Source: a virus
Length of the DNA: 64,000 bases
Virus record (IMG/VR): IMGVR_UViG_3300030329_004481
Direction: 5' to 3' (one strand)
Part shown: positions 1-64,000 of the stretch, one piece after another
How the letters are laid out: every line of letters begins with the position of its first letter
How positions within the stretch are numbered: the stretch's first letter is position 1
Made by a program: the position numbers and the translations under genes
The notes under the pieces: generated by a model
The model's database searches: none
Told to the model about the DNA's origin: nothing
Seen by the model: only the letters and a program-made list of their open reading frames with translations

Positions 1-1
1 T

Positions 2-430
2 GTTCTTGATATAGCATATGTAGGATCAACTAAAATTGAAAAAATTAATATACATAACAATGTACAAAAAATATTTTTCTCATTGTCAAAATGTTTCGGT
101 TTGCGTAACATAAGAACAGGGTGGTATTTTAGTAAAACTCCTGATAAAAAATTAGAACTACTAATAGGATCTGCAAAATATTATAATTATTATGCACAAG
201 CAGTAGCAGAACATTTTATCAATAAATATGATATAGATATTGTATATAAAACTCTTCGACCTATACAAGAAGAAGTATGTGAACAATTTAACTTAATACC
301 TTCTGATGTTGTATGGTTAGCAACAACCAATGATCCAAAATTTGAAAAATTTAAAAGAGGAAACATTTGCCGTGTCAGCATTGCGGAAGAAATATCAACT
401 GCCTACCATAGCAGAATTACCACAAATTAA
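2..430 (+). CDS. PLP-dependent fold-type I (aminotransferase class I/II-like) enzyme, 5'-truncated by the window edge
   Basis: Frame is open from nt 2 (VLDIAYVGSTK...FFSLSKCFGLRNIRTGW): DxAY and SxSKxxGLxxxRxG PLP motifs; paralogous to 19256..20137. The ORF-track start at 83 is internal. Confidence 0.7.
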   Translation, partial: VLDIAYVGSTKIEKINIHNNVQKIFFSLSKCFGLRNIRTGWYFSKTPDKKLELLIGSAKYYNYYAQAVAEHFINKYDIDIVYKTLRPIQEEVCEQFNLIPSDVVWLATTNDPKFEKFKRGNICRVSIAEEISTAYHSRITTN

Positions 431-1019
431 AATAAATTTATCAAAATTAAAAACAGAATATCTAAAATTTTGCTCAAAATTTATAGATGTGGAAACTGCA
501 AATCCTCATTTATGTATGAATCATAAAAAACTTGTAAGTGAAGTTTATGATAATTTTGAACAAATAAATCTTACAGAATTAAATGGCGAGCCCATGCCAT
601 ATACTGATAATATAAAAGAAAGAATAAAACGTAGAGAAGAAACATTATACAATAAAAAGACACAAGATTATATTGGTAGTTATTTTGAAAATATAGTAGA
701 ACAATTTATATCTCCTGCTATGAGGATAAGAATTACAAAACTTGCTCCTAAAAAAGAAATAACATGGCACACAGACTATGACCCAACATATGCTACAAGA
801 ATTATTATACCAATATATTCCAATAAAAAAGTTAAAAATTTATTTAAAGTCAGAAAAAATGTTGAAGAATATTTTTTAGAAGAAGGTAAAGCATATTTTA
901 TAAATGGGGGATTTGCTCATTCAGTTAAAAATGATAGTGAAAATTCAAGAATTGCATTAATGTTTAGTTTAGATGGACAAGATGATTTGGAAATTGTGCC
1001 CAATAGAATTACATATTGA
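330..1019 (+). CDS. Asp/Asn beta-hydroxylase-like Fe(II)/2OG oxygenase (true start probably GTG 372 or TTG 381)
   Basis: RIRITKL..WHTD..RIIIPI..GKAYFIN..AHSVKN..SRIALM: HxD...H...R double-stranded beta-helix signature. Confidence 0.8.
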   Translation: MIQNLKNLKEETFAVSALRKKYQLPTIAELPQIKINLSKLKTEYLKFCSKFIDVETANPHLCMNHKKLVSEVYDNFEQINLTELNGEPMPYTDNIKERIKRREETLYNKKTQDYIGSYFENIVEQFISPAMRIRITKLAPKKEITWHTDYDPTYATRIIIPIYSNKKVKNLFKVRKNVEEYFLEEGKAYFINGGFAHSVKNDSENSRIALMFSLDGQDDLEIVPNRITY

Positions 1020-1440
1020 AGAAATAAAAAAATTATTTAACAAAACAAAAGGACATAAACATCAAGACAATTATATTAAATGGCCTTTATTTGAATACAC
1101 AAAATTTGCAAGAATGGGGTGGGACAAACATCTTATATATTATTCTGCTGGTATTGAAAGACCTGAATACAATGGATCAATTAGAATAATGAGTAGACAT
1201 ACTAGAGACAGATCATATAATTTTGGAACATATAATGATGATTTAAAAAGAGGTTTGGAAACTTTAGAACAAAGTACATACTATGCAAAAAAATTAGGAT
1301 ATAAAAATATATGGGTTAGTAGAGAAGAAAGTCCAAAACTTTTAGAATATTTTTCCAAACATTCACAATATGATTGGAAATTAAATTATGAAAAATTACA
1401 TTATGGTGGTAAACAATATATTTTAAGAATCAATGACTAG
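973..1440 (+). CDS. Hypothetical protein, possibly GNAT-fold acetyltransferase
   Basis: 155 aa, overlaps both neighbours; LEQSTYYAKKLGYKNIWVSRE resembles the GNAT motif A/B region (weak). Confidence 0.35.
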   Translation: MDKMIWKLCPIELHIEEIKKLFNKTKGHKHQDNYIKWPLFEYTKFARMGWDKHLIYYSAGIERPEYNGSIRIMSRHTRDRSYNFGTYNDDLKRGLETLEQSTYYAKKLGYKNIWVSREESPKLLEYFSKHSQYDWKLNYEKLHYGGKQYILRIND

Positions 1441-2059
1441 TATAGTTTTTCCTCCTGGTAAATTTTTTTGTTACTTGAGACAACCAAAAAGTGCAAGTCT
1501 AAGTATGACAAAATGGATTATAGATTTTGCAAAACAAAATAAAAAACCATACTTAACTAGTTTGCCTTATCAACAAAAAAATTTTAATGTTGATTATGAA
1601 AAAAATACAATAATCACCCACCACATGACCGCACAAAGATTAAAAAATACTATTCCTCAATGGTGGAATGATATGGAAAAAATGGTAACAGTTAGAAATC
1701 CATGGAATATTTTAGCAAGTAAATTCTATCATATGAAAAAATTGGGTGTTAATCAAGTTGCAACAAATACCTTTAAAGAATTTTGTTATGAATTAAAAAA
1801 TTTAAGGGGAACTTTAAATCCAGGAGAGAACTACTATAAAATTGATGGTGATATGATCGCAGATCATATTATTCCTGTAGAAAATTTACAAGAATATTTA
1901 AATGAAATTTTTAAAGATTTTATTGTTCCAAAAGTTCAACACACAAATATAGGAACAGTAACACAAGAAAAATATAAAAACCTTTATACTGATGAAATAA
2001 ACAATATGATAGAAATTGATTTCAAATATGAAATAAAATTATTTGATTATAAATTTTGA
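1433..2059 (+). CDS. Sulfotransferase family 2-like protein
   Basis: YLRQPKSASLS (5'-PSB-like), HMTA, VTVRNPWNILAS (3'-PB-like), C-terminal YKNLY..DFKYEIKLFDYKF. Confidence 0.75.
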   Translation: MTSIVFPPGKFFCYLRQPKSASLSMTKWIIDFAKQNKKPYLTSLPYQQKNFNVDYEKNTIITHHMTAQRLKNTIPQWWNDMEKMVTVRNPWNILASKFYHMKKLGVNQVATNTFKEFCYELKNLRGTLNPGENYYKIDGDMIADHIIPVENLQEYLNEIFKDFIVPKVQHTNIGTVTQEKYKNLYTDEINNMIEIDFKYEIKLFDYKF

Positions 2060-3609
2060 TGTAATGGCCTAGATGGGTCACTTTCCCAACCAATCATATC
2101 ATTCTCAAAATTTAATTCATTGATATTTGACAAAGGAACAAGATTATCTTGAGGACGTTTATAATCTGCAGCATTTCCTTTTTCATGATCACCCAAAACT
2201 ATTCCCCCTTCACCATAAACACTTCCTGTTTTAAATTTCAATTCAATACATAAATTTTCTATTTCTTCTCTGCGTCTCACTCTAACATCCATAGTATTAT
2301 ATTCTTTTCCATTCTTTGTAACCCATTCATTTTCTTCATCAACATAATAATCAAACATATTATTTTTAAATACTGGTGCACCAGGTAAAATTATCATTGT
2401 TCCACCAATTTCTATTCTACTGATAGGATTTCCATTGATCATATGTTTATGATTTTTTATCCACTCTAAATTTTCTTTATGGTGTTTTTCTTTTTCATTA
2501 GGATATCCAACAACCATTAATAAAACAACATTAACATTATATTTACTATATAATTCTAAATTTTTTTCCATTATATCATTACTAAATTTTTTTCTCATGT
2601 GAGTGCGAATTTCTTCTGAAAAACTTTCTACACCAATACTAAGTTGTTTAATATTTGCTCTTTCCATTTTTTCATATATTCTTTCAGGCTGATTTTTAAA
2701 AATAGCCAATCCTTTGATGGATTTAAATAATGATCCATCTTTTATTATTAAATCTAATAATTTTTCAAATTCTTTTTGATTGCCATTAATCAAACTATCA
2801 TAAAAATATATTTCATTAATTCCAATATTTAATAAGTTTTTCATTTCATCATAAATATTTTTCGCACTTCTCCATCTAAACTTTGGCCAATAATGCTCTA
2901 CATCACAAAATGTGCATCTCCTAACACACCCACGACTTCCCATTATTCCTGCTTCAAGTTTTTCATATTTCCAATTTGGATTATAATGAACTCTCAATCC
3001 TCCTGGATCACCAGAAACGTAATTAGCAAAATCAATTCCTGTATAATCAGCTATAGGCAATTGGTCTAAATTTTCTATTTGTGGTGATTTGACAATTCTA
3101 TCTTTTATTTCACCTTTAATAATTTTAGGTAAAACCAAATCTCCCTCATTTGATACAGCATGATCTGCTAAATCATTTTCAATGATCCATTCAGCATAAG
3201 TTGATATTGGTGATCCACCAACTATTATTTTTTTATTAGAATTGTATTGTTTAATTTTAGGACTTAACATTTTCAAAGTGGGCAAACTTCTATAACTAAA
3301 ACAACTTATTCCTGCCCATTCAGCATCATTGTTTGCAATTTCTTTTGCCCATTTTTCAATGTAATCATTATAAACTTCTTTAACAAATTGTTTGAATTTC
3401 TTTCCCTTATACAAATCTGTATTGGATTCTTTCCATATTTCCCACCATTTACTATTAATTGTATCTTTCCATAATTCATAATTAAAATCTCTCAATTCAA
3501 CATCAATACCTTCTTGTTTACAAGAAGCCTGTAAATACCCTAAAGCAAGACTAGGAGTATTAACTCCATTTTTAGGAATAGTACATAGGAGTAATTTATT
3601 TTTCATCAA
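2047..3609 (-). CDS. Cobalamin-binding (class B-like) radical SAM protein
   Basis: PSLALGYL, GISCFS, IIVGG (B12-binding Rossmann domain); SRGCVRRCTFC; IGVES; VVGYPNE. Confidence 0.88.
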   Translation of the reverse strand: MMKNKLLLCTIPKNGVNTPSLALGYLQASCKQEGIDVELRDFNYELWKDTINSKWWEIWKESNTDLYKGKKFKQFVKEVYNDYIEKWAKEIANNDAEWAGISCFSYRSLPTLKMLSPKIKQYNSNKKIIVGGSPISTYAEWIIENDLADHAVSNEGDLVLPKIIKGEIKDRIVKSPQIENLDQLPIADYTGIDFANYVSGDPGGLRVHYNPNWKYEKLEAGIMGSRGCVRRCTFCDVEHYWPKFRWRSAKNIYDEMKNLLNIGINEIYFYDSLINGNQKEFEKLLDLIIKDGSLFKSIKGLAIFKNQPERIYEKMERANIKQLSIGVESFSEEIRTHMRKKFSNDIMEKNLELYSKYNVNVVLLMVVGYPNEKEKHHKENLEWIKNHKHMINGNPISRIEIGGTMIILPGAPVFKNNMFDYYVDEENEWVTKNGKEYNTMDVRVRRREEIENLCIELKFKTGSVYGEGGIVLGDHEKGNAADYKRPQDNLVPLSNINELNFENDMIGWESDPSRPLHQNL

Positions 3610-4207
3610 TGATCATATATCGCACAGGATTGTCTCCTAAATTTTTTACCTCATGGGATTTAGTGACATCTAGTTGCCATATTTCTCCTGGTTCTAGATT
3701 GTGCGTAATTCCTTTACAATCTTTAAAGCAATTACCCCCATTAGTACTTATTATCAAATGATAACGATTTGTTTCATTATCACCATCTATATGAGGTTTA
3801 AGAACAAAATTTTTATATCTTTGTCCAACAATAGCTTCACTTTTACTTAAATCACAACCAACTTCATTCTCTATTGATTTTTTAATATAGTCTACTACTG
3901 TACTTGTATCTTTTAAATATTTAGCAGAAAGTGTGGTGGTATGCGTTTGATGGTTAAACAACCTCAAACTCATAGCATCATATAATTCAAAATTATCTAT
4001 TCTTTGTTGTTTCAGTCCTTGCTTTCTATTAGCATACCAACTTTTTTGAGTTGTTCCTCCAGGATATATTATCATAGTTCTACGAGGAAGATCTTTATCA
4101 GCATATTTTTCATAGTCATTAACTAAATCATAGTAGGGTGATAATTCTTTATTTAACATATCTAACTTGTCAAAAAAGTTATATTTTAATTTTACTATGT
4201 TACTCAT
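3596..4207 (-). CDS. Asp/Asn beta-hydroxylase-like Fe(II)/2OG oxygenase
   Basis: LKPHID..RYHLIISTN..GEIWQLDVTKSHEVKNLG..RYMIID. Confidence 0.8.
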   Translation of the reverse strand: MSNIVKLKYNFFDKLDMLNKELSPYYDLVNDYEKYADKDLPRRTMIIYPGGTTQKSWYANRKQGLKQQRIDNFELYDAMSLRLFNHQTHTTTLSAKYLKDTSTVVDYIKKSIENEVGCDLSKSEAIVGQRYKNFVLKPHIDGDNETNRYHLIISTNGGNCFKDCKGITHNLEPGEIWQLDVTKSHEVKNLGDNPVRYMIIDEK

Positions 4208-4781
4208 CTAAAAAATCCACTATCAAATGTATGCGACTATGTGTCAAACTATCATTATTTGCTGCATGCTCTTTACTTGTATCCAATTTCCATATCTCAC
4301 CTGGCTTAGGATAAAATTTTTTTTCTGATTCAAATATTTCAAAATAACTATCTTTGTTAGATGTTAAGGGTATGTGATATCTTGTTAATCCCATAGTATC
4401 AATATGTTTTTCTAATCTAAATTTTGATCCAGCATATACTATAGCGACTTGTACTTTACCATTTACTCCCAATGTTTTTATTAATTTTTTCACATAAGGA
4501 CTTATGGTATCTTCTTTTTTTAAGTAAGCACTCACCATCCTAGTACCAAATTTTGTGTATCTTGTATATAACTTGACATGATTATTTTCTATAATATCCC
4601 ATTTTTCTCCTTTACGTTTATGACTAGTATAGTGAGATGTACCAGAAGGATAATTGCACATAACTCTAATTATATCATCAGGCCATTTGTCAGCGATTTT
4701 AGTAACTTCTTGTATGTAATACTGCAAATCAATAAGTAATTGTTCACTATCAACATTAATGTTTAATTTTTCACACTGCAT
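4200..4781 (-). CDS. Asp/Asn beta-hydroxylase-like Fe(II)/2OG oxygenase
   Basis: LEKHID..RYHIPLTSN..GEIWKLDTSKEHAANN..SRIHLIVD. Confidence 0.82.
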   Translation of the reverse strand: MQCEKLNINVDSEQLLIDLQYYIQEVTKIADKWPDDIIRVMCNYPSGTSHYTSHKRKGEKWDIIENNHVKLYTRYTKFGTRMVSAYLKKEDTISPYVKKLIKTLGVNGKVQVAIVYAGSKFRLEKHIDTMGLTRYHIPLTSNKDSYFEIFESEKKFYPKPGEIWKLDTSKEHAANNDSLTHSRIHLIVDFLDE

Positions 4782-5274
4782 TTACATCTCCAATCAAATG
4801 TAATCTATTTGTTTTTCCAAAATTGTACGCCGTGTGTTTTTTACTAGTATCTAATTCATATACTTGGTTAGGTAAATAATTAATTTTAATATCTTCTGTT
4901 TCAATGAAACAATTTTCATTTGTAGTTATTGGAATGTGTATTCTAGTCCCTTCAAAATAATCAGTATGCCAATTCATTTCAAACCCTGGACTCATACAAG
5001 CAACTACAAAATTGTCAATATTATATTGCTGTTTTATATCTTGTAAGAAATTTAAATCATATTTTTGTTTATATTTACAATGATATATCTCAATATTAGG
5101 TTTAGGACCAATGCATTTGTATATATTATTCTCAACAAATGTAGGCAATTTCATTTGTTCCCAACTACGATGTTCACTTATATAAAAAGTTATCCTACAT
5201 GGTTTTTTTATAGAATTTGTTAATTCTTCAGCATTGTCAATAATGAATTTAAAATTGTTGGTTAAGTTGACCAT
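4771..5274 (-). CDS. Asp/Asn beta-hydroxylase-like Fe(II)/2OG oxygenase
   Basis: MSPGFEMNWHTD..RIHIPITTN..LDTSKKHTAYNFGKTNRLHLIG. Confidence 0.85.
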   Translation of the reverse strand: MVNLTNNFKFIIDNAEELTNSIKKPCRITFYISEHRSWEQMKLPTFVENNIYKCIGPKPNIEIYHCKYKQKYDLNFLQDIKQQYNIDNFVVACMSPGFEMNWHTDYFEGTRIHIPITTNENCFIETEDIKINYLPNQVYELDTSKKHTAYNFGKTNRLHLIGDVNAV

Positions 5275-6151
5275 CTAAAGATCTTTCTACAAGTCTACAA
5301 AACTTTTTGTCTGTTAATGGTACATAAAATATTATATGACAACGGAATACATCTGTAGGATTATCAACTGCGTGATCATAAACATAATTAAATACCCAAG
5401 CTTCACCAGGACTATAATGTTCACCATAAATTATATCATTTTTACGCACAAGCATATTTACTTTAGGATCAGTATATAGTGGTAAATGTACAATAGCTTT
5501 ATCATTTACAATAATATCATTATGCCAAGGAAGTCTTGCATGGTTATGCCAATTTAAATATCCTCCATCTTTAATTTTCCATATGTGCATACGATATTTG
5601 TTGTCAGCAATATGTTTATCAATAAAATTTGTAACAGTAGGTAGTTGATCATAAATTTCAGTTTTATAAAATTTCATATCTTCGCTATTTAAACGAGGAA
5701 CATTATCTACAATACTTGCAGCATACTTTTGATATTCAGGATACGCCCATGCTGATTCTTCTTTTGCTTGTTTACCTTGTCCTGTCCAACTATGAGGTGT
5801 GTAGTTAATCATTGTTTTACTATACCAATGAGGATGCAACAAAGGCCCCCTTTCTTGTGTTTCTTTATAATTACGCAGATTACATCTGCTATATGACTCT
5901 TCGTCTAACTTTTGAACCTCTTGCCATGCTTGTTCATAATCAAATACAGGTAAATCAAGTTTAAGATGAGGAATTTCTTTTATCTTAGCACTGACAGGAT
6001 TTTCATATTCATATTGTTTAATTTTTTCTACATATTTTTGTTTTTCCTCATGATCAACTTGTTTATCAAAATCAGGAACAAACTTATCTTCTTTACTTTT
6101 CCAAGGTACTTGAAGATTAGGATGAATATCTTTTTCATTTATAATTTTCAT
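5249..6151 (-). CDS. Asp/Asn beta-hydroxylase-like oxygenase, HxH variant
   Basis: GGYLNWHNH..IVHLPL..GEAWVFNYVYDHAVDN..RCHIIF. Confidence 0.75.
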   Translation of the reverse strand: MKIINEKDIHPNLQVPWKSKEDKFVPDFDKQVDHEEKQKYVEKIKQYEYENPVSAKIKEIPHLKLDLPVFDYEQAWQEVQKLDEESYSRCNLRNYKETQERGPLLHPHWYSKTMINYTPHSWTGQGKQAKEESAWAYPEYQKYAASIVDNVPRLNSEDMKFYKTEIYDQLPTVTNFIDKHIADNKYRMHIWKIKDGGYLNWHNHARLPWHNDIIVNDKAIVHLPLYTDPKVNMLVRKNDIIYGEHYSPGEAWVFNYVYDHAVDNPTDVFRCHIIFYVPLTDKKFCRLVERSLDGQLNQQF

Positions 6152-6864
6152 GGTGTGTACCCTTCTTCATAGTGTGGTTTCCAATCTAAAAAATCAACCA
6201 TAAAAAATATACGCCCAGCACAACCTGGCCGACTGTTGTCAAATATATGTATATTTTGTGTATTTACTTTGTACAGCACTGCTTTGTCCATACTTAACCA
6301 AACTTCTTCAACTTCACCATCTTCGTGTGTATACTGCCAACCAAATTGTCCTTTTAGTGTAGTAGTAATAGGAAATTGAAATCTATGATGCGTATAAAGA
6401 TCCTGATGCCATTGCATGCAAAAATCAGGACCTTTGTACATCACCAACATTACTTTGTATTTGTCTTGCAATTCTTCTTTTTCAGCAATAGTATCAATTA
6501 ACTTTTGTACATATTTTCCTACTTCATAGTTTGGTTTCTTAGTGAGTATACCATGCACAATGTATTCCTCATCTGTACCTTTTCTAAAATAATTACAATT
6601 AAGAACATAATTATTAAACTCCACTTCTTCATAGAGTCCTTGTTCAGTTCTTTCACGTTTTTGTTCTGGTGATGTATAAGGTGTGTGTCCCATCGGCCAA
6701 CTTAAATTAAAGTAATCTCCGCCTGGATTATTATATCCACTATTAAGATGTTGTTTTATTAAGTTAATAGCAGGTTGTATATCAGAAACTATACCATTAT
6801 ACCATTCTTCTGTCATTTTAACATCTAATACTTTACTAAGGCCAAGTTGTTCGCTTCGGTGCAT
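6148..6864 (-). CDS. Asp/Asn beta-hydroxylase-like Fe(II)/2OG oxygenase
   Basis: MQWHQD..RFQFPITT..YKVNTQNIHIFDN..GRIFFMVD. Confidence 0.75.
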   Translation of the reverse strand: MHRSEQLGLSKVLDVKMTEEWYNGIVSDIQPAINLIKQHLNSGYNNPGGDYFNLSWPMGHTPYTSPEQKRERTEQGLYEEVEFNNYVLNCNYFRKGTDEEYIVHGILTKKPNYEVGKYVQKLIDTIAEKEELQDKYKVMLVMYKGPDFCMQWHQDLYTHHRFQFPITTTLKGQFGWQYTHEDGEVEEVWLSMDKAVLYKVNTQNIHIFDNSRPGCAGRIFFMVDFLDWKPHYEEGYTP

Positions 6865-7495
6865 TCCGACCTCCTAACGCTTTGTCCCATAACCAATAAC
6901 AAGCATCTGGTGTGGGTTCAACATTTAAAAGCAAAAGCAAACAACCATCAATAAAACTTACAACCCAATGATTTTTTAAAGTATTCAAAAAATATGATTT
7001 TCCTTCTTGTAATGGTAAAATTTTATCTTCATACCCCCACTTAAAATCATTTGTTCCTGTGTTCCAAATTGGTATAACAATGCGAAATGAATCCAATCCA
7101 TCGTGGTGAGGGGGAAATATACCACCTTTATTTAAATTTATAAAGTGACTTCTACAAAGATAAGGTTTTGCATCTTGAATAAGTGGAATATCATCTGATA
7201 CTAAATCATACAATTCTGTTTTAGTTTTAAAATCAGTCTCTAAAAAATTAGTACCATTTTCTTTATTATAACTTCTGATACTATCTACACTTGGACTGAC
7301 AGGATTACCATCTTTATTTACAATAGCCAATCCCTTCACACCTGGATTTACTCTCTCAAACCATCCATTTTTATCTCCATATTCAAAAACTTTCTTTGCT
7401 ATTTTCACATAATCAATTTTAGGATATAGAGTTTCTAAAAAATCGCCGGCACTAACTATAGCACTATAGTTAAGTTGTCTGTCTAGCATACTCAT
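6836..7495 (-). CDS. Asp/Asn beta-hydroxylase-like Fe(II)/2OG oxygenase
   Basis: RSHFINLNKGGIFPPHHD..RIVIPI..GKSYFLNTLKNH; the terminal Arg is not evident. Confidence 0.75.
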   Translation of the reverse strand: MSMLDRQLNYSAIVSAGDFLETLYPKIDYVKIAKKVFEYGDKNGWFERVNPGVKGLAIVNKDGNPVSPSVDSIRSYNKENGTNFLETDFKTKTELYDLVSDDIPLIQDAKPYLCRSHFINLNKGGIFPPHHDGLDSFRIVIPIWNTGTNDFKWGYEDKILPLQEGKSYFLNTLKNHWVVSFIDGCLLLLLNVEPTPDACYWLWDKALGGRNAPKRTTWP

Positions 7496-8102
7496 TAAAA
7501 TGCTCCTTTATTTTTTCAAAAGTATAATCATATTTAAAATTCAATTGAAATAAAAAACGTTTTTTATTTGTTTTATTTTCTACACTATGTTTTATTTCAG
7601 TATTAATTAAGGTAGTTTGATCATATATTGTTTCAAATCTTTTTGGTGTTAACCAATAAGTTGTGCTACCTTCAAGACTTAAAGGAAAACTCAAATTACA
7701 TTTTCTAAAACTATCAATATGTGGAATAAATGTGCTATGTTCTGGAATAACAATAATACTAGAACAATGAAAAAATAAATTTAAATCAATATCTAAATTA
7801 CTTATTACATCAGATATTAATTCTCTTGAGTGATTTAATAAATTAAAATAATGTTTTTGATCTGATACTGGAACTAATTCAGGACTTTCAATATATGCAC
7901 CTTGATTAAATGAATTAGCTATTGTTAAATATTTACACTTTTTATCCTCAACAGCATCGTATGAAATTACTTTGTCATTAGTTACAGTAAAAAAATATCC
8001 ATTCTTTTCTAATTTTTTTACTTCATCATATATTAAAGAACGTAAAAAATTATCTAATTTATAATCAATATTAATCCAAAGGTTTTTTGAATCCAAATTC
8101 AT
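7470..8102 (-). CDS. Asp/Asn beta-hydroxylase-like Fe(II)/2OG oxygenase
   Basis: FIPHID..CNLSFPL..LINTEIKHSVEN..KRFLFQLNF. Confidence 0.75.
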   Translation of the reverse strand: MNLDSKNLWINIDYKLDNFLRSLIYDEVKKLEKNGYFFTVTNDKVISYDAVEDKKCKYLTIANSFNQGAYIESPELVPVSDQKHYFNLLNHSRELISDVISNLDIDLNLFFHCSSIIVIPEHSTFIPHIDSFRKCNLSFPLSLEGSTTYWLTPKRFETIYDQTTLINTEIKHSVENKTNKKRFLFQLNFKYDYTFEKIKEHFNEYARQTT

Positions 8103-8688
8103 CTATTTCCCATGCATAATCTCTATGTATAAAACTATCAATTTTTTCTGAAACTTTAATATCTTCTTGATCATAATTTTGTACTAATATTTTAGGAACA
8201 GTACTTATATTAAAAAATTTTTTCATAATTTTATTAATATCCTTTACATCATAAACATCACAAATAACATTATTATCAATAGTATAAATTTCACGATTAA
8301 AATTACAAGTTCCTTTAATATCAATTAAACTTTTTGTAAAATCTTCAATATTATTGAGACAGTAATTATTTAAGTTTTTCCAATTATATTTAGAACCTGT
8401 ATATTTGTTAAAGTAATAATAACTAATTAAACATATCCAAGGGTTTCTTATAAAAGTAAATTTTTTTGAAATGTTCCACACGTCCAATCTTTTTTTCAAA
8501 ACTTTAGCGGACATATGACTAATAAATTTATAATCATCAAGAGTGTCCGTATCTTTACTTCTAACTTCTAAAATACTTACAGAATTTTCTTCAGCATACT
8601 GTCTCATACATTGTTTGACTGCATGACTACCTGTTTTTTTACTACGCAGGTATACTAATGGGGGATTCTGATATAGGATTGTTGGCAT
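8071..8688 (-). CDS. Sulfotransferase family 2-like protein
   Basis: YLRSKKTGS, SHMSA, FTFIRNPWICLISYY; paralog of 1433..2059. Start moved from 8757 to ATG 8688 (MPTILY) to reduce the overlap. Confidence 0.72.
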   Translation of the reverse strand: MPTILYQNPPLVYLRSKKTGSHAVKQCMRQYAEENSVSILEVRSKDTDTLDDYKFISHMSAKVLKKRLDVWNISKKFTFIRNPWICLISYYYFNKYTGSKYNWKNLNNYCLNNIEDFTKSLIDIKGTCNFNREIYTIDNNVICDVYDVKDINKIMKKFFNISTVPKILVQNYDQEDIKVSEKIDSFIHRDYAWEIDEFGFKKPLD

Positions 8689-10459
8689 GCTTTTTTTCCA
8701 TACTTCCATCTGAAGAATATAATTTAAAATACTTTTTTTTAGTTTCAAAAATGTCAATATGATCTATTGTAAAATTTTTATATACTAATCGTATTTCATT
8801 TGCTGCTATATCTAAATTATCATATATATCAACAGCTTCTCTTAATCTCATATGACTTTTAATTATATATTGAACACTTAATAAATCAGTAAGCCACACT
8901 TTATCTGAATTAGTAGTAAGATTTTTTCTAAAAGCATACTGGTGGTCTAATAAAAATGATTTAAATAATGGCATATTATCTATATTGTCAAAAAAATCAT
9001 ATGCTTGTTCTCTAATATGTTTTTTACTATTCAACATATATTTTCTAGCAAAACCAGTATTAAATAATGTACCAAACCACCACCAATACATATACATTTG
9101 TTCCAAATCTTCAGTAGAATAACTATAGCATCTATTAAACATAGTAATACTTCGCCATTCTAATTTATTATTTTTATTATTTTTAGTTTTATAATTTTTT
9201 GCATTAAGTCTATTTTTATGATAATCTGTCAATTTTAAATCTAATAAATCTTTTGGTGCATAAATCTTAATCAAATTAGCATTATATTTTTTCCTAAATT
9301 CTTGACTATAATATGTTGTGTTTGGCATAACAGTAAGAGGATAAGCTCTATTGAAATAACATCCATTGTCTATATCTTTTTGTAAAACATCTAACCAAGT
9401 TTCTGATGTTTCACCAGGCATTCCTATTATTAATTCACTATTAATTTCATAACCTTGTTTTTTTACTTCATTATAAATTTCAATCATTTTTTCATTTCTA
9501 ATATTACTTCTTTCAGCAACTTTTAATGCTTCCTCTGTATGGGTTTGGATACTCAATTTCATAGTATTATTATTTTCTTCAAATTCTTTTTGAATTGTAG
9601 ACATAATTTCTGGTAAGAACCTACTACCATTTTTAGCTAAACCACAAAAGGTCACTTTCATGTCTTTATTGTATTCATATTTCTTTACAACAAGTTCTCT
9701 AATATATTCAAGATCTTCTTTAAATATTCCATAATTAGCATCAATAAATTCAATTCTACTAATATTTCCTTTAAAGGCATATTCTATAACTTTTTTAATT
9801 TCATCTTTATCAAATTTTGTTATCTTACTTCTAATAACACTTCCCCAATCACAAAAAGCACAAGAATAAGGACATCCCCTATTAGTTTCCATAGGAATAA
9901 CCACATTATCTCCATCCATTTCAAAAAGATGAGTTAATGTCCCATCAGTATATGGTGTTGGAGTCCATTCAACCTTATAAAGTTTTCTATCGACATTTAC
10001 ATTATTCCAACCAATTCCAACTGTACCTTCATGAGTATTAAAAGGTTTGTCAATATTCAACAAAAATTGTTTAAAGTTTTCTTCAGCTGGGCCGACAAAA
10101 TGTAAATCAGAATACGGCCTTTCAATACAAAATTCTTGTGAATCTTTATTATTTTCTGGAATCTGAGGTCCACCATAAACAACAATTCCATTTGGATTTA
10201 TTTCTTTAAATCTTTTAGCTATTCTATCATTAATTTCTTGATTCCATATATAACAAGTCAAACCCAAAATGTCAGTCTTTTCTAATTTTTCTTGAAATTT
10301 TTTACTACTTTCATTTCTTTGTAAAAATTCTGGTTCAAGAAAATTAAATTTTTTTAATATTTTTTTATCTTGCTTGCAATAAGATATCAAACACCCAGCT
10401 GGATATGGAAGCCAATCTTGAAACTGTATACTAAAAGTGCATATTAGTATATTTTTCAT
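8642..10459 (-). CDS. Cobalamin-binding radical SAM protein
   Basis: WLPYPAGCL, ILGLTCYIWN, VVYGGPQ; ETNRGCPYSCAFCDWG; ELIIGMPGET. Confidence 0.88.
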   Translation of the reverse strand: MKNILICTFSIQFQDWLPYPAGCLISYCKQDKKILKKFNFLEPEFLQRNESSKKFQEKLEKTDILGLTCYIWNQEINDRIAKRFKEINPNGIVVYGGPQIPENNKDSQEFCIERPYSDLHFVGPAEENFKQFLLNIDKPFNTHEGTVGIGWNNVNVDRKLYKVEWTPTPYTDGTLTHLFEMDGDNVVIPMETNRGCPYSCAFCDWGSVIRSKITKFDKDEIKKVIEYAFKGNISRIEFIDANYGIFKEDLEYIRELVVKKYEYNKDMKVTFCGLAKNGSRFLPEIMSTIQKEFEENNNTMKLSIQTHTEEALKVAERSNIRNEKMIEIYNEVKKQGYEINSELIIGMPGETSETWLDVLQKDIDNGCYFNRAYPLTVMPNTTYYSQEFRKKYNANLIKIYAPKDLLDLKLTDYHKNRLNAKNYKTKNNKNNKLEWRSITMFNRCYSYSTEDLEQMYMYWWWFGTLFNTGFARKYMLNSKKHIREQAYDFFDNIDNMPLFKSFLLDHQYAFRKNLTTNSDKVWLTDLLSVQYIIKSHMRLREAVDIYDNLDIAANEIRLVYKNFTIDHIDIFETKKKYFKLYSSDGSMEKKHANNPISESPISIPA

Positions 10460-10878
10460 GATGTTACTGTTATTTCTTTTATTTTATAAGGTTGTTGTAA
10501 GATCCAATCAATTATGCTAACCGCATAATCAACTGGCATTTTAGATACATTTTTATTTTTTTGACTTTCAGTATCTATATAACCAAAATTTACACAAGTT
10601 GTATGTATACCTTCAGTAAACAAATGGTGGTTTGCTTCTCTAAGAGATTTTTTTTCTATTGCGTATCTATAACGAAATGTATAATCACTAGCGTGTGATC
10701 CTATATTAATTATACGTTTATTTAACTCTGCGGCTTGGTATAATAATTCTACTTGTTCAAAACCATTGTGTTTACAATTAATAAAAATATCACAAGATTT
10801 TAAATTTTCACAATTTCCATACTTTTCAACAAGAGATTTTCCCAAACCCCTTCTTGTTCCTGTAATAAAATATTTCAT
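10456..10878 (-). CDS. Minimal short-chain dehydrogenase/reductase (SDR)
   Basis: ITGTRRGLG (TGxxxGxG), IFINC, IINIGS, YAIEK (YxxxK), NFGYIDT. Start moved to ATG 10878 (MKYFITG); 140 aa. Confidence 0.8.
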   Translation of the reverse strand: MKYFITGTRRGLGKSLVEKYGNCENLKSCDIFINCKHNGFEQVELLYQAAELNKRIINIGSHASDYTFRYRYAIEKKSLREANHHLFTEGIHTTCVNFGYIDTESQKNKNVSKMPVDYAVSIIDWILQQPYKIKEITVTS

Positions 10879-11906
10879 AAAAAGGTTTTGTCTCCCGGCC
10901 ATAATGGTAATTTGACTCCAGGTTTACGTTTGGGTATTTTACTATCAGCAGAACTTACACAAGCATCTGACAAACAAGGTTGCGGACTATCAAATAATTT
11001 AAATCCTGTTTCTATATTACCTAAAGGTAAATCTCTGCAAGAATAAGACCGCTTAATGCTCCCATCAGGCTCGCGGATAATGATACTGCGATGGCCAGAC
11101 GAACAATCCCACCCCCTGAAATTATTAAAATTAAACGCATTGAATCTTTCTGCTTGATCCATTTCATAAGTTTCACCTTTTGAGTCTATTAATTCTATTT
11201 CCATAGTTGGAGTTTTTGATTCATTATATAATATGTCTAATTGACTATCTGTGTATCCTTCTACTACTTTTGTGGCAGTTGGATTAGATTGTGGTTTCAA
11301 TGTTGTATGTATCCCCCTCTCTTTGAAATACAAAACATGATCACATAATTTAAAAAATCTTTCCGGAACCATAACCATATTTATTGTAATGCGAATACCA
11401 TTGTCTTGACAGAAAACTAATTTGTCAGCAAATTCTTCTATTTTCTTTTCTGTATTTAAATGTTCAAAATGTGCAGACGCAGTAATAGAAGCTCTGTCAA
11501 ATTGTTTTGCGTATTTTACATATGTCTCAAACCAACTCATTTTACGTGAGCAGTTTGATGTCATGTGAATTCTTTGTCTCTTACAATTAATATTATCATC
11601 AGCTAAATGTTGCAAAATATTTAAATATCCAGGATGAAAAGTGGGTTCTCCACCAGACAAAGACCAATTAAAACTATTAAACCCATTGTTTCTTGCTTGA
11701 CGTTTTATTTCATCTATGGTAGATAAACATAGTTCCGTAGGTCTATGATCTTTTTTATCTGACCTAGCATAAGGCCAACAGTATGTACATTTGTAATTAC
11801 AGAACCTGCCAAGTAACCATGACACAGTGAATGTATCATGATAAAGCATAGTTTTTGTTCCTACAAGTTCTATATCATTAAAAGGTATTTTTGTAAAGTC
11901 TAACAT
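10875..11906 (-). CDS. Radical SAM protein with C-terminal Twitch/SPASM-like Cys domain
   Basis: CNYKCTYC, LSGGEPT; C-terminal CSSG..IREPDG..SC..CLSDAC. Confidence 0.85.
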   Translation of the reverse strand: MLDFTKIPFNDIELVGTKTMLYHDTFTVSWLLGRFCNYKCTYCWPYARSDKKDHRPTELCLSTIDEIKRQARNNGFNSFNWSLSGGEPTFHPGYLNILQHLADDNINCKRQRIHMTSNCSRKMSWFETYVKYAKQFDRASITASAHFEHLNTEKKIEEFADKLVFCQDNGIRITINMVMVPERFFKLCDHVLYFKERGIHTTLKPQSNPTATKVVEGYTDSQLDILYNESKTPTMEIELIDSKGETYEMDQAERFNAFNFNNFRGWDCSSGHRSIIIREPDGSIKRSYSCRDLPLGNIETGFKLFDSPQPCLSDACVSSADSKIPKRKPGVKLPLWPGDKTFL

Positions 11907-13717
11907 ATTCTTTTTATTTTTAATAAATTTTTATGTGAATATTTTTCAATATCTATAACATTTGCAAATTTATTAAAAAAATTAACATAATAAGTTGGAT
12001 CACCTGAAAACCAATTCCTTTCACCTTCTGCAATACAGAATATAAATGTGCCATTTATTTTTAATAAATTTTTAAAAATTCTTTTTACTGTTTCTTCTAT
12101 ATAAAAAAAATCTTTAACTTCTTCATTTAAACCATTGAATAAATTTAATCCAACCGCATACATACTATCAAATTTTTCCAAAGGAGAATATGTATAAAGA
12201 TTTTCAACTAAAAAATTAGCTCCTTTAGAATTATTTCTAGCATACTCAATTGCTTTATCTGATAAATCTATTCCTGTCACATCTTTATATTTGTAATTAT
12301 CATATAAAAAATTAGTATGAATTCCCATGCCACAACCAAAATCTAAAAGTTTATCAGAACAATTCCATCCAGAAAATTTTTCAATTTTTGGAATATAATC
12401 TTTTGAATATTGTTTTAAACCTTCTATTTTGTTTTCTTTTGATAAATTTAAATCTGAACTTGGTCCCATATCACTTTTAAAAAACATTTCTTCATTTGCA
12501 TAATACTTGGTTTGATGAACATTGTATAAAGTAGATGGACAAACATGAGACAAATATCGATATTCTTTTCGATTTATCAACCAAGGACAAGCCGTTACCA
12601 AGTCTTCAGCATTAGGTTTAACAAAATCCGCTAATTTAGTAAAAGATAAAAAATCATAATAACTATCTTTATCTTGTTCCGCTTGTTTAAAACCTTCAGC
12701 TAATTTTAAAATTCCACTTTTTGTTGACCTTTTGTTTACAGGAATATTTTTTATTATTAAATCATGTGCTTTTTCTAAATGCTCTTTTGGTAAAACAGAA
12801 TAAGATAAGTATTTTGGAAAAGCAACTATATTTTTAAAATAACTATCTATACCTTGTTCTTCAAAATATTTAAATATTTTAACTGGTTCAAAAATATTAT
12901 AAGCCATCCATAAAGTAGTTATACTTAAATATATATTAAATACTTTTTTAAATTTTTTTATATTATCTAATACGTGTTCAATTGTAAAATTTTGTCCACC
13001 TCTAATATATTGATATAATACATGATCTAATGCTTCTAAACTAATTGATAAATTAACTTTTTTAAAACATTGAAATAAATTAATAAATTTTTCATTATAT
13101 ATTGTTCCATTTGTATGAATATCTAATATAACATTTTGTGTGTTTATATTTTTAATAATATAATTTAACAATTCAATATTTGCTGGTTCAGCAAAAGGTT
13201 CTCCACCTTTTATCGCAATAAATTCTATATTTGGGCATTTATTAATAATATCTTTTACTGTTTCTAAGTTATTAGCATTTTTTTTAAAAACATTTCCCTT
13301 ATCTTCATATTGTCTTGGAAACCCTCTATAATCTTTCCAGTTAAATTTTTCAAATATTTTTTCAGTTGGTATCCATGAAGTGCTGTAACTTCCACTACAC
13401 ATTTTACATTTTAAATTACAAATATTACTCATATCAATCTCCAACATACGAATATCCATTACATCATGAAATTCAATATGTTCAAAGGATTGATTGAGAA
13501 ATTTTCTACGACTCCATCCTACTTTATCTTCTTTTGTTTTACAACTTATACAATTATTATGAAATTTTCCATCTAATAAAGATTTCCTCAGAGATTCTGT
13601 CTGTTTCCAATATTCATCTAAATTTTTTGTAGGATTTGAATTCTTATACACAGGATCAGGTAATAAAGAACCATCCATATGAACAACTAAACTATTCCAA
13701 GGAGCTTTACAAAACAT
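11900..13717 (-). CDS. N-terminal Twitch radical SAM protein fused to a C-terminal class I SAM-dependent methyltransferase
   Basis: FCKAPW..CISC; CNLKCKMC; KGGEPF; HTNGT; then LLDFGCGMG, VTGIDLS, LLKINGTF. Confidence 0.82.
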   Translation of the reverse strand: MFCKAPWNSLVVHMDGSLLPDPVYKNSNPTKNLDEYWKQTESLRKSLLDGKFHNNCISCKTKEDKVGWSRRKFLNQSFEHIEFHDVMDIRMLEIDMSNICNLKCKMCSGSYSTSWIPTEKIFEKFNWKDYRGFPRQYEDKGNVFKKNANNLETVKDIINKCPNIEFIAIKGGEPFAEPANIELLNYIIKNINTQNVILDIHTNGTIYNEKFINLFQCFKKVNLSISLEALDHVLYQYIRGGQNFTIEHVLDNIKKFKKVFNIYLSITTLWMAYNIFEPVKIFKYFEEQGIDSYFKNIVAFPKYLSYSVLPKEHLEKAHDLIIKNIPVNKRSTKSGILKLAEGFKQAEQDKDSYYDFLSFTKLADFVKPNAEDLVTACPWLINRKEYRYLSHVCPSTLYNVHQTKYYANEEMFFKSDMGPSSDLNLSKENKIEGLKQYSKDYIPKIEKFSGWNCSDKLLDFGCGMGIHTNFLYDNYKYKDVTGIDLSDKAIEYARNNSKGANFLVENLYTYSPLEKFDSMYAVGLNLFNGLNEEVKDFFYIEETVKRIFKNLLKINGTFIFCIAEGERNWFSGDPTYYVNFFNKFANVIDIEKYSHKNLLKIKRIC

Positions 13718-14915
13718 TTTTTAATTCTATAAATTTGTCTAAATTGAAAGAAGAATCTATAGCTAAATTAAACTCATTAAAATCTACCATTGATGCTTTT
13801 TTATGATAAGATCCTTGACTCTCTCCATAATCTAAACTCAAATATTGTATTAGTGTTTTTCTTAATCTAGGATATCTTGTTTTGATATCATTTTTTTTAT
13901 ATTTTTTAATAAGATTATCTTTATACCTTTTTGGTAAAACATAAATTGTTAAAGGTTCTGGTGTAAGTACTCTATTTGATCCAATCCACGGCCATTCTTC
14001 ACAATCAGATTTAATATGACTAAATTGCTGAACATAATCAATATATTCCTCAAAAAAATGAATGTTCAACGCTTGCCAACATGGAGCAAAATGAATATCC
14101 CAATTTTTATTTTCTGTTATGAAAGAAAACCAAAGTCTGATAACATTATCAATTTTTTCCCAAGATACTCCTGGTCTTATGTATTCATTTAATTCACCAA
14201 TACCATCTATACTAAGTTTTATTACACCACCATTTGCTAACTTTAATTTTTCTATTATTTGATCATCTGGAAATATTGTTCCATTAGTATTATATTCAAA
14301 AAATATATTTTGAATCATATTTTTAGGCATTAATTGAATAAAAGAATTATGTTCTTTACTTATAAATGGTTCTCCTCCCATAATTTTTATATATTCCAAA
14401 TTAGTAAACATGGAAGGATCTTCAATTTCCATTTTCCATAAACCTTTATCTCCTGTATCTAAGGACCATTTTTTATTATATAAAGATGAAAATTTTCCCC
14501 AAACACTATTCCATTTTGTACTATAACTTGGACCACACATTCTGCAAGTTAAATTGCATTCATTTGAAAAAGATATATCAAGAGCTTTAATTTCAGATAA
14601 ACTTTGATTTATATTATAATTTTTTAATTCAAATTTATCATTCATAAAAATTCTATAACTATTAACACCCATCTTTTCTTTGTTTAAACAACGTTCACAT
14701 CCAGCTGGAATTTTCCCTTCTATCATTTCTTTTCTAATTTCTTTAAAATAATCAGAATTAAAACTATCAATTATAGAAGAATCTTCAACTCTAGGAACTT
14801 TTACATTATTTGATCTATTTTGTATTTTATTTTCAAATTCACAACATGGACCAAATACATGATTTTGAAACTGCTTTACATGAATAAATGGCATAACACA
14901 ATAAGGTTTAGTCAT
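13707..14915 (-). CDS. N-terminal Twitch domain radical SAM protein
   Basis: YCVMPF..PCC..CERC; CNLTCRMC; MGGEPF; NTNGT; LSIDG..EYIR. Confidence 0.87.
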   Translation of the reverse strand: MTKPYCVMPFIHVKQFQNHVFGPCCEFENKIQNRSNNVKVPRVEDSSIIDSFNSDYFKEIRKEMIEGKIPAGCERCLNKEKMGVNSYRIFMNDKFELKNYNINQSLSEIKALDISFSNECNLTCRMCGPSYSTKWNSVWGKFSSLYNKKWSLDTGDKGLWKMEIEDPSMFTNLEYIKIMGGEPFISKEHNSFIQLMPKNMIQNIFFEYNTNGTIFPDDQIIEKLKLANGGVIKLSIDGIGELNEYIRPGVSWEKIDNVIRLWFSFITENKNWDIHFAPCWQALNIHFFEEYIDYVQQFSHIKSDCEEWPWIGSNRVLTPEPLTIYVLPKRYKDNLIKKYKKNDIKTRYPRLRKTLIQYLSLDYGESQGSYHKKASMVDFNEFNLAIDSSFNLDKFIELKNVL

Positions 14916-15625
14916 ACTAAACTCCTATAACTATTGATAACCACTTTTTTAAAGATATTTATTTTTTTCTTAGACCATCCATGAATGATCATATGTATTC
15001 TATTTTCATTACTTTTGTTCCAAACTGCATGAGGAATTGAAATATTCATCATTCTTATTTGTCCTTCTTTCCAAGGAACAATACCATAATCTTCCATCCC
15101 CATAATACACCCTTCAGGATTATTTAATGATATATTAAAAGTTTGTAATCTATTTTCATCATCATCTTTATGTGGAAGAATATATCCATTAGGTTCTAAT
15201 AACATAAATCTAATTCTTAAAAAATCATCTAAGAATATTTTATTTTTTAAAAAATTTGTTGTTACAGGACATTGATCGCATATTTCTGTCCAATGATATT
15301 CTGGTAGATTATTTTCATATTGATCATCACCCAATGTATAATGTTTTCCTCTACCATGAATTGTTAAACTTTTCCATCCCTTATGTTTTTCATTATAAGA
15401 ATCTCTATGATAAACAAATTCATGCAATAAAGAATTTGCTTCATCATACATTTTTTTGTATGGTATATCAAAATGAAGATGTAATGTAGCAAGATTTGAT
15501 TTATGAATTATCCATGAAAATTTATCACTTGATTCTAAATTTCTATAATGATTTTCAAGATTCCTATACGCAAAGAAGTTTGAGAGAATTTTTTGAGTGT
15601 TCATAATAATCCTTTCTCCATTCAA
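14912..15625 (-). CDS. Asp/Asn beta-hydroxylase-like Fe(II)/2OG oxygenase
   Basis: GWKSLTIHG; RIRFMLLEPNGYILPHKD; NISIPHAVWNKSNENRIHMIIHG. Confidence 0.85.
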   Translation of the reverse strand: MNGERIIMNTQKILSNFFAYRNLENHYRNLESSDKFSWIIHKSNLATLHLHFDIPYKKMYDEANSLLHEFVYHRDSYNEKHKGWKSLTIHGRGKHYTLGDDQYENNLPEYHWTEICDQCPVTTNFLKNKIFLDDFLRIRFMLLEPNGYILPHKDDDENRLQTFNISLNNPEGCIMGMEDYGIVPWKEGQIRMMNISIPHAVWNKSNENRIHMIIHGWSKKKINIFKKVVINSYRSLV

Positions 15626-16907
15626 AATTAAAATCTTTATCTAAATTGGTATCAATATCATTCATAGAAATTAAATACGAACCAGTTCCATATTTTCGAC
15701 TTAAAGAAAGTTCTCCATAAAAATAACTATTATTTTTTTTGAATTGCTGTTGATCAAATACAATTTTTTTAAGTAAAACATTATAATCAATTTGACTATA
15801 AAAATATGATGTATCAACATAATGAAAAATATTACTAAAATAAATTAAAATATTTTTAGTTGTTTGTGTATATTTTTTTAAAAGATTATAATTTGTCAAA
15901 CTACTAAGGGAATAATTAACATGACTTAACTTTCTTATTTTATTTTTTAAATTATCCCATTTCATAGTTTTATTAAAAAAATCTAATGCATATTCATTCA
16001 TAATATCTTCATCATTTTCTATTAATTCTATACTATTATTTAAAGATTTAAATATATTACAAAAATCTGAATACTTTTGTTTTTCAGGATTAAAATCACT
16101 AATTAATAATTTTGTAAATTCAATAGCACGTTGTTGAATATCAACAAATCGCACGGTTTTTAAATTTTTACATTTATCTATAATAGCCAATGCTTGCAAT
16201 CCATTTGCAGGAGTAATTAAATGTTCAACGTGTGAAAGATCAAAAGAAAATAATGGTTCTGTCGCAACATTATATATCATTTGTGTTTCAGACAAAAAAT
16301 GAACCAAGTTCCAAAATGGTACAATATCAGAATTCAATATTATTGGTTCTCTAATAGATTTTTTCCTTGAAATACTGCTCTCAAAATTATTCCATGGTCT
16401 TTTTTTAGAATTATTACTTTTTAAATTATAAATAAAAAATTTTGATTTTTTGTCTCCAATTATCCTATAATTTAATTCATTTTGTTCTTGTTCTGAAAAC
16501 CTCCTTAAAAAATTTTGAATATCTAATAAACATCCTAAAGGAATAAAAACAACAAAATCAACTTCTTTTAAATTTAATGAATATTTTTCATCATTATATC
16601 CTTGTAAATAACCATGTGATTCATCAGAAAAATTTGAAGAAAGATTATCATATTCATTATTAAAAAAATTTAAACTATTCCACGCATCTTCAAAATTTAA
16701 AAAATATCTATAATCTAAATTTTCAAAAGTTAAATAATCAAAAATATTATATGAAAAATTTTTATAATAAGTGTTTTGTTTATCATTGTCTATTAAATAT
16801 ATTAAAAACTTTATATTTGACTTAATGCCATGTGTGTTTTTAAACAATGTCCTATGATGATTTTCCCAAAGCTTTCTTTCTTTTATGGGTATATTCCAAC
16901 TATTCAT
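15564..16907 (-). CDS. Hypothetical protein, possible degenerate Rossmann/methyltransferase-like C-terminal domain
   Basis: 447 aa, extremely AT-rich; LITPANGL..VRFVDI..IYFSNIF follows the order of MTase motifs I/II/IV (weak). Confidence 0.35.
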   Translation of the reverse strand: MNSWNIPIKERKLWENHHRTLFKNTHGIKSNIKFLIYLIDNDKQNTYYKNFSYNIFDYLTFENLDYRYFLNFEDAWNSLNFFNNEYDNLSSNFSDESHGYLQGYNDEKYSLNLKEVDFVVFIPLGCLLDIQNFLRRFSEQEQNELNYRIIGDKKSKFFIYNLKSNNSKKRPWNNFESSISRKKSIREPIILNSDIVPFWNLVHFLSETQMIYNVATEPLFSFDLSHVEHLITPANGLQALAIIDKCKNLKTVRFVDIQQRAIEFTKLLISDFNPEKQKYSDFCNIFKSLNNSIELIENDEDIMNEYALDFFNKTMKWDNLKNKIRKLSHVNYSLSSLTNYNLLKKYTQTTKNILIYFSNIFHYVDTSYFYSQIDYNVLLKKIVFDQQQFKKNNSYFYGELSLSRKYGTGSYLISMNDIDTNLDKDFNFEWRKDYYEHSKNSLKLLCV

Positions 16908-16913
16908 ATAATC

Positions 16914-18029
16914 TTAATTTCTATGATATATTGGTTTAGAAATATTAATCATTAATCCTGCTTTAGATTTTACCTTATCTAAATTGCTACTTATGTGTAT
17001 TTGATTTGAATCTTGACAAATAATATCACCACCTCTCCATCTAAAGGTTTCATCTTCTCTAAATCCAAACAAAGTTCCTAATGTAATATGTCTCCATCTT
17101 TGCTTATTAATATCTTCACAAAAATGAAATTTATTTAAACTGTCTTCAAGATTATCATTGTCTAAATCATAAAAAAACTCCTTTGGCCGTGATGCTAATT
17201 TTTTATATCTGCCAGTTATAATATTACCATAAATTGAAACATTGGTTTCTTTAATTGAAGAAAATTTCGATATCACTTTATCATTTTCTAAACAAGACTT
17301 ACATAATTTATAATTTATATTTCCTTGAGCATTTACTAATTTAGTTTTTTTATTTTTACAATAAACACAAAATCCTTCAGAATCTTCTGTTAATATATCT
17401 TCTTGTTTTTCTTTTAGTAATTCAAACATAACATCTCCCATGGTTTGACCAAAACCATATACCCGCTCTTTCATTGTAGTATAATATAAATTATAGGGTG
17501 GTTGCTTTAAACCCATTGAAAATAAAGGAATAATTAATGATTTATAAGGAATTATGTATTTTATTTTTGGATTATTTTTTAACTTTTTCATATAATCTTG
17601 ATGATAATAATAGTCATGATGTAAATCATACCCTCTTATTGTCCAATAAAAATTTCCGCTTACAAAATCATTTTCAGAATCATAAAAAGGAATTACGTCT
17701 TTTAAATTGTTCCAAAAATGAGAAACAAAGTTTTTATAGTCATGAGTAAGAAAAAATACTATATCCTTTTCACTAAAATGTGCATTTCCTCCATGCTTAT
17801 TGGGTCTTCTTGAATGATAATTTTTTAACAACCAATCAATCATATTATCTACAGTATCTTCAGATAATATATTTTCATATATTTTGGGGGGAGAATTATG
17901 CAAACAAAAAATATCGAAAGGTGCAAGAAATTTTCTATCTGCATACATTTCTTTTGTGCTTACATCATCTGAAACAAAATAACCACGATTTTTTTCTTTT
18001 TTTGAATATGGAGAATTTTCAATAATCAT
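16914..18029 (-). CDS. Divergent Fe(II)/2OG-type oxygenase with CxxC-CxxC insert
   Basis: YDLHHD..SLIIPL..WRGGDIICQDSNQIHISSN..K; insert CVYC..CKSC. Start moved to ATG 18029 (preceded by GGAAAGG). Confidence 0.55.
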   Translation of the reverse strand: MIIENSPYSKKEKNRGYFVSDDVSTKEMYADRKFLAPFDIFCLHNSPPKIYENILSEDTVDNMIDWLLKNYHSRRPNKHGGNAHFSEKDIVFFLTHDYKNFVSHFWNNLKDVIPFYDSENDFVSGNFYWTIRGYDLHHDYYYHQDYMKKLKNNPKIKYIIPYKSLIIPLFSMGLKQPPYNLYYTTMKERVYGFGQTMGDVMFELLKEKQEDILTEDSEGFCVYCKNKKTKLVNAQGNINYKLCKSCLENDKVISKFSSIKETNVSIYGNIITGRYKKLASRPKEFFYDLDNDNLEDSLNKFHFCEDINKQRWRHITLGTLFGFREDETFRWRGGDIICQDSNQIHISSNLDKVKSKAGLMINISKPIYHRN

Positions 18030-19266
18030 AATAACCTTTCCACATTGGAAATACCTTTTCAAAATCATGTGATCTTAAATTATCAAGTTGTTTACCATAA
18101 TCAACAAAATCTTTAAAAAGTTTTATGTAATTTGGATCATCAACATTCATAAGATTGATCATTTGCCTTAACCTATCTTTTATTTGATCACTATAATTAT
18201 ATATTAACAAATAATTATTTAATTTTTCTGTAATTATTTTTTTAAGATTATTTGGTATAATGCTTGGATTAAAATAATGAGGAACGTGTACAGGATCAAG
18301 ATGAACAAAAATTTTTTCAGTTTTACACCATTCTAGTAATTCAGGAAGATAACCAATGTTTTGATTACTCACCGCAGTATTTAAAGCAAAATGAACTGAT
18401 GGATGATCATAAAATATTTCATTTATTTTAATCGCATTTGAACTTGTTAATTTCCATTTACTAGGTGGTCGTAAAAATTCATTTTGTTTTCCATAACCAT
18501 CAATACTTCCTAATAATGATACATGCTTAAATTTAGAAATTAAATATAAAAAATCATCTCTAACATTTTTTAAATTAGTATTAATTCTTAAAGAAACGTT
18601 TTTAGCATGATCTTTATCAACAAAAAATTTCAAAATATCAAAATATTCTTGTAATATCATTGGTTCACCGCCACTAACTTCCATATGTTCTATTACAGAA
18701 TAATTTTTTTTAATTAAATGAATAATTTCAGGATTTGATTTTACCCATTGAAATTTTAACTCATCATATCCATCATATTCCATTTGTAAATAATCAGTTA
18801 ATGTTTCTCCATTTTCAACTAGTTTAAAAATGTCTTTAGCTAACTGATTACTTGCACCAATCCAACACGTCCTACATTTTAAATTACATAAATTTCCAAA
18901 ATGTAAATCAAAACTTATAGGAAAATGATCAACTCTGCCATTTTGTTCAATAGCTTTATCAACTATATGTTTATAATTTTCATAAGGATATTTTTCATTC
19001 TCAGAAATTCTTTTTGATCTACCTCCCGCATTTTCTTCATCATAACATCTTTTGCAAGCTGGTACAAATTTCCCATTGAATAAATCTATTCTAGTTTGTT
19101 TAATATATGGATTGTTCCATACATTTTCAAATGTATCATTGTAAAATCCTTTTGTATATAGTCTATGGTCTTCTAATTTAGTAGTGCTTTTACAACAATT
19201 TCTTATTTGACCTTTGTTCTGTGTTGCTAATATTAAAAAAGGTGCAATACAAAATTTATTTTTCAT
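18019..19266 (-). CDS. N-terminal Twitch domain radical SAM protein
   Basis: FCIAPF..NCC..CKRC; CNLKCRTC; SGGEPM; NTNL; SIDG..EFLRPP. Confidence 0.87.
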   Translation of the reverse strand: MKNKFCIAPFLILATQNKGQIRNCCKSTTKLEDHRLYTKGFYNDTFENVWNNPYIKQTRIDLFNGKFVPACKRCYDEENAGGRSKRISENEKYPYENYKHIVDKAIEQNGRVDHFPISFDLHFGNLCNLKCRTCWIGASNQLAKDIFKLVENGETLTDYLQMEYDGYDELKFQWVKSNPEIIHLIKKNYSVIEHMEVSGGEPMILQEYFDILKFFVDKDHAKNVSLRINTNLKNVRDDFLYLISKFKHVSLLGSIDGYGKQNEFLRPPSKWKLTSSNAIKINEIFYDHPSVHFALNTAVSNQNIGYLPELLEWCKTEKIFVHLDPVHVPHYFNPSIIPNNLKKIITEKLNNYLLIYNYSDQIKDRLRQMINLMNVDDPNYIKLFKDFVDYGKQLDNLRSHDFEKVFPMWKGYYDY

Positions 19267-20137
19267 TATATAATTCTTTGATTGGTTTTCTTATATTAAT
19301 TCTATAATAATTAGATTTATCTCTCCTATATGCTTTCCAATCATTTTCATTACCCAAACCAATATGCATTGTATTTGTAGGATTTATTTTTATCTTTTCA
19401 CAAACTTCCAATTGCATAAATTTATAAGTCAAAGGAATTGTATCTGGACTAAAATTTTTCATTAACTCTAACCCTATGAATGTATTCAAATGTATTCCAT
19501 GTTTCCAATCAGTTTGTAATCCCAAACCACATTCTTTTGAATTGGTAAATAAAATACCATTTCTATAATTGCCACAATTCAATCCTTTAGTTGTACTAAA
19601 GGTTGCACCTATTATACAATCATGATTAAAATCAAATTCCAATCTTTCACAAGTCCCAAACCAAGCACAATCAATCAATACTTCCACATTTCTTCTATCA
19701 CAAATATTTAATAAATTAAATAAATCTTCAGGGTAAGATCCATTTCCGCTAAAAGGAATACTTATTATTAAAGTATCTTGATCTGTAAGATCATTATAAT
19801 CTACAATGAAATCATTATTATAATCAAAATCTGTGACGTCCCTATTATATGGATATTCGCCATGCAACAATCTTAATTTTTTATTTTTTAATTTTGTATA
19901 ATAATGAAACCAATCTAATGCTTGTGTTGTTCCTAAACTTATAAATCTTCTTTTAAATTTTTTCAATCCAAAAAAGTTATTTAATTTACTTGATCTGACC
20001 CAATCAATAAAAAAATTTAAATATTCATCTTGTACAATTGGTTGTTCTTTTAACCATTTTGATACACATTCAGATTCCTCCAAATATCCATAAAATTCAC
20101 TGTGTGAAATTGAATTACCTGACTTTTCTAATTTCAT
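19256..20137 (-). CDS. Minimal PLP-dependent fold-type I enzyme (aminotransferase/lyase-like)
   Basis: GTTQA, GEYPY, ISIPFSGNG, LIDCAWFG, FSTTKGL..YRNG. Confidence 0.72.
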   Translation of the reverse strand: MKLEKSGNSISHSEFYGYLEESECVSKWLKEQPIVQDEYLNFFIDWVRSSKLNNFFGLKKFKRRFISLGTTQALDWFHYYTKLKNKKLRLLHGEYPYNRDVTDFDYNNDFIVDYNDLTDQDTLIISIPFSGNGSYPEDLFNLLNICDRRNVEVLIDCAWFGTCERLEFDFNHDCIIGATFSTTKGLNCGNYRNGILFTNSKECGLGLQTDWKHGIHLNTFIGLELMKNFSPDTIPLTYKFMQLEVCEKIKINPTNTMHIGLGNENDWKAYRRDKSNYYRINIRKPIKELYNEK

Positions 20138-21254
20138 CTAAAATCTTTGTTTTTTCTATAAATTTATCATACAAATGTGACCAATCTTCATCAATATATT
20201 TTAACAATCCTTCAACCTTTGGTTTGTGTATATAAGGTTCTAATATTTTTTTAACTTTTAATTTTTGTTCATAAGGTAATACTCTTACATTCAAATAGTC
20301 TGGATGATTTAATATATTCAAATAAGGATCTATATTATATTGATCAAAATAATTAAATATTTCAGGTAGATGCATAATATTATGAATTTGTACTGTTGTG
20401 TGAACTTGTAAAGACACATTCATGTCAATAAATGATTTTAATTGTTTTTCAATATTTTTCCAATTTGAAGGATATCTAATATAATCATTAATTTTTCCTA
20501 TACCATCTATTGAGGCATTCATTTTTATTTTTTTAAAATGTTTCCAATATTCAATCATCTTTCGAGGAATATTTGTCAGATTTGAATTATATTTCAATGT
20601 TATATTTTTAGCCAATCCTTTATCTATACATATATCAAATAATTTATATTGTTCAACTGCTAATGTTGGTTCTCCACCAGTAAGATAAATCATTTTAACT
20701 GTATTTAAAATTGGAATTAAATTTTTCCATGTTGAAGGATCATTTGGCCAATCCATTTTTGATAAACGTATTTTTTCATTTGGATCGTTCCAATTTTCAA
20801 TCAATTCCCAATCTTTCACCCATTGATTACTTGCATAAGGATTGCACATAATACATTTAAGGTTACATAGATTACCTAATCTCAAATCCACATATGTTAT
20901 ATTTAAATCAGGACTAACAGTTTTTTGATATTCAAACATCCATTGCTCATTCCACGCATTTCTCGCACTTCTTAATCCTGAATCTTCTTCCCTAAAACAC
21001 CTCTCACACATTTCTGGACGTTCATTATTTAAAAATTGTTTTCTTATTTTTTGATATGTTTCTGAATTCCAAACTTCTTTTATATCATCTTTATACACTT
21101 TATACGGAGTGCCGTCATGTTTTAAAATGAAATTTTTTCCTGGAGTGCTATTACAACACACTCTATAATTTCCTGATGAATTTGTTGCCAAATGCATCCA
21201 AGGCAATATACAAAAATTATTTGGATATATTTTTTTCAACATCCACAAATCCAT
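20115..21254 (-). CDS. N-terminal Twitch domain radical SAM protein
   Basis: FCILPWMH..RVCC..CERC; CNLKCIMC; TGGEPT; SIDG..DYIRYPSNW. Confidence 0.9.
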   Translation of the reverse strand: MDLWMLKKIYPNNFCILPWMHLATNSSGNYRVCCNSTPGKNFILKHDGTPYKVYKDDIKEVWNSETYQKIRKQFLNNERPEMCERCFREEDSGLRSARNAWNEQWMFEYQKTVSPDLNITYVDLRLGNLCNLKCIMCNPYASNQWVKDWELIENWNDPNEKIRLSKMDWPNDPSTWKNLIPILNTVKMIYLTGGEPTLAVEQYKLFDICIDKGLAKNITLKYNSNLTNIPRKMIEYWKHFKKIKMNASIDGIGKINDYIRYPSNWKNIEKQLKSFIDMNVSLQVHTTVQIHNIMHLPEIFNYFDQYNIDPYLNILNHPDYLNVRVLPYEQKLKVKKILEPYIHKPKVEGLLKYIDEDWSHLYDKFIEKTKILDEIRKVR

Positions 21255-21942
21255 ATTCTAATATTGATTGTATAGATTTATTATAACAACTAAAAAAATG
21301 AGGTGCTTTTCTCCACGCAAATGATTCTGGATCAATTAACAACAATTTATCATTATCTAAACAAAGAACATTTTGTTCTGCAATATCATTATGAAAAAAA
21401 TAAAATGTTTCTAAATTATCATGAAACTGGTCAATTGGTTCTTGATTAATAAAAACTAATCTTTCATATGTACCTAGATATGGATATTTAAAATATTTAA
21501 ACATATCAACATACCAACTTGTAAATTCATTCATTACGTAAAGAAAAAATTCTTTATGTTCTTTTTCATTATCCAACATTGATACTAATTTATCATCCAA
21601 TTGCATAAAATTATCATGTTTTTCTAAAACTATTAAAAAAAGATCTGGATCTTTAAAAAGAGGAAAATGACCGTGAACTTTCACCAAAAAATTAAATTTT
21701 TCAGATACTTCTTTATATTCATTATATTCTTCAGATGGAAAATCTTTAACAATTTTTAAAAAATAATTATCATATTGAGTTACATCAACAACTTGATTCA
21801 CTTTATTGAAAATATCTTCAATTGAATATTTACTTGTATTTTGAATATTATCATGAAAAATAGTTGCAGAATAAATGATATCTTTTTGTGCTTTATTCAT
21901 TTCAACATAATAATCCATAATATTCTTTCGGCAATATATCAA
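21217..21942 (-). CDS. APH/choline-kinase-like phosphotransferase (true start possibly 21918)
   Basis: YFLKIV (ATP-binding Lys), FHNDIAEQNVL (Brenner HxDxxxxN), LLIDPE. Confidence 0.7.
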   Translation of the reverse strand: MIYCRKNIMDYYVEMNKAQKDIIYSATIFHDNIQNTSKYSIEDIFNKVNQVVDVTQYDNYFLKIVKDFPSEEYNEYKEVSEKFNFLVKVHGHFPLFKDPDLFLIVLEKHDNFMQLDDKLVSMLDNEKEHKEFFLYVMNEFTSWYVDMFKYFKYPYLGTYERLVFINQEPIDQFHDNLETFYFFHNDIAEQNVLCLDNDKLLLIDPESFAWRKAPHFFSCYNKSIQSILEYGFVDVEKNISK

Positions 21943-23311
21943 TAATTTTAATTCCTGTATGATTTTCTCTAACTTTTATGTAATTCCAAAATTGTTGTTT
22001 ATATTTCCACTCCACATATTTTTTTGAATTTTTTAATAAAGTTATAATATCTAAGTATTCTTGCATACATAGATTTTTAAAACTAACAGATTCAACTTTA
22101 TTAAAAATATCAAACGCTTTTGATTCAAGAAAATCAATTAAAAATTCTTTAGTTTGTTTATCTAAATATTCAACATTTAAAAATTCATTATCACCAATAC
22201 ATTGATTTAATGATATTCCAGGAGCTGAGTCCTTATATTTTTCATTATATTTTTCAATAAGTTTTATTATCCATTTTACAAAATCTGGTAAGGTCATTAT
22301 GTTTATTGTTGAATATGCTGAATTAAAATGTAAATTAAAATTTCTCCATTTTCCGAATTCATAATCATTACCATTAAATTGATAATTTTCAATTATGTAA
22401 TTAACATTTCTATCAATCAGGTTCCAATTTCCCGGCCATCTTGTAAAATTATAAGTTCCGCCATACCCATCAAGACTAGCTGAAATTTCTGCAGTTTCAA
22501 ATTTTGAAAGTATGTTAAGTTTTTTTCTTGAAATTTTTGTCAAATTACTACAAAAAGATAATTTAATATTTTTGGACAATTTTTTTTCAATAAGGTCTTC
22601 AAATTTTTTCCATAAAGAATTGATTATAAATGGTTCTCCGCCTGTTGAATATAAGTGTCTTATATTTGAATCCATTGAATCTAAACTTTTTAAAAAAACA
22701 TCGCTATCAGTCCAAGAAATTTCTTTTGATTTTGAATTTAATTTATTAACAGTATTTAATTTTTTAAGTGACTCATCACTAAAAACTGACTCATTTCCCA
22801 ATTCAATTTGTTTATTCATATAATTTTGTAAACTAGTACTATTGAGAGGATGACACATAATGCATGATAAATTACATTTTGCACTCAATTTTATATCCAA
22901 ATAATATGGCAAATCACTTACATTATAATTTTCCATTGATTCCACACGTCGTTTTACAAGATTGCCATTACCATCATCAATAATTTGAATTAAATTTTGA
23001 TTTTGTCTATAACTTACAGTTTTTCCATTTTTTTCTTCTCTATAGCATTCACTACAATTAATTACCTTTTTACCATTCATCATATCTTTTCTAATGCTTT
23101 TCATATGATCACTATTCCATACTTCTTCTACACTATGAATTGAGGTATGTGTTTCTTGACCATCATTTGAAAAAATTGGATGTTCTGCTTTACAACACAA
23201 TTTATAAAATCCACTAGTATCAGTAGATATGTGTATCCAAGGAAAAACACAAAATGTATCAGTATTTTTAATAAATTTTTTCAAAAATTTTTCTGTTTTC
23301 TCTACTTTCAT
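21902..23311 (-). CDS. N-terminal Twitch domain radical SAM protein
   Basis: FCVFPWIH..LCC..CSEC; CNLSCIMC; TGGEPF; SLDG..NFTRWP. Confidence 0.88.
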   Translation of the reverse strand: MKVEKTEKFLKKFIKNTDTFCVFPWIHISTDTSGFYKLCCKAEHPIFSNDGQETHTSIHSVEEVWNSDHMKSIRKDMMNGKKVINCSECYREEKNGKTVSYRQNQNLIQIIDDGNGNLVKRRVESMENYNVSDLPYYLDIKLSAKCNLSCIMCHPLNSTSLQNYMNKQIELGNESVFSDESLKKLNTVNKLNSKSKEISWTDSDVFLKSLDSMDSNIRHLYSTGGEPFIINSLWKKFEDLIEKKLSKNIKLSFCSNLTKISRKKLNILSKFETAEISASLDGYGGTYNFTRWPGNWNLIDRNVNYIIENYQFNGNDYEFGKWRNFNLHFNSAYSTINIMTLPDFVKWIIKLIEKYNEKYKDSAPGISLNQCIGDNEFLNVEYLDKQTKEFLIDFLESKAFDIFNKVESVSFKNLCMQEYLDIITLLKNSKKYVEWKYKQQFWNYIKVRENHTGIKIIDILPKEYYGLLC

Positions 23312-24709
23312 CTATAACAAACCTTTCATTTCAGGAAAAGTCTCTTTAAAATTAGTACCACGAATTCTATCCATAATTGTAATATATTCTACAAATTCGA
23401 CCATTCTATTTGACCAATTTTCTGATTTCATAAATGTTATCAATCCTTTAAGTCCTTTTAATCCATAGTTTGCATTTTTCCATTCATCAAAAGATACCTT
23501 ACCTTTATACCAAGATGGAATGCCTTTTTCCCAATTATTCTTCCACCACCCATAAAAATCAACATATTTTAAATGACAATCATCTTTAAACCATTGAGGT
23601 AAAATTTTTACATTTAATTGTGGTGGATGATATACAAAATGATAATTAATAGCACCAGCTCCAAATGGCCACATATTGATTTTTTTAAATCCTTCATCTA
23701 ATTTCCATTTTATAAAATCTGGTATATAATATATGTTCAATGCTTGAACTGCACACGCAAGAGTAACTTCAACATTATCATCTGTATTATCAAGTAGATG
23801 CATTTGTTTTACTTGATGATCCCATTTACTAGGATATCTTATATAATCATTCATAACACCAATAGAATCAATACTGTAATGAAATCTTACACGTTTAAAT
23901 TTATCCCATAATTTAAACAATCTGTCTGGCATTTCAACGCCATTACTATTGTATCTCAATTCAATTTGTTCAGCATATCCCATTTCAATTACTTTTTCAA
24001 GTAAAGTATAATGTTCTTCTATTATAGTACTTTCACCACCAGCAAAGTATAATTGATAAATGTTGGGTATCTGGCCATATAAATCATCCCAAAACTTAGG
24101 ATTATTTTTATACCAATTATATGAAGCACCATGTTCATCTTTACCACCACCATGCCATTGTGCTGTATATTTTAATGATTCACTTTTTACTTGTGGATAA
24201 TATTCTTTCCAATCTGAAACCCATGCTGAAGAATCATGTGGACTGCACATAATACATTTTAAATTACATTTAGAACCTAAACGTAAATCAATATATCTAA
24301 TTTTTGGTGGAATTTCACCATCCTCTTTTGTTTCACTTAAAATATCATCTAAACTAAATCTTTCTAACCAATATCTAGTTTCCCATGTTCTTTTTGATAA
24401 ATGTCCCGCATCTTCTTCTTTAAAACATTTCATACAACTATTGGGTCTTTCTCCCGCAAGCATTTGTTTTCTTACATTCTTCATATAAGAATTATTCCAA
24501 GATTCATTTAATCCTGCTACATTTAAATTAGCAGGTTTACCATCTTCTGTACGAAGTTCACCAACCTTGCCTCCATGTTGTTTATAATCAGTCTTTCCTA
24601 CAGAAGATGCGTTTGCGGTACAACAAACCCTCATTGCTCCATCAGGCCTTGTACTAAGGTGCATCCATGGCAATGCACAAAAAGTTTCACTTGGTAATTT
24701 TATTGCCAT
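23312..24709 (-). CDS. N-terminal Twitch domain radical SAM protein
   Basis: FCALPWMH..RVCC..CMKC; CNLKCIMC; AGGES; NSNG; SIDS..DYIRYPSKW. Confidence 0.9.
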   Translation of the reverse strand: MAIKLPSETFCALPWMHLSTRPDGAMRVCCTANASSVGKTDYKQHGGKVGELRTEDGKPANLNVAGLNESWNNSYMKNVRKQMLAGERPNSCMKCFKEEDAGHLSKRTWETRYWLERFSLDDILSETKEDGEIPPKIRYIDLRLGSKCNLKCIMCSPHDSSAWVSDWKEYYPQVKSESLKYTAQWHGGGKDEHGASYNWYKNNPKFWDDLYGQIPNIYQLYFAGGESTIIEEHYTLLEKVIEMGYAEQIELRYNSNGVEMPDRLFKLWDKFKRVRFHYSIDSIGVMNDYIRYPSKWDHQVKQMHLLDNTDDNVEVTLACAVQALNIYYIPDFIKWKLDEGFKKINMWPFGAGAINYHFVYHPPQLNVKILPQWFKDDCHLKYVDFYGWWKNNWEKGIPSWYKGKVSFDEWKNANYGLKGLKGLITFMKSENWSNRMVEFVEYITIMDRIRGTNFKETFPEMKGLL

Positions 24710-25770
24710 TGCGCTTTATACGCATCAAACCCTGTACCACATTTGTTAGCACAGACTTTTAGTTTACCTTCCTTTACACTGGAACATGACCAAGAATTTT
24801 CAATCATATTAAAAAAATCTCCTTCAATTATATCTTTCAGTTCATTATATATAGCATTTATATTGTTGGCGTCTTTGATCATATTCCATATTGGTGCTTC
24901 TTTTGGTTTCCAATACCATTTATATTGCTGTCCACCCAACCAACAACAAGGGAAAATATGACCTTCAGCAGTGACAAATATTTCTGATTTTTCAATAGAT
25001 TTACAATTAATATCAGTAACATCATAATAATGATCCATACTTCCATACTTATTAACTAGATCCTTTTCTTGCTTTAACGCACTATTGATATACTCATCTT
25101 TTGGTTTTTCTAATTTTTGTGTTTCTTGTCCTTTTCTATTCATTCCTTGGTGAGATTCTTTTCCTTCATGTTTAACAGTAGAAAAAAATCTTCCTGTTTT
25201 CTTTGTTCTAAAATCATCAAACCTCATCTTTTTCGCTAACTCTCTTGCTTCTTCTATCTGATGTTGATTGTGGTCAAATATGATGAATTCCCAACGTGCT
25301 CTACCACCTTTAGAAATAAATGCAGCAGAATTTTTCATACAGTTTTCCCAATTAACACCTTGTCTATATAAATGATTTGTATCACCCAAACCGTCAAAAG
25401 AAAAAGTAACATGACCTTTTCTTCCCATGATAATTGCTAACTCTTTCCACCATTCAACATCTTGTGCACCACCATTTGTATTCATTGAAAGATGCATATT
25501 GTTATTTTCAATTCTAAAATATTCTAAGCCATAAATACTATCATGTGAAATACATGGATCACCAAGATTACCACACATATACATATGATCCAATTGTTTA
25601 ATAAATTCTTTTCTAAATATTATATGATAATCTAAAGTACTTAATTCTGCACCTGTGAGATATGGATTATCTTTACCGCCATTTATATTGCGATCGCATT
25701 GAAGACATGCTGCTTGACATTTTTGTGTGGGTTCAATATGAACACTTTTAATATCAGAATATTTTAACAT
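24700..25770 (-). CDS. Radical SAM protein with C-terminal SPASM/Twitch domain
   Basis: CQAACLQC; CGNLGDP; NTNG; FSFDG..HLYR; C-terminal CKS..GHIFPCCW..CANKCG. Confidence 0.87.
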   Translation of the reverse strand: MLKYSDIKSVHIEPTQKCQAACLQCDRNINGGKDNPYLTGAELSTLDYHIIFRKEFIKQLDHMYMCGNLGDPCISHDSIYGLEYFRIENNNMHLSMNTNGGAQDVEWWKELAIIMGRKGHVTFSFDGLGDTNHLYRQGVNWENCMKNSAAFISKGGRARWEFIIFDHNQHQIEEARELAKKMRFDDFRTKKTGRFFSTVKHEGKESHQGMNRKGQETQKLEKPKDEYINSALKQEKDLVNKYGSMDHYYDVTDINCKSIEKSEIFVTAEGHIFPCCWLGGQQYKWYWKPKEAPIWNMIKDANNINAIYNELKDIIEGDFFNMIENSWSCSSVKEGKLKVCANKCGTGFDAYKAQWQ

Positions 25771-26512
25771 GACAAATTTTTTCTGTTTAAAATGGGGAAC
25801 AAAATATTCACCAACATATGTGAATAGATTATTTAATTCACTTAAAGTAAATTATAACCATTCTTTTAATTTTCATTGTCTTACAGATAATTCTGATGGA
25901 TTGAATAAAAATATTGAAATAAAACCAATACCCAAAACATTTTCAGAATATCCAAGAACACAAATTTTTACTTCTGAAAAAATGTGCTACTTCCATGACT
26001 ATGCTTATTTATCTGGAAAGAAAGCATGGTTTGATTTAGATATACTAATACATGGTAACATAACAAATCTAATTAATCAAGAACACAAAAAAATAAAATT
26101 TATATGGAATTATTGGAGAGATCCATGGTCTTCAATAAAAAATTATGGATTCTTAACAACACCAATCAATTCATCTTTTGTTGCATGGCAAGATGATGTT
26201 GGACAAGATATATATGAAGAACTAATAAAAAATAAAGAAAAAGCATTTTTTACTTATCCATCATTTGACAAATACCTGTTTTATCAACCACATAGAAAAA
26301 ATAAAATAAATTTCTGGCATGAAGGAATTGTTTATAATTACAATGTAGGTGCAAAATATCCACACAACTTATTCCCAAAACAATATATGAAAGATTATAA
26401 AATATGCCTTTTTAATACTTCTCATAAAGCATGGGCTAGATCAAATGAAACACACTTTGAGTTACATGAAACTGATGATTGGGCAAAAGAAATTTGGGAA
26501 AGTTATGTTTGA
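25769..26512 (+). CDS. GT-A fold glycosyltransferase-like protein
   Basis: CLKWGTKY..YVNRL, FHCLTD, WFDLDILI (DxD), INSSFV, ICLFN. Confidence 0.72.
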   Translation: MTNFFCLKWGTKYSPTYVNRLFNSLKVNYNHSFNFHCLTDNSDGLNKNIEIKPIPKTFSEYPRTQIFTSEKMCYFHDYAYLSGKKAWFDLDILIHGNITNLINQEHKKIKFIWNYWRDPWSSIKNYGFLTTPINSSFVAWQDDVGQDIYEELIKNKEKAFFTYPSFDKYLFYQPHRKNKINFWHEGIVYNYNVGAKYPHNLFPKQYMKDYKICLFNTSHKAWARSNETHFELHETDDWAKEIWESYV

Positions 26513-27026
26513 ATTAAAATACAATACACCAAAAGAAATACATTATCTTATTGATTGGTCATGCAATGATAACAACAGATTGATAACAAAAAACTTATAT
26601 GAAACAATAATAAATTTTTATAATGATGAAAGAATTAATTTTTTATGTAGTTGGTTTTGTGGATTAGAATATGAACATTTTGATAAGATGGGATTCGATT
26701 GCCATTATTATGATGTTGATGAATATGTTTGTAAAGCTAATAAAGAATTAACAAATAAAGTCTATAATGTTGATGTAATTTTTGATGAAGTTAAAATTGA
26801 AGAAGGATTATATGTAAACAAATTTTGTGAAGACACATATCCTATCGGAAAAATTTATAAAGGTGAATTTGTCTTAATAGGATCAGACAATGATCATTTA
26901 GCATGTATAAATCAAATACATAATATAGATACATTAATAGAACAAAATGAATTGACCAAAATTTATTCTACAAAAACATTTAAAGGTTTATTTAACTATT
27001 ACATGGTGGCAGGATGCAATTTATAA
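26505..27026 (+). CDS. Hypothetical protein, degenerate methyltransferase-like (paralog of 27014..27742)
   Basis: FLCSWF..YYDVD..VNKFCED..CINQI..NEL aligns by eye with IIGGWF..FYEID..INTSCEH..HINCV..NEI of the next gene. Start moved to ATG 26505. Confidence 0.45.
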   Translation: MFELKYNTPKEIHYLIDWSCNDNNRLITKNLYETIINFYNDERINFLCSWFCGLEYEHFDKMGFDCHYYDVDEYVCKANKELTNKVYNVDVIFDEVKIEEGLYVNKFCEDTYPIGKIYKGEFVLIGSDNDHLACINQIHNIDTLIEQNELTKIYSTKTFKGLFNYYMVAGCNL

Positions 27027-27742
27027 ACATAGTAAAAGACATTGAAAAGATTGATAAAGAAGATTTAGATCTTAATTATGAAATAGGACAATTACAAAAG
27101 AAAAAGGGCAAATTACTTCATGAAAGAAATAAAATATCTAAAGATTATAAAAAAAGTCCATATTATTTTATTAAAAAATGGATTACCAAATTTCATCCAC
27201 ATTTACTAGAAAGTTACAATGATTCCATCTCAGATGGGCAATATAAATCAAAAATGTGGTTAAGAAGTGCTCTTAAAAATATACAACAACCACAACATCC
27301 ATTACATATAGAAATAATTGGTGGATGGTTTGGATTTCCTTTGATTGAAATGCTTGATTTTTTAAAAATAAAACAAATAGACTTTTATGAAATTGATGAG
27401 GATTGTAAAAAAGTTTTAGTCCAATATAGAAACAAATTTAAATATGATTTTAAAATTGTTGAATTTGAAAATTATTTTGAGAGAGAAGAATTGAGAAGAC
27501 GTGATATCATAATAAACACATCATGTGAACATATGGATGATATATCAAAAATGAAAAAGTATTATAAAAATAAACCCCTTTTAGTTCTACAATCAAATAA
27601 TTATTCTGAAATTGATGATCATATCAATTGTGTACAATCTTCAAATGAATTAAAAAGTAAAAATGAAATAAACATAAGTTATTATGCACAAGCATTACAA
27701 TTGGAAAAATATACAAGATACATGGCAATAGGTCAATGGTAA
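27014..27742 (+). CDS. Class I SAM-dependent methyltransferase-like protein
   Basis: GQYKSKMWL, IEIIGGWFG (motif I-like), FYEID, IIINTSCEHM, LVLQSNN. Confidence 0.6.
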   Translation: MQFINIVKDIEKIDKEDLDLNYEIGQLQKKKGKLLHERNKISKDYKKSPYYFIKKWITKFHPHLLESYNDSISDGQYKSKMWLRSALKNIQQPQHPLHIEIIGGWFGFPLIEMLDFLKIKQIDFYEIDEDCKKVLVQYRNKFKYDFKIVEFENYFEREELRRRDIIINTSCEHMDDISKMKKYYKNKPLLVLQSNNYSEIDDHINCVQSSNELKSKNEINISYYAQALQLEKYTRYMAIGQW

Positions 27743-28290
27743 CTATCATATTAGTTTGTACAGGGACAAAATATGATGAATGGTATGTAAACAACATAAT
27801 ACATATGATTAAAAATTATGGTAATTTAATTTATGATGAAATACAAATAATAAGAAAAGGTGAAGGTAGTGTATATGACAAACTCCAAATGTTTAGAGAT
27901 TTTACAGAAGAAAGATATTACCTTTATTTTGATTTAGATGTTGTGATTAAAGGTGACATAAATCATTTAGTAAGAAAAGAATTTACAACTCTTTTTGCTT
28001 GGTGGCGACCCAAATTACATACACCAATTAACTCATCAATTATGTCATGGTCTGGTGATAATTCATATATTTACTATGATTTCCATGAAGATGAAAACTA
28101 CAGTAAAGTAAAATATTGGAGAGGAATTGATGAATATATTTACAAAGAAACATATTGTCAATTATATGAAAAAGTTTGCTGGTCATGTGCGTATGATGCA
28201 AAGGAATTGAATTATCCTGTATGTCTTTTTAATCATGGTAAAGATATGAAAAAAATTGAATGGACACAAAAATATTTGCTCTCAGAATAG
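27736..28290 (+). CDS. GT-A fold glycosyltransferase-like protein
   Basis: VCTGTKY..YVNN, KLQMF, LYFDLDVVI (DxD), INSSIMSW, VCLFN. Confidence 0.72.
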   Translation: MVTIILVCTGTKYDEWYVNNIIHMIKNYGNLIYDEIQIIRKGEGSVYDKLQMFRDFTEERYYLYFDLDVVIKGDINHLVRKEFTTLFAWWRPKLHTPINSSIMSWSGDNSYIYYDFHEDENYSKVKYWRGIDEYIYKETYCQLYEKVCWSCAYDAKELNYPVCLFNHGKDMKKIEWTQKYLLSE

Positions 28291-28907
28291 GAAACAGATA
28301 TGGTATTGAATATGAAGATTATCTAAATTCTAAACTAGATAATATAACATGGATTCATGAACCATATAGAGATAATGTACTATTTCAATGGAATAAATTA
28401 TTTTTAATGAATCTTGAGATAGATGAACCAATTGTTGTCATAGACATTGACATATTACTAATCAATGATTATATGAAATTGATAGACTATCCTATTAAAG
28501 AAGATGAATTTGTATCTATTCATTCTTGGTGGAGAGATACAGACAATCCAAATTACACAATGAATGGTGGGTTTCAAAAATACTATCCAAAATCATGTAA
28601 ATACATTTATGAAAAATTTATGAGCGATCCAATACATTGGCAAAGTTATTATATAAAAAATGGAACAACTATTGGACCAGTAAATGGAGAACAATATTTT
28701 GTAGAAGATTCAGTCAAAGAAAAATTAAAATTAAAATTAGTACCCTCTGAATGGGTATGTAGATTTAAAGAAACATATACAATGGATTGGCTATATAACA
28801 TTAATAAAAAATATCCAGGTGACTATATGTACATGGGTGATTTTAATCCAGATATAAAACTTATTCACTTTAATCAATATGGAAATACTAAAAGAATTTT
28901 TGACTGA
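28260..28907 (+). CDS. GT-A fold glycosyltransferase-like protein
   Basis: LRIGNRY, WNKL, VIDIDILL (DxD), MNGG, GEQYFV, LIHF. Confidence 0.68.
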   Translation: MDTKIFALRIGNRYGIEYEDYLNSKLDNITWIHEPYRDNVLFQWNKLFLMNLEIDEPIVVIDIDILLINDYMKLIDYPIKEDEFVSIHSWWRDTDNPNYTMNGGFQKYYPKSCKYIYEKFMSDPIHWQSYYIKNGTTIGPVNGEQYFVEDSVKEKLKLKLVPSEWVCRFKETYTMDWLYNINKKYPGDYMYMGDFNPDIKLIHFNQYGNTKRIFD

Positions 28908-29331
28908 AGAACAATGTTTTGATATAATTGTTCAAAGAAAAAATGATTTAAGAAAATCACACATTTTTGGTGGGTTTACTAATAAAATAAGAAATTCAAG
29001 ATCTTCATATTGGAAGAAAGATTCTTTATTAGATAAAAAATTTAATTATCAATCAGTCGAATATCAATTAGTTGAATATGTGAAAGATTGCCATTACACA
29101 TGGCATGATGATGATAGTTTCAGAAGAATAGAAACAAATATAATTTTATTAAATGATAATTTTGAAGGTGGGGAATTTGAGTTAAAAGATTATGGAATTA
29201 TTAAATTAAATATTGGCGATTGTTTAAACTTTAAATCAACCTTAGATCACAGGGTAAAACCAGTGACCAAAGGTATTAGATACTCTTTGGTCACATGGTT
29301 ATATGATCAATCAGAAAAACCTATAATTTGA
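28879..29331 (+). CDS. Prolyl-4-hydroxylase-like 2OG-Fe(II) oxygenase
   Basis: QLVEY..YTWHDD..LLNDNFEGGEF..HRVKPVTKGIRYSLVTW (HxD..H..RxS). Confidence 0.88.
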   Translation: MEILKEFLTEEQCFDIIVQRKNDLRKSHIFGGFTNKIRNSRSSYWKKDSLLDKKFNYQSVEYQLVEYVKDCHYTWHDDDSFRRIETNIILLNDNFEGGEFELKDYGIIKLNIGDCLNFKSTLDHRVKPVTKGIRYSLVTWLYDQSEKPII

Positions 29332-29825
29332 CAATAAAAATAAAAAATTTCATGAATCTTTTCAGCTTTTCTTAATCTTGCTTTCATTTCAGTATTTTCA
29401 CTATCTTGAACTTCTTCTTGCTCAAACAAAGCTAATTTTAATTTAAATAAAAGTTCTTCACTTATATCTGAATTTGCAATCTTTTCAATTGTTAAATCAC
29501 CACCGCTTCCTTCAGCAGTAACTGTATCATAATCTGAATTAACAATTTTAACCAATTGTTCTTTTGTATATCCACTTGATTTCACGAAAGCTTGAGTTTG
29601 CAATTCCAGAGTTGCTTGTTCATCTACATACTCATCATTAGATTTTTGAATTTCTTCAAGTGACATAATACTAAGTATTTTATTCCAAGTAATGCCCTCT
29701 GGATGACAGTCTGTATAGTATTGTTCAGTTTCACCAGTATCTTTATTTTGTAAAAAATATAACAATTCTGTTTTTTCCTGATTCATGTATACAGTTCTAG
29801 TCAATGTATCTTTTGTAATTTCCAT
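29307..29825 (-). CDS. Hypothetical acidic protein
   Basis: 172 aa; SD-like GAGGAG upstream; abuts the preceding gene. Confidence 0.6.
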   Translation of the reverse strand: MEITKDTLTRTVYMNQEKTELLYFLQNKDTGETEQYYTDCHPEGITWNKILSIMSLEEIQKSNDEYVDEQATLELQTQAFVKSSGYTKEQLVKIVNSDYDTVTAEGSGGDLTIEKIANSDISEELLFKLKLALFEQEEVQDSENTEMKARLRKAEKIHEIFYFYCQIIGFSD

Positions 29826-30884
29826 CTAAACTCCTCTAAACAATTTTAAATAATATGTTGTATACGCAGTTATACTTCCAGATGGTGTTGAATATGTTCT
29901 GTAATTATCACCGCCCCATGTTCCTGGGCCTTGGTAACTAGTTGCAGAATCTCCATAATAATGGTCTGTAGCTGTCCCATTATTTGAATACCCGGCAGGA
30001 AATGAACTATCAGATGTTAATTCATACTGACATTCTAAATTTCTAGTTAAGTATTTAAGTAAAACCTTATTCATTAAATCTGAACCTATTCCTATGGGAT
30101 TGTGTACAATTTGTCCATTGTCTTCTTTTAATAAGTGATATTCTGTTCCTGGTCCATCACCATCATTACCACTACTCACATAATTGTGTTGTGCTTTCAT
30201 ATATAGTTTATATGTTGCATAATTACTATTGCCATAAACACGATCAATCATTACTATACTGTCAGACATCGTCCACCATAAATAGTTGGCATCAGGAACA
30301 CTAGAACTTGTCAGAAAATATGTACCAACTTCATCACCTGTTGATGATCCTACGGAATTTCCATGCATTTCAGCAATACAATCATCTAAAATAGTATCAT
30401 ATATATTTGTTTCATTGGTTTCCATAACTATACCATCAGTGGAATCATAAACAAGATATGAATGTTCCAGATCACTTGAGCTTGGTAAATCTGGATAAGA
30501 AGGATTCCCGGAATTGCTACTTTTCCAACTCTGCTCTTGATATAAATTTACTGTTGTAGAAGTTGTGCCTGTACCTGGTATACTAGGATAATCTGCTCCA
30601 GGTCCATAACCATAATTAGATCCAGGAGTGGGCCAATAATGCCACCGTCCCGTACCTGCATTATATTGGACTGTTTTATAATTATCTATTGTCTGACCAA
30701 CTTGAGTTCCAATAGAACTTGCCGTTCCTATTTTTCCAGTTGTGCGTCCTACACCATATGTATCTCCACCTTCCAACATTTGTGCATAGGCTCTCCTAAG
30801 ATTATACCTCAATCTAATCATATCATCATCAGAACAAGCTATTAATTCTGTACCATTCCTTCTCAGAGGTCTTCTTATTGCCAT
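29826..30884 (-). CDS. Putative virion structural protein (Gly/Ser/Thr/Tyr-rich)
   Basis: Composition and position directly after the fibre genes in the late operon. Confidence 0.55.
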   Translation of the reverse strand: MAIRRPLRRNGTELIACSDDDMIRLRYNLRRAYAQMLEGGDTYGVGRTTGKIGTASSIGTQVGQTIDNYKTVQYNAGTGRWHYWPTPGSNYGYGPGADYPSIPGTGTTSTTVNLYQEQSWKSSNSGNPSYPDLPSSSDLEHSYLVYDSTDGIVMETNETNIYDTILDDCIAEMHGNSVGSSTGDEVGTYFLTSSSVPDANYLWWTMSDSIVMIDRVYGNSNYATYKLYMKAQHNYVSSGNDGDGPGTEYHLLKEDNGQIVHNPIGIGSDLMNKVLLKYLTRNLECQYELTSDSSFPAGYSNNGTATDHYYGDSATSYQGPGTWGGDNYRTYSTPSGSITAYTTYYLKLFRGV

Positions 30885-30897
30885 AATTACATTTCCA

Positions 30898-32376
30898 TTA
30901 AGTTGTTAACAAATATCCAGAAAGAACCGCGGTGCCGCCAGAATCTTTAATTTGAAATAAAGCTGATCCTGTAAAAGTTTGTCCACCAAAAGTAAAATTT
31001 TCAGTAGCCGGAATAGTCAATCCTTTGTTTGCTGTAACATTACTATCTGATAATGATAAAACTGAAACATCCCCAGAACTATAAATATCGTTTCCATCAA
31101 CTTTTAAATCACCTTTAACGGTTGTTTTAGTAGCATCAGTAGCAAGTTCAATTGCATCCTGCCCACCTGATGATTGTATCATATTACCACTAAGTTTTAA
31201 ATTACCTGCAACAGTAACATTGGATGATGAAGTAGTTATTGCCGTAGCACTATCACTTGCTTTAATTGTATCACTATCAAGTTCCAGATTTCCCTTAACT
31301 GTAACATCTGTTCCAGACATTGTTATTGCTTCACCAGAACTTGAACTTATACTATTTCCTTCAACTTCTAAAGTGCCCTTAGTGATAACATTTGTTCCAC
31401 TTAAAGAAATTGCATGTCCAGTGCTAGAACTAATATCATTTCCAGTAACAGTTAAAGTTCCACCAACTGTAACATTTGTCCCACTTAAAGAAATTGCATC
31501 CCCAGTGCTTGATTTAATAGTATTCCCGCCAACTGTTAAATTACCTGCAACTGTTAACATTTCATTAGCATCAAGTGTTAATGTATCAGTGCCCTCACTA
31601 TTTAAAATTTTATTACCACTTAAAATAACTCCATCAGCCGCATTAAATTGCAATTTACCATTAGTATTATTGTCAACGCTTTCACCATTTCCAAAACTTA
31701 AATCATTTCCACCAACTTCTAAATCACCAGCAACTTTTGCGTTGTTTGAAATATCCCATCTTGTTCCTGAATTGTTCCATAATATATTATGATTTGCCGC
31801 GCCGTCATTTACTTGTATACCAGATCCATCAGCGGTTGATGTGGATTTAGTTTCCGCATTTGACAATTCAATCACTTTATCAGTAACTGCAACAGTTGTA
31901 GATTCAATAACTGTTTGAGTACCTTGTACAGTTAAGTTTCCAGTAATAACAGTATGTGCTGCCGCGATTTCAACGTGTGAAGCGGTCATTGTATGGTTAG
32001 TTGTTGTACTGTTAATTGACGTAGTATTAATTATTTGTCTTTGTACACCTTGAGTAAAAAATTTTAATTCATCTTCATCATTGCCCCAAGATTCATGGAC
32101 TGTAATTTTTGTATCACCATCTTTGTCTCTTACATCACTAAAATTTATCCATTCAGCTTCATGATATCCTTCATACTTATTTAAATCTGTATTATATCTA
32201 ATCATACCATTAACTGCTGGTGATATAGCACTTTTAGCAGTATTATCTCCTGCTGGTATTTTTAAATATCCAGTTCCATCAAATGAAAGATCGCCAAGGA
32301 TCGATGTATTACCAGTAATGGTTACGTCACCATCATGGTCAAAACTTTGTGACATTTCATATGCTCTTGATGTCAT
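30898..32376 (-). CDS. Tail fibre-like protein with ~28-aa beta repeats
   Basis: IPAG..GMIRYNT..YEGY module; VITGNLTVQG; tandem VTVxGxLxVxGNxIxSSxGxAIxLSGTN repeats. Confidence 0.75.
   Translation of the reverse strand: MTSRAYEMSQSFDHDGDVTITGNTSILGDLSFDGTGYLKIPAGDNTAKSAISPAVNGMIRYNTDLNKYEGYHEAEWINFSDVRDKDGDTKITVHESWGNDEDELKFFTQGVQRQIINTTSINSTTTNHTMTASHVEIAAAHTVITGNLTVQGTQTVIESTTVAVTDKVIELSNAETKSTSTADGSGIQVNDGAANHNILWNNSGTRWDISNNAKVAGDLEVGGNDLSFGNGESVDNNTNGKLQFNAADGVILSGNKILNSEGTDTLTLDANEMLTVAGNLTVGGNTIKSSTGDAISLSGTNVTVGGTLTVTGNDISSSTGHAISLSGTNVITKGTLEVEGNSISSSSGEAITMSGTDVTVKGNLELDSDTIKASDSATAITTSSSNVTVAGNLKLSGNMIQSSGGQDAIELATDATKTTVKGDLKVDGNDIYSSGDVSVLSLSDSNVTANKGLTIPATENFTFGGQTFTGSALFQIKDSGGTAVLSGYLLTT
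31030..31560 (-). repeat. Intragenic tandem repeat, ~84-nt (28-aa) unit, about 6 degenerate copies
   Basis: CCACTTAAAGAAATTGCAT occurs at 31397 and 31481 (84 nt apart); the protein repeats are visible. Boundaries are approximate. Confidence 0.8.
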
Positions 32377-32391
32377 TTTTCCCTTTGTTTG

Positions 32392-32850
32392 TTAATTGTC
32401 CCAATTAATTATTCTATGACTCTCTCGTAATTCTTCCATACTTAAATTAGGAAACTCTTTGAGTTTAAGTAAAACATTTCCCAAAACTCTTTCAATATCA
32501 AGTTCAACTAAAACATCATTTACTTTTTCAAGTTCATCATTTAATTTATCCTGATTTTCATCAGGTATTTTCCAATTACCATCATCCATGAGTTCACCAT
32601 ATTTTTCACCCAATTTAGTTCTCAATTCAGTCCACTTTTCAAAATGGATGTATATAGATTCTAAACATCTATAAAGTGGCCAGATTGAATTAATACTTTC
32701 TCTTTGCCATTCAATTACCCATAACTTATTTATTAATTTGGTCCATATTTGATTTTGATAATCTTTATAAGATATTATAAATTTTTTTGGACCTTCATCT
32801 TGTATAACTGTTTCTTTTGGTTTTTTCGCTCTAGCCATAATAAACTCCAA
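32392..32850 (-). CDS. Hypothetical helical protein between fibre genes (possible fibre chaperone, DUF1617-like)
   Basis: RTKLGEKYGE..GNWKIPDEN..LNDELEKV..VELDIE pattern and position; family assignment is weak. Confidence 0.4.
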   Translation of the reverse strand: MEFIMARAKKPKETVIQDEGPKKFIISYKDYQNQIWTKLINKLWVIEWQRESINSIWPLYRCLESIYIHFEKWTELRTKLGEKYGELMDDGNWKIPDENQDKLNDELEKVNDVLVELDIERVLGNVLLKLKEFPNLSMEELRESHRIINWDN

Positions 32851-32855
32851 ATTAA

Positions 32856-35312
32856 TTATTCATCGAGTTCTTCCATTACAAGTTTGTAATATTTTCCATT
32901 TCTATGATTGTATACTCTTATATATTCTGCTTGTTCATCTAATGTAAATTTACCATTTTCATTTTCCATGTTTATATCACCAGTATTTAATGCAGCAGAA
33001 TGTAATGTTGAAAATCTTTTAGTTGATGAACCCAATGTCCGTGTATTATCACCATCTGGTACAAAGTCAGAACCAATCTGTCCATTGAATGTAGTTGTTC
33101 CAGATATTGAAAGTGTGCTGTTAAAAACAGATGGATCTTCAGCTTCAAATCCACCAACATGAACTTTTTCATAATCAACTATTGTTACATTTCCAGCCGT
33201 ATCACCATCATCTGTAGTTTCACCAAAAACAAATTCGTCAGCTGATTCATCCCATATAAACATAGAATGTGCTACACCACTTCCGCCACCAGCTTGTGTT
33301 TCTGCGGTTCCTCTTTTAAATATAAAACCAGTATCAGAGGTATTTGTTGCGGGATTGGTTGAAAAATTATTTAACAAAATCAAAGGATCTTCTTGTTGTA
33401 TTTTTGAAGTTTCTAGTATTGTTTGATCACCTTGAACTTGTAAATTACCAGTAATCACAACATTGTTAGAATCAATAGTTGTTGTTGCTCCTGAATGTGC
33501 AACTGTTACATCACCTGACGCATCAACACCAATTGTTGCATTTGCAGCAAATGTATGACTAATTTTAACTTGTGCTGAATTTTCATTATGAACGTGTAAT
33601 GCATTTCCTGGAGATTTGATGCCAACACCAACTCTATTATTTGTGACATCAACCGCAAGAACAGAATTAGCATGTGAGTATGGATCTACACCAACATATG
33701 TATTAGCTTGGATAGAATTTGTTCCACCAGTATTTGCCCATTGTGATTTAGTATAAAGATCAGTAGTGTAAAATTGTGTATAAGCTTTTATCTCAATAAC
33801 ATCACCAACTGTACATGCAGCAATTGTAAAAGTACTTCCGTCTGAAGCTGTTACATCATTACTGTCTATCTTTGTTCCATTTTTAAATACATCCAACATT
33901 CCAACAGTATAACCTTTATTTGTTGTAAATGAAGTCTGACTCGCAGTTGCAACAAACCTTTCTTGTTCAAAAGCGGCCTTTGATAAATCCGCTGCCGCTA
34001 AAGATAAAACATCCACAATATCATTTGGTCCAATTGTAAAATTATTAAATCCAATTGTTACACCATTTTTGGTAAAGTCAGTATCATCTAACTTAACACC
34101 ATTTAAAAATACATTAACATAGTTTGGATTGTGTGTTGCATTAACAGAAGAAGTTCCTGCTGTTTGTCCAGTAATTCTTGCTTTATAAGTTGCAGCAGAA
34201 GTTGACATTTGATACCATTGACCTGAAGTAGAAGAATAATATTCTATTGCTCCTTTTCCACCATCAAGTTCAGTATTAAATCTTACCATTCCAGGTTGTA
34301 AAGTTGTTGTGGGTCTTTGTCCTGTTGTTCCTGCTGGTAAGGATAATGATGATGTGGCATCTCTACCAATAACAGATGTTGCAAACATATTATTTGCATA
34401 AACACTTCTTACTCTTGTCGCAGTTAATCCAATATCGTAAAGATCATTCTGATCTGGAACAAAATGTCCACCAGCTGAAGTATTTCCCATGTTCCATCTG
34501 TCAACACCCTCAGTACTAAATGTAATAGTATCTTCATCAGATCCTGATGTAGTTTCTAATGTAATTCTTGTATCTTGATCAGCGTCAACCGCACCACCTA
34601 ATCCAACAAAAGTATTAGCAGTATGATTATAACCTTCAAATCTAGATAATGTAGAATTATATCTTATTGCACCATGTAAATGTAATTCTCTATTTGCTCC
34701 AGAACTATTTGTATCAATAGTTGGACTTTCTGATGTTGTTCCTGATGGAATAATTAAATGAGATGAACTATTAGCACCAACAGATCTCCAAAAATGTCCC
34801 TGCTTCCATCTCTTACCATCTGCTCCAATATTTCTTTCAGTATTAGCAACAGAACCTTCAGGTTCAATATCAGTAGAAATGTCTGCATTTAATTCTAAAG
34901 TATCATCATCTAATCCACCCAATGCGCTACTAGGTGAAGTTCCCAACTTAATATTACCTTTGGCTTCAATATTTCCACCAACATGAAGATCAACACCAAT
35001 GTTTAAATCTTTTGCTATAGAAGCACCACCTGCCACAACAAGTGCTCCACTATCAGCTTGAAAGTTAATATCAATGTCTTTTGTAGAACTTAATTCTAGT
35101 GCGGTTCCTGTTCCTAATGTGGAATTGATTTTTCCAGAAACATTCAATGCTCCCATTGAAAACCCGCCGTCACCCGCATCATCTCTCCTTACAACAGTAT
35201 TCGCGATTGCGGAGGCGGTTGATGTATTAATATCTGTGATAATTTGATTGGTTCTAACCCTCCAAGTATCAAAACTATCAGTTAAAGCTACGTTTGCGAA
35301 ATTTGCTGCCAT
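32856..35312 (-). CDS. Tail fibre / baseplate-attached fibre protein
   Basis: N-terminal NVALTDSFDTWRVRTNQI typical of T4-like fibres; two IRYN/VRFN modules; two VFxNGxKxD domains; NNRVGVG; GNLQVQG. Confidence 0.75.
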   Translation of the reverse strand: MAANFANVALTDSFDTWRVRTNQIITDINTSTASAIANTVVRRDDAGDGGFSMGALNVSGKINSTLGTGTALELSSTKDIDINFQADSGALVVAGGASIAKDLNIGVDLHVGGNIEAKGNIKLGTSPSSALGGLDDDTLELNADISTDIEPEGSVANTERNIGADGKRWKQGHFWRSVGANSSSHLIIPSGTTSESPTIDTNSSGANRELHLHGAIRYNSTLSRFEGYNHTANTFVGLGGAVDADQDTRITLETTSGSDEDTITFSTEGVDRWNMGNTSAGGHFVPDQNDLYDIGLTATRVRSVYANNMFATSVIGRDATSSLSLPAGTTGQRPTTTLQPGMVRFNTELDGGKGAIEYYSSTSGQWYQMSTSAATYKARITGQTAGTSSVNATHNPNYVNVFLNGVKLDDTDFTKNGVTIGFNNFTIGPNDIVDVLSLAAADLSKAAFEQERFVATASQTSFTTNKGYTVGMLDVFKNGTKIDSNDVTASDGSTFTIAACTVGDVIEIKAYTQFYTTDLYTKSQWANTGGTNSIQANTYVGVDPYSHANSVLAVDVTNNRVGVGIKSPGNALHVHNENSAQVKISHTFAANATIGVDASGDVTVAHSGATTTIDSNNVVITGNLQVQGDQTILETSKIQQEDPLILLNNFSTNPATNTSDTGFIFKRGTAETQAGGGSGVAHSMFIWDESADEFVFGETTDDGDTAGNVTIVDYEKVHVGGFEAEDPSVFNSTLSISGTTTFNGQIGSDFVPDGDNTRTLGSSTKRFSTLHSAALNTGDINMENENGKFTLDEQAEYIRVYNHRNGKYYKLVMEELDE

Positions 35313-35319
35313 GTCTTAC

Positions 35320-35541
35320 CTATATTTTATTAAGTAGTAGTTCATTTAATTTTTCTTTTAATTCATCAACATCATTTTCCAAATTGGAAACTTTATCATT
35401 TAATATATTTATCTCTTGTTCTTTATTCTCTATCGATTTTCTCATTCTCCTATGAGCCTTTAAAGAACTAATATCATTCCTTAAAACTGCTTTACTAGAG
35501 GTATCTTTAACATACCCTGGAACATCAGTTTGTACAATCAT
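35320..35541 (-). CDS. Small coiled-coil hypothetical protein
   Basis: 73 aa; YVKDTSSKAVL followed by heptad repeats; GTGA-type start/stop overlap with the upstream gene. Confidence 0.65.
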   Translation of the reverse strand: MIVQTDVPGYVKDTSSKAVLRNDISSLKAHRRMRKSIENKEQEINILNDKVSNLENDVDELKEKLNELLLNKI

Positions 35542-38500
35542 GTGTCTAACGCTATCACTCTTAAATCTTTAACTTTTGGAATATCAACAAAACTTGATGA
35601 TGCAAGAACAATTTTAATTGCAAAAGTTCTAAAATTATTATAAGTATTATTTCCTGCTGTATATTCTGCGGTATCATTAACAGTTCTAAACTCAAATGTT
35701 TGAAAATCATTATCATTTGATGAAAATAAATTTGAATCTGTCACTTGACTCATCTTTATCCAATATTTATCATCAAATGATTCACTATCACCAGCACTCA
35801 ATACTTTATAATAAGCAATAATATTTGATGTACTTGGTTTATATGCTCTCAAATAAACTTTCAAATCTTCAGCATCGAATCCTGAAGCCAATGATACCCT
35901 TCTAGTAATATATCTTGCGATGTTATTACCACCATTTTGATTTGTTTCAGATGATATTTTAATTTCACCACCTGAACCACCAGAAAGTGTGACACTAGCA
36001 TCATCAAAATATCCAGAACCTGCTGAACTAACTGTTGCTCCTGTTATAACACCTGATCCATCTACAGCCAATGTTACTTGACCAGAAGAACCTGTTGATC
36101 CATTAATTGCCAAAGTTCCTGCAGAATAACCAGTTCCAGGACTTATAATTGAAACATCATCATTTGTAAATCCGCCATTCTGGATATTATTTTTTACTGT
36201 AATTAAATTTAGTCTTGATAAATCAATTATTGGTGAAACATTTGGATCTGTAGTTGACATACCAACTCTCAATAAGAAGTCTGGTCTAGATGTTCCATCA
36301 AAATTATCAGTTCTTATCCATTTTCTTTCAGAAAAATTTTCATTCTTTCCAGCCAAAATTGATGTATAAGAAGTTTCTCTTGTTCCTGCGTCTGCAGTTG
36401 TTGTTTGATATTCATAATCAAGAACACTAGATGAAAATCTTAAATCTGAAGAATTTAGTTTCATTAGATCAAAATATGTATGTGATGTTGATCCAGATAA
36501 TGATTTTGGTACAACATTCAATGCTATTTGATTAGCGACTGAAGATGTTGTTTGAAATGCACATTTTTCTATCTTAAACATCAAAGTTCTATTGTAAATT
36601 GGATTCCACAAACTTGCGTTTTGTGCAATGAATAATTTACCAACTTCTGTTGATTTGCCAGCTTTAGTATTCAAAACTGTCGTATTTGTAACAATGTTTC
36701 CTTCAACTGAATTATGAACTTTATAGTTTGAACTATTTGTTTGAACAGTAAAACAATGTTCTCCTGGTGGTAAATATACAGGTGATGAAAATGTAAATTT
36801 TGTTCCACTAGTTGCTGAAGTTGAATCAGGAGAATTTTCTATTGAAACTTGTCCTGGTAATAATGATTTTTCTGAAAAAGGTAATACGACTGATGAACTA
36901 GGAACACCATTTACCATTGGCCTGATTTGTAATGTAATTGGTAATTCAGTATCTTTATTGTTGAAATATAAAGAAATACTACTAATAAATGTTCCATTTG
37001 GATATCTTGCCTCATCAACATAAAATGTTTGAGCCATAGGATTAGTAAAATTACTTGATGGATTTTTTCTTGTGACAGAATCTTTTGTTAAAATATTTGA
37101 CGTAATATCATCACGTCTAACTAACGCAGATCTTGTAGAAATTACATCACCATCTGAAACAGATTCCAATCCTTTTATATGAAACACCTTTTCAGAAACA
37201 GAAGTTGTTTCAGAAACAATATTATCAGATTGATCTGTTATTCTAATAACTCTTTCACCTGCTCTAAATTGTCCACTATTAATTTTTATACTTCCACACA
37301 AAACCCCAGTCGCGTCAGGCACAAAACCAGTATTAGCAACATCTGCGGTCAGAGTTGCTTCTTTAGTTGTTGATCCTGAAGAATCAATATAAGTTGCTTG
37401 AATTTCTGTTCCAGATCCAGCTATACCAGAATCTAACCAATTATTACTTGTATTTGCTATTAAAAATGTAGTATTACCATTCACATCTGTAGCAACTAAA
37501 GTACCAAAAACATCTGTAGCACCTGTTTTATGTATTCTAACAAGTTCACCTTCATTTGCTTCAAATGGAGTTTGTGTTGATGTTGTCAATTTAACTGCTG
37601 ATTCTGATTGTGAAGTAACATTAACATCATCTATATAAACATAATGTAATGCTTTTGGTTTTAATCCTTCAGCTTTAAAAATTACTGTCTGTTCTCTTGA
37701 ATATGGAATGATAGTATCATTAACTATTTTATTATTTACAGTTTTCTTAATTGTTTCTGGTTGATTTTTTGATAAAATACCTTCTCTAGAAATACTTTCT
37801 TCTATAGTTTTTGCTGATCTATCTACTTGAGTTGTTATTGATTTTTTCTTTCTTGTCTTTGTCAAATCATCTGTATTAATTTCTTCACCTGTCCAATTTT
37901 TGGACCATGAATCCCATTGAGTACCAAACCCAAAATTATATCTTGACGCAGACCAATTATCATTTTGTCCTTCTAGATTCATTAATACATCAACATATTT
38001 GCTTTGTGAAAACCATGTATCACTTGGGGGAGTTAATAACATAGTTCCACTAAATGGTGTGGAACCAAAAGGATTTACAACTTCTGTTCCTGTTGTTACT
38101 GGTTGAACCACAAAATCTGAATTAGTATAAGCAACTGATACTAAGTCACCAGTTTTAATAACATTTGTTCCATTTTGACTTGGATTAAATTCAAACTTAA
38201 AATTTTCAGATGTATATGAAGGCCTTAAAATTGATTTATCATAATCTATAGAAATTTTATAATCATCATCTACAACGTCTCCAACACTATGTCCTGTGAA
38301 TTGATCAACTAAAATTCCATTTTTAAATCTTTCAACACCGGAATCTGTAAAAATTGGTTGATCCTTTGCATCCTTTTCTAAAAAAGTCAATGACGTATAA
38401 TATTCTAATTGCTCAATTCTTTTCTCCAAAGAACCAATATCTCTCATTGTAAATCTTTTATTTTCAATATATTGAAGATCTATGTCATTTAAATTAAAAG

Positions 38501-41500
38501 TATATTCTGGAATATCAGCAATATAGAGCGTCATTGAATCTTCTTCATCTGCTGGAGCAATCGGATCAACTGAAGAAATTCCTTCAATAATTTTAAAATT
38601 TCTATCTTTCGAAACTACTATCTTGTCTTTTCTTGGAAGATAATATTCAACATCCGTTGTAAACACAACATCTGAATCAGGTATTCTAGGATAAGTATAA
38701 CTCGCACCTTCAATTGATACACTATCAAAACTATAATCTGAAGACGCATCTCCATCAACTCTCCTTGGTCGAAAATCAACACAATTTCTCAAGTTTACTT
38801 GTTTACCAGTTTTTGGACTTACAAATTCTGGAATACTTGAATAAGCAATGGTACTGTAAGAATCTACAGTAAATGGTCCATCAGTTGTTCCATGTGTGAA
38901 AAAATCAAATATTGCTAAAATTGGTGTTGTTGCTGCTGATTTTCCTGGTTTCAATGATATTGAACCATGATCATATATGTTATCTTTTTGCCCTGTATTT
39001 AAATTATAATTATCTGTAATATTATTTGAATCAGAAGTTGAAGCAATTGCTGAACTTAAAACACCAGATGTAATTCCTGAAATATCAGATGTTGGTGATT
39101 TAACAACAGCCAACAATGTACTAACATCAGAAGTTTTTAAACTAATCGTAGTATTAGAATAATCAGCTACAGAAGTTGCTTTATATTGCCCCAACCCTCT
39201 CAAGATAGTTTCATTACTTCCAGAAGTAAATGATGTTGTATTTCCTTGAACTAATGTTTTTGTGTTAAATGCCGCAGAAGCAACTGTAGAAAGATTAATT
39301 GTTACATAAACATCAGCTTGGAAGGTATCTGAAGCACTTCCTGTATTAAGAGTTAACCCTGTTCCTGCTCCATTTAAATCTGCCGCTTGAGTACCAGTTC
39401 CAGGAATTATATTAATTATTTCTCCTGCTGATTTACCAGAACTCAATGGATCAGTAACAGTTACTATGATATTATTTAAAAATCCTGTGGTTCCTAAAGA
39501 TTGTCCAGGAGTACCAGCAAAAGTTCCAGAGGTTATACTTTTAGTAAAAACACCCGCACTAAAACTTTGATTTTTAAATAAATGTTTTACAGAATAAACA
39601 TAATTACTAGAATTTGTTGGTTTTAAAGTTTTTACAACATTTTGTGGTAAATCATAAACCAATGAACTTTTGTCTGTTTCAAAAAATTTAGTTCCACTAG
39701 TATTATCCAAATTATCAACTCTACCATAAATTGAAATGTCTCCACTACTAACTACCTTAAAAGTGGAATTGGATGTTATTATTGAATCTAATTGTTTAGC
39801 TGTAAAATCTATTCGACAAGTATTACTTGAGACAATGTTAGTTAAAAATGCTTTATCAACCGTAACAGTGTTACCACTATGTACTGTTATTGTTCTTGTT
39901 TGACCAATAGCATCACCACTTGTCATTGTTATTTTTGCACCAACATAAGCTGAAGTAACTGCTGAAGATGTAGTTGAATCTAAATCAATAGTAAGATCAC
40001 CCGCAGTAGTTGTTCCAGAAGCAGATGAAGTAATACTAGTAATATCAGTATCATAGACATATAAATCATAAACTCCATCAGTTCCAGGAGTTCCAGTAAA
40101 ATAATCAATTTGTCTTGGACGTGCCGTACCTATTTTAGTTAATTCATATGTAGATTGGGTTGTTGTAACAATATCTGTAGCAGCAACACAATGTAAATCA
40201 ATTTTTGATTGTGTACTAATATCAAAAGATTTTGATAAATTTGTTATTCTAAAATAATTGCCAAAATTTGGGTTTACTACCGCATTGAGTGCACTAGCTG
40301 TATCTCTACCTTTGCGCATATCAATAAAATTAGTTCCCATACTTTCATATTCATAACCTCTTATATACGCTTTTCCAGATTCTAATCCAACAGAAACTTT
40401 ATCATTATTGACTATTCTTTGTGTTTCACCAGAACCAAGTGCATCAGTAACCGTCATTACAGTATTGCTTGTTATTCCTGTAATTGTTGTTGATGTTGAA
40501 TTTACTGAACCATTTGTTAAATAAATTGAATCACCAACTCTAAAATCTATTTCAAATTTAGACGCAGATGAACCATTAATTGTTGTTGTAGAACTTGCAG
40601 TTGTTGTATAAACCGTGCCTTTATGATCATTAACATTTGATAAAAATGGTCTTACTGTGTAATTACCAGATTCATCAAAAGTTCTTCTTGACATTATATT
40701 TTCAAGTTCTCCATACAATGGATAATTTACAATCTTTTCAATTTGTCCAGATCTAACTCTTAACAATTCAACAAAATTAGTATGAGATATTGTTGCTAAT
40801 GCATTTTTAGATAATATTAAAGATATTTTATATCTATCTGCTCCTGGAGCATTAACATTATATGAACCAGATGCATTATCTAATAATGTCAAATCATCAT
40901 CACTTGAAACAATTGATTCTGAAATGGTCAATCCAACTTTATAACTAGGAGTGTTATTATATTTTTCTAAAATTAAAGCTTGAGCATCAACCAAAACAAA
41001 AAATCCATTTACATAATAAACACCATCATTAATTGTTGCAACTGATGACAATCCACTAATTGTTCCTGATGCCGCAGTTACACAAGTTGTATCAGAATCC
41101 GTAGCTATTTGAATATTTACACCTGTTGCTGTAATTTTATCACTTGCCATATATCTGACAACTAATGTTGGGGGATCAGTACCTTCTGAATCAGCAACCG
41201 CAATACATTCTGCCAGAGTATTATTGTCAGTATCACCAACCAATTTTATTTTTTGATTTAAAAAGGATGATTGATTTGTAGTAGAATCTGCTAATCTTAT
41301 ATAATAAACATTATTATCAAAACTAATTTCACCACCAGTTACTAAACTACCATCTTTATATAAAGAATCACCAAATCTTGAAATTTGATTTTGTAAAAAT
41401 GTTTGTATCTGTGTGAGTTCTCTAACTTGTAAAGAAACACCCGGTTGAAACAACAATCTAAGGAATTTTTTTGCTTCAGCGTAATCATCAAAATAAGGTG

Positions 41501-41537
41501 ATTGCTGTAATGTAGAAAGTAAACTTAATGTAGCCAT
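35538..41537 (-). CDS. VrlC/DUF4815-like large virion structural protein
   Basis: SPYFDDY..LFQPG..LQVRELTQIQ, RRTFDESGNY, GKAYIRGYE, YYLPRKD, RFTMRDIG..IEQLEYYT, RFKNGILVD, C-terminal DLRVIAL; follows gp8. Confidence 0.85.
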   Translation of the reverse strand: MATLSLLSTLQQSPYFDDYAEAKKFLRLLFQPGVSLQVRELTQIQTFLQNQISRFGDSLYKDGSLVTGGEISFDNNVYYIRLADSTTNQSSFLNQKIKLVGDTDNNTLAECIAVADSEGTDPPTLVVRYMASDKITATGVNIQIATDSDTTCVTAASGTISGLSSVATINDGVYYVNGFFVLVDAQALILEKYNNTPSYKVGLTISESIVSSDDDLTLLDNASGSYNVNAPGADRYKISLILSKNALATISHTNFVELLRVRSGQIEKIVNYPLYGELENIMSRRTFDESGNYTVRPFLSNVNDHKGTVYTTTASSTTTINGSSASKFEIDFRVGDSIYLTNGSVNSTSTTITGITSNTVMTVTDALGSGETQRIVNNDKVSVGLESGKAYIRGYEYESMGTNFIDMRKGRDTASALNAVVNPNFGNYFRITNLSKSFDISTQSKIDLHCVAATDIVTTTQSTYELTKIGTARPRQIDYFTGTPGTDGVYDLYVYDTDITSITSSASGTTTAGDLTIDLDSTTSSAVTSAYVGAKITMTSGDAIGQTRTITVHSGNTVTVDKAFLTNIVSSNTCRIDFTAKQLDSIITSNSTFKVVSSGDISIYGRVDNLDNTSGTKFFETDKSSLVYDLPQNVVKTLKPTNSSNYVYSVKHLFKNQSFSAGVFTKSITSGTFAGTPGQSLGTTGFLNNIIVTVTDPLSSGKSAGEIINIIPGTGTQAADLNGAGTGLTLNTGSASDTFQADVYVTINLSTVASAAFNTKTLVQGNTTSFTSGSNETILRGLGQYKATSVADYSNTTISLKTSDVSTLLAVVKSPTSDISGITSGVLSSAIASTSDSNNITDNYNLNTGQKDNIYDHGSISLKPGKSAATTPILAIFDFFTHGTTDGPFTVDSYSTIAYSSIPEFVSPKTGKQVNLRNCVDFRPRRVDGDASSDYSFDSVSIEGASYTYPRIPDSDVVFTTDVEYYLPRKDKIVVSKDRNFKIIEGISSVDPIAPADEEDSMTLYIADIPEYTFNLNDIDLQYIENKRFTMRDIGSLEKRIEQLEYYTSLTFLEKDAKDQPIFTDSGVERFKNGILVDQFTGHSVGDVVDDDYKISIDYDKSILRPSYTSENFKFEFNPSQNGTNVIKTGDLVSVAYTNSDFVVQPVTTGTEVVNPFGSTPFSGTMLLTPPSDTWFSQSKYVDVLMNLEGQNDNWSASRYNFGFGTQWDSWSKNWTGEEINTDDLTKTRKKKSITTQVDRSAKTIEESISREGILSKNQPETIKKTVNNKIVNDTIIPYSREQTVIFKAEGLKPKALHYVYIDDVNVTSQSESAVKLTTSTQTPFEANEGELVRIHKTGATDVFGTLVATDVNGNTTFLIANTSNNWLDSGIAGSGTEIQATYIDSSGSTTKEATLTADVANTGFVPDATGVLCGSIKINSGQFRAGERVIRITDQSDNIVSETTSVSEKVFHIKGLESVSDGDVISTRSALVRRDDITSNILTKDSVTRKNPSSNFTNPMAQTFYVDEARYPNGTFISSISLYFNNKDTELPITLQIRPMVNGVPSSSVVLPFSEKSLLPGQVSIENSPDSTSATSGTKFTFSSPVYLPPGEHCFTVQTNSSNYKVHNSVEGNIVTNTTVLNTKAGKSTEVGKLFIAQNASLWNPIYNRTLMFKIEKCAFQTTSSVANQIALNVVPKSLSGSTSHTYFDLMKLNSSDLRFSSSVLDYEYQTTTADAGTRETSYTSILAGKNENFSERKWIRTDNFDGTSRPDFLLRVGMSTTDPNVSPIIDLSRLNLITVKNNIQNGGFTNDDVSIISPGTGYSAGTLAINGSTGSSGQVTLAVDGSGVITGATVSSAGSGYFDDASVTLSGGSGGEIKISSETNQNGGNNIARYITRRVSLASGFDAEDLKVYLRAYKPSTSNIIAYYKVLSAGDSESFDDKYWIKMSQVTDSNLFSSNDNDFQTFEFRTVNDTAEYTAGNNTYNNFRTFAIKIVLASSSFVDIPKVKDLRVIALDT

Positions 41538-41541
41538 ATTT

Positions 41542-43296
41542 TTAGAATTCTATGATTAGTTTGATATCTTCTGTTTGGTCAGCCGCTCTTGCGATTGGTG
41601 ATCTGTTTTCAACATAAAGTAATGAACCACTGTATGGTTTCATTTCACCAGCAGTGATTGAAGTAATTACCGCAGTACTTCCTGAACAACTAACATTTTC
41701 TTGTTGAAATCCGCCTGGAAGACCAGAAACAGTTCCGCCCGCGGGATTTGTCATGTCAACACCATTGGTTTCAGCATTACCTAATATTTTATTAGTATCA
41801 GATGGTCCAAGATCAACATTAATACATCTTAAATCTTTGAAGGCAATACCACCAACTGTAACATCTGTAACATCAACAATTTTTGCTTGAGCTCCTGAAG
41901 ATGCACCAACAATAACGTTATCAGCTATGAAATTAGAACCATTAATTGTTCCAATTCTTACTGTTATTGCTTGAGTTCCTGCTGTAGCAACAAATCTGTG
42001 AGTAGCATTTGCAGCAATAGGACTTTGAACAACACCTATTTGTCTAAAATCATTAGATGTTGTAAATTTTCCGCCCTCACTTTGTTCCAATCTTGTATTG
42101 ATCATTAAAAAATTTCCACCACATTCTTCAACTAAATTATAACCATGGCCACCTTTTGGTGAAATAATTGGTTTAATAACTGCTCCAGCACCTGATGATT
42201 GAGGTTGAATAACTTTTGCTTCCGCTTGACCATAGTTTGAACCAACATCACCAGAAAAAACTGCACCAATTGTTCCACCAGTAGCACCCTCTACGCATCT
42301 TGCTGATGCCCCAGTACCATCTCCGTAAATTTTAACTTGTGGAAAAATACTAAATGCACCAGTGGCCGCAGTTGATAAAGCTGAATCTAATGTAAATGTT
42401 CCTTTTCCAGACCCAACATCATATGAGTAATCTGTAACTTTTCTAATAACATTATTAACATAAACACCGGAATTATTATAAACATCATTTGTTTCATTAA
42501 TTCCAGTTGTCGTTGTTACAATTTGTGTTGTGGATGAGTCATTAGATCCATCTAAACAAGTACCATTAAAAAATTGATAGTTCGCACCAGCATTTTGGAT
42601 TTCATAAACATCAATAGATCCGTTAACTGTATTTTTTTCAATATCAAATTGAGCAGAACCATCATCTGTTGGCATTCCAGTAGTTCCTGTCATTCCAATA
42701 GCGTTAGCATTTCTTATTGTTTTTACTGGAATATAATTTGGAGTCACAAATTTAAGTGCCTCTGCCGCAGTAATTGTATATAAGTATTTCCACTTATAAT
42801 TATCTTGACCATACTTATCATCAATTGCACCAGCTTCAGAACTAACAGAAATTGGCTGTGATGTTGACGTTGCATTATTTGCATTATCCATACACTTATA
42901 CACATTAAAATCTTGTGTCATAACAATCAACGGACTTGTTGTGTTTGTGTGCAATTCATGATCATTATCATTGTATTGTGTATATACTGTTCCAGAAGTC
43001 CAATTATATCTTGGTATAACGTGTGAAACATCAGCGGAAGTAATTTTCTTTGCCGCTATCATTGTATCCCAAGGTTCATAAGTATTTTGTTTAGTTGTAT
43101 CTGTTGGATCAGGTGGTGCATTATCATCGTCCCAAACAGTTGTTCTTCCAATAAAAGTATAATAGTGTTCATCTAATGTTGTTGCATCTTCTGATCCTGT
43201 TACACCAGAACCGCCCCAAGCAGCAGATTCATCGATACTCTCTTTGAATTGTTTGGCGTTGTGCACTCTAAATTTTCGTGTGACTAAAGCAGGCAT
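41542..43296 (-). CDS. gp8: Baseplate wedge subunit gp8
   Basis: FRVHNA..YTFIGR..W; PRYNWTSG; VYKCMDN; YKWKYLY; ISPKGGHG; DFRQIG; SGSLLYVENR..EDIKLIIEF. Confidence 0.9.
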   Translation of the reverse strand: MPALVTRKFRVHNAKQFKESIDESAAWGGSGVTGSEDATTLDEHYYTFIGRTTVWDDDNAPPDPTDTTKQNTYEPWDTMIAAKKITSADVSHVIPRYNWTSGTVYTQYNDNDHELHTNTTSPLIVMTQDFNVYKCMDNANNATSTSQPISVSSEAGAIDDKYGQDNYKWKYLYTITAAEALKFVTPNYIPVKTIRNANAIGMTGTTGMPTDDGSAQFDIEKNTVNGSIDVYEIQNAGANYQFFNGTCLDGSNDSSTTQIVTTTTGINETNDVYNNSGVYVNNVIRKVTDYSYDVGSGKGTFTLDSALSTAATGAFSIFPQVKIYGDGTGASARCVEGATGGTIGAVFSGDVGSNYGQAEAKVIQPQSSGAGAVIKPIISPKGGHGYNLVEECGGNFLMINTRLEQSEGGKFTTSNDFRQIGVVQSPIAANATHRFVATAGTQAITVRIGTINGSNFIADNVIVGASSGAQAKIVDVTDVTVGGIAFKDLRCINVDLGPSDTNKILGNAETNGVDMTNPAGGTVSGLPGGFQQENVSCSGSTAVITSITAGEMKPYSGSLLYVENRSPIARAADQTEDIKLIIEF

Positions 43297-43329
43297 TAAT
43301 TACTCCTAATTATAATAAATCTTTATGTT

Positions 43330-43337
43330 TATTTATG
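43330..43337 (-). promoter_or_regulatory. Putative T4-type late promoter (CATAAATA) upstream of gp8
   Basis: NATAAATA ~33 nt upstream of the ATG, followed by SD AGGAG (43303-43307). Confidence 0.6.
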
Positions 43338-46300
43338 TTCTTTTCATAATTGTTTGATTTTCTAAAGTAAATAAAGCTGGAATACTTGAAGCACTGTTAT
43401 CCCAACCATAATTTTCTCTATACCTTACAGGTTGATGTAATGTTACTTTATACGGATCTACAGATTTTATGGTATGAAATTGATAATCTGATATTAGAAA
43501 TGGCCAGTCCGTAGCATTAGGTCCACCAACAATAACACCCTCCATTCGTATTGTAAAATTATTTAGTTCTGAAACAATGCTATCACCATCTTCCAAAATA
43601 ATACTATCCAATGATTCCAATTTTCTTCTATCAACAAAGAATTCATCATCAGAACTAAAAATATTTGTCATATCATTTGTTGGACTATGCCAATTATAAG
43701 TATAAATCTTTTCATTTGAATAATAACCAATTCTTTCACTTTGTAAAACTTCTATTGTGCTTTTTGTCCATAATTCATCACTTACTTTATAAATTCTTGG
43801 CCAATCTGCTCCATCAAAAATTGTTGTCAAATTTGTATAATCATCAAAATAATATCCATCACTCCTAATTAATGTTACAGTTGAATCTTTAATACTAACA
43901 TTTTTTGTTAACAATTTTTGATTTCTTAAAACATCACCAAGAGTTCCTTTTGAACTTATCATGACAGTTTCATCATCACTTAAATATAATCCAGCACCAG
44001 TTGTTTCAAGAACAGCACTTCCTCCGTCAACAGAAGAATTAAATATGGTATTCCAATAAGCATCTCCACCATCTGTAGTTGTTTCATGTGAAACTGTACT
44101 TGTAGCTCCACCATCAGTTGCATTTTGAGGCCTTTGTTTTACTTTTATATAACTACTAATAATTGTCAATGGTGCATTGTGTGTTGAACCACTACCTTGT
44201 ATATCTGCTCCTGAAAATTTTAAAGTAAAAGAAGTTCCAGATGTTTGTGTTATATCACTTTGTTTTACTAATCTATCACCAATGAATATTTGCAAAGTAT
44301 TTGGTTCATAAGTATGAGTAAATGTAAATTCTGTTGTAGAAGAAGCAATATTGAAATCTGACATATCAATATATTTTTTGCTGTAATGTGGAAAAATTTG
44401 TCCTAACTCATAACTTTGTATTTTAGACCAAAATCTAACATCATCCCAAATTTTTTCAAATCCAGATTCTTTATCAACTTTATGAGTTTCCATTCTATTT
44501 GCTGCTACAGTAGCGGTTGTTCCATTTTTTAATGGAATACCATCAATATAAATAATTCCTTGTTCTTCAACTTCCATGTAGAAATCCCAATTCCTATCAC
44601 TCTTAATTGTTTTTTCTGGAATTTGAGCATCTATCAATGGTGCCTCAATAATCAACATTAAATCTCTATACTGTGTCAATCCTCTAGAATCTAAAGTATT
44701 AATACTATTTTTACCTTGATCAAACATTGCCGCTTCAATTTCGGATCTAACAATAACTTCACCAAACAATTCAGTTCCTGCGGGGTGGACCGTGTTTAAA
44801 ACTAAATCTCTATAATTGTTAATGTCTTGGTCAGCTAATATGACATAAGAAAAATCTTGATAATATTTACTATCTTGTAATTTTTTCTGTGAACTTAACT
44901 GTCCATCAGTTCCAACATAATAACCATCATAATATCTTACTGAATCTAAAAGTAATGTAGCATTAGCTGTTCCATCACCAAATCCTGTAAAGTCTATTTG
45001 AGGGACAGTAGTTGTAAAGGCGGCACCAGGATTTCTAACAATAACATCTTGAATTTGTCCTCCCATAGTAGCTACCTCTAGAGAACCATTATTTCCAAAA
45101 GGACCGATGCCAGTATCAGGCAATCCATTTACTTCTTGGAAATCATCATTTACTTTTATAGAAACCGTTGGTGTACCCTTATATAATCTACCAAAATCTG
45201 TTATTTCAATTGTTCCTATTTGACCAATAGTCTTATCTGAATAATCCAATATTCCTGATAAACTTGTTGAAAAACTTGTTATTGGTCTAAAAAGTTCTGA
45301 TATTAATTGATCACCATCTTCTGTTATTAGATTACTAGGGTTTTCCGTTGTAAAGTTTTCTAGTCTTTGTCCAAAAATTCCAGAATATGTTGTATTAGAA
45401 CTATTATCATTGTAATTACTTTGATTAATATAAACATCATTTGAATATTCAAAATTTGATTCAACCGCAGAAAAAAGATGTGGTGTGTATGCAAATTCAT
45501 CTTCTCTAAAAGCATTACAATAATCAGTTGTTGTAAATGGTGTACCATCAAGGACTGAATATCTAAAAACTGTATTAGAAAAGGTTTCTAATACAACACC
45601 CCTTTTAGTTGAAGAAGCATGATCATAAACAGAATGGTTTGATAACAAAAATCCCTTTCTTATGGGAATATCTGTTTCTGTTGATAATGTTATTATATGA
45701 GTGTTTGTTAATTCATAAACTTTTTGATCATTAACGGAAACAATTGATGTTGTTCCTTCTAACAAAGAAGATATTTTTGCTTGTGCACTAGATTGTGGAT
45801 CTTTTCCTGTATTATCAAAATCTACAATATCATTATTTGAATAACCAAAACCACGTCCAGTTAAAGAAATGTTTGTAACTTGGTCATTACTAGTTTTTCC
45901 AACAACAATTTCTTGTCCTACTCCCGCACCACCAACTAATGGAACTTTATTTTCAAAAAATACATTACCATCACCAGTATAACCATTTCCAGGATTAATT
46001 ACAGAAATAGCATTAATTGTGGGATCAGTTGCAACCATTCCTAATAATACTGTATTTGCATAAGTACCATCAGAATTAGGACTTGTAGCTTGAATAGTTT
46101 CTCCAAGAGAAAATTTTCCAATCATATTTTTTAAATACAACTCAATAACATTTACTGTTGAAATTTTCTTTAACGCCAATTCTGTAATGAACCCTTTAGC
46201 ACCAGAAGTTTGTCCTACTACATCTTTTGCTAAAAAATCATAATTGGTTGAAACCTGAGAAACTTGTAAAGTCGTACTTTGGACCCATTGTCCGTCTGAT

Positions 46301-46917
46301 AGTTTAAGTAAATCATTTTTTGGATAATAGAATTCTAAATGTTCTTTAAGCCTTCCTCTAACTTGACCAAAAGCTAATCTAAATAACGCTTTATAAGAAC
46401 GTTCATTTCCTTTATCAAGATACAATTCCTTAACATGCTTTGCAAATAATTTTTTGTCAATTAAAATATTTTCTGGGAAATTTTCAAACAATTCGTGTCT
46501 ATAGTTGTAAATATATTCATTATTTGGTGAATTTACATCTGACCAATCCCATGTAGTATCTCTTGCATTTAAAGGATTTCTTCTATAATGACTTAATATT
46601 GCTGATCCTGTAGAAGTAGATATTGTTTCACCATCATCAAAATGTGAACCATTAGTTGGATGAACATAAATGTAAACACCTTCCCCCAAATTTTTTGAGG
46701 TATCTACTGATAATATTTTTCCTGTTGCTTTACTTGTTGTTCCCGTAAGCACAGTTCCTTCAACAAAAGTTCCTGTAACATCAGTTGAACATAATTGTAT
46801 TGATTCTAAAAATTGATAATAACTTTTTAGAAACTTTACAAATTGCGGATTTTCATCCCTTAGTGCTTCAGGAACATGAAAATCAATTACTGAAGATAAA
46901 TGATTACCTATTGCCAT
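43333..46917 (-). CDS. gp7: Baseplate wedge initiator gp7-like protein
   Basis: FVKFLKSYYQFLE, LYLDKGNERSYKALFR, LSDGQW, LQDSKYYQDFSYVI, VHPAGTELFG; lies between gp6 and gp8. Confidence 0.8.
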   Translation of the reverse strand: MAIGNHLSSVIDFHVPEALRDENPQFVKFLKSYYQFLESIQLCSTDVTGTFVEGTVLTGTTSKATGKILSVDTSKNLGEGVYIYVHPTNGSHFDDGETISTSTGSAILSHYRRNPLNARDTTWDWSDVNSPNNEYIYNYRHELFENFPENILIDKKLFAKHVKELYLDKGNERSYKALFRLAFGQVRGRLKEHLEFYYPKNDLLKLSDGQWVQSTTLQVSQVSTNYDFLAKDVVGQTSGAKGFITELALKKISTVNVIELYLKNMIGKFSLGETIQATSPNSDGTYANTVLLGMVATDPTINAISVINPGNGYTGDGNVFFENKVPLVGGAGVGQEIVVGKTSNDQVTNISLTGRGFGYSNNDIVDFDNTGKDPQSSAQAKISSLLEGTTSIVSVNDQKVYELTNTHIITLSTETDIPIRKGFLLSNHSVYDHASSTKRGVVLETFSNTVFRYSVLDGTPFTTTDYCNAFREDEFAYTPHLFSAVESNFEYSNDVYINQSNYNDNSSNTTYSGIFGQRLENFTTENPSNLITEDGDQLISELFRPITSFSTSLSGILDYSDKTIGQIGTIEITDFGRLYKGTPTVSIKVNDDFQEVNGLPDTGIGPFGNNGSLEVATMGGQIQDVIVRNPGAAFTTTVPQIDFTGFGDGTANATLLLDSVRYYDGYYVGTDGQLSSQKKLQDSKYYQDFSYVILADQDINNYRDLVLNTVHPAGTELFGEVIVRSEIEAAMFDQGKNSINTLDSRGLTQYRDLMLIIEAPLIDAQIPEKTIKSDRNWDFYMEVEEQGIIYIDGIPLKNGTTATVAANRMETHKVDKESGFEKIWDDVRFWSKIQSYELGQIFPHYSKKYIDMSDFNIASSTTEFTFTHTYEPNTLQIFIGDRLVKQSDITQTSGTSFTLKFSGADIQGSGSTHNAPLTIISSYIKVKQRPQNATDGGATSTVSHETTTDGGDAYWNTIFNSSVDGGSAVLETTGAGLYLSDDETVMISSKGTLGDVLRNQKLLTKNVSIKDSTVTLIRSDGYYFDDYTNLTTIFDGADWPRIYKVSDELWTKSTIEVLQSERIGYYSNEKIYTYNWHSPTNDMTNIFSSDDEFFVDRRKLESLDSIILEDGDSIVSELNNFTIRMEGVIVGGPNATDWPFLISDYQFHTIKSVDPYKVTLHQPVRYRENYGWDNSASSIPALFTLENQTIMKRT

Positions 46918-46918
46918 A

Positions 46919-48784
46919 TTAGTAAGCTGAATTTACAGTTGTTGTAGATACTGCAGTGGCAGTATTAGAAACTGATGTCACCCCACGTCTTTCTAGTGCA
47001 TTTACATCAGTTGCAGTTACGTTTAAGTCTTCACTTTCAATTTTAAAAATTTGTTGCTTTACTGGTGCAACATCACTTTCTTCTGGTTCAAAATATAAAC
47101 TAATACTATTATTAATTAATGCAGAAGGTTGAAATGCAGTCAACGTCAATACACCTGATGAATAATTTACTGTCCCAACATTTGAATTAACAATATATTT
47201 TGTTGTAGATTGCATTCTATAAACTCTAATAGTTCCATTGTTATCTTCAAGTTTACATCCAGAATATACTGTTCCTGTAGAACTTGCAAAAGAAAAAGAA
47301 GAACTAGTTACTGCTCCCTCATATCCATCAAATGGGTGATTGATTCTATTGTTAAATCTGAATGTGTAATTAATTGCATTTGTTAATTGTGGAGTAAACT
47401 CTGTATACAATTTAACAGACAATAAACTATTTGTGATTGAACTATGCGTATTATCAATTAACCTTAATAATTTTGAATATTTAAAATTACTGTCAAATGT
47501 TCCCAATTCTTGTTGACCATAACTTAAAATTTTAGATCTAACCATTTTTATTAAATCAGCTGATTTTAGATTTGTTTGTGCAGAATCAAATTTTATTTTA
47601 CTTACCAAAGCAATTTTATAAATGATTGGGTCAACAACTTCAGGAGTAATTGATAAAATTTTTCTTTCTGACAGTAAAGATACAACAGTATTTTTTTGTG
47701 CAGTTGTTAAATAATCTGCACTTTTTGGTTTTATACAAAGGTAAACTCTACCATAAACAGGTGAAGGTTCTGTTTCACCTCCCCATGTCTGAATACTATC
47801 TGCTTCAGGAAAATTAGCATAAACTAAAGCTTTATAATCTTCAGCGGTGACTGCTCTTTTTTGTGCTGAAAATACCTTTGGTGCATTAAATTTAATAGAA
47901 TCCATTGACTCCCTAGATGCACCACCAAATGATTCAGTAAGAGTTGTTATTGAAAAATTAGAATATCCCCCGACTGCATCTATTGGATTAAATGAAAATG
48001 CCCCATTGCCATCTTCACCATTTGTAATTAATGCTTTTATCTGCACAACATTTCCATCTGTTAATGCTCTACCAACATTTCCATCGCCAAATTCTATTTC
48101 ATATCTTCCATTTGAAGATTCAGAACAAAAATAAACATTAGCTAAAGCTTTTGTTTCAGTAAAATCTCCCGCCTTTTCATAAATGTATAATGAAGAATCA
48201 TTTCCTGACGGTTTTATTGTAACTTCAATTGTTGAAATGTCAACATTAGAACTTGGTATAATAAATCTTTGTTCTGGATCTGTTGAGTCTTTTGTGAACG
48301 TAAAAGTAACAGGATATCCTTCTTTGACTTGAATATTTGAAATATATGTCCCAGACAAACTTCTCAAAATTTCTGTAGAATCTGTTGTACAAAATGTCAA
48401 CGATTTTCCATTAACATTTGTCCCAAATTTTGTATACTTATCAACAATTAATGAACTTGGTGTGTCTCCTGGTGAAACTGATAATTGGAGTGTTGCTGTT
48501 GATCCTGTCATTGATCTTGGTGTGTAATTTAACAGTTTAGCTTTTGATACTACTGATGATCTAATTGATGCGGTATCCATAAACATTTCGCTAGCAAGCA
48601 TATTCATATAATAAGCATTATAATGAGTATTATATGCTAAAAGATTTAATATTTGATTTAATCCTGATGCACTAAAATCATATCCAGCAAAAGTTGATTG
48701 ATTTCCCAAAAATGATTTTAGGTTATTTTTTATCTGATCAAAATCTAAATCAGTTACATCTAGTTTATTATTTACTGTAGCCAT
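46919..48784 (-). CDS. gp6: Baseplate wedge subunit gp6
   Basis: LDFDQIKNNLK..YDFSASGL..LAYNTHYNAYY; FGDG; RAVTAEDY; WGGE..YGRVY. Confidence 0.93.
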   Translation of the reverse strand: MATVNNKLDVTDLDFDQIKNNLKSFLGNQSTFAGYDFSASGLNQILNLLAYNTHYNAYYMNMLASEMFMDTASIRSSVVSKAKLLNYTPRSMTGSTATLQLSVSPGDTPSSLIVDKYTKFGTNVNGKSLTFCTTDSTEILRSLSGTYISNIQVKEGYPVTFTFTKDSTDPEQRFIIPSSNVDISTIEVTIKPSGNDSSLYIYEKAGDFTETKALANVYFCSESSNGRYEIEFGDGNVGRALTDGNVVQIKALITNGEDGNGAFSFNPIDAVGGYSNFSITTLTESFGGASRESMDSIKFNAPKVFSAQKRAVTAEDYKALVYANFPEADSIQTWGGETEPSPVYGRVYLCIKPKSADYLTTAQKNTVVSLLSERKILSITPEVVDPIIYKIALVSKIKFDSAQTNLKSADLIKMVRSKILSYGQQELGTFDSNFKYSKLLRLIDNTHSSITNSLLSVKLYTEFTPQLTNAINYTFRFNNRINHPFDGYEGAVTSSSFSFASSTGTVYSGCKLEDNNGTIRVYRMQSTTKYIVNSNVGTVNYSSGVLTLTAFQPSALINNSISLYFEPEESDVAPVKQQIFKIESEDLNVTATDVNALERRGVTSVSNTATAVSTTTVNSAY

Positions 48785-48785
48785 A

Positions 48786-49247
48786 TTACTCTATTTCTAA
48801 AAATTCTGTTATCTGAATTACTTCGCGACTTTGTTTTTCACTAACAAAAATTGTTATACTATATCTGTTATTATCTGCGTCTGGTACAATATCAACATTT
48901 TTTAAATCTAAAAAATCACTACAATTTTCTGTTATTGAATCTTCTATAACTTTTTTCATTCCTTGTGCAGTAACCTCATTTACATGCTCAAATAGAAAAG
49001 ATTGCAAATCTGTAAAAAATTGTGGTTGAAAAGGTATCTCTCCTGGTTTTGTTTTTAACAATAATTTAACACCCTGAACTATTGTTCCCTCTGTATTTTT
49101 TATAACAACATCGGTGTTTCCTAAACCTGGGGCTGATGCAAAAGATAAAGAAAGGTCACGAAGATCATTTGTTAATCTTCTAGTGACTGCTTCTTCTTTT
49201 ACCTCTAAATCCCAATCTCTCTGTAATGATGATTCTCTATAAGCCAT
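48786..49247 (-). CDS. gp25: Baseplate wedge subunit gp25 (GPW/gp25 family)
   Basis: LLKTKPGEIPFQPQF..LFE motif; directly upstream of gp6. Confidence 0.8.
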   Translation of the reverse strand: MAYRESSLQRDWDLEVKEEAVTRRLTNDLRDLSLSFASAPGLGNTDVVIKNTEGTIVQGVKLLLKTKPGEIPFQPQFFTDLQSFLFEHVNEVTAQGMKKVIEDSITENCSDFLDLKNVDIVPDADNNRYSITIFVSEKQSREVIQITEFLEIE

Positions 49248-49252
49248 ACTAA

Positions 49253-49260
49253 TATTTATA
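49253..49260 (-). promoter_or_regulatory. T4 late promoter consensus TATAAATA upstream of gp25
   Basis: Exact match in a 15-nt intergenic gap, 5 nt upstream of the ATG. Confidence 0.75.
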
Positions 49261-49262
49261 CC

Positions 49263-52200
49263 TTATTCTTCCGTTTCTTTTACTCCACCTATTTTTTCTA
49301 TGATTTTCATTGTCGCCGCTCCACTCGCAGTTCCAGCTAAGAGAGTCAAAGACCAAGTATAATCGATATTGTCTGGTGGTTTATTTTTTGAATTTACTAA
49401 TTTTTTTCTAATTCTCTCCATGCCTTTACCCCCATCTGTAGAACCATCAAGTGGGACATATAGAAAATAAATACCCGCATCAACAACTCCCAATTTTAAT
49501 AAATTAACTAATTCTTCCATTTTTTTAATTAATCTATCCAATCTATCAATCACTTCTTCTTCAATAAACTTAATAATTCTATCAATAAATGCTATAATAT
49601 CTTCACCCAATGCTTGCAATTTTTCAACTTGATCAACAATATAAGTCAAAACTGTTCTCAATTGAGGAATAAAATCTTCTAATGTATAATGGTTCCAATG
49701 TGGATATACACCTTTTTGTATTTTTGGATCAGTTGATGTTCCATCAGGACCATCTTGATTATCTTCAACAGCTCCCACGGTACAGTATCTTGGTGCGGGC
49801 AAAGAATCACCACTTTCACCTTTCCATGTTTCCAAATACATATAACCATCCAATTGATCTCGAAAAAATGCAACCATTTTTGGGTCCATTCCTGTTAAAT
49901 CCATTTTAACTCTTTGACTGAGCAATTTAACCGCCTTATCACTTTCTTCATCTGTCAAATCATCCATGTCTTCAATATTAATAGATGGAATATTATTTGT
50001 TGATACTCTATCTGGATTTGTTATTACTAACTCCTTCAACACTCTTTCCCAATGATCATTTCCTTTCATATCAGGACTAGTTCCAATAAAATTAAAATCA
50101 TTAATTGTTAATTGACTATTAGGTGTTAAATTGTTTGTTATTTTTTCTAATTTTCCAGAAGCATACTTTTCAACTTCAACACCTTCTGACTCCAACATAT
50201 CATAAAGTGACTTATAATTTGCTAATTTTTTTCTAGCTTCTTTTTGTATTTGTTCTAAAATTGCTTGTTCTTCTTTCCATTGTGCTTCAAGAAGTTGTAG
50301 AGCAGTGAGAAATTGATTTCCTGGATTTTCAACTAATACTTGCAATCTAACAATGTTATCTTCAATTTGAATCAACTCATCTCTTAAATTACCAGACCCT
50401 TCAATTTTATCTACTTCACTTTTTATTTGTATTTGTGTAGTATTTACTTTTCCTCTTTGTAATAATATTATTCGGTCCAATTCTGCTAATGCTTGTGTTT
50501 GTCCTTGATTTAAATCAGGTTTTAAACCATTTGCTGTTTCTTTCGCAGTTTCATAAAGTTGTGTAATTTCATCTAAATGACTTTGTTGTGCATTTTTTTC
50601 ATTAATTAAGTTTTGTAAACTTGTATCTTCTGCATAAATATCCTCAATATTATTATTTGTAAATTCTGTAGCGTTTTGCTCAGCTACCTCAGGAGATTGA
50701 TTTTCTCCAACAGAATAATATGTGTAATGCTCTTTAAAATATGTGTCTCTAATACTTCTCTTTGTAAGAGTAATTTCTTCTGTTAAGTCACGTATACTTT
50801 GTGTCACATCATCAATTTCTGATTTTATATTGTCTTCAGATTCATATCCATAGAATGTTAAAACGTCTGTTTGTGCAGATTGTACTCTTGATCTTTTATC
50901 AAAATTTAATTCTTCTAAAACAGCTGTTTGTTCAATTAAGGTTGTCTTTAAAACATTAATTCTATCAGTTATATCATCAATTTCTTTTTGTTTGTTTAAT
51001 TTATCAGTTTCAGCACCTCTCAATTCAAATTTTGCATCCTCAACTTCATTTGTTACATTAGTTATAATTGATTTTGAAGCATTTTGATATTTGTTAAATG
51101 CTTCTTTAACATTACTATCTTGTTCTCTTTGTTCTTTACTAAAAACTGTCGATTGACTAATATCAATTTCACCAGTAGCATAAACATGATGTGGTGATGG
51201 TGTTATTCCATATGTTTTTTGTAACTGTTCTCTGGCCTCTAATGGAGAAATTTCAGTAATGTACTTTGTTTTTTCAAAATGCATACTTTCAGGATTTGCC
51301 AATTCTGCTTCATAATGTCTAAAAAGTTTTAATTGTTCAATTTGTGCAGCATTGTCATTAGCCATATTTCTATCAGATTGTATTTCACTCAATATAGAAT
51401 TTATATCCAATTCATCACCAAAAACTTTTGTACCATTTTTTAAAACAAATTTAGGATAATGATTATTAACATCACCATCTGCGGCAGAATATTCAGTTCC
51501 ATCAGAACTAACCAAACCTTTCATATCATCTAATTCCACTTCAACCAAAGTATCACCAGGTTCAAATTTATTAAATAATCCATTGTGCAATACAACAACT
51601 TCTTGTTGCCAAGTTTTCATTTTTATTTCTGTATTTTGTTGAAAAACATTAAAAGACTGATCTGGTTCAAAAAATGAAAACATTGATGAATCTTCATTTG
51701 ATAAAACTTGTTGTGAAGCGGGATCAGTAACTATTGTTTGTCCATCTTCATTAACTTGATATTGCCTACCATCTGATAAAATTGATTCTTGTTCTTTTGC
51801 CTTTCCAACTTTTATAATTTGTGCAACATCACCATTTCTCAAGTTCATCAAAAATACTTTATCATTTTTGTGATTTCTTATATTAATGCTCCTTAACTCA
51901 CTGAATTTTTTAATATTGTCAGAATTTGTTCCAATTTTAAAAAGACCTCTATCTGCTTTTATATGTGATTTTTTGCCCGGTTTAAAAGGAACTTCGTAGT
52001 GTGCGGGATTATTTTCCCATCTATTAGGAGCACATAAATTTGTAACAACCATTGTTTGTGTTCTAAAATTTTCCAATGATTGTTGTATATCATACATTTC
52101 TTCCCAAAAATCTTTTAATGGTTTCAATGTAGAAAAATAATTATATAATTTTGCTGCTTTTTCAACTAGTTTTGTTGGATCTGATGTACCAATCAAAACA

Positions 52201-53084
52201 AACAATGCACCAACTTGTGCATCTTTAGAAAATCTAGGTACAAACGGATCTTTCATATCATCAAAGGATTGGTTCACAATGTCAATCATTTTAGACGGCG
52301 GACATATACTCATCCCTTGTGTAGCATTTACAACTTTTTTTATTGGTATTTTGTCCCACCATCTTTCATTTTGATCTGTCCCAGGTTTCTTTTTTTGTTT
52401 GATAAACATTGGTTTACCTTGACCTGATTCTGGAATTCCTGGAATTGTTCTTCTATAGAAAACATCACCATTCCAAACCAATAAATCATTTGGTCTAGAT
52501 AATATATTGTTAATTCTTTTGATATAAGGATTATTTTCATCACCAACACCCAACTTAATATATTTTGAATCTTTTCTAAATTCTGCAGCAAGATCATATA
52601 ATCTATTAATATTTTCAATAGGGTGAACATGAAATCCTACTTTATTAGTAAATGGATTTAAAAATATACCAGACCAAATTTGTTTTTCCAATTTTATTTT
52701 TGGTTCTCTTTTTTTCAAATCGTAAAGTTCTGCCATTTGATCTTGTTGACTATCAACCCACAACCAATAAATACCACTTTCCAAAAAATCATCAACCGCA
52801 TTTCTCATAGCCTCTACAAGTGGCGGTATTAACACTAAAACTGGATTTATTTGACCAATTGCTAAAGCTTTTTGTGCATGCAGTAAAGTTGTACCAGCAC
52901 TCAGTGCAGTTTTATATGCTTTAATTGCTGTTTCACTATCTTCAACAACCTTTGCAAAAGCCTCATTTGTTTTGAAACTTGCACCAATCCATGAATTTTT
53001 AATTGCTGCATCTTTAAATGCATCAGCTCTTTCTTCAGGTTTTAAATCTCTTAAATTTGATACAGACCCGCCTCTACTTGGCAT
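49263..53084 (-). CDS. Large hypothetical protein in the baseplate region, central coiled coil
   Basis: 1273 aa; E/Q/K/L-rich heptads at ~aa 650-965; related GIY(W/F)L(W/Y)V motifs near both termini. Confidence 0.6.
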   Translation of the reverse strand: MPSRGGSVSNLRDLKPEERADAFKDAAIKNSWIGASFKTNEAFAKVVEDSETAIKAYKTALSAGTTLLHAQKALAIGQINPVLVLIPPLVEAMRNAVDDFLESGIYWLWVDSQQDQMAELYDLKKREPKIKLEKQIWSGIFLNPFTNKVGFHVHPIENINRLYDLAAEFRKDSKYIKLGVGDENNPYIKRINNILSRPNDLLVWNGDVFYRRTIPGIPESGQGKPMFIKQKKKPGTDQNERWWDKIPIKKVVNATQGMSICPPSKMIDIVNQSFDDMKDPFVPRFSKDAQVGALFVLIGTSDPTKLVEKAAKLYNYFSTLKPLKDFWEEMYDIQQSLENFRTQTMVVTNLCAPNRWENNPAHYEVPFKPGKKSHIKADRGLFKIGTNSDNIKKFSELRSINIRNHKNDKVFLMNLRNGDVAQIIKVGKAKEQESILSDGRQYQVNEDGQTIVTDPASQQVLSNEDSSMFSFFEPDQSFNVFQQNTEIKMKTWQQEVVVLHNGLFNKFEPGDTLVEVELDDMKGLVSSDGTEYSAADGDVNNHYPKFVLKNGTKVFGDELDINSILSEIQSDRNMANDNAAQIEQLKLFRHYEAELANPESMHFEKTKYITEISPLEAREQLQKTYGITPSPHHVYATGEIDISQSTVFSKEQREQDSNVKEAFNKYQNASKSIITNVTNEVEDAKFELRGAETDKLNKQKEIDDITDRINVLKTTLIEQTAVLEELNFDKRSRVQSAQTDVLTFYGYESEDNIKSEIDDVTQSIRDLTEEITLTKRSIRDTYFKEHYTYYSVGENQSPEVAEQNATEFTNNNIEDIYAEDTSLQNLINEKNAQQSHLDEITQLYETAKETANGLKPDLNQGQTQALAELDRIILLQRGKVNTTQIQIKSEVDKIEGSGNLRDELIQIEDNIVRLQVLVENPGNQFLTALQLLEAQWKEEQAILEQIQKEARKKLANYKSLYDMLESEGVEVEKYASGKLEKITNNLTPNSQLTINDFNFIGTSPDMKGNDHWERVLKELVITNPDRVSTNNIPSINIEDMDDLTDEESDKAVKLLSQRVKMDLTGMDPKMVAFFRDQLDGYMYLETWKGESGDSLPAPRYCTVGAVEDNQDGPDGTSTDPKIQKGVYPHWNHYTLEDFIPQLRTVLTYIVDQVEKLQALGEDIIAFIDRIIKFIEEEVIDRLDRLIKKMEELVNLLKLGVVDAGIYFLYVPLDGSTDGGKGMERIRKKLVNSKNKPPDNIDYTWSLTLLAGTASGAATMKIIEKIGGVKETEE

Positions 53085-53232
53085 TTTTTTCCTCTTTAGC
53101 TAATTCTACTATACCTTTAAGTTCTTTTCTAAAAGTTTTAGCAATTTTCAACATTTGTTCCATATCACTTAATGATGGATGTTTTAAAGGTTCCTCAGTA
53201 CTTGACTTCCATTTATTATCATCAGCTGGCAT
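53074..53232 (-). CDS. Small hypothetical protein (52 aa) absent from the ORF track
   Basis: MPADDNKWKSSTEEPLKHPSLSDMEQMLKIAKTFRKELKGIVELAKEEKNAK*; SD GAGGA upstream; fills the gap and overlaps both neighbours. Confidence 0.65.
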   Translation of the reverse strand: MPADDNKWKSSTEEPLKHPSLSDMEQMLKIAKTFRKELKGIVELAKEEKNAK

Positions 53233-55852
53233 AAAATTTTCCTCTACCATTTAAGAGATCATAAGCATTTCTTTTGTCTCTAATTTGTTTATATTGAAAA
53301 TCCAAAGCGGATGCATCATCCATTGTATTTTGAACTAATCCTAAATCATTACCTAAACAAATATTAACTGCTTCATATATTGTTCTACCATAAGGTACTA
53401 ATGAAGTTGAAGATTTTGCTGGTAATGCTGTAACAGTAATTCCTGGTTCAGCACCATTACTAGCTTGAGTTCCACTATATGTTGGCATTCCAATTCTTGA
53501 ATTGATTTCTGTAATTCTAGCAGTAATTTGTGTGCTAGCAGTATCCAAAGTTGCTTTTAATGGTAATACGTCATCTGTATTGATAAAATCTCCACTTGGA
53601 TTATCATCAATATCATTAAAGTGTGCTTCAAGATCATCAATATCTTGTTTTGCTGCACCAATTGCATTTTCAAAATCTTGTGCCGCACTTTCCTTATCTG
53701 CATCATACTCTGCTCCATTGGAATCTTCTACAATTGGATCTCTAAAAGATTTTAATCCATTCAAAGTTACTATTTTAGATTTAACAAAATCATAATCTCC
53801 CGCAACCAAACCATTATTTGTATCACCATTTTTCATGTGCATTAAATCATTCCAAGCGTGTGTTGTTTCTGTAATTGTATAATCTCTTTCAATTGTATAA
53901 GTATCTGGGTTTTCTCCGTTGTCATTTGTTGTTTGAGTAAAAGTAAATTGATGAGTATAAATTATATCACCTAACGTATAAGTACCTGTACCAGATTTAG
54001 CATAAATTGTTTTATTAGTTGTAGTACTTTGTAAATTATTATAAGTACGACTAGCAGAAGCGGGCGTTCCCCAAGTAAAAGTCATCGTAGCTGAACTATT
54101 AACATAATATGATCCATCAAAACCAGATGGGATTTGCCCAGGAGATGTATCACTTGTAGAACTAACAGTATTTGCACTTCCAGCTACATCACGAATCGCT
54201 TGAAGTGCATCTCTTACTCTGCCTATAGATAATGTTAATACAGTTTCAGTATCATTTGCAAATTTCTTTTCAGGTTCTATACCTCTATCAGTATTACTTG
54301 TTGAATATGGTAATGATGTTGGTACTACATTAGTGTTGTGAGCGGCAGTTATTGGATCAACTAAGTAAAAAAACTTTCCTGCAGAATCAACCATATATCT
54401 GTAATCACCTATATTATCACCGCTATTATCTTTTCTATCTTCTTCATACTTAACAAATCTTCCAACAAAAATATCATTCATTCCTAATCCTGATGGTTGT
54501 AATCCCCCTTCAGAAGATGCATTTCTTGCTCCCTCAATTGCTGGTTTAAGTGGATTTCTTTCTTTATTAGGATAACTATCTGGATTTGTTGAAGATGATT
54601 GACTTGATGATTGTAATCCAGAACCACCTTTAAAAACTATAGGTGTACTACTTTCTTGTGCATTTTCTGGTAACAAATTTCCTAATGCAGTTTCAAATGT
54701 AGTTTTAGTATATAAAGTAGCTTCACCAAAAGTTTCATTAGTTGCTGAATAAACACCGTCATCATCTCCAATATGTTTCCAATTACTATTAGGAACCATA
54801 CCTTCTGTAACTATTTGTGCAATACCAAACAAAGTATGTGCTTCTCTACCTTCTATTACTTGTTTTGAAGTAATTGTTAAGTCTGTAAATGCTTCTTCAA
54901 CATTATTACTAAGTATTATATTATTATTTTCGGAATCCACCGCCACTACTGTAAGATTAGAATTCCATGAAGAACTTGACAATTCATCACCCATTGTAAT
55001 CATACTAGCGTTAGAAGAAAAAATAGTATTACCTGGTAAATTAGAAATTACATCAATCGTGGAATTAGCAGTAATTGTTAAAAATCGATAATCTGTATTA
55101 TGTCTTTTTACTCCATAAAAATTACCAACTGGTGGTGGTAAAACTGTTGTTGAATCTGATCCTTGTCCCAATGTATGTTCTAATGTCAAATATTGATCAC
55201 TTGTGCTTGTAAATTCTACCAAACCTATATTAGCAAAAACAAATAGTTCATTCCAATTTCCAGTTTCATCAGCAATACTATCACCAAAAGTAACGTTATT
55301 GCCCAATGGCATGTCAACTGAAGGATTAATAAATGGTGTGGTGTTTGCTATTATGTCAATTAATTCTCCTGTTGCTCGACTTCTAACAAAATAATAATCA
55401 CCAACAAAATTACTATAAGTATTTGATGTTCCATTAGATTCAGTAGATGTTGCTGTACTACCAGAAGTATTGCTTAAAGTAATTACATATTCATTTCCTG
55501 GATCTTTTAATAAAACACCAAAATGTGGTTTTGATCCTATACCACCATTTAATGTTGGAAAAGTAAAATTAGACGAAGCGGTATAATCTGTAGGTTCACC
55601 AAGATCATGATACATAATATTGTTTGTATTTGCTCCCAAACAATTTGCTCTAATCTTTGCTAGTTCATAAGCAACTTTAGGTAAATTTCGACCAGAACCA
55701 TAATCTGTTGATAGACTTGTTGCTAGTGTTGTCAAAGTTTCATTATACAATTGTATATTTTTAACAACATCTATTCTTGAATTGATAACATCGGTTGGTT
55801 TAGATGCCAAATCATCAACTAATTCTGCCTTTTTTTCAACTAATGATGTCAT
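53222..55852 (-). CDS. Putative virion structural protein (876 aa, Ser/Thr-rich)
   Basis: Composition and position between gp5 and gp25; helical N- and C-termini. Confidence 0.55.
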   Translation of the reverse strand: MTSLVEKKAELVDDLASKPTDVINSRIDVVKNIQLYNETLTTLATSLSTDYGSGRNLPKVAYELAKIRANCLGANTNNIMYHDLGEPTDYTASSNFTFPTLNGGIGSKPHFGVLLKDPGNEYVITLSNTSGSTATSTESNGTSNTYSNFVGDYYFVRSRATGELIDIIANTTPFINPSVDMPLGNNVTFGDSIADETGNWNELFVFANIGLVEFTSTSDQYLTLEHTLGQGSDSTTVLPPPVGNFYGVKRHNTDYRFLTITANSTIDVISNLPGNTIFSSNASMITMGDELSSSSWNSNLTVVAVDSENNNIILSNNVEEAFTDLTITSKQVIEGREAHTLFGIAQIVTEGMVPNSNWKHIGDDDGVYSATNETFGEATLYTKTTFETALGNLLPENAQESSTPIVFKGGSGLQSSSQSSSTNPDSYPNKERNPLKPAIEGARNASSEGGLQPSGLGMNDIFVGRFVKYEEDRKDNSGDNIGDYRYMVDSAGKFFYLVDPITAAHNTNVVPTSLPYSTSNTDRGIEPEKKFANDTETVLTLSIGRVRDALQAIRDVAGSANTVSSTSDTSPGQIPSGFDGSYYVNSSATMTFTWGTPASASRTYNNLQSTTTNKTIYAKSGTGTYTLGDIIYTHQFTFTQTTNDNGENPDTYTIERDYTITETTHAWNDLMHMKNGDTNNGLVAGDYDFVKSKIVTLNGLKSFRDPIVEDSNGAEYDADKESAAQDFENAIGAAKQDIDDLEAHFNDIDDNPSGDFINTDDVLPLKATLDTASTQITARITEINSRIGMPTYSGTQASNGAEPGITVTALPAKSSTSLVPYGRTIYEAVNICLGNDLGLVQNTMDDASALDFQYKQIRDKRNAYDLLNGRGKFYAS

Positions 55853-56325
55853 GCTGGTGGCCCTGTTACTACAACTGGTGGTGAACCAGGAATTATTGCC
55901 GTTATTTTAATATTAAGTGTATAAGTATTTATTGCCGTACTTAAATTCTTACCAAATGTTGCACCAGGAGTAGGATATTGTGAAAATATTTTCATCAAGT
56001 CAGATAATAATCCAGGTAGTATAGTTACGTGTGCCATATATCTTGCAGTTTTTAATGTTAAAAAACACTCATCTATTTTTTTAGCAACTTCTTGACCAAC
56101 TTGTGCTCCTGCCGCTAATCTTTTTTCAAAAATCTCTCCCAAACTTGGACCCAAACTACTCAACCCAGGCATTCCTGCAAAATTTCCACCCGCAGGGTCC
56201 ATCAATGATTGTGTATATTGTGCTATTCCATTTTGAATGATAGTTCCTGCTTGTATTCCTACAGCATTGGTTTTACTAAACCCATTCATAAATTCATTAT
56301 TCATTCCAGATAAATTAAGTGACAT
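55849..56325 (-). CDS. Hypothetical gp5-associated protein (candidate spike accessory/tip)
   Basis: 158 aa, Gly/Ala-rich with ~3 loose repeats, immediately downstream of gp5. Confidence 0.45.
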   Translation of the reverse strand: MSLNLSGMNNEFMNGFSKTNAVGIQAGTIIQNGIAQYTQSLMDPAGGNFAGMPGLSSLGPSLGEIFEKRLAAGAQVGQEVAKKIDECFLTLKTARYMAHVTILPGLLSDLMKIFSQYPTPGATFGKNLSTAINTYTLNIKITAIIPGSPPVVVTGPPA

Positions 56326-56331
56326 AATACC

Positions 56332-58182
56332 TCAAATTATACAAGTCATTATTTTAGTTTTTAATAATTGTAATTGTGAAGCATTGATTGGTGTTCCACT
56401 ATTTCCAGATCCCGTTGGTACTGTTATTTTAGCGATCTCATCTATTAAATCATCAAAACAAGACTTTAAAGATTTTATAGAAGACCCTATCTTTATCGGA
56501 GCAGTTGATGATATGGACATCGCACCCCCACTAGTAATTGTCATAGCAACTGGATGATTTAATATTGTTGCTACAGGAGTTATTGCAATTCTTCCAAATT
56601 CACCAAGTTCCCCTAATGTCATATTTAAAAATCCTGAAATACCTCGTGAGGCAGTTGCTGCATTAATTTCAATTGGTCCCAATTCAGTATGCATCTTCAC
56701 TCCACCTGCAGGAAGAAAAGGAATTCCACCTGTGCCAATATCAATTGTTCCTGATGTGGAATGTAATTTAATTCCTTTATTTGTTCCTGCAAAATTAACT
56801 TGATCTGCAGCAAGTACATCAAATGTACCTGATGTAAATGATGTTAACGCTGAAGAACTAAAACGAGTTGATGCAACAGAATAAAAATTTAAATCTTTGC
56901 CAGCACTAATATTAGTTTCATCTCTTGTTCCCATCATAAATGAAGATACATTTGCTTCATATTTTCCTGTAACATCAACAAAATAATTTCCTTGTTCTAT
57001 GTTTGCAAAAAATGATCCACCTGATCCAACCTTTAATGTCATATTAGAATCAGATTGTGACTTGTTTCTATTAACTAATATTTGATAACTTTTATCAACT
57101 GTTTCTATTTTGTGTCCCGCAACACGATCATATGAATTATTATGAATTATATTATAAAGTTCATTGGTTGTTTTATTAACAACTGTTCCTGATGGGTGAT
57201 ATTCTTGGAATGATCCTGATCTATGATAAAAATGCAATCTTTCAAAATTGGGTGTATCATCCATTTCTATGACATGACCACTTTCTGTAACAGTTACATG
57301 ATTATATGGATAAGAAGCATTATAAGGTGATATTGGTTCAGAAAAAGATCTTATGGATGGTTTTATTGATGGTTCTAGAAAATTTTGTGTAGATAATGAA
57401 GTACCAAATCCAGAAGTATCTATTGTTTGTTGCTGTTTTAGTATTGAACCAAAATCACCACCAGTTTTTATATTTTGATTTAATGATCTAGATTGTCTTT
57501 TTCTTGCCAATATTGAATATTTACTTTCAAATATTTTTCCATCATCAGAAGCAGTTAATCCTGTTGTTGGATCTGCTTTACCTCTAGCTAATGCAGGGGT
57601 TGTTGGTTGGCCAATGTAAGATATATCAGGATAAGGTGATTTTCTTTCTTGTTCTGTTATGATTGGACTTGCACCTAAACTACTAATAACTTCATCAGGT
57701 TCTCTAGGAACTAAATTTATTTGTTTTACACTTGCATTATCTTTTAATGATCTTATTTTTTTCTTAAACGCAGATTTACCAAAAGGATGATCTGTTGAAG
57801 ACATTGCTTCATCATATTCTCTTGCGTCATGAAAACCAATTTTAGCAGTATAAATTGATCTTGCGTCAACTTCTGGAACACCATTTAATGTTCCAAACAT
57901 TATTGGTTCTTGTGCGTCCCTACCATCTCTAAAAAATCCAACAACCCATGTTCCTTCCACAGGACCAACTGGAGCTTGACCAACATTTGTTTGTGAAGCA
58001 GAAGTAATAGGCATCAATGGTGTAGCCCAAGGCAAATCTTGTGTAGGTATTAAATTTTTATCTTCTGTATGAAATCCTAAACAACGAACTTTACATCTGC
58101 CCAAATACATTGGATCATGGCGATCTTCAACAACACCAACCCACCATATAAATTCCATCCCTAATGAATTTTTAGTGAGCAT
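56332..58182 (-). CDS. gp5: Baseplate hub / central spike gp5 (OB-fold plus beta-helix, no lysozyme domain)
   Basis: WWVGVVEDRHDP..GRCKVRCLGFH..LPWA..GTWVVGFFRDG; YPYNHV..ESGHVIEMDDTP..ERL..HRSG. Confidence 0.92.
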   Translation of the reverse strand: MLTKNSLGMEFIWWVGVVEDRHDPMYLGRCKVRCLGFHTEDKNLIPTQDLPWATPLMPITSASQTNVGQAPVGPVEGTWVVGFFRDGRDAQEPIMFGTLNGVPEVDARSIYTAKIGFHDAREYDEAMSSTDHPFGKSAFKKKIRSLKDNASVKQINLVPREPDEVISSLGASPIITEQERKSPYPDISYIGQPTTPALARGKADPTTGLTASDDGKIFESKYSILARKRQSRSLNQNIKTGGDFGSILKQQQTIDTSGFGTSLSTQNFLEPSIKPSIRSFSEPISPYNASYPYNHVTVTESGHVIEMDDTPNFERLHFYHRSGSFQEYHPSGTVVNKTTNELYNIIHNNSYDRVAGHKIETVDKSYQILVNRNKSQSDSNMTLKVGSGGSFFANIEQGNYFVDVTGKYEANVSSFMMGTRDETNISAGKDLNFYSVASTRFSSSALTSFTSGTFDVLAADQVNFAGTNKGIKLHSTSGTIDIGTGGIPFLPAGGVKMHTELGPIEINAATASRGISGFLNMTLGELGEFGRIAITPVATILNHPVAMTITSGGAMSISSTAPIKIGSSIKSLKSCFDDLIDEIAKITVPTGSGNSGTPINASQLQLLKTKIMTCII

Positions 58183-59804
58183 TAAAATTCATCTCCCATA
58201 ACTGAATCTTCATCATAATCGCCTTGTGTTTCTAAATCTGCAATTGGTTCAGGTAATGATCCACTCATACTATCTTTCATCACAACCATTGCTAAATTAT
58301 GATTAATGTTTTGTTGTGATTTTAAAAATCTATGTTCAATACTAGAAACTAAAAAATTACCAGATGCTAATCTGTTTTGTTGTCTTGTTGATTGAAAATC
58401 ATGAAAATTTGTAGGAATTTGCAAATTTACTACATCACCAACCATTCTATGTGTATTTCCTGGGACAATTACTTGGTAAACAAAAGTATTTAGAAGTCCA
58501 AATTGTGACTTTCTTTTTTGAAACCATCTTTCTATATTTGTTTCTCTAATTGATCTATCTTGTGGTTTTCCCTTGCCTTCCACATCAGAAAATTTAGCAA
58601 AACATTTAAAATTTGAAGACATTAAAGAAATATTAGATACTGGACTTCCTAAGATATCAGAAGCAGTAGATATTACCGCATTATTTGAAAAATGATGAGT
58701 ATCATCAACTATTTTTCTTATATTATCTTCATAACTATTATTTCCCTCATTTATATATTCATTAAAATCATTTGCTAACATTATTGGATCTCTTTCAATC
58801 CTTGCACCTGTTGATTGATCATAAGCATAATGTTTTAACGTTGGTTCTTTATAGTAATAATCAATGGTTTCATGTTTCATTCTTAACATATTATGTGTTA
58901 TCATTCTATTTGCATATGTTCCACGTTTTAACTTATCTTCCATATCAATATTTGATAGTCTATAAAATTGTTTTATTCTTTGACTATCAAATGCAAACTT
59001 TTCATCAAATGAATCATGAGGTAAATTTTCTGGTGAGTATACATAAGTAAGAGATGGATCATTTAACATTAAAGATTCTAAAGATTTAAACTTGAATCCT
59101 TCTCTCAATGTTTCATAAAATGAAAACATAGCACCAGTTGAAGAAACTTTTTCTGAACTCTCCGCTCTTTCTGATAAAAATTCTATAGCATGAAATGGAC
59201 TATAGTTTGGTATGACAATATTATGTTCACCCTTTGTCATTTCCAATTCTATATCTTTTTGATATGCTGAATCTGGATAAAATGAATCAATAGAACTTTT
59301 AATATAATTATCATATATGTCTTCAACTATTTGATGTACTAAATGTGATGGATAACTCTTTTGAACTTTTGTTTTCAAATTGAAAATATATTCCATACTA
59401 ACAAAATGAAGTTTATATGTAAAAACTCTATCATTATCTTGATGTTTATTAAAATCTGTAACCTTAATTATTCTAAAATATCTATCAACAGTATCTTCTG
59501 GTCCTGCACCAGTAGAGTAAAATGTAAAATGAAAAAATTCATCTCCAATTATTGGTATTTCTTCATATAAACCAAATGAATCAACAATCTCAACAAATCC
59601 CTTTATGTATGGAGAAAATAAATCCTCAGTCAGTGACAATTGTGTAAAAATTTTAGAAATGTCAACGGCGATTGAATAGTTATGAGGACTAATAATCCTC
59701 ATATTACTAATAGAAATTTCACCTACTGATACTGGATTTCTAGATGTATTTGAGAGTCTATTTGAAGCTGGATCAGCAACAAATGTATCATAATTGTCAA
59801 ACAT
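58182..59804 (-). CDS. Baseplate hub protein (gp27-like tail protein)
   Basis: EDLFSPYIKG..IVDS..PIIGDE; FYET..GFKFKS; VPGN..VGDVVNL; SGNFLVSSIEH; lies between gp53 and gp5. Confidence 0.7.
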   Translation of the reverse strand: MFDNYDTFVADPASNRLSNTSRNPVSVGEISISNMRIISPHNYSIAVDISKIFTQLSLTEDLFSPYIKGFVEIVDSFGLYEEIPIIGDEFFHFTFYSTGAGPEDTVDRYFRIIKVTDFNKHQDNDRVFTYKLHFVSMEYIFNLKTKVQKSYPSHLVHQIVEDIYDNYIKSSIDSFYPDSAYQKDIELEMTKGEHNIVIPNYSPFHAIEFLSERAESSEKVSSTGAMFSFYETLREGFKFKSLESLMLNDPSLTYVYSPENLPHDSFDEKFAFDSQRIKQFYRLSNIDMEDKLKRGTYANRMITHNMLRMKHETIDYYYKEPTLKHYAYDQSTGARIERDPIMLANDFNEYINEGNNSYEDNIRKIVDDTHHFSNNAVISTASDILGSPVSNISLMSSNFKCFAKFSDVEGKGKPQDRSIRETNIERWFQKRKSQFGLLNTFVYQVIVPGNTHRMVGDVVNLQIPTNFHDFQSTRQQNRLASGNFLVSSIEHRFLKSQQNINHNLAMVVMKDSMSGSLPEPIADLETQGDYDEDSVMGDEF

Positions 59805-60411
59805 TTTTTAATAATTCTCTCAAATTTTGTTGTAATTCTTCCGCATAGATATCTTCAATTAGAACTATATTTTTCTTTTTTTCATTATAATCATATTCAT
59901 ATTGATAATTTGTAACTGTCTTTGCTTTTTCTGGACTTAAAATTTGTAAACCTTGAAATCTTAATTCATCAACCTCTAAGGATCTTTGCTCAATTCTAGG
60001 AGTGGTATCTGTGGCTGGTTGAAAGCTTTGAATAATTTCTTCATAATGATGAACAGAGTTTTGAGCTTCCGTTATACTTCCATATTTTGACGCAACATAA
60101 GAATCAAATTGATCACCAAACATTGGCCAATCAAAAATTGGATCAAAAATATTATTTGCCAAAAATACTAACCATGTATACTTTACGTCACCATAATATT
60201 CATGTGCTATTGAATCTGGTCTTTGATTAAATCCGACATTGTACTTATAGTATGATAATAATTTTGATTTTACTGTTTTGTTTAATCTTGTTCTCAAAGT
60301 AATGTCTGTGACTAACTTTTCATGAACCTTTTCAATTTGATTTCCAGCAGAATTTGTTATATAATCATATTTGTAATAAGTTGTTGGTAAATTTACAAAA
60401 TACTGTGACAT
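59797..60411 (-). CDS. gp53: Baseplate wedge subunit gp53
   Basis: YFVNLP; RPDSIAHEYYGD..WLVFLANNI..WPM (LysM-like); VHHYE; YEYDYNEKK. Confidence 0.9.
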   Translation of the reverse strand: MSQYFVNLPTTYYKYDYITNSAGNQIEKVHEKLVTDITLRTRLNKTVKSKLLSYYKYNVGFNQRPDSIAHEYYGDVKYTWLVFLANNIFDPIFDWPMFGDQFDSYVASKYGSITEAQNSVHHYEEIIQSFQPATDTTPRIEQRSLEVDELRFQGLQILSPEKAKTVTNYQYEYDYNEKKKNIVLIEDIYAEELQQNLRELLKNV

Positions 60412-61448
60412 TAGTTATCTCTCCCTGTGGCATTTTCATAAGCGGCATTGTCTGTTGATGTTCCTTTATAAGATAAAATAAATTCTGTTTCTCTGAAAGA
60501 TAACTGCATCTTTGTATGAACAGGCATCGGTTCTTTGTTTTTATCAGGAGGATCATAAAATGCCGGGCCTTGTTGTGCATCAAAATTGAGATTCATATCA
60601 GTTAAAACAGATCTTTTAATTCCCATTTGTTTAAACTTTTTATGACCATCTTCAGATTTAATAAAAAATTCAATAAAAAATTCATGTGGAAAATTAAAAT
60701 AGATACTTTTTAAAAATCCAAAATCATTTAATTCTGGTAACATTCTATTTTTAAATTGAGTTACAATAGATGATATTTCTTCCGCTTCTTCATAAGTTCT
60801 TGGATAAAAATCAAAATCAAATTTATGTTCCCTAAAAGCTCCTGGACCTTGATATGTCAAAGCCATATGCGGATTTACAGCAACACCAGCGCCTACAGTA
60901 ATTGGATTTAATACACCAGTTTGTCCCAATGATCCAACAGCCAAAGTTGCCGCAGATGTTCCTGCTTGTGAAAGTTTTTCTAACCAACTATCTTGACTGC
61001 CACTATTTGCTGCATCCATCACTGAACTTACTCCTGCACCAACAACTGCACCTATTCCCGCAACAATGGGATTGGTACTCACTAGAGATGCTAATCCTGT
61101 CGCTCCCGCTACTGTTGCTAAATTTACTCCACCTTCTTCAAAAACTCTGCCACCGACCATAGTTTCATAATTACCTTGAAAATTTGTTTGTAATGCGCCT
61201 GGTGGAATATGTAATGCAATCAAAGATGAGTTTCTTCCTAATCCTTGAGATTGTCTTCCCCTTGGGCCACCTGGTTTTGCATAGAATAATACAAAATTTT
61301 GTGTATCAGATTCATCTGCACCAATGTCTGACGGATATTTAAATATTTTTGTACTTACGGTATGTGGCCCGTGGTCCACGTCAAAACTAGCACCAGCAAT
61401 TGGTACTTGTGCTGATGCACCATTCATTACTACGTTTGGATCTGCCAT
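60411..61448 (-). CDS. gp48: Baseplate tail-tube cap gp48
   Basis: KYP..IALHIP; AVNP..FREHKFDFDFYPR..EA; FPHEF; MPVHTKMQLSFRE. Confidence 0.85.
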   Translation of the reverse strand: MADPNVVMNGASAQVPIAGASFDVDHGPHTVSTKIFKYPSDIGADESDTQNFVLFYAKPGGPRGRQSQGLGRNSSLIALHIPPGALQTNFQGNYETMVGGRVFEEGGVNLATVAGATGLASLVSTNPIVAGIGAVVGAGVSSVMDAANSGSQDSWLEKLSQAGTSAATLAVGSLGQTGVLNPITVGAGVAVNPHMALTYQGPGAFREHKFDFDFYPRTYEEAEEISSIVTQFKNRMLPELNDFGFLKSIYFNFPHEFFIEFFIKSEDGHKKFKQMGIKRSVLTDMNLNFDAQQGPAFYDPPDKNKEPMPVHTKMQLSFRETEFILSYKGTSTDNAAYENATGRDN

Positions 61449-61458
61449 TGAAATTCTC

Positions 61459-61499
61459 TCTAAATATAAGTATATGATATTAACCTAATTCTATTTATT
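61459..61499. promoter_or_regulatory. Divergent late promoter region (AATAAATA on minus at 61492-61499 for gp48; TCTAAATA on plus at 61459-61466 for gp4)
   Basis: Late-promoter-like boxes on both strands of the 54-nt divergent intergenic region. Confidence 0.55.
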
Positions 61500-61502
61500 C
61501 AG

Positions 61503-61949
61503 ATGATTAAAAAAGGTAAATATAAACCAGTAAATCCAAATAAATATAAAGGTAATCCAACCAAAATTGTGTATAGATCAGGTTGGGAAAAGAAAGTGAT
61601 GGAAAAACTTGACTTGTCACCGCAAGTTGAACAGTGGGCTTCAGAAGAAGTGATAATTCCATACAGATCGCCTTTAGATAGGAAGATACATCGTTACTTT
61701 CCCGACTTTTGGGTAAAGTTTACAAATAAAAAGGTCGTAATTATTGAAGTTAAACCAAATAGGGAGACAAAACCTCCCAAAAAACGTGAAAAATCAAGAA
61801 GATTCATCAACGAAGCCAAAAAATACGCAAAAAATGAAGCAAAATGGAAGGCCGCAGAAGAATTTTGTAAAAATAGAGGCTGGCACTTCCTAATTCAAGA
61901 TGAATATGACTTAGGAATCAAGAAGAAAAGAAAAAATGGCAAAAAGTAG
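61503..61949 (+). CDS. gp4: Head completion nuclease gp4 (TnsA-like PD-(D/E)xK)
   Basis: KGKYKPVNPNKYKGNPTKIVYRSGWE..WASEE..IPY..HRYFPDF..IEVKP..NEAKWKAA. Confidence 0.92.
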   Translation: MIKKGKYKPVNPNKYKGNPTKIVYRSGWEKKVMEKLDLSPQVEQWASEEVIIPYRSPLDRKIHRYFPDFWVKFTNKKVVIIEVKPNRETKPPKKREKSRRFINEAKKYAKNEAKWKAAEEFCKNRGWHFLIQDEYDLGIKKKRKNGKK

Positions 61950-62523
61950 TGGCAATTTAGTAGAAATTTTAACAGATGTTATAAACAGAAGGCAAATTCC
62001 GCAAGAAAACATAAGATCTGCCCAATGGTTTAGGCATCAACTAAGAAATTTTAGAAGAAACTTGACAGTAAAGTTTGATGATAAGAGTATGACCTCAGAT
62101 CAACTAATAGAAAAATCAACATTAGTTAGACCAAGAGGTATTGACGAAGCAAAATTGACCATTTTTAGATATAAAGCTAAACATGAGAAAAAATTGCCAT
62201 ATTATGATAGATTTCCTATGTCTATGATTATTTCAAAAGAAAGTGATAGATTTTGGGGATTAAATTTCCACTATTTACCATATCAATACAGAGCACAATT
62301 ATTAGATGCTGTTAGATTTGGAAAAAGAATAAGTTGGAATTCATTAAAAAAGAATAAAGTAGTCGCACCATGTATAAAACAGTATTTAATTAGTCATGTT
62401 CAAGGACAAAATGGAATGACAATTGAAGGTGTTGACCAATTAAGATTTGCAGTATTTTTACCAATAGAGCATTTTACAACAAACAAACAAAAAGTTTGGA
62501 AAGATTCATTAAGGATGTTATGA
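61936..62523 (+). CDS. gp2: DNA end protector protein gp2
   Basis: SAQWF; KKLPYYDRFP; FWGLNFHYLP..RAQLL; CIKQYL; FLPIEHF..VWKDS. Confidence 0.88.
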   Translation: MAKSSGNLVEILTDVINRRQIPQENIRSAQWFRHQLRNFRRNLTVKFDDKSMTSDQLIEKSTLVRPRGIDEAKLTIFRYKAKHEKKLPYYDRFPMSMIISKESDRFWGLNFHYLPYQYRAQLLDAVRFGKRISWNSLKKNKVVAPCIKQYLISHVQGQNGMTIEGVDQLRFAVFLPIEHFTTNKQKVWKDSLRML

Positions 62524-63152
62524 ATACTAGTTCATTCACAAGACAATTTTTAGCAAATGTACAAAAACACGGCGGTGTAGCTAAAGCGAATAAATTTTTG
62601 GTTCATGGGTTTTCTGGTGGATTTATCAAAAATCTACCAAAAGATGTTAAAGATAAACTTAGAGATATCAAATTTTATTGTGATATTGTTGCTTTGCCTG
62701 GGAGAAACTTAGCAACTTCACCATTTAGATCTGGTAGTATTACTAGAGAATACATACATTCTAATAATTTTGCTGGAACTATGAATATAAACTTCACATT
62801 AACAGATGATATGTTTATAAAAAACTTTTTTGATATGTGGCAAGATTCTATTCTTCCATTAACAGAAAATGATAAATCACATCAAAATATAGCAAAATAT
62901 CCAAAAGATTATAGTAGTGATTTTAAAATATCAAAATTAACTAATGATTTGGTAGAAAGACCTGCAACACAGAGTTTTGCAGGGCCTATTGAGACACTTA
63001 CTTTTGGAGATTACATTTACACTGTTAAGTTAAGAGACGCCTTTCCTAAAAATGTTAATCCTATTCAATTAAGTTTTTCATCACAAGAAAATCTTAAATT
63101 GTCTGTTGAATTGGCATTCTCTAGTTGGAGCAGACTAAAAAAGCCAGAATAA
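62520..63152 (+). CDS. gp54: Tail tube initiator gp54 / gp19-like tube-fold protein
   Basis: GVAKANKF; FYCDIVALPG; FFDMWQD; YPKDY; LRDAFPKNVNPIQL. Start moved to ATG 62520. Confidence 0.7.
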   Translation: MNTSSFTRQFLANVQKHGGVAKANKFLVHGFSGGFIKNLPKDVKDKLRDIKFYCDIVALPGRNLATSPFRSGSITREYIHSNNFAGTMNINFTLTDDMFIKNFFDMWQDSILPLTENDKSHQNIAKYPKDYSSDFKISKLTNDLVERPATQSFAGPIETLTFGDYIYTVKLRDAFPKNVNPIQLSFSSQENLKLSVELAFSSWSRLKKPE

Positions 63153-63155
63153 ATA
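63148..63155 (+). promoter_or_regulatory. Putative late promoter AATAAATA upstream of gp26
   Basis: NATAAATA 20 nt upstream of the ATG, followed by SD GGAG. Confidence 0.6.
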
Positions 63156-63175
63156 ATTAACAATTTGGAGATATT

Positions 63176-63886
63176 ATGGGTTTACCTAAAATTGACATAC
63201 CAACATTTACAACAAAGTTACCATCAACTGATCAAACCGTTGTATTCAGGCCTTTCCTTGTAAAAGAAGAAAAAATACTATTAATAGCACAACAAGGAGA
63301 AGACTCTAAAGAACAAATTAGTGCGGTCAAACAAATAATTAATAATTGTGTCCAAAGTGAGATCAATTTGGAAATTATGCCAATATTTGATCTTGAATGG
63401 TTATTTTTACAATTAAGAATTAAATCAGTAAGTGATAAGGTCACATTAAAATTTAGACATACAAAAACTACTGAATGTGATCACGTTTATGAATATGAAC
63501 TTGATTTGAATGAAGTAAAAATGAAATTTCATGATGATCATGACAAAGAAGTAAAAATAACTGATTCAATATCTGTATTTTTGAAATATCCAAATATTGA
63601 AACTGCAACTTTAGATTTTAATCCAAATGACTTAGATTCAATTATTGAATTTATAACATCAGGAATAGAATTTATAAAAGATGGAGAAACTTATCATGAA
63701 ACAAAAGATTATAAACCAGAAGAAGTAAGAGAATTTTTAGAACAATTAAGTCAAGAACAAATGCTTAATATTCAAAAATTTTATGAAACTCAACCATCAT
63801 TATCTCACACTATTGCATACACTTGTCCTAAATGTGGAGTTGAAGAAGAAGCGACTCTTAGGAGTTTGCAGGATTTTTTGGGGTAA
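63176..63886 (+). CDS. gp26: Baseplate hub subunit / assembly protein gp26
   Basis: MGLPKI..FRPFLVKEEKILL; FDLEWLFLQLRIKSV; LKYP; CPKCG..LQDF. Confidence 0.9.
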   Translation: MGLPKIDIPTFTTKLPSTDQTVVFRPFLVKEEKILLIAQQGEDSKEQISAVKQIINNCVQSEINLEIMPIFDLEWLFLQLRIKSVSDKVTLKFRHTKTTECDHVYEYELDLNEVKMKFHDDHDKEVKITDSISVFLKYPNIETATLDFNPNDLDSIIEFITSGIEFIKDGETYHETKDYKPEEVREFLEQLSQEQMLNIQKFYETQPSLSHTIAYTCPKCGVEEEATLRSLQDFLG

Positions 63887-64000
63887 TGCTTTCTCATGAG
63901 TCTTTAGAGTCTCATTATTTAACAAACTTTGCATTGATACAACACCATAAATATTCACTGACAGAGTTAAATGAGATGATCCCATGGGAAAGACAAATTT
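63886..64000 (+). CDS. gp51: Baseplate hub assembly catalyst gp51, 3'-truncated by the window edge
   Basis: MLSHESLESHYLTNFALIQHHKYSLTELNEMIPWERQI..; TAATG overlap with the gp26 stop; not in the ORF track. Confidence 0.85.
   Translation, partial: MLSHESLESHYLTNFALIQHHKYSLTELNEMIPWERQI

Follow-up and report, generated by a model that had tools for sequence, protein, structure and literature searches.

Organization and Genomic Setting of the Enzyme Island

The window analysed here is the whole 64,000-nucleotide stretch of viral DNA (IMG/VR record IMGVR_UViG_3300030329_004481). Between positions 2 and 29331 the ORF list gives 34 tightly packed coding sequences (CDS), the same number of consecutive CDS as in a preliminary description made from the sequence: four on the plus strand, then 24 on the minus strand, and then six on the plus strand. 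Neighbouring CDS overlap or lie no more than 6 nt apart, and thus there is no intergenic space for a precursor-sized ORF. The block also continues past the left edge, as had been anticipated, for 2.9 kb and five genes, in order the rest of a PLP-fold paralogue, an FA_desaturase-like gene, a 213-aa gene, an Epimerase/SDR gene and a 232-aa gene, and stops at gp13, which is followed by gp14 and gp15. In full, the enzyme block comprises about 39 genes in about 32.3 kb. The phage is an abundant marine T4-like one with a genome of about 245 kb, in which the block separates the tail-fibre genes from the neck genes. The described siting beside VrlC, fibre and baseplate genes was confirmed by PHROG and tblastn. 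Fibre-like and virion structural genes (29307..35541, minus strand) were recognized by PHROG virion-structural/baseplate matches, by tblastn to cyanophage virion structural proteins and by composition, and VrlC (35538..41537, minus strand; tblastn to HTVC008M VrlC, 34% identity over 74% of the protein) marks the right-hand boundary of the cluster. The genes at 29307..35541 complete the VrlC-to-gp13 cluster, and are context, not demonstrated substrates.

Identical gene order was read on at least 24 contigs, one of them 244,604 bp long at 236x coverage, and 34–36 collection blocks were indexed with a longest contig of more than 50 kb. This agreement rules out a chimeric assembly, which the preliminary description had considered. 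The site itself is known: in pelagimyophages and cyanomyophages, the interval from VrlC to gp13/gp14 has been described as a hypervariable "host recognition cluster" (HRC), whose radical SAM cassettes are gained and lost among closely related phages (Zaragoza-Solas et al. 2020, PMC7029224). The block is the enzyme-rich part of an HRC, an already described kind of island, and adjacency to fibre genes is therefore to be expected for any cargo there.

Radical SAM Enzymes

Pfam and NCBIfam profiles recovered all ten of the radical SAM (rSAM) genes originally noted in the window, and every one carries the CxxxCxxC motif. Six of them score above the 170-bit cut-off of N_Twi_rSAM (NF033640), at 203–422 bits, and have an N-terminal Cys-rich domain as well as CxxxCxxC in common. 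These N-terminal-twitch (N-twitch) rSAM genes, all on the minus strand, lie at 11900..13717 (203 bits; fused to a class I methyltransferase, Methyltransf_25/31/11), 13707..14915 (255 bits), 18019..19266 (325 bits), 20115..21254 (374 bits; more than 1500 homologues), 21902..23311 (260 bits) and 23312..24709 (422 bits; 70% identity to contig L001). Their best sequence match in the PDB is SkfB, with weak profile matches to viperins and BlsE. No biochemical function of the NF033640 family was found in the literature searched; that the family is prominent in marine phages and Bdellovibrionota arrays was observed in the present analysis.

The remaining rSAM genes are also on the minus strand. Two are B12-binding: 2047..3609 (PF04055 and PF02310) is probably of the C- or P-methyltransferase type, its best NCBIfam matches being RiPP C-methyltransferase and PhpK types, all well below cut-offs, and 8642..10459 (PF04055) is KedN5-like (NF033712 at 160 bits, below the cut-off of 700) and 75% identical to its counterpart on contig L107. 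Two small rSAM genes are conserved cassette members, one at 10875..11906 (PF04055) and one, at the head of the cassette, at 24700..25770 (CxxxCxxC; TIGR04317-like, 40 bits).

Fe/2OG-Cupin Oxygenases

Eleven Fe/2OG-type oxygenases had been proposed, of which profiles and blastp establish eight firmly; the other three (6836, 7470 and 16914) are weaker calls. PF05118 scores exceed the cut-off for six genes (330, 3596, 4200, 4771, 5249 and 14912). The first, at 330..1019 on the plus strand, reaches 31 bits against a cut-off of 22.6 and has the HxD...H triad. An array of five (3596, 4200, 4771, 5249 and 6148; 3596..6864, minus strand) is defined by PF05118, paralogy and the conserved HxD...H, is devoid of transmembrane helices, and includes 6148 on the basis of blastp and a local HMM. 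It is followed on the same strand by two divergent cupin-like proteins at 6836..7495 (local cupin HMM, 6e-8; of a type found in 16 of 83 sampled viral loci) and 7470..8102 (1e-3). The cupin at 14912..15625 (minus strand) scores 73.5 bits with PF05118, and its profile matches L-proline cis-4-hydroxylase best in the PDB (4.7e-15), above AspH (about 1e-6). A 384-aa protein at 16914..18068 (minus strand) possibly combines a 2OG oxygenase fold with a zinc-ribbon insert, since it has CxxC pairs and Atlas feature and structure leads, taken as a lead only, toward 2OG-FeII_Oxy clusters. Finally, a 2OG-Fe(II) oxygenase lies at 28879..29331 on the plus strand (PF13640, 46.7 bits).

Accessory Enzymes and Absent Families

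Both PLP enzymes initially listed were verified. The gene at 19256..20137 (minus strand) encodes a fold-type I, class I/II aminotransferase-like enzyme (AlphaFold pLDDT 91.5; Foldseek 1e-9) with the invariant Lys184, and its Foldseek matches are amino-acid aminotransferases, C-S lyases, GntC, RohP and Plu4. At the left edge, 1..430 (plus strand) is the 3' part of a 263-aa paralogue that starts 361 nt left of the window; its complete form, at 13177–13968 of contig L011, clusters with the 19256–20137 family and keeps the invariant Lys. The SDR call also holds, in that 10456..10902 (minus strand) encodes a short classical SDR-like oxidoreductase with YxxxK, whose family profile (A7) matches classical SDRs in the PDB at 1.8e-13, with farnesol, clavaldehyde and 4-hydroxyisoleucine dehydrogenases as profile relatives. 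Two of the "two to three" methyltransferases stand: the C-terminus of 11900..13717 by Pfam, and by fold the class I SAM-dependent enzyme at 27014..27742 (plus strand; AlphaFold pLDDT 85.5), which matches Coq5, NodS and C-methyltransferases in Foldseek.

Other assignments were upheld in part. The two sulfotransferase-like genes are a paralogous pair (blastp 6e-16) with borderline Pfam scores: 8071..8757 (minus strand) has 22.2 bits for Sulfotransfer_2 against a cut-off of 22, and 1433..2059 (plus strand) an E-value of 0.007 for Sulfotransfer_1, below cut-off. For the kinase call (21217..21942, minus strand), only the choline-kinase/APH-type motifs HNDIAEQN and LIDPE point to a possible small-molecule kinase, and the protein has no match in Pfam, PHROG or PDB sequence searches. 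Three GT-like genes had been suggested; two paralogues, at 25769..26512 and 27736..28290 (both plus strand), match phrog_1962 weakly (8.9e-5 and 5.9e-4, respectively). A possible GNAT was not supported. Proteins of 155 aa (973..1440, plus strand; no Pfam match), 193 aa (26445..27026) and 215 aa (28260..28907; both plus strand, no Pfam or PHROG match) are also encoded, as is a phage-only 447-aa protein (15564..16907, minus strand; no Pfam or PHROG match) with a possibly Rossmann-like fold according to low-confidence Atlas leads. All the enzymes are devoid of transmembrane helices except the FA_desaturase-like one.

Among the island ORFs of the window, no Pfam match was obtained for NRPS/PKS, transporter, peptidase, ThyA-like, TET/JBP or Que/Dpd families. 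The earlier observation that the window lacks a precursor, as well as any scaffold synthase, peptidase or transporter, stands. This inventory also bears on the idea that the enzymes make a modified base or nucleotide. Thymidine hypermodification pathways do combine rSAM enzymes, PLP enzymes and a kinase, and the weak viperin and BlsE matches of the N-twitch profile point the same way. Nevertheless, hydroxymethylase and aGPT-pyrophosphorylase-like families, together with TET/JBP and Que/Dpd, are absent from the island by Pfam, no P-loop kinase motif is present, and the island lies outside the replication module, which makes DNA hypermodification very improbable.

Recurrence of the Cassette in Phages and Bacteria

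The core cassette consists of a methyltransferase, two small rSAM genes, several deeply diverged NF033640 paralogues, B12-rSAM genes, an SDR, a PLP enzyme and cupins. Relatives of the N-twitch rSAM are encoded by at least 596 IMG/VR stretches, and in the 83 sampled viral loci they co-occur with homologues of the 10875-type and 24700-type rSAM genes (69 loci each), the 27014-type methyltransferase (48), the PLP enzyme (29) and the 14912-type cupin (25); looser clustering places the SDR in 31. The same accessory families are found beside N-twitch rSAM arrays on Bdellovibrionota chromosomes. A separate marine phage has at least 11 rSAM genes inside 21 kb, and in related loci FeS_assembly_P and ClpP adjoin the cassette.

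In none of the 83 viral loci is any gene within 10 kb homologous to a fibre, VrlC, baseplate or neck gene of this phage, and the cassette thus recurs independently of structural genes. This is the linkage that the preliminary description had proposed to check, and its inference of a macromolecular substrate, with the neighbouring fibre or virion proteins as the likeliest candidates, is not supported. According to that reading, the island would build or tailor an unusual glycan, or alter residues, on fibre or virion proteins, so that receptor binding is changed or the particle protected. The island does adjoin fibre genes inside the structural module, the cassette on contig L016 adjoins an Mtd_N/PTL_trimer fibre-like gene, and the block has an Epimerase-type SDR, sulfotransferase-like genes and weakly matching GT-like ones; moreover, virus-encoded virion glycosylation is known from chlorella viruses, mimivirus and mycobacteriophages. 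Set against this are the recurrence without these structural homologues and in bacteria, and the 45–80 kb that separate the cassette from baseplate-J-like and portal genes in jumbo phages with a T4-type portal. Likewise, window positions 5249–11906 (about 7 kb) are syntenic with contig L107 at 55–81% identity, mostly 61–81%, whereas the baseplate-J-like protein of that contig matches at 27% identity over about 95 residues only. In addition, the PLP fold is of the amino-acid type and not visibly of the sugar-aminotransferase type, sequence composition reveals no Cys-rich/EGF-like or collagen-like targets in the fibre proteins, no sense-strand late-promoter motif was found at the head of the island operons, and the site is a general cargo hotspot (PMC7029224). 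Decoration of the virion is consequently possible but unlikely.

In another reading, the enzymes would remodel the LPS, capsule or lipids of the infected host, perhaps as a block to superinfection or an aid to release. Of 139 neighbours of bacterial N-twitch rSAM genes, the non-rSAM families seen most often include GT2 (5), carbamoyltransferase (3) and Asp_Arg_Hydrox (2), and the FA_desaturase-like membrane enzyme recurs alongside the cassette. LpxO, the lipid A hydroxylase, is itself a PF05118 member; it is, however, membrane-bound, unlike the cupins of the island. Modification of the O-chain has been proposed for the glycosyltransferases of this cluster (PMC7029224), but the island's own GT matches are weak, and Pfam detected no flippase, polymerase, ligase or nucleotidyltransferase among its ORFs. 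We regard envelope remodelling as rather improbable.

A Possible Small-Molecule Tailoring Pathway

We tentatively favour, with somewhat less than even confidence, the reading that the island is made of mobile mosaic cassettes encoding one cytoplasmic, multi-step tailoring pathway for a low-molecular-weight host compound. The small substrate is inferred from the closest solved relatives of the accessory enzymes (PLP, classical SDR and cupins), which act on free small molecules, fold similarity at TM 0.5–0.65 being insufficient to fix a substrate. Such a pathway would operate in the cytoplasm of the infected cell on a host compound of the amino-acid, sugar or nucleoside type, and would involve radical C-H chemistry with C-methylation, hydroxylation, transamination or elimination, redox steps and methylation. 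Phosphorylation and sulfation may be further steps, and the weak GT-like genes might transfer the product to an acceptor. Several findings count against a small-molecule pathway. The island yielded no match to a scaffold-forming enzyme, a ligase or an exporter, and about 10 of its 39 genes have no assigned family; rSAM enzymes with auxiliary clusters often have peptides or proteins as substrates; PF05118 takes its name from protein hydroxylases; and fibres adjoin the site both here and in HTVC008M, as the Mtd_N gene does the L016 cassette.

The island genes could also be independent cargo rather than one pathway, that is, auxiliary genes stored at a recombination hotspot, with paralogue arrays reflecting diversifying selection or metabolic tuning of 2OG and Fe-S. 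The mosaic make-up, in which segments differ widely in similarity to other contigs, the three transcription blocks in opposing orientations and the hypervariability of the site (PMC7029224) are consistent with this, as is the suggestion that cyanophage 2OG oxygenases modulate 2OG or repair DNA (PMC3037559). However, the same six to eight families occur together in bacteria as well as in dozens of phage loci, and the gene overlaps resemble translationally coupled operons. Furthermore, N-twitch rSAM has no fusion partners besides other rSAM and B12-rSAM domains, and this connects the N-twitch and B12-rSAM classes. Unconnected cargo is thus a doubtful explanation.

Comparison with Known Systems

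RiPP clusters of the proteusin/sactipeptide kind resemble the island in their many rSAM enzymes, including B12-dependent C-methylase-like ones, Fe/2OG hydroxylases and methyltransferases. In contrast to them, the window has no precursor, recognition-element domain, peptidase or transporter, and PLP enzymes and SDRs do not fit such a cluster; a conserved 74-aa protein of about 20 other cassettes is absent from the island. Aminoglycoside-type carbohydrate and aminocyclitol tailoring pathways offer a resemblance in enzyme classes, not membership: twitch rSAM, B12-rSAM C-methylases, PLP enzymes, SDRs, an APH-like motif, methyltransferases, Fe/2OG oxygenases and GT-like genes are common to both, whereas a sugar-phosphate cyclase or other scaffold enzyme and resistance and export genes were not found in the island, and no island match attains an equivalog cut-off.

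Counterparts also exist among marine phages. One environmental T4-like viral genome carries 12 radical SAM genes along with Fe-S assembly genes (Nishimura et al. 2017, PMC5332604). Like the island phage, it is a marine T4-like phage with a dozen rSAM genes; these are listed there as Fe-S cluster users, and neither a cassette structure nor family assignments or substrates are described. In the cultured relative HTVC008M, the equivalent position holds no more than four 2OG oxygenases and a ferrochelatase-domain gene, oriented as in the island. As in the HRC, a large non-syntenic island with fibres and many non-structural enzyme genes extends inside the structural module from VrlC to the neck, and the VrlC–gp13 distance of about 38.5 kb is near the HRC mean of 44.6 kb (PMC7029224). 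The phage differs from the described pelagimyophages in genome size (about 245 kb versus 132–164 kb; PMC7029224), and from the HRC in that rSAM and cupin genes, not glycosyltransferases, predominate.

Extent and Assembly of the Island

The enzyme genes at 2-29331 form an island of 34 consecutive coding sequences, as claimed in the preliminary description, and these are tightly packed in three blocks of 4 (+), 24 (-) and 6 (+) genes. The part of the island beyond the left edge of the window was recovered by exact-protein look-up, and consists of what remains of a 263-aa gene followed by genes for an FA_desaturase-like membrane protein, a 213-aa protein, an Epimerase-type short-chain dehydrogenase (SDR) and a 232-aa protein, to the left of which gp13, gp14 and gp15 are transcribed divergently. 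Since this extension ends at gp13, the island amounts to about 39 genes in about 32.3 kb, limited by gp13 on the left and by the fibre genes on the right. The same gene order was read in exact-protein look-ups on 24 contigs, one of them 244,604 bp long at 236x coverage, and thus the island is not a chimeric assembly, a possibility that had been named earlier; in the index, 34-36 collection blocks have a longest contig of >50 kb. The G+C content is 24-31% over the island and 28-35% over the structural genes, with a compositional step between the radical SAM block (24-30% in 8001-24000) and 30001-58000 (mostly 31-35%, with one window at 29%). One CATG (25768-25771) is the common start of the minus-strand block of 24 genes and the plus-strand block of six, with zero intergenic DNA, so that the promoters and ribosome sites of both blocks must be within the opposite gene.

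Of the late-promoter motifs, TATAAATA occurs far less often in the window than expected (4 copies, expectation 17.4), and one of the copies (49253-49260, -) precedes the baseplate gene 48786-49247 by 13 nt, while sense-strand copies of NATAAATA precede baseplate, tube-cap and hub genes (41542-43296, 60411-61448, 63176-63886). In a scan of the window, neither motif was found at the heads of the island operons; one more sense-strand NATAAATA falls within coding sequence, at -48 relative to 13707-14915.

Enzyme Inventory

The observation as a whole, namely a real island with largely the make-up first described, was confirmed. All ten radical SAM genes hold, comprising two B12-binding enzymes, two short ones and six members of NF033640 (N_Twi_rSAM, hereafter N-twitch; 11900, 13707, 18019, 20115, 21902 and 23312). 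The latter six score 203-422 bits against a curated cut-off of 170, and one of them has a class I methyltransferase as fusion partner. In the N-twitch proteins, a Cys-rich twitch/SPASM-like N-terminal domain (PF13186 at residues 11-95) precedes the CxxxCxxC core, and the invariant residues are Cys15/33/34/83/86 and C130/134/137. Eleven Fe/2OG-type oxygenases had been counted; seven are PF05118-type cupins, all retaining the HxD...H iron triad and six of the genes exceeding the Pfam cut-off, one is a PF13640 protein (28879-29331), and three more are placed here on weaker evidence. The PLP, SDR and methyltransferase calls are invisible to Pfam and were checked by other routes, by which the 19256-20137 family proved to be PLP fold-type I (high-confidence fold, invariant lysine) with a second, paralogous gene cut by the left edge of the window, the 10456-10902 family a classical SDR, and 27014-27742 a class I methyltransferase.

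Other assignments fared less well. The two putative sulfotransferases are borderline in Pfam and are clear paralogues of each other; the putative kinase (21217-21942) was recognized by choline-kinase/APH-type motifs, the GT-like genes by weak PHROG matches, and the suggested GNAT found no support. For about ten island genes no family was found, and 973, 15564, 21217, 26445, 28260 and others gave no match in Pfam, PHROG or PDB sequence searches; nor did the PDB hold any match to alignment A6, a GT-A-looking cassette family not present in the window. The 384-aa protein of 16914-18068 may have a 2OG-oxygenase fold, and carries an insert with two CxxC motifs resembling a zinc ribbon. The NRPS/PKS, transporter, peptidase, hydroxymethylase, TET/JBP and Que/Dpd genes that had been reported as absent are indeed absent among the island ORFs of the window.

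Position within the Virion Module

The window carries a T4-type virion module with baseplate wedge, hub, tube and head-closure proteins recognized by PHROGs, in which the 1999-aa product of 35538-41537 matches VrlC of Pelagibacter phage HTVC008M. The gp6 homologue is 36-38% identical to its best cultured relatives, Methylophilales phage Melnitz and Pelagibacter phages Mosig and HTVC008M, and cultured phages gave no megablast matches to the structural region. Clusters of the kind found here have been named host recognition clusters by Zaragoza-Solas et al. (PMC7029224). The island sits between VrlC and the neck genes (gp13/gp14), within the virion module; fibre-like genes (29307-35541) have some 39 enzyme-type genes to their left, and the content differs among related phages. 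At the same place in cultured HTVC008M, diverging from gp13, there are instead four 2OG-Fe(II) oxygenases and a ferrochelatase-domain gene. A second enzyme insertion within the structural module of HTVC008M, with genes for a 2OG oxygenase and a tryptophan halogenase, separates the small terminase gene from the large one (63198-65157). For the radical SAM gene that was tested, matches among cultured phages are limited to single genes in KVP40-like phages and a few others, none of which shows anything island-like.

Any cargo at this site acquires adjacency to the fibres, and function should not be read from adjacency at a known cargo hotspot. The enzyme genes might also be unconnected cargo, an explanation to which we give a low probability; the recurrence of the same enzyme classes elsewhere, described below, stands against it.

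The Cassette in Other Viruses

The N-twitch enzyme of 20115-21254 has >1500 homologues in public proteins, and relatives occur in at least 596 IMG/VR stretches. In 83 viral loci examined with 10-kb flanks each, N-twitch genes are present in 1-8 copies (mean 4) as part of a recurring cassette, in which both small radical SAM types are found in 69 loci each, the methyltransferase in 48, the PLP enzyme in 29, the 14912-type cupin in 25 and the 6836-type cupin in 16; looser clustering adds the SDR (31 loci) and the FA_desaturase-like protein (11 loci). A stretch of 21 kb in another marine phage contains at least 11 radical SAM genes. Homologues of the fibre, VrlC, baseplate and neck genes of this phage were found at 0 of the 83 loci, which is a limited negative since the flanks are short relative to the cassette. 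Jumbo records that encode a T4-type portal, including one complete record of 328 kb, have 45-80 kb between the cassette and their baseplate-J-like and portal genes. Protein searches with gp14 and gp8 found nothing in five large cassette-bearing viral records; a non-T4 reading of these records was dropped, and they are called a distant T4-type lineage, since four of the five have a T4-type portal.

The segment 5249-11906 is syntenic with 14315-21083 of the IMG/VR contig L107, with proteins mostly 61-81% identical (two genes at 55% and 34%), while the baseplate-J-like protein of L107 barely matches our gp6 (27% over ~95 residues), and this combination argues for the horizontal exchange of enzyme-only segments. 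A counter-example is locus L016, whose cassette adjoins an Mtd_N fibre-like gene. The core cassette travels independently of fibre genes. In another phage lineage (L013 and L015, 1-2328), FeS_assembly_P, aldehyde dehydrogenase and ClpP genes precede the cassette, an arrangement that fits the published tie of phage Fe-S assembly genes to genomes rich in radical SAM genes.

The central inference of the preliminary description was that the island modifies a macromolecule, most plausibly the adjacent fibre or virion proteins or a glycan on them. While the island and its make-up have largely stood, this choice of substrate finds no support in the distribution of the cassette or the nature of the enzymes. 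Decoration of the virion is considered unlikely. As to virion glycosylation, the island has weak phrog_1962 matches and one short Epimerase-type gene, and no nucleotidyltransferase was found in it. Remodelling of the host envelope is also improbable; among the island proteins, transmembrane segments are predicted only in the FA_desaturase-like protein.

Bacterial Relatives and Domain Fusions

In one-per-species genomes, the N-twitch family is concentrated in Bdellovibrionota and Oligoflexia, some CPR bacteria and a few others. The bacterial genomes have 5-14 paralogues each, which frequently lie in tandem, up to eight in a row, and the family is not found in 14 control genomes. Such arrays were seen in Bdellovibrionota/Oligoflexia and in a Parcubacteria genome (L024, L055, L067, L097 and other loci), and one array is chromosomal, since it adjoins an EF-G gene on a 3-Mb contig. 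Of 139 ORFs neighbouring bacterial N-twitch genes, 16 are additional radical SAM genes, more than of any other family, and the next commonest include GT2 glycosyltransferases (5), carbamoyltransferases (3) and Asp_Arg_Hydrox (2); members of the methyltransferase, PLP, cupin and SDR families of the phage cassette also occur near these genes. Longer N-twitch homologues are fused only to a second radical SAM or a B12-radical SAM domain, and the fusions with the latter tie these two enzyme classes to one process. Three homologous proteins (P0163-P0165, ~890 aa) are natural fusions of an N-twitch with a B12-binding radical SAM enzyme. We found no functional work in the literature on the N-terminal twitch family or on the radical SAM expansions of Bdellovibrio.

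Possible Pathway and Its Significance

The accessory enzymes resemble enzymes of small molecules. The PLP model matches amino-acid aminotransferases, C-S lyases and threonine-phosphate decarboxylase, as well as the amino-acid-modifying GntC, RohP and Plu4. The best solved relative of the cupin profile is L-proline cis-4-hydroxylase (4.7e-15), followed by a 182-aa chain named "Beta-hydroxylase" by its depositors and then by human AspH (~1e-6). The SDR profile (10456-10902 family) matches small-molecule dehydrogenases, and the N-twitch profile has weak matches to SkfB, an uncharacterised radical SAM protein, archaeal tetraether lipid synthase, viperins and BlsE. On the strength of the recurring set of enzyme classes, we tentatively favour, at somewhat less than an even chance, a small-molecule tailoring pathway that would be cytoplasmic and would use a host-supplied substrate. 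Its chemistry would combine radical C-H chemistry, B12-dependent methylation, hydroxylation, PLP chemistry, redox steps and methylation, possibly with phosphorylation and sulfation.

A further and more doubtful suggestion is that the cassette is an uncharacterised pathway common to marine T4-like and jumbo phages, predatory Bdellovibrionota and some CPR bacteria, making a new small molecule for takeover. Such a product could, for example, resemble an amino acid, a sugar or a nucleoside with heavy tailoring, and would serve one cell or virus in taking over another. Radical SAM-rich phage islands are common in the ocean, given the at least 596 IMG/VR stretches with core-enzyme relatives, and this phage was itself assembled from dozens of samples. 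A fibre-independent cassette that predatory bacteria have as well, with accessory enzymes of small-molecule type, presents a defined and testable target for enzymologists and phage biologists.

Comparison with Known Systems

The island did not pass as a RiPP cluster. A precursor-sized ORF had been reported as absent, and neither a precursor peptide gene nor intergenic room for a small ORF was found; the Pfam families of a RiPP recognition element, leader peptidase or exporter do not occur among the island ORFs. In ~20 cassettes (L108 2681-2902, L002 430-660 and ~18 others), a well-conserved 74-aa Asn/His-rich protein is encoded between the methyltransferase and the first radical SAM gene, and is a candidate carrier, partner or precursor; its HMM finds nothing in the window or the left extension. 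Membership of the PF05118 protein hydroxylases failed likewise, as no Cys-rich EGF-like substrate is present nearby among the fibre proteins, which are Gly/Ser/Thr/Asn-rich, with 0-1% Cys and without repeats of the collagen or EGF-like kind, and the island cupin profile is nearer to free-proline hydroxylases than to AspH. DNA hypermodification was rejected because base-activating enzymes are absent among the island ORFs, where no hydroxymethylase, P-loop kinase, pyrophosphorylase-type transferase, TET/JBP or Que/Dpd gene was found, and the island has no Walker A motif. Modification of DNA or nucleotides by the island is considered very improbable.

The island's inventory of enzyme classes is reminiscent of tailoring pathways for carbohydrates or aminocyclitols and for nucleosides. 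It differs from these in having no scaffold enzyme and no match at the equivalog cut-off. Among phages, Nishimura et al. (PMC5332604) reported 12 radical SAM genes in the genome of a T4-like environmental virus. The island of the window is a new, large example of a phage island type already described, and its interest lies in the chemistry of the N-twitch cassette, which is found in both phages and predatory bacteria.

What the first reader, a model, noticed from the sequence alone, without database searches (positions are those of the whole stretch)
11900..24709. Six paralogous radical SAM enzymes with an inverted (N-terminal Twitch) architecture
Seen: ORFs 11900, 13707, 18019, 20115, 21902 and 23312 share FCxxP(W/F)..G..CC..CxxC..E..G..S.R before CNLxCxxC, then GGE, N(T/S)N and S(I/L)DG..Y(I)R. 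Known: SPASM/Twitch auxiliary Fe-S domains are normally C-terminal and typify peptide and protein maturases such as anSME and PqqE. From memory, an N-terminal-Twitch family of unknown function is recognised mainly from uncultured aquatic organisms. Inference: six diverged copies in one phage locus suggest site- or substrate-specific parallel reactions, and give this family a genomic context (late phage morphogenesis).
Basis: partly seen in the sequence, partly recalled or inferred. Interest (0 to 1): 0.8.

Follow-up and report, generated by a model that had tools for sequence, protein, structure and literature searches.

The report
Six N-terminal-Twitch radical SAM genes in phage
A marine T4-like phage carries six old, intact copies of a catalogued but never-studied iron-sulfur "radical SAM" enzyme family inside a ten-radical-SAM tailoring operon next to its tail genes. 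The same enzyme core occurs in predatory Bdellovibrio-type bacteria, so it probably edits a sugar-like molecule rather than the tail fibres.

Summary
All six minus-strand ORFs score above the curated cut-off of NCBIfam NF033640 (N_Twi_rSAM, 203-422 bits against 170). Their N-terminal region matches the Twitch domain of BtrN. One copy (11900) lacks the second Twitch cysteine and carries a C-terminal methyltransferase.

The copies are not recent duplicates. They are 22-31% identical to each other, none is sister to another in two trees, and four have their own orthologue in a syntenic Tara phage contig, with a partial fifth (dN/dS 0.08-0.35).

Arrays like this are normal for the family. Sampled large IMG/VR phages carry 10-15 copies, Bdellovibrionota genomes 1-12, and about 10,000 cluster representatives exist.

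The 23312 copy and two conventional radical SAMs (24700, 10875) form a trio that is 40-65% identical in Bdellovibrionota chromosomes. There it sits among GT2 glycosyltransferases and methyltransferases.

My best reading (about 0.45) is stepwise radical tailoring of a sugar-type scaffold. Protein or peptide maturation (about 0.25) is not excluded.

This scan has reported the same kind of island on at least 16 other genomes. The enzymes are new members of a known but uncharacterised family.

The parts
23312..24709 (-). N-Twi radical SAM, the most conserved subfamily ('23312-type'), 465 aa
   Evidence: NF033640 422.3 bits. More than 4000 homologue clusters, the best 120 listed being 62-89% identical. 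85% identical orthologue in L004, dN/dS 0.10. 54-66% identical in most cellular hits, mainly Bdellovibrionota.
21902..23311 (-). N-Twi radical SAM, 469 aa
   Evidence: NF033640 259.5 bits. 44% identical orthologue in L004, dN/dS 0.35.
20115..21254 (-). N-Twi radical SAM, compact form, 379 aa
   Evidence: NF033640 373.5 bits and Pfam SPASM at residues 15-86. AF2 model pLDDT 95.5, pTM 0.92. 84% identical orthologue in L004, dN/dS 0.08.
18019..19266 (-). N-Twi radical SAM, 415 aa
   Evidence: NF033640 325.4 bits. 87% identical orthologue in L004, dN/dS 0.08.
13707..14915 (-). N-Twi radical SAM, 402 aa
   Evidence: NF033640 254.8 bits. 64% identical partial orthologue at the end of L004. ATAAATA motif 41 nt upstream of its start.
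11900..13717 (-). N-Twi radical SAM (three-Cys Twitch variant) fused to a C-terminal class I SAM methyltransferase, 605 aa
   Evidence: NF033640 202.8 bits at residues 2-367, and Methyltransf_25/31/11 at residues 437-562. The second Twitch Cys is replaced, as in most of its listed IMG/VR subfamily relatives.
24700..25770 (-). Partner radical SAM with a conventional C-terminal Twitch-like Cys motif ('24700-type')
   Evidence: Weak Pfam Radical_SAM hit. CQAACLQC motif, then C-x15-G-x4-CC ... CxxxC near the C-terminus. Homologues in 62 IMG/VR and 45 Bdellovibrionota loci, adjacent to the 23312-type gene.
10875..11906 (-). Partner radical SAM ('10875-type', CNYKCTYC)
   Evidence: Radical_SAM 51.9 bits. 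50-61% identical in Bdellovibrionota, where it lies next to the other two core genes.
19256..20137 (-). PLP-enzyme-like protein (class I/II aminotransferase fold) between two N-Twi genes
   Evidence: Atlas structural match TM 0.86-0.94 to aminotransferase-named viral clusters. Invariant D-x-A, FS-x-x-K and R motifs. Best PDB hit is aminotransferase 3if2, E 0.088, aligned on the same motifs. Its homologue is fused to a radical SAM domain in L006.
14912..16907 (-). AspH-like oxygenase (14912-15625) plus unknown 447-aa protein (15564-16907)
   Evidence: Asp_Arg_Hydrox E 2.3e-20. The two genes are one 703-aa ORF in L004.
16914..18068 (-). Unknown 384-aa protein inside the array
   Evidence: No usable Pfam, PHROG or PDB match. 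61% identical orthologue in L004, dN/dS 0.21.
21217..21942 (-). Unknown 241-aa protein inside the array
   Evidence: No family match. Only 26-28% identical to its positional counterpart in L004, dN/dS about 0.9.
25769..29331 (+). Divergent six-gene cassette: two weakly GT-like genes, one MTase-like gene and one 2OG-Fe(II) oxygenase
   Evidence: phrog_1962 glycosyltransferase E 9e-5 (25769) and 6e-4 (27736). 27014 resembles class I methyltransferase clusters in the Atlas, score 0.97, with homologues in 47 IMG/VR and 20 Bdellovibrionota loci. 2OG-FeII_Oxy_3 for 28879.
2047..10459 (-). Downstream part of the same operon: two B12-binding radical SAMs (2047, 8642), AspH-like genes and a sulfotransferase-like gene
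   Evidence: B12-binding plus Radical_SAM; Asp_Arg_Hydrox hits for 3596, 4200, 4771 and 5249; Sulfotransfer_2 for 8071.

Best explanation
Shown: the six genes are intact, anciently diverged members of the NF033640 family. In this family a one-cluster Twitch domain (ligands C...C, CxxC) precedes the CX3CX2C/GGE radical SAM core. They lie in one tightly overlapping minus-strand operon with four more radical SAM genes, a PLP-fold enzyme, AspH-like oxygenases, methyltransferase domains and sulfotransferase-like genes. The operon sits in the host-recognition region of a T4-like marine myovirus.

Inferred: each copy cleaves SAM to a 5'-deoxyadenosyl radical and abstracts one specific hydrogen from a shared scaffold. 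The N-terminal auxiliary [4Fe-4S] cluster takes up or returns the electron, as it does in the twitch/SPASM enzymes BtrN and anSME. The outcome would be alcohol-to-ketone oxidation, epimerisation or a C-C/C-X bond.

The scaffold is most likely a sugar, nucleotide-sugar or glycan rather than a protein. The conserved trio (23312-type N-Twi, 24700-type, 10875-type) would make a common modified unit. The more variable N-Twi paralogues, the PLP enzyme (ketone to amine), the methyltransferases, the oxygenases and the sulfotransferases would then decorate it. The product would sit on the infected cell or on the virion.
For: Family membership and motifs. Twitch homology to BtrN, a sugar-type (aminocyclitol) dehydrogenase. 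The top fold matches include the nucleoside-sugar enzyme BlsE (Foldseek rank 1, E 3e-7; VIA Z 12.4) as well as anSME (Z 13.1).

Each copy is conserved separately and under purifying selection.

The trio is kept at 40-65% identity between this phage and Bdellovibrionota chromosomes. Both partner genes lie near the 23312-type gene in 30 of 41 fully flanked loci. Such conservation across hosts argues for an invariant small substrate.

Bdellovibrionota neighbours: 11 of 137 are GT2, and there are also methyltransferase, SIS and GNAT genes. Viral neighbours include UDP-glucose/GDP-mannose dehydrogenase (3 of 124 neighbour proteins), a carbamoyltransferase and an aminotransferase.

In the window: a PLP-fold gene between N-Twi genes, which is fused to a radical SAM domain in L006; a methyltransferase fusion; a carbohydrate-type sulfotransferase hit; and weak GT-like hits.

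No precursor-like small ORF array occurs in the window or in 154 of the 156 loci examined.
Against: No member of the family has been characterised, so the chemistry and the substrate are inferred from context only. GT evidence inside this window is weak (E 9e-5 and 6e-4), and no GT family reached the 25 commonest families in the viral neighbour sample. The nearest radical SAM cores by sequence are peptide maturases (TigE 8.5e-17, SkfB 2.2e-14). AspH-family enzymes can hydroxylate proteins. In one megaphage the 23312 orthologue lies directly downstream of about 26 tandem Gly-rich small ORFs. Most neighbours have no family assignment at all.
Confidence: 0.45

Rival explanations
1. Protein or peptide maturation. 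The N-Twi enzymes would install crosslinks, epimerisations or C-methyl-type changes on virion fibre or baseplate proteins encoded next door, or on small secreted peptides in the manner of RiPPs. The AspH-like oxygenases would hydroxylate Asp/Asn of the same targets.
For: The island lies in the structural and host-recognition module, beside fibre-like genes. The best sequence matches of the core are the RiPP maturases TigE, SkfB and CteB, and the protein maturase anSME is the best fold match. In the 457-kb IMG/VR phage contig (L001 = L078 record), the 64% identical orthologue of 23312 follows about 26 tandem small ORFs. These share a leader (MNISIKLNYIK...) and have Gly/Asp/Tyr-repeat cores that often end in GC[ED]. 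The PF05118 family includes protein hydroxylases.
Against: No RRE/PqqD-type leader-binding domain was detected. No Gly-rich or repeated small ORFs occur in the window or in any of the 70 cellular loci. The peptide array is confined to one lineage, 2 of the 156 loci examined. The trio is 40-65% identical in Bdellovibrionota chromosomes, which lack phage fibre genes and instead carry GT2 and methyltransferase neighbours.
Confidence: 0.25
2. Tailoring of a lipid, of lipid A, or of another non-sugar small molecule (a nucleotide or cofactor-like compound). The radical SAMs would work on acyl chains or on a heterocycle.
For: LpxO, a lipid A acyl-chain hydroxylase, is placed in the AspH-like Pfam family (from general knowledge, not tested here). 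A fatty-acid desaturase lies in the related island L006. CMAS, enoyl-CoA hydratase and carboxyl transferase are among the Bdellovibrionota neighbours. The lipid enzyme GDGT-MAS is among the PDB hits (E 4.6e-9; Z 10.7). QueC-like genes recur nearby: 2 of 137 and 2 of 124 neighbours, and beside the KVP40 pair. Viperin and MoaA, which act on nucleotides, are also among the hits.
Against: All these links are weak or occasional. No lipid-synthesis core and no complete deazapurine gene set was seen in the window. GT2 and nucleotide-sugar dehydrogenase neighbours are more frequent.
Confidence: 0.15
3. The copies are redundant or decaying duplicates with no separate roles.
For: Pairwise identity is low (22-27%). 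One copy has lost a Twitch cysteine.
Against: All six keep CX3CX2C, GGE and the other invariant positions. All six reading frames are intact. The five copies with an orthologue in L004 show dN/dS of 0.08-0.35. The three-Cys state is a stable trait of a whole subfamily.
Confidence: 0.02

Closest known systems
NCBIfam NF033640, N_Twi_rSAM (twitch domain-containing radical SAM protein)
   Same: All six ORFs score above the curated cut-off over nearly the whole model. They share the N-terminal Twitch Cys motif followed by CX3CX2C and GGE.
   Different: Nothing structural, so they are members. The family has no assigned function. One copy (11900) is a three-Cys variant fused to a methyltransferase.
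BtrN, twitch radical SAM 2-deoxy-scyllo-inosamine dehydrogenase (PDB 4M7S/4M7T)
   Same: Its Twitch domain (residues 164-237) is the PDB match for the N-terminal 75 residues of the family profile (E 1.4e-6). Both bind one auxiliary cluster. A PLP enzyme is encoded beside the N-Twi genes, which recalls the oxidise-then-transaminate logic of butirosin biosynthesis (general knowledge).
   Different: The domain order is permuted: N-terminal here, C-terminal in BtrN. The cores match only weakly (Z 6.1 over 120 residues). No aminocyclitol pathway genes were identified. The PLP protein is a short class I/II-fold form whose relation to BtrS was not tested.
SPASM/twitch peptide and protein maturases (anSME 4K36, SkfB 6EFN, CteB 5WGG, TigE 8VPO)
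   Same: These are the best matches for the radical SAM core: TigE E 8.5e-17 and SkfB 2.2e-14 by profile; anSME Z 13.1, SkfB Z 12.1 and CteB Z 11.7 by structure.
   Different: Their auxiliary domain is C-terminal and mostly binds two clusters, and the RiPP enzymes have an N-terminal leader-binding domain. Here there is one cluster, it is N-terminal, no RRE was detected and no precursor gene is present in the window.
Sugar and nucleoside radical SAMs BlsE (7VOB) and DesII (8HZV)
   Same: BlsE is the top Foldseek hit (E 3.1e-7) with VIA Z 12.4. The context is sugar-related.
   Different: Sequence identity is 13-20%. NCBIfam rSAM_BlsE scores 16 bits against a cut-off of 400. The domain order differs.
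Radical SAM cassettes in the host recognition cluster of pelagimyophages (Zaragoza-Solas et al. 2020, PMC7029224)
   Same: The paper places these cassettes in the hypervariable region of the structural module of SAR11-type T4-like phages, between the VrlC gene and gp14. The baseplate protein gp6 of this phage is 36-38% identical to those of Pelagibacter and Methylophilales myophages.
   Different: [quoted passage not shown] This phage is a distant relative.
Eight radical SAM genes in the structural cluster of Aeromonas phage vB_AerVM_332-Vera (PMC12390700)
   Same: A cultured giant phage in which many radical SAM genes lie among baseplate and fibre genes. The authors call this 'highly unusual'.
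   Different: I did not compare its sequences. It did not appear in either protein search of the phage collection, and I did not check whether that collection holds it.

Membership tests
NCBIfam NF033640 N_Twi_rSAM | Whole-protein HMM score at or above the curated cut-off of 170 bits | tested here: met
   202.8, 254.8, 325.4, 373.5, 259.5 and 422.3 bits for 11900, 13707, 18019, 20115, 21902 and 23312.
NCBIfam NF033640 N_Twi_rSAM | Twitch-type auxiliary-cluster Cys motif (C-x(n)-G-x4-C ... CxxC) lying N-terminal to the CX3CX2C motif | tested here: met
   Present in five copies. Copy 11900 keeps three of the four Cys. Family-wide, C15, C83 and C86 are invariant and C33 is nearly invariant. Profile positions 4-76 match the BtrN Twitch domain.
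NCBIfam NF033640 N_Twi_rSAM | Canonical radical SAM core (CX3CX2C, GGE SAM-binding motif, partial TIM barrel) | tested here: met
   Invariant in all six copies. The AF2 model has pLDDT 95.5, and its core aligns to anSME, BlsE and SkfB at Z 12-13.
SPASM domain radical SAMs (TIGR04085 / PF13186 type, two auxiliary clusters) | C-terminal seven-Cys domain that binds two auxiliary [4Fe-4S] clusters | tested here: not met
   Only four conserved Cys, and they are N-terminal. No CX2CX5CX3C motif follows the CxxC. PF13186 matches residues 11-95 of two copies only.
BtrN-type twitch dehydrogenases | C-terminal Twitch domain, and activity on an aminocyclitol within a 2-deoxystreptamine gene cluster | tested here: not met
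   The Twitch domain is homologous but N-terminal. The core match is weak (Z 6.1). No 2-deoxystreptamine pathway genes were found. Activity cannot be tested with these tools.
RiPP radical SAM maturases | Precursor peptide gene(s) encoded nearby | tested here: not met
   No Gly-rich or repeated small ORFs in the window. An array exists only next to the orthologue in one megaphage lineage.
RiPP radical SAM maturases | RRE/PqqD-like leader-binding domain | tested here: inconclusive
   No such Pfam or NCBIfam hit at E <= 0.01. A divergent RRE, or one supplied by another protein, cannot be excluded.
Cofactor radical SAMs MoaA / NirJ / PqqE / mycofactocin MftC | Equivalog HMM score at or above the curated cut-off | tested here: not met
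   MoaA 33 bits or less against 284; NirJ 29 or less against 515; MftC 31 or less against 265. No PqqE model appears among the hits at E <= 0.01.
Anaerobic sulfatase maturase (anSME, TIGR03942) | Equivalog HMM score at or above 349 bits | tested here: not met
   TIGR03942 is absent from the hits of the six copies and appears only for 10875, at 18.8 bits. The structural core similarity of Z 13.1 shows kinship of fold only.

The most novel reading that the evidence does not exclude
The N-Twi arrays and their two conventional radical SAM partners constitute an undescribed, oxygen-independent, radical-based pathway. It would be shared by large aquatic phages, predatory Bdellovibrionota and some CPR bacteria. 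The conserved three-enzyme core would make a new modified building block, and lineage-specific N-Twi paralogues would diversify it, giving a hypervariable surface decoration used when attacking or exploiting Gram-negative cells. A sharper variant takes its cue from the megaphage locus: the 23312-type enzyme acts on Gly/Tyr-rich repeat peptides, and the whole system is a new class of peptide-modifying enzymes.
Probability: 0.3. Interest if true: 0.8.

Novelty: new member of a known kind. Interest (0 to 1): 0.6.

Why it matters
NF033640 is a very large family: 10,125 cluster representatives at E <= 1e-30. I could find no member with a known reaction, substrate or structure. Phages that devote 20 kb or more of their host-recognition region to ten radical SAM enzymes are presumably making something important for infection. 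The same core in predatory bacteria suggests a shared chemistry of cell-surface or metabolite modification. Working it out would assign function to thousands of genes and could reveal new radical chemistry. It would also explain part of the hypervariable islands of abundant marine myoviruses. Full-length homologues in cultured phages (KVP40, K566) and in a Bdellovibrio isolate make this testable.

Tried and rejected
(1) Looked for the rest of this phage. No whole genome is held for the window, and an exact 47-mer was not found in IMG/VR. The part of the island left of the window could therefore not be checked.

(2) The first AF2 model, of 23312 with 12 close homologues, was poor (pLDDT 66) and its Foldseek matches were not significant. 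It was replaced by a model of 20115 built with 115 diverse sequences.

(3) Fold searches could not separate sugar-acting from peptide-acting relatives: anSME, BlsE, SkfB, viperin and CteB are tied at Z 11.7-13.1.

(4) Rosetta-stone attempt on long Bdellovibrionota fusions (ORFs of 1495, 869 and 716 aa). The two searched against PDB gave no match, and the database search of the 1495-aa ORF's extra region returned only itself and one homologue without Pfam domains.

(5) Single-sequence PDB searches for 10875, 24700, 15564 and 16914 gave nothing usable.

(6) Literature searches for N-terminal twitch/SPASM, NF033640, and radical SAM arrays in phages found no description of the family's function. 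They found only passing mentions.

(7) Recent in-place duplication was considered and rejected.

Full report
**What is there.** The window is AT-rich (24-35% G+C). Between about 2047 and 25770 it holds one long run of overlapping minus-strand genes.

Each ORF has a Pfam Radical_SAM domain that begins only after residue ~95-145. Two of them (20115 and 23312) also give a SPASM-type hit at residues 11-95. All six score above the curated cut-off of NCBIfam NF033640, 'twitch domain-containing radical SAM protein' (203-422 bits against 170, E 9e-60 to 2e-126). Cofactor and maturase equivalogs (MoaA, NirJ, MftC, ScfB and others) reach 40 bits or less against cut-offs of 265-855.

The six-way alignment shows these invariant positions: the first Cys and Pro of FCxxP, CxxC, Glu, CNLxCxxC, GGE, Asn, Ser and Arg. 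In an alignment of 115 diverse family members the invariant positions are three Twitch cysteines, the three radical SAM cysteines, GGE, one Asn and one Arg. A fourth Twitch Cys is nearly invariant.

A profile of that alignment matches BtrN residues 164-237, which is its Twitch domain, with profile positions 4-76 (E 1.4e-6).

One correction is needed. Copy 11900 lacks the CC pair and has P-D-P there instead. It also carries a class I methyltransferase domain at residues 437-562. Most of its listed IMG/VR relatives have the same Cys-to-Asp state, so this is a stable variant and not decay.

**The host element.** ORFs at 41542-61448 match the T4-type baseplate wedge, hub, tail and tube-cap PHROGs. 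The gp6 homologue is 36-38% identical to those of Methylophilales phage Melnitz and Pelagibacter myophages. The window is therefore from a distant relative of the pelagimyophage group.

[quoted passage not shown] No further analysis is given (PMC7029224).

TATAAATA and ATAAATA are strongly depleted in the window (4 against 17 expected, and 23 against 61). Minus-strand ATAAATA copies lie just upstream of several structural genes. One lies 41 nt upstream of 13707 and another 236 nt upstream of 24700. This hints at late transcription of the island but does not show it.

**The island around the six genes.** The same operon holds four more radical SAMs:
- two with B12-binding domains (2047 and 8642);
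- two with conventional C-terminal Twitch-like Cys motifs (24700 and 10875).

It also holds at least six AspH-family oxygenase genes, two sulfotransferase-like genes and several genes of unknown family.

Gene 19256, which lies between two N-Twi genes, has a class I/II aminotransferase fold. The Atlas gives TM 0.86-0.94. The D-x-A, FS-x-x-K and R motifs are invariant, and the best PDB hit is an aminotransferase aligned on those motifs, though only at E 0.088.

A divergent plus-strand cassette at 25769-29331 contains two weakly GT-like genes, one methyltransferase-like gene and a 2OG oxygenase.

**Origin of the six copies.** A Tara Oceans contig (L004) is syntenic with the window. Four copies have their own orthologue there at 44-87% identity, and a fifth (13707) has a partial one at 64%. 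The copies are only 22-31% identical to one another.

In a FastTree of 198 family members the six window copies need six separate origins. An IQ-TREE of 56 sequences again makes no two of them sisters. Four pair with their L004 orthologue at 99-100% support, and 11900 falls in a clade of IMG/VR sequences.

Nei-Gojobori dN/dS against L004 is 0.08-0.10 for 23312, 20115 and 18019, 0.27 for 13707 and 0.35 for 21902. dS is near saturation, so these values are approximate. The copies are old subfamilies maintained by selection and not recent duplicates.

**How unusual the array is.** It is not unusual for this family.
- Five large IMG/VR phage records (127-457 kb) carry 10-15 copies each.
- More than 566 IMG/VR stretches encode relatives.
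- Five cellular genomes carry 3-12 copies, often in tandem.
- 26 of 121 sampled Bdellovibrionota genomes have 1-11 copies.
- A profile search of 1.84 billion representatives finds 10,125 at E <= 1e-30, and many of the top hits are tandem double fusions.
- Full-length homologues also exist in cultured phages: a pair in Vibrio phage KVP40 (KVP40.0260/0261) and three in Vibrio phage K566. These were scored with a local HMM only.

**What the genes do.** The strongest clue is a conserved trio. The 23312-type gene has thousands of close homologues (the best 120 listed are 62-89% identical). In reference genomes it is found mainly in Bdellovibrionota chromosomes, mostly at 54-66% identity, including a cultured Bdellovibrio isolate and contigs of 2-3 Mb.

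There it lies next to homologues of 24700 (40-46% identical) and 10875 (50-61% identical). Both partners are present in 30 of 41 fully flanked loci.

The other neighbours in 12 sampled Bdellovibrionota loci are further radical SAMs (25 of 137), GT2 glycosyltransferases (11 of 137), methyltransferases, SIS-domain proteins and GNAT proteins. In ten IMG/VR loci they are further radical SAMs (25 of 124), AspH-like proteins, UDP-glucose/GDP-mannose dehydrogenases, a carbamoyltransferase and an aminotransferase. Most of the rest have no family.

The PLP-fold gene is fused to a radical SAM domain in a related phage, L006. The unknown 15564 is fused to the AspH-like gene in L004.

An enzyme core kept at 40-65% identity between phages and free-living predators, beside sugar-handling genes and far from any virion gene, argues for a small invariant substrate. 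That substrate is most simply a sugar, nucleotide-sugar or glycan unit.

Twitch enzymes with known sugar-type substrates (BtrN, and BlsE as the top Foldseek hit) give a precedent for radical oxidation, or decarboxylation in the case of BlsE, with an auxiliary cluster nearby. The step from this context to the actual chemistry is inference.

**The main rival.** The nearest radical SAM cores by sequence are peptide maturases (TigE, SkfB, CteB). The island sits beside fibre genes.

In one 457-kb IMG/VR phage the 64% identical orthologue of 23312 follows about 26 tandem small ORFs. These have a shared leader and Gly/Asp/Tyr-repeat cores that often end in GC[ED].

Against this reading, the window has no such ORFs. 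Only that one lineage, among the 156 loci examined, has them. No leader-binding domain was detected. The Bdellovibrionota context lacks phage proteins.

I put the sugar-type reading at about 0.45, protein or peptide maturation at about 0.25, and a lipid or other small-molecule target at about 0.15.

**Structure.** With 115 diverse sequences, AlphaFold2 gives a confident model of 20115 (pLDDT 95.5, pTM 0.92). The core (residues ~115-358) aligns to anSME (Z 13.1), BlsE (12.4), SkfB (12.1), viperin (11.7) and CteB (11.7). These matches are tied and do not resolve the substrate class.

**Verdict.** The finding is real and well described. The enzymes are new members of a catalogued but functionally unknown family, in an arrangement that is typical for that family in large phages and Bdellovibrionota.

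The idea of parallel site-specific reactions is compatible with the evidence.

Earlier notes of this scan report the same kind of island on at least 16 other genomes, with the same provisional reading. I reached the Bdellovibrionota link and the trio before reading them. What this report contributes for this window is the megaphage peptide array, the three-Cys subfamily, the dN/dS values, the family size and the cultured-phage homologues.

Noticed in passing
L001:1-7578 (+), same 457-kb IMG/VR record as L078: About 26 tandem small ORFs (46-101 aa) lie directly upstream of the 64% identical orthologue of 23312. Many share a leader (MNISIKLNYIK.WSH..) and have Gly/Asp/Tyr/Asn repeat cores that often end in GC[ED]. 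The array looks like a RiPP precursor array. It was found in only this lineage among the 156 loci examined.
   Followed up: partly
window 24700-25770 (-) and 10875-11906 (-): Both partner radical SAMs carry a conventional C-terminal C-x(13-15)-G-x(4-8)-C ... CxxxC / Cx4C motif. The C-terminal residues 263-321 of 24700 align to the Twitch part (positions 15-56) of the N-Twi profile. The same operon therefore encodes the auxiliary domain at both ends of the radical SAM core, which suggests a circular-permutation relationship.
   Followed up: partly
window 25768-25771: The start codons of the divergent genes 24700..25770 (-) and 25769..26512 (+) overlap as CATG, so there is no intergenic promoter region. 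The nearest late-promoter-like ATAAATA on the minus strand is at 26006-26012, inside the plus-strand gene.
   Followed up: partly
whole window: TATAAATA (4 found, 17 expected) and ATAAATA (23 found, 61 expected) are strongly depleted. Minus-strand copies lie 34-50 nt upstream of the starts of structural genes at 43296 and 61448, and directly upstream of the one at 49247. This is as expected if the motif is a functional T4-type late promoter.
   Followed up: partly
window 2047-3609 (-) and 8642-10459 (-): There are two B12-binding-domain radical SAMs of different subtypes. The second is closest to KedN5-type C-methyltransferases (160 bits, below the cut-off). They imply that the host supplies cobalamin, although the phage's nearest relatives infect SAR11/OM43-type bacteria.
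   Followed up: no
window 330-8102 and 14912-15625: At least six AspH-family (PF05118) oxygenase genes are present, four of them contiguous at 3596-6151. Three more small genes without a Pfam hit continue the run to 8102; one of them (6148) resembles 4200 by BLAST.
   Followed up: no
L160 (Vibrio phage KVP40, NC_005083.2 135055-137161): The cultured T4-like vibriophage KVP40 encodes a convergent pair of full-length N-Twi-type radical SAMs (KVP40.0260 and 0261; 131 and 145 bits with a local family HMM). They lie beside a QueC-like gene, a PF04095 protein and nadV. QueC-like genes also recur among neighbours in Bdellovibrionota and IMG/VR loci.
   Followed up: partly
L004:17816-19927 and L006:12740-14887: Two gene fusions occur in related phages. 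The unknown 15564 and AspH-like 14912 form one 703-aa ORF in L004. A 19256-type PLP-fold domain and a radical SAM domain form one 715-aa ORF in L006.
   Followed up: partly
L110:9959-12550; proteins P0123-P0150: Tandem double N-Twi fusions of about 770-1400 aa are common: all of the 29 best-scoring family representatives match the profile in two or more stretches. A Halobacteriovorax MAG has an N-Twi domain followed by about 1045 aa with no detectable homology.
   Followed up: partly
L065 (Parcubacteria MAG, 1.27-Mb contig, G005 835-846 kb): Seven N-Twi genes lie in tandem in a candidate-phyla-radiation genome. The family's carriers seen here (phages, Bdellovibrionota, this CPR genome) all live at the expense of other bacteria.
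   Followed up: no
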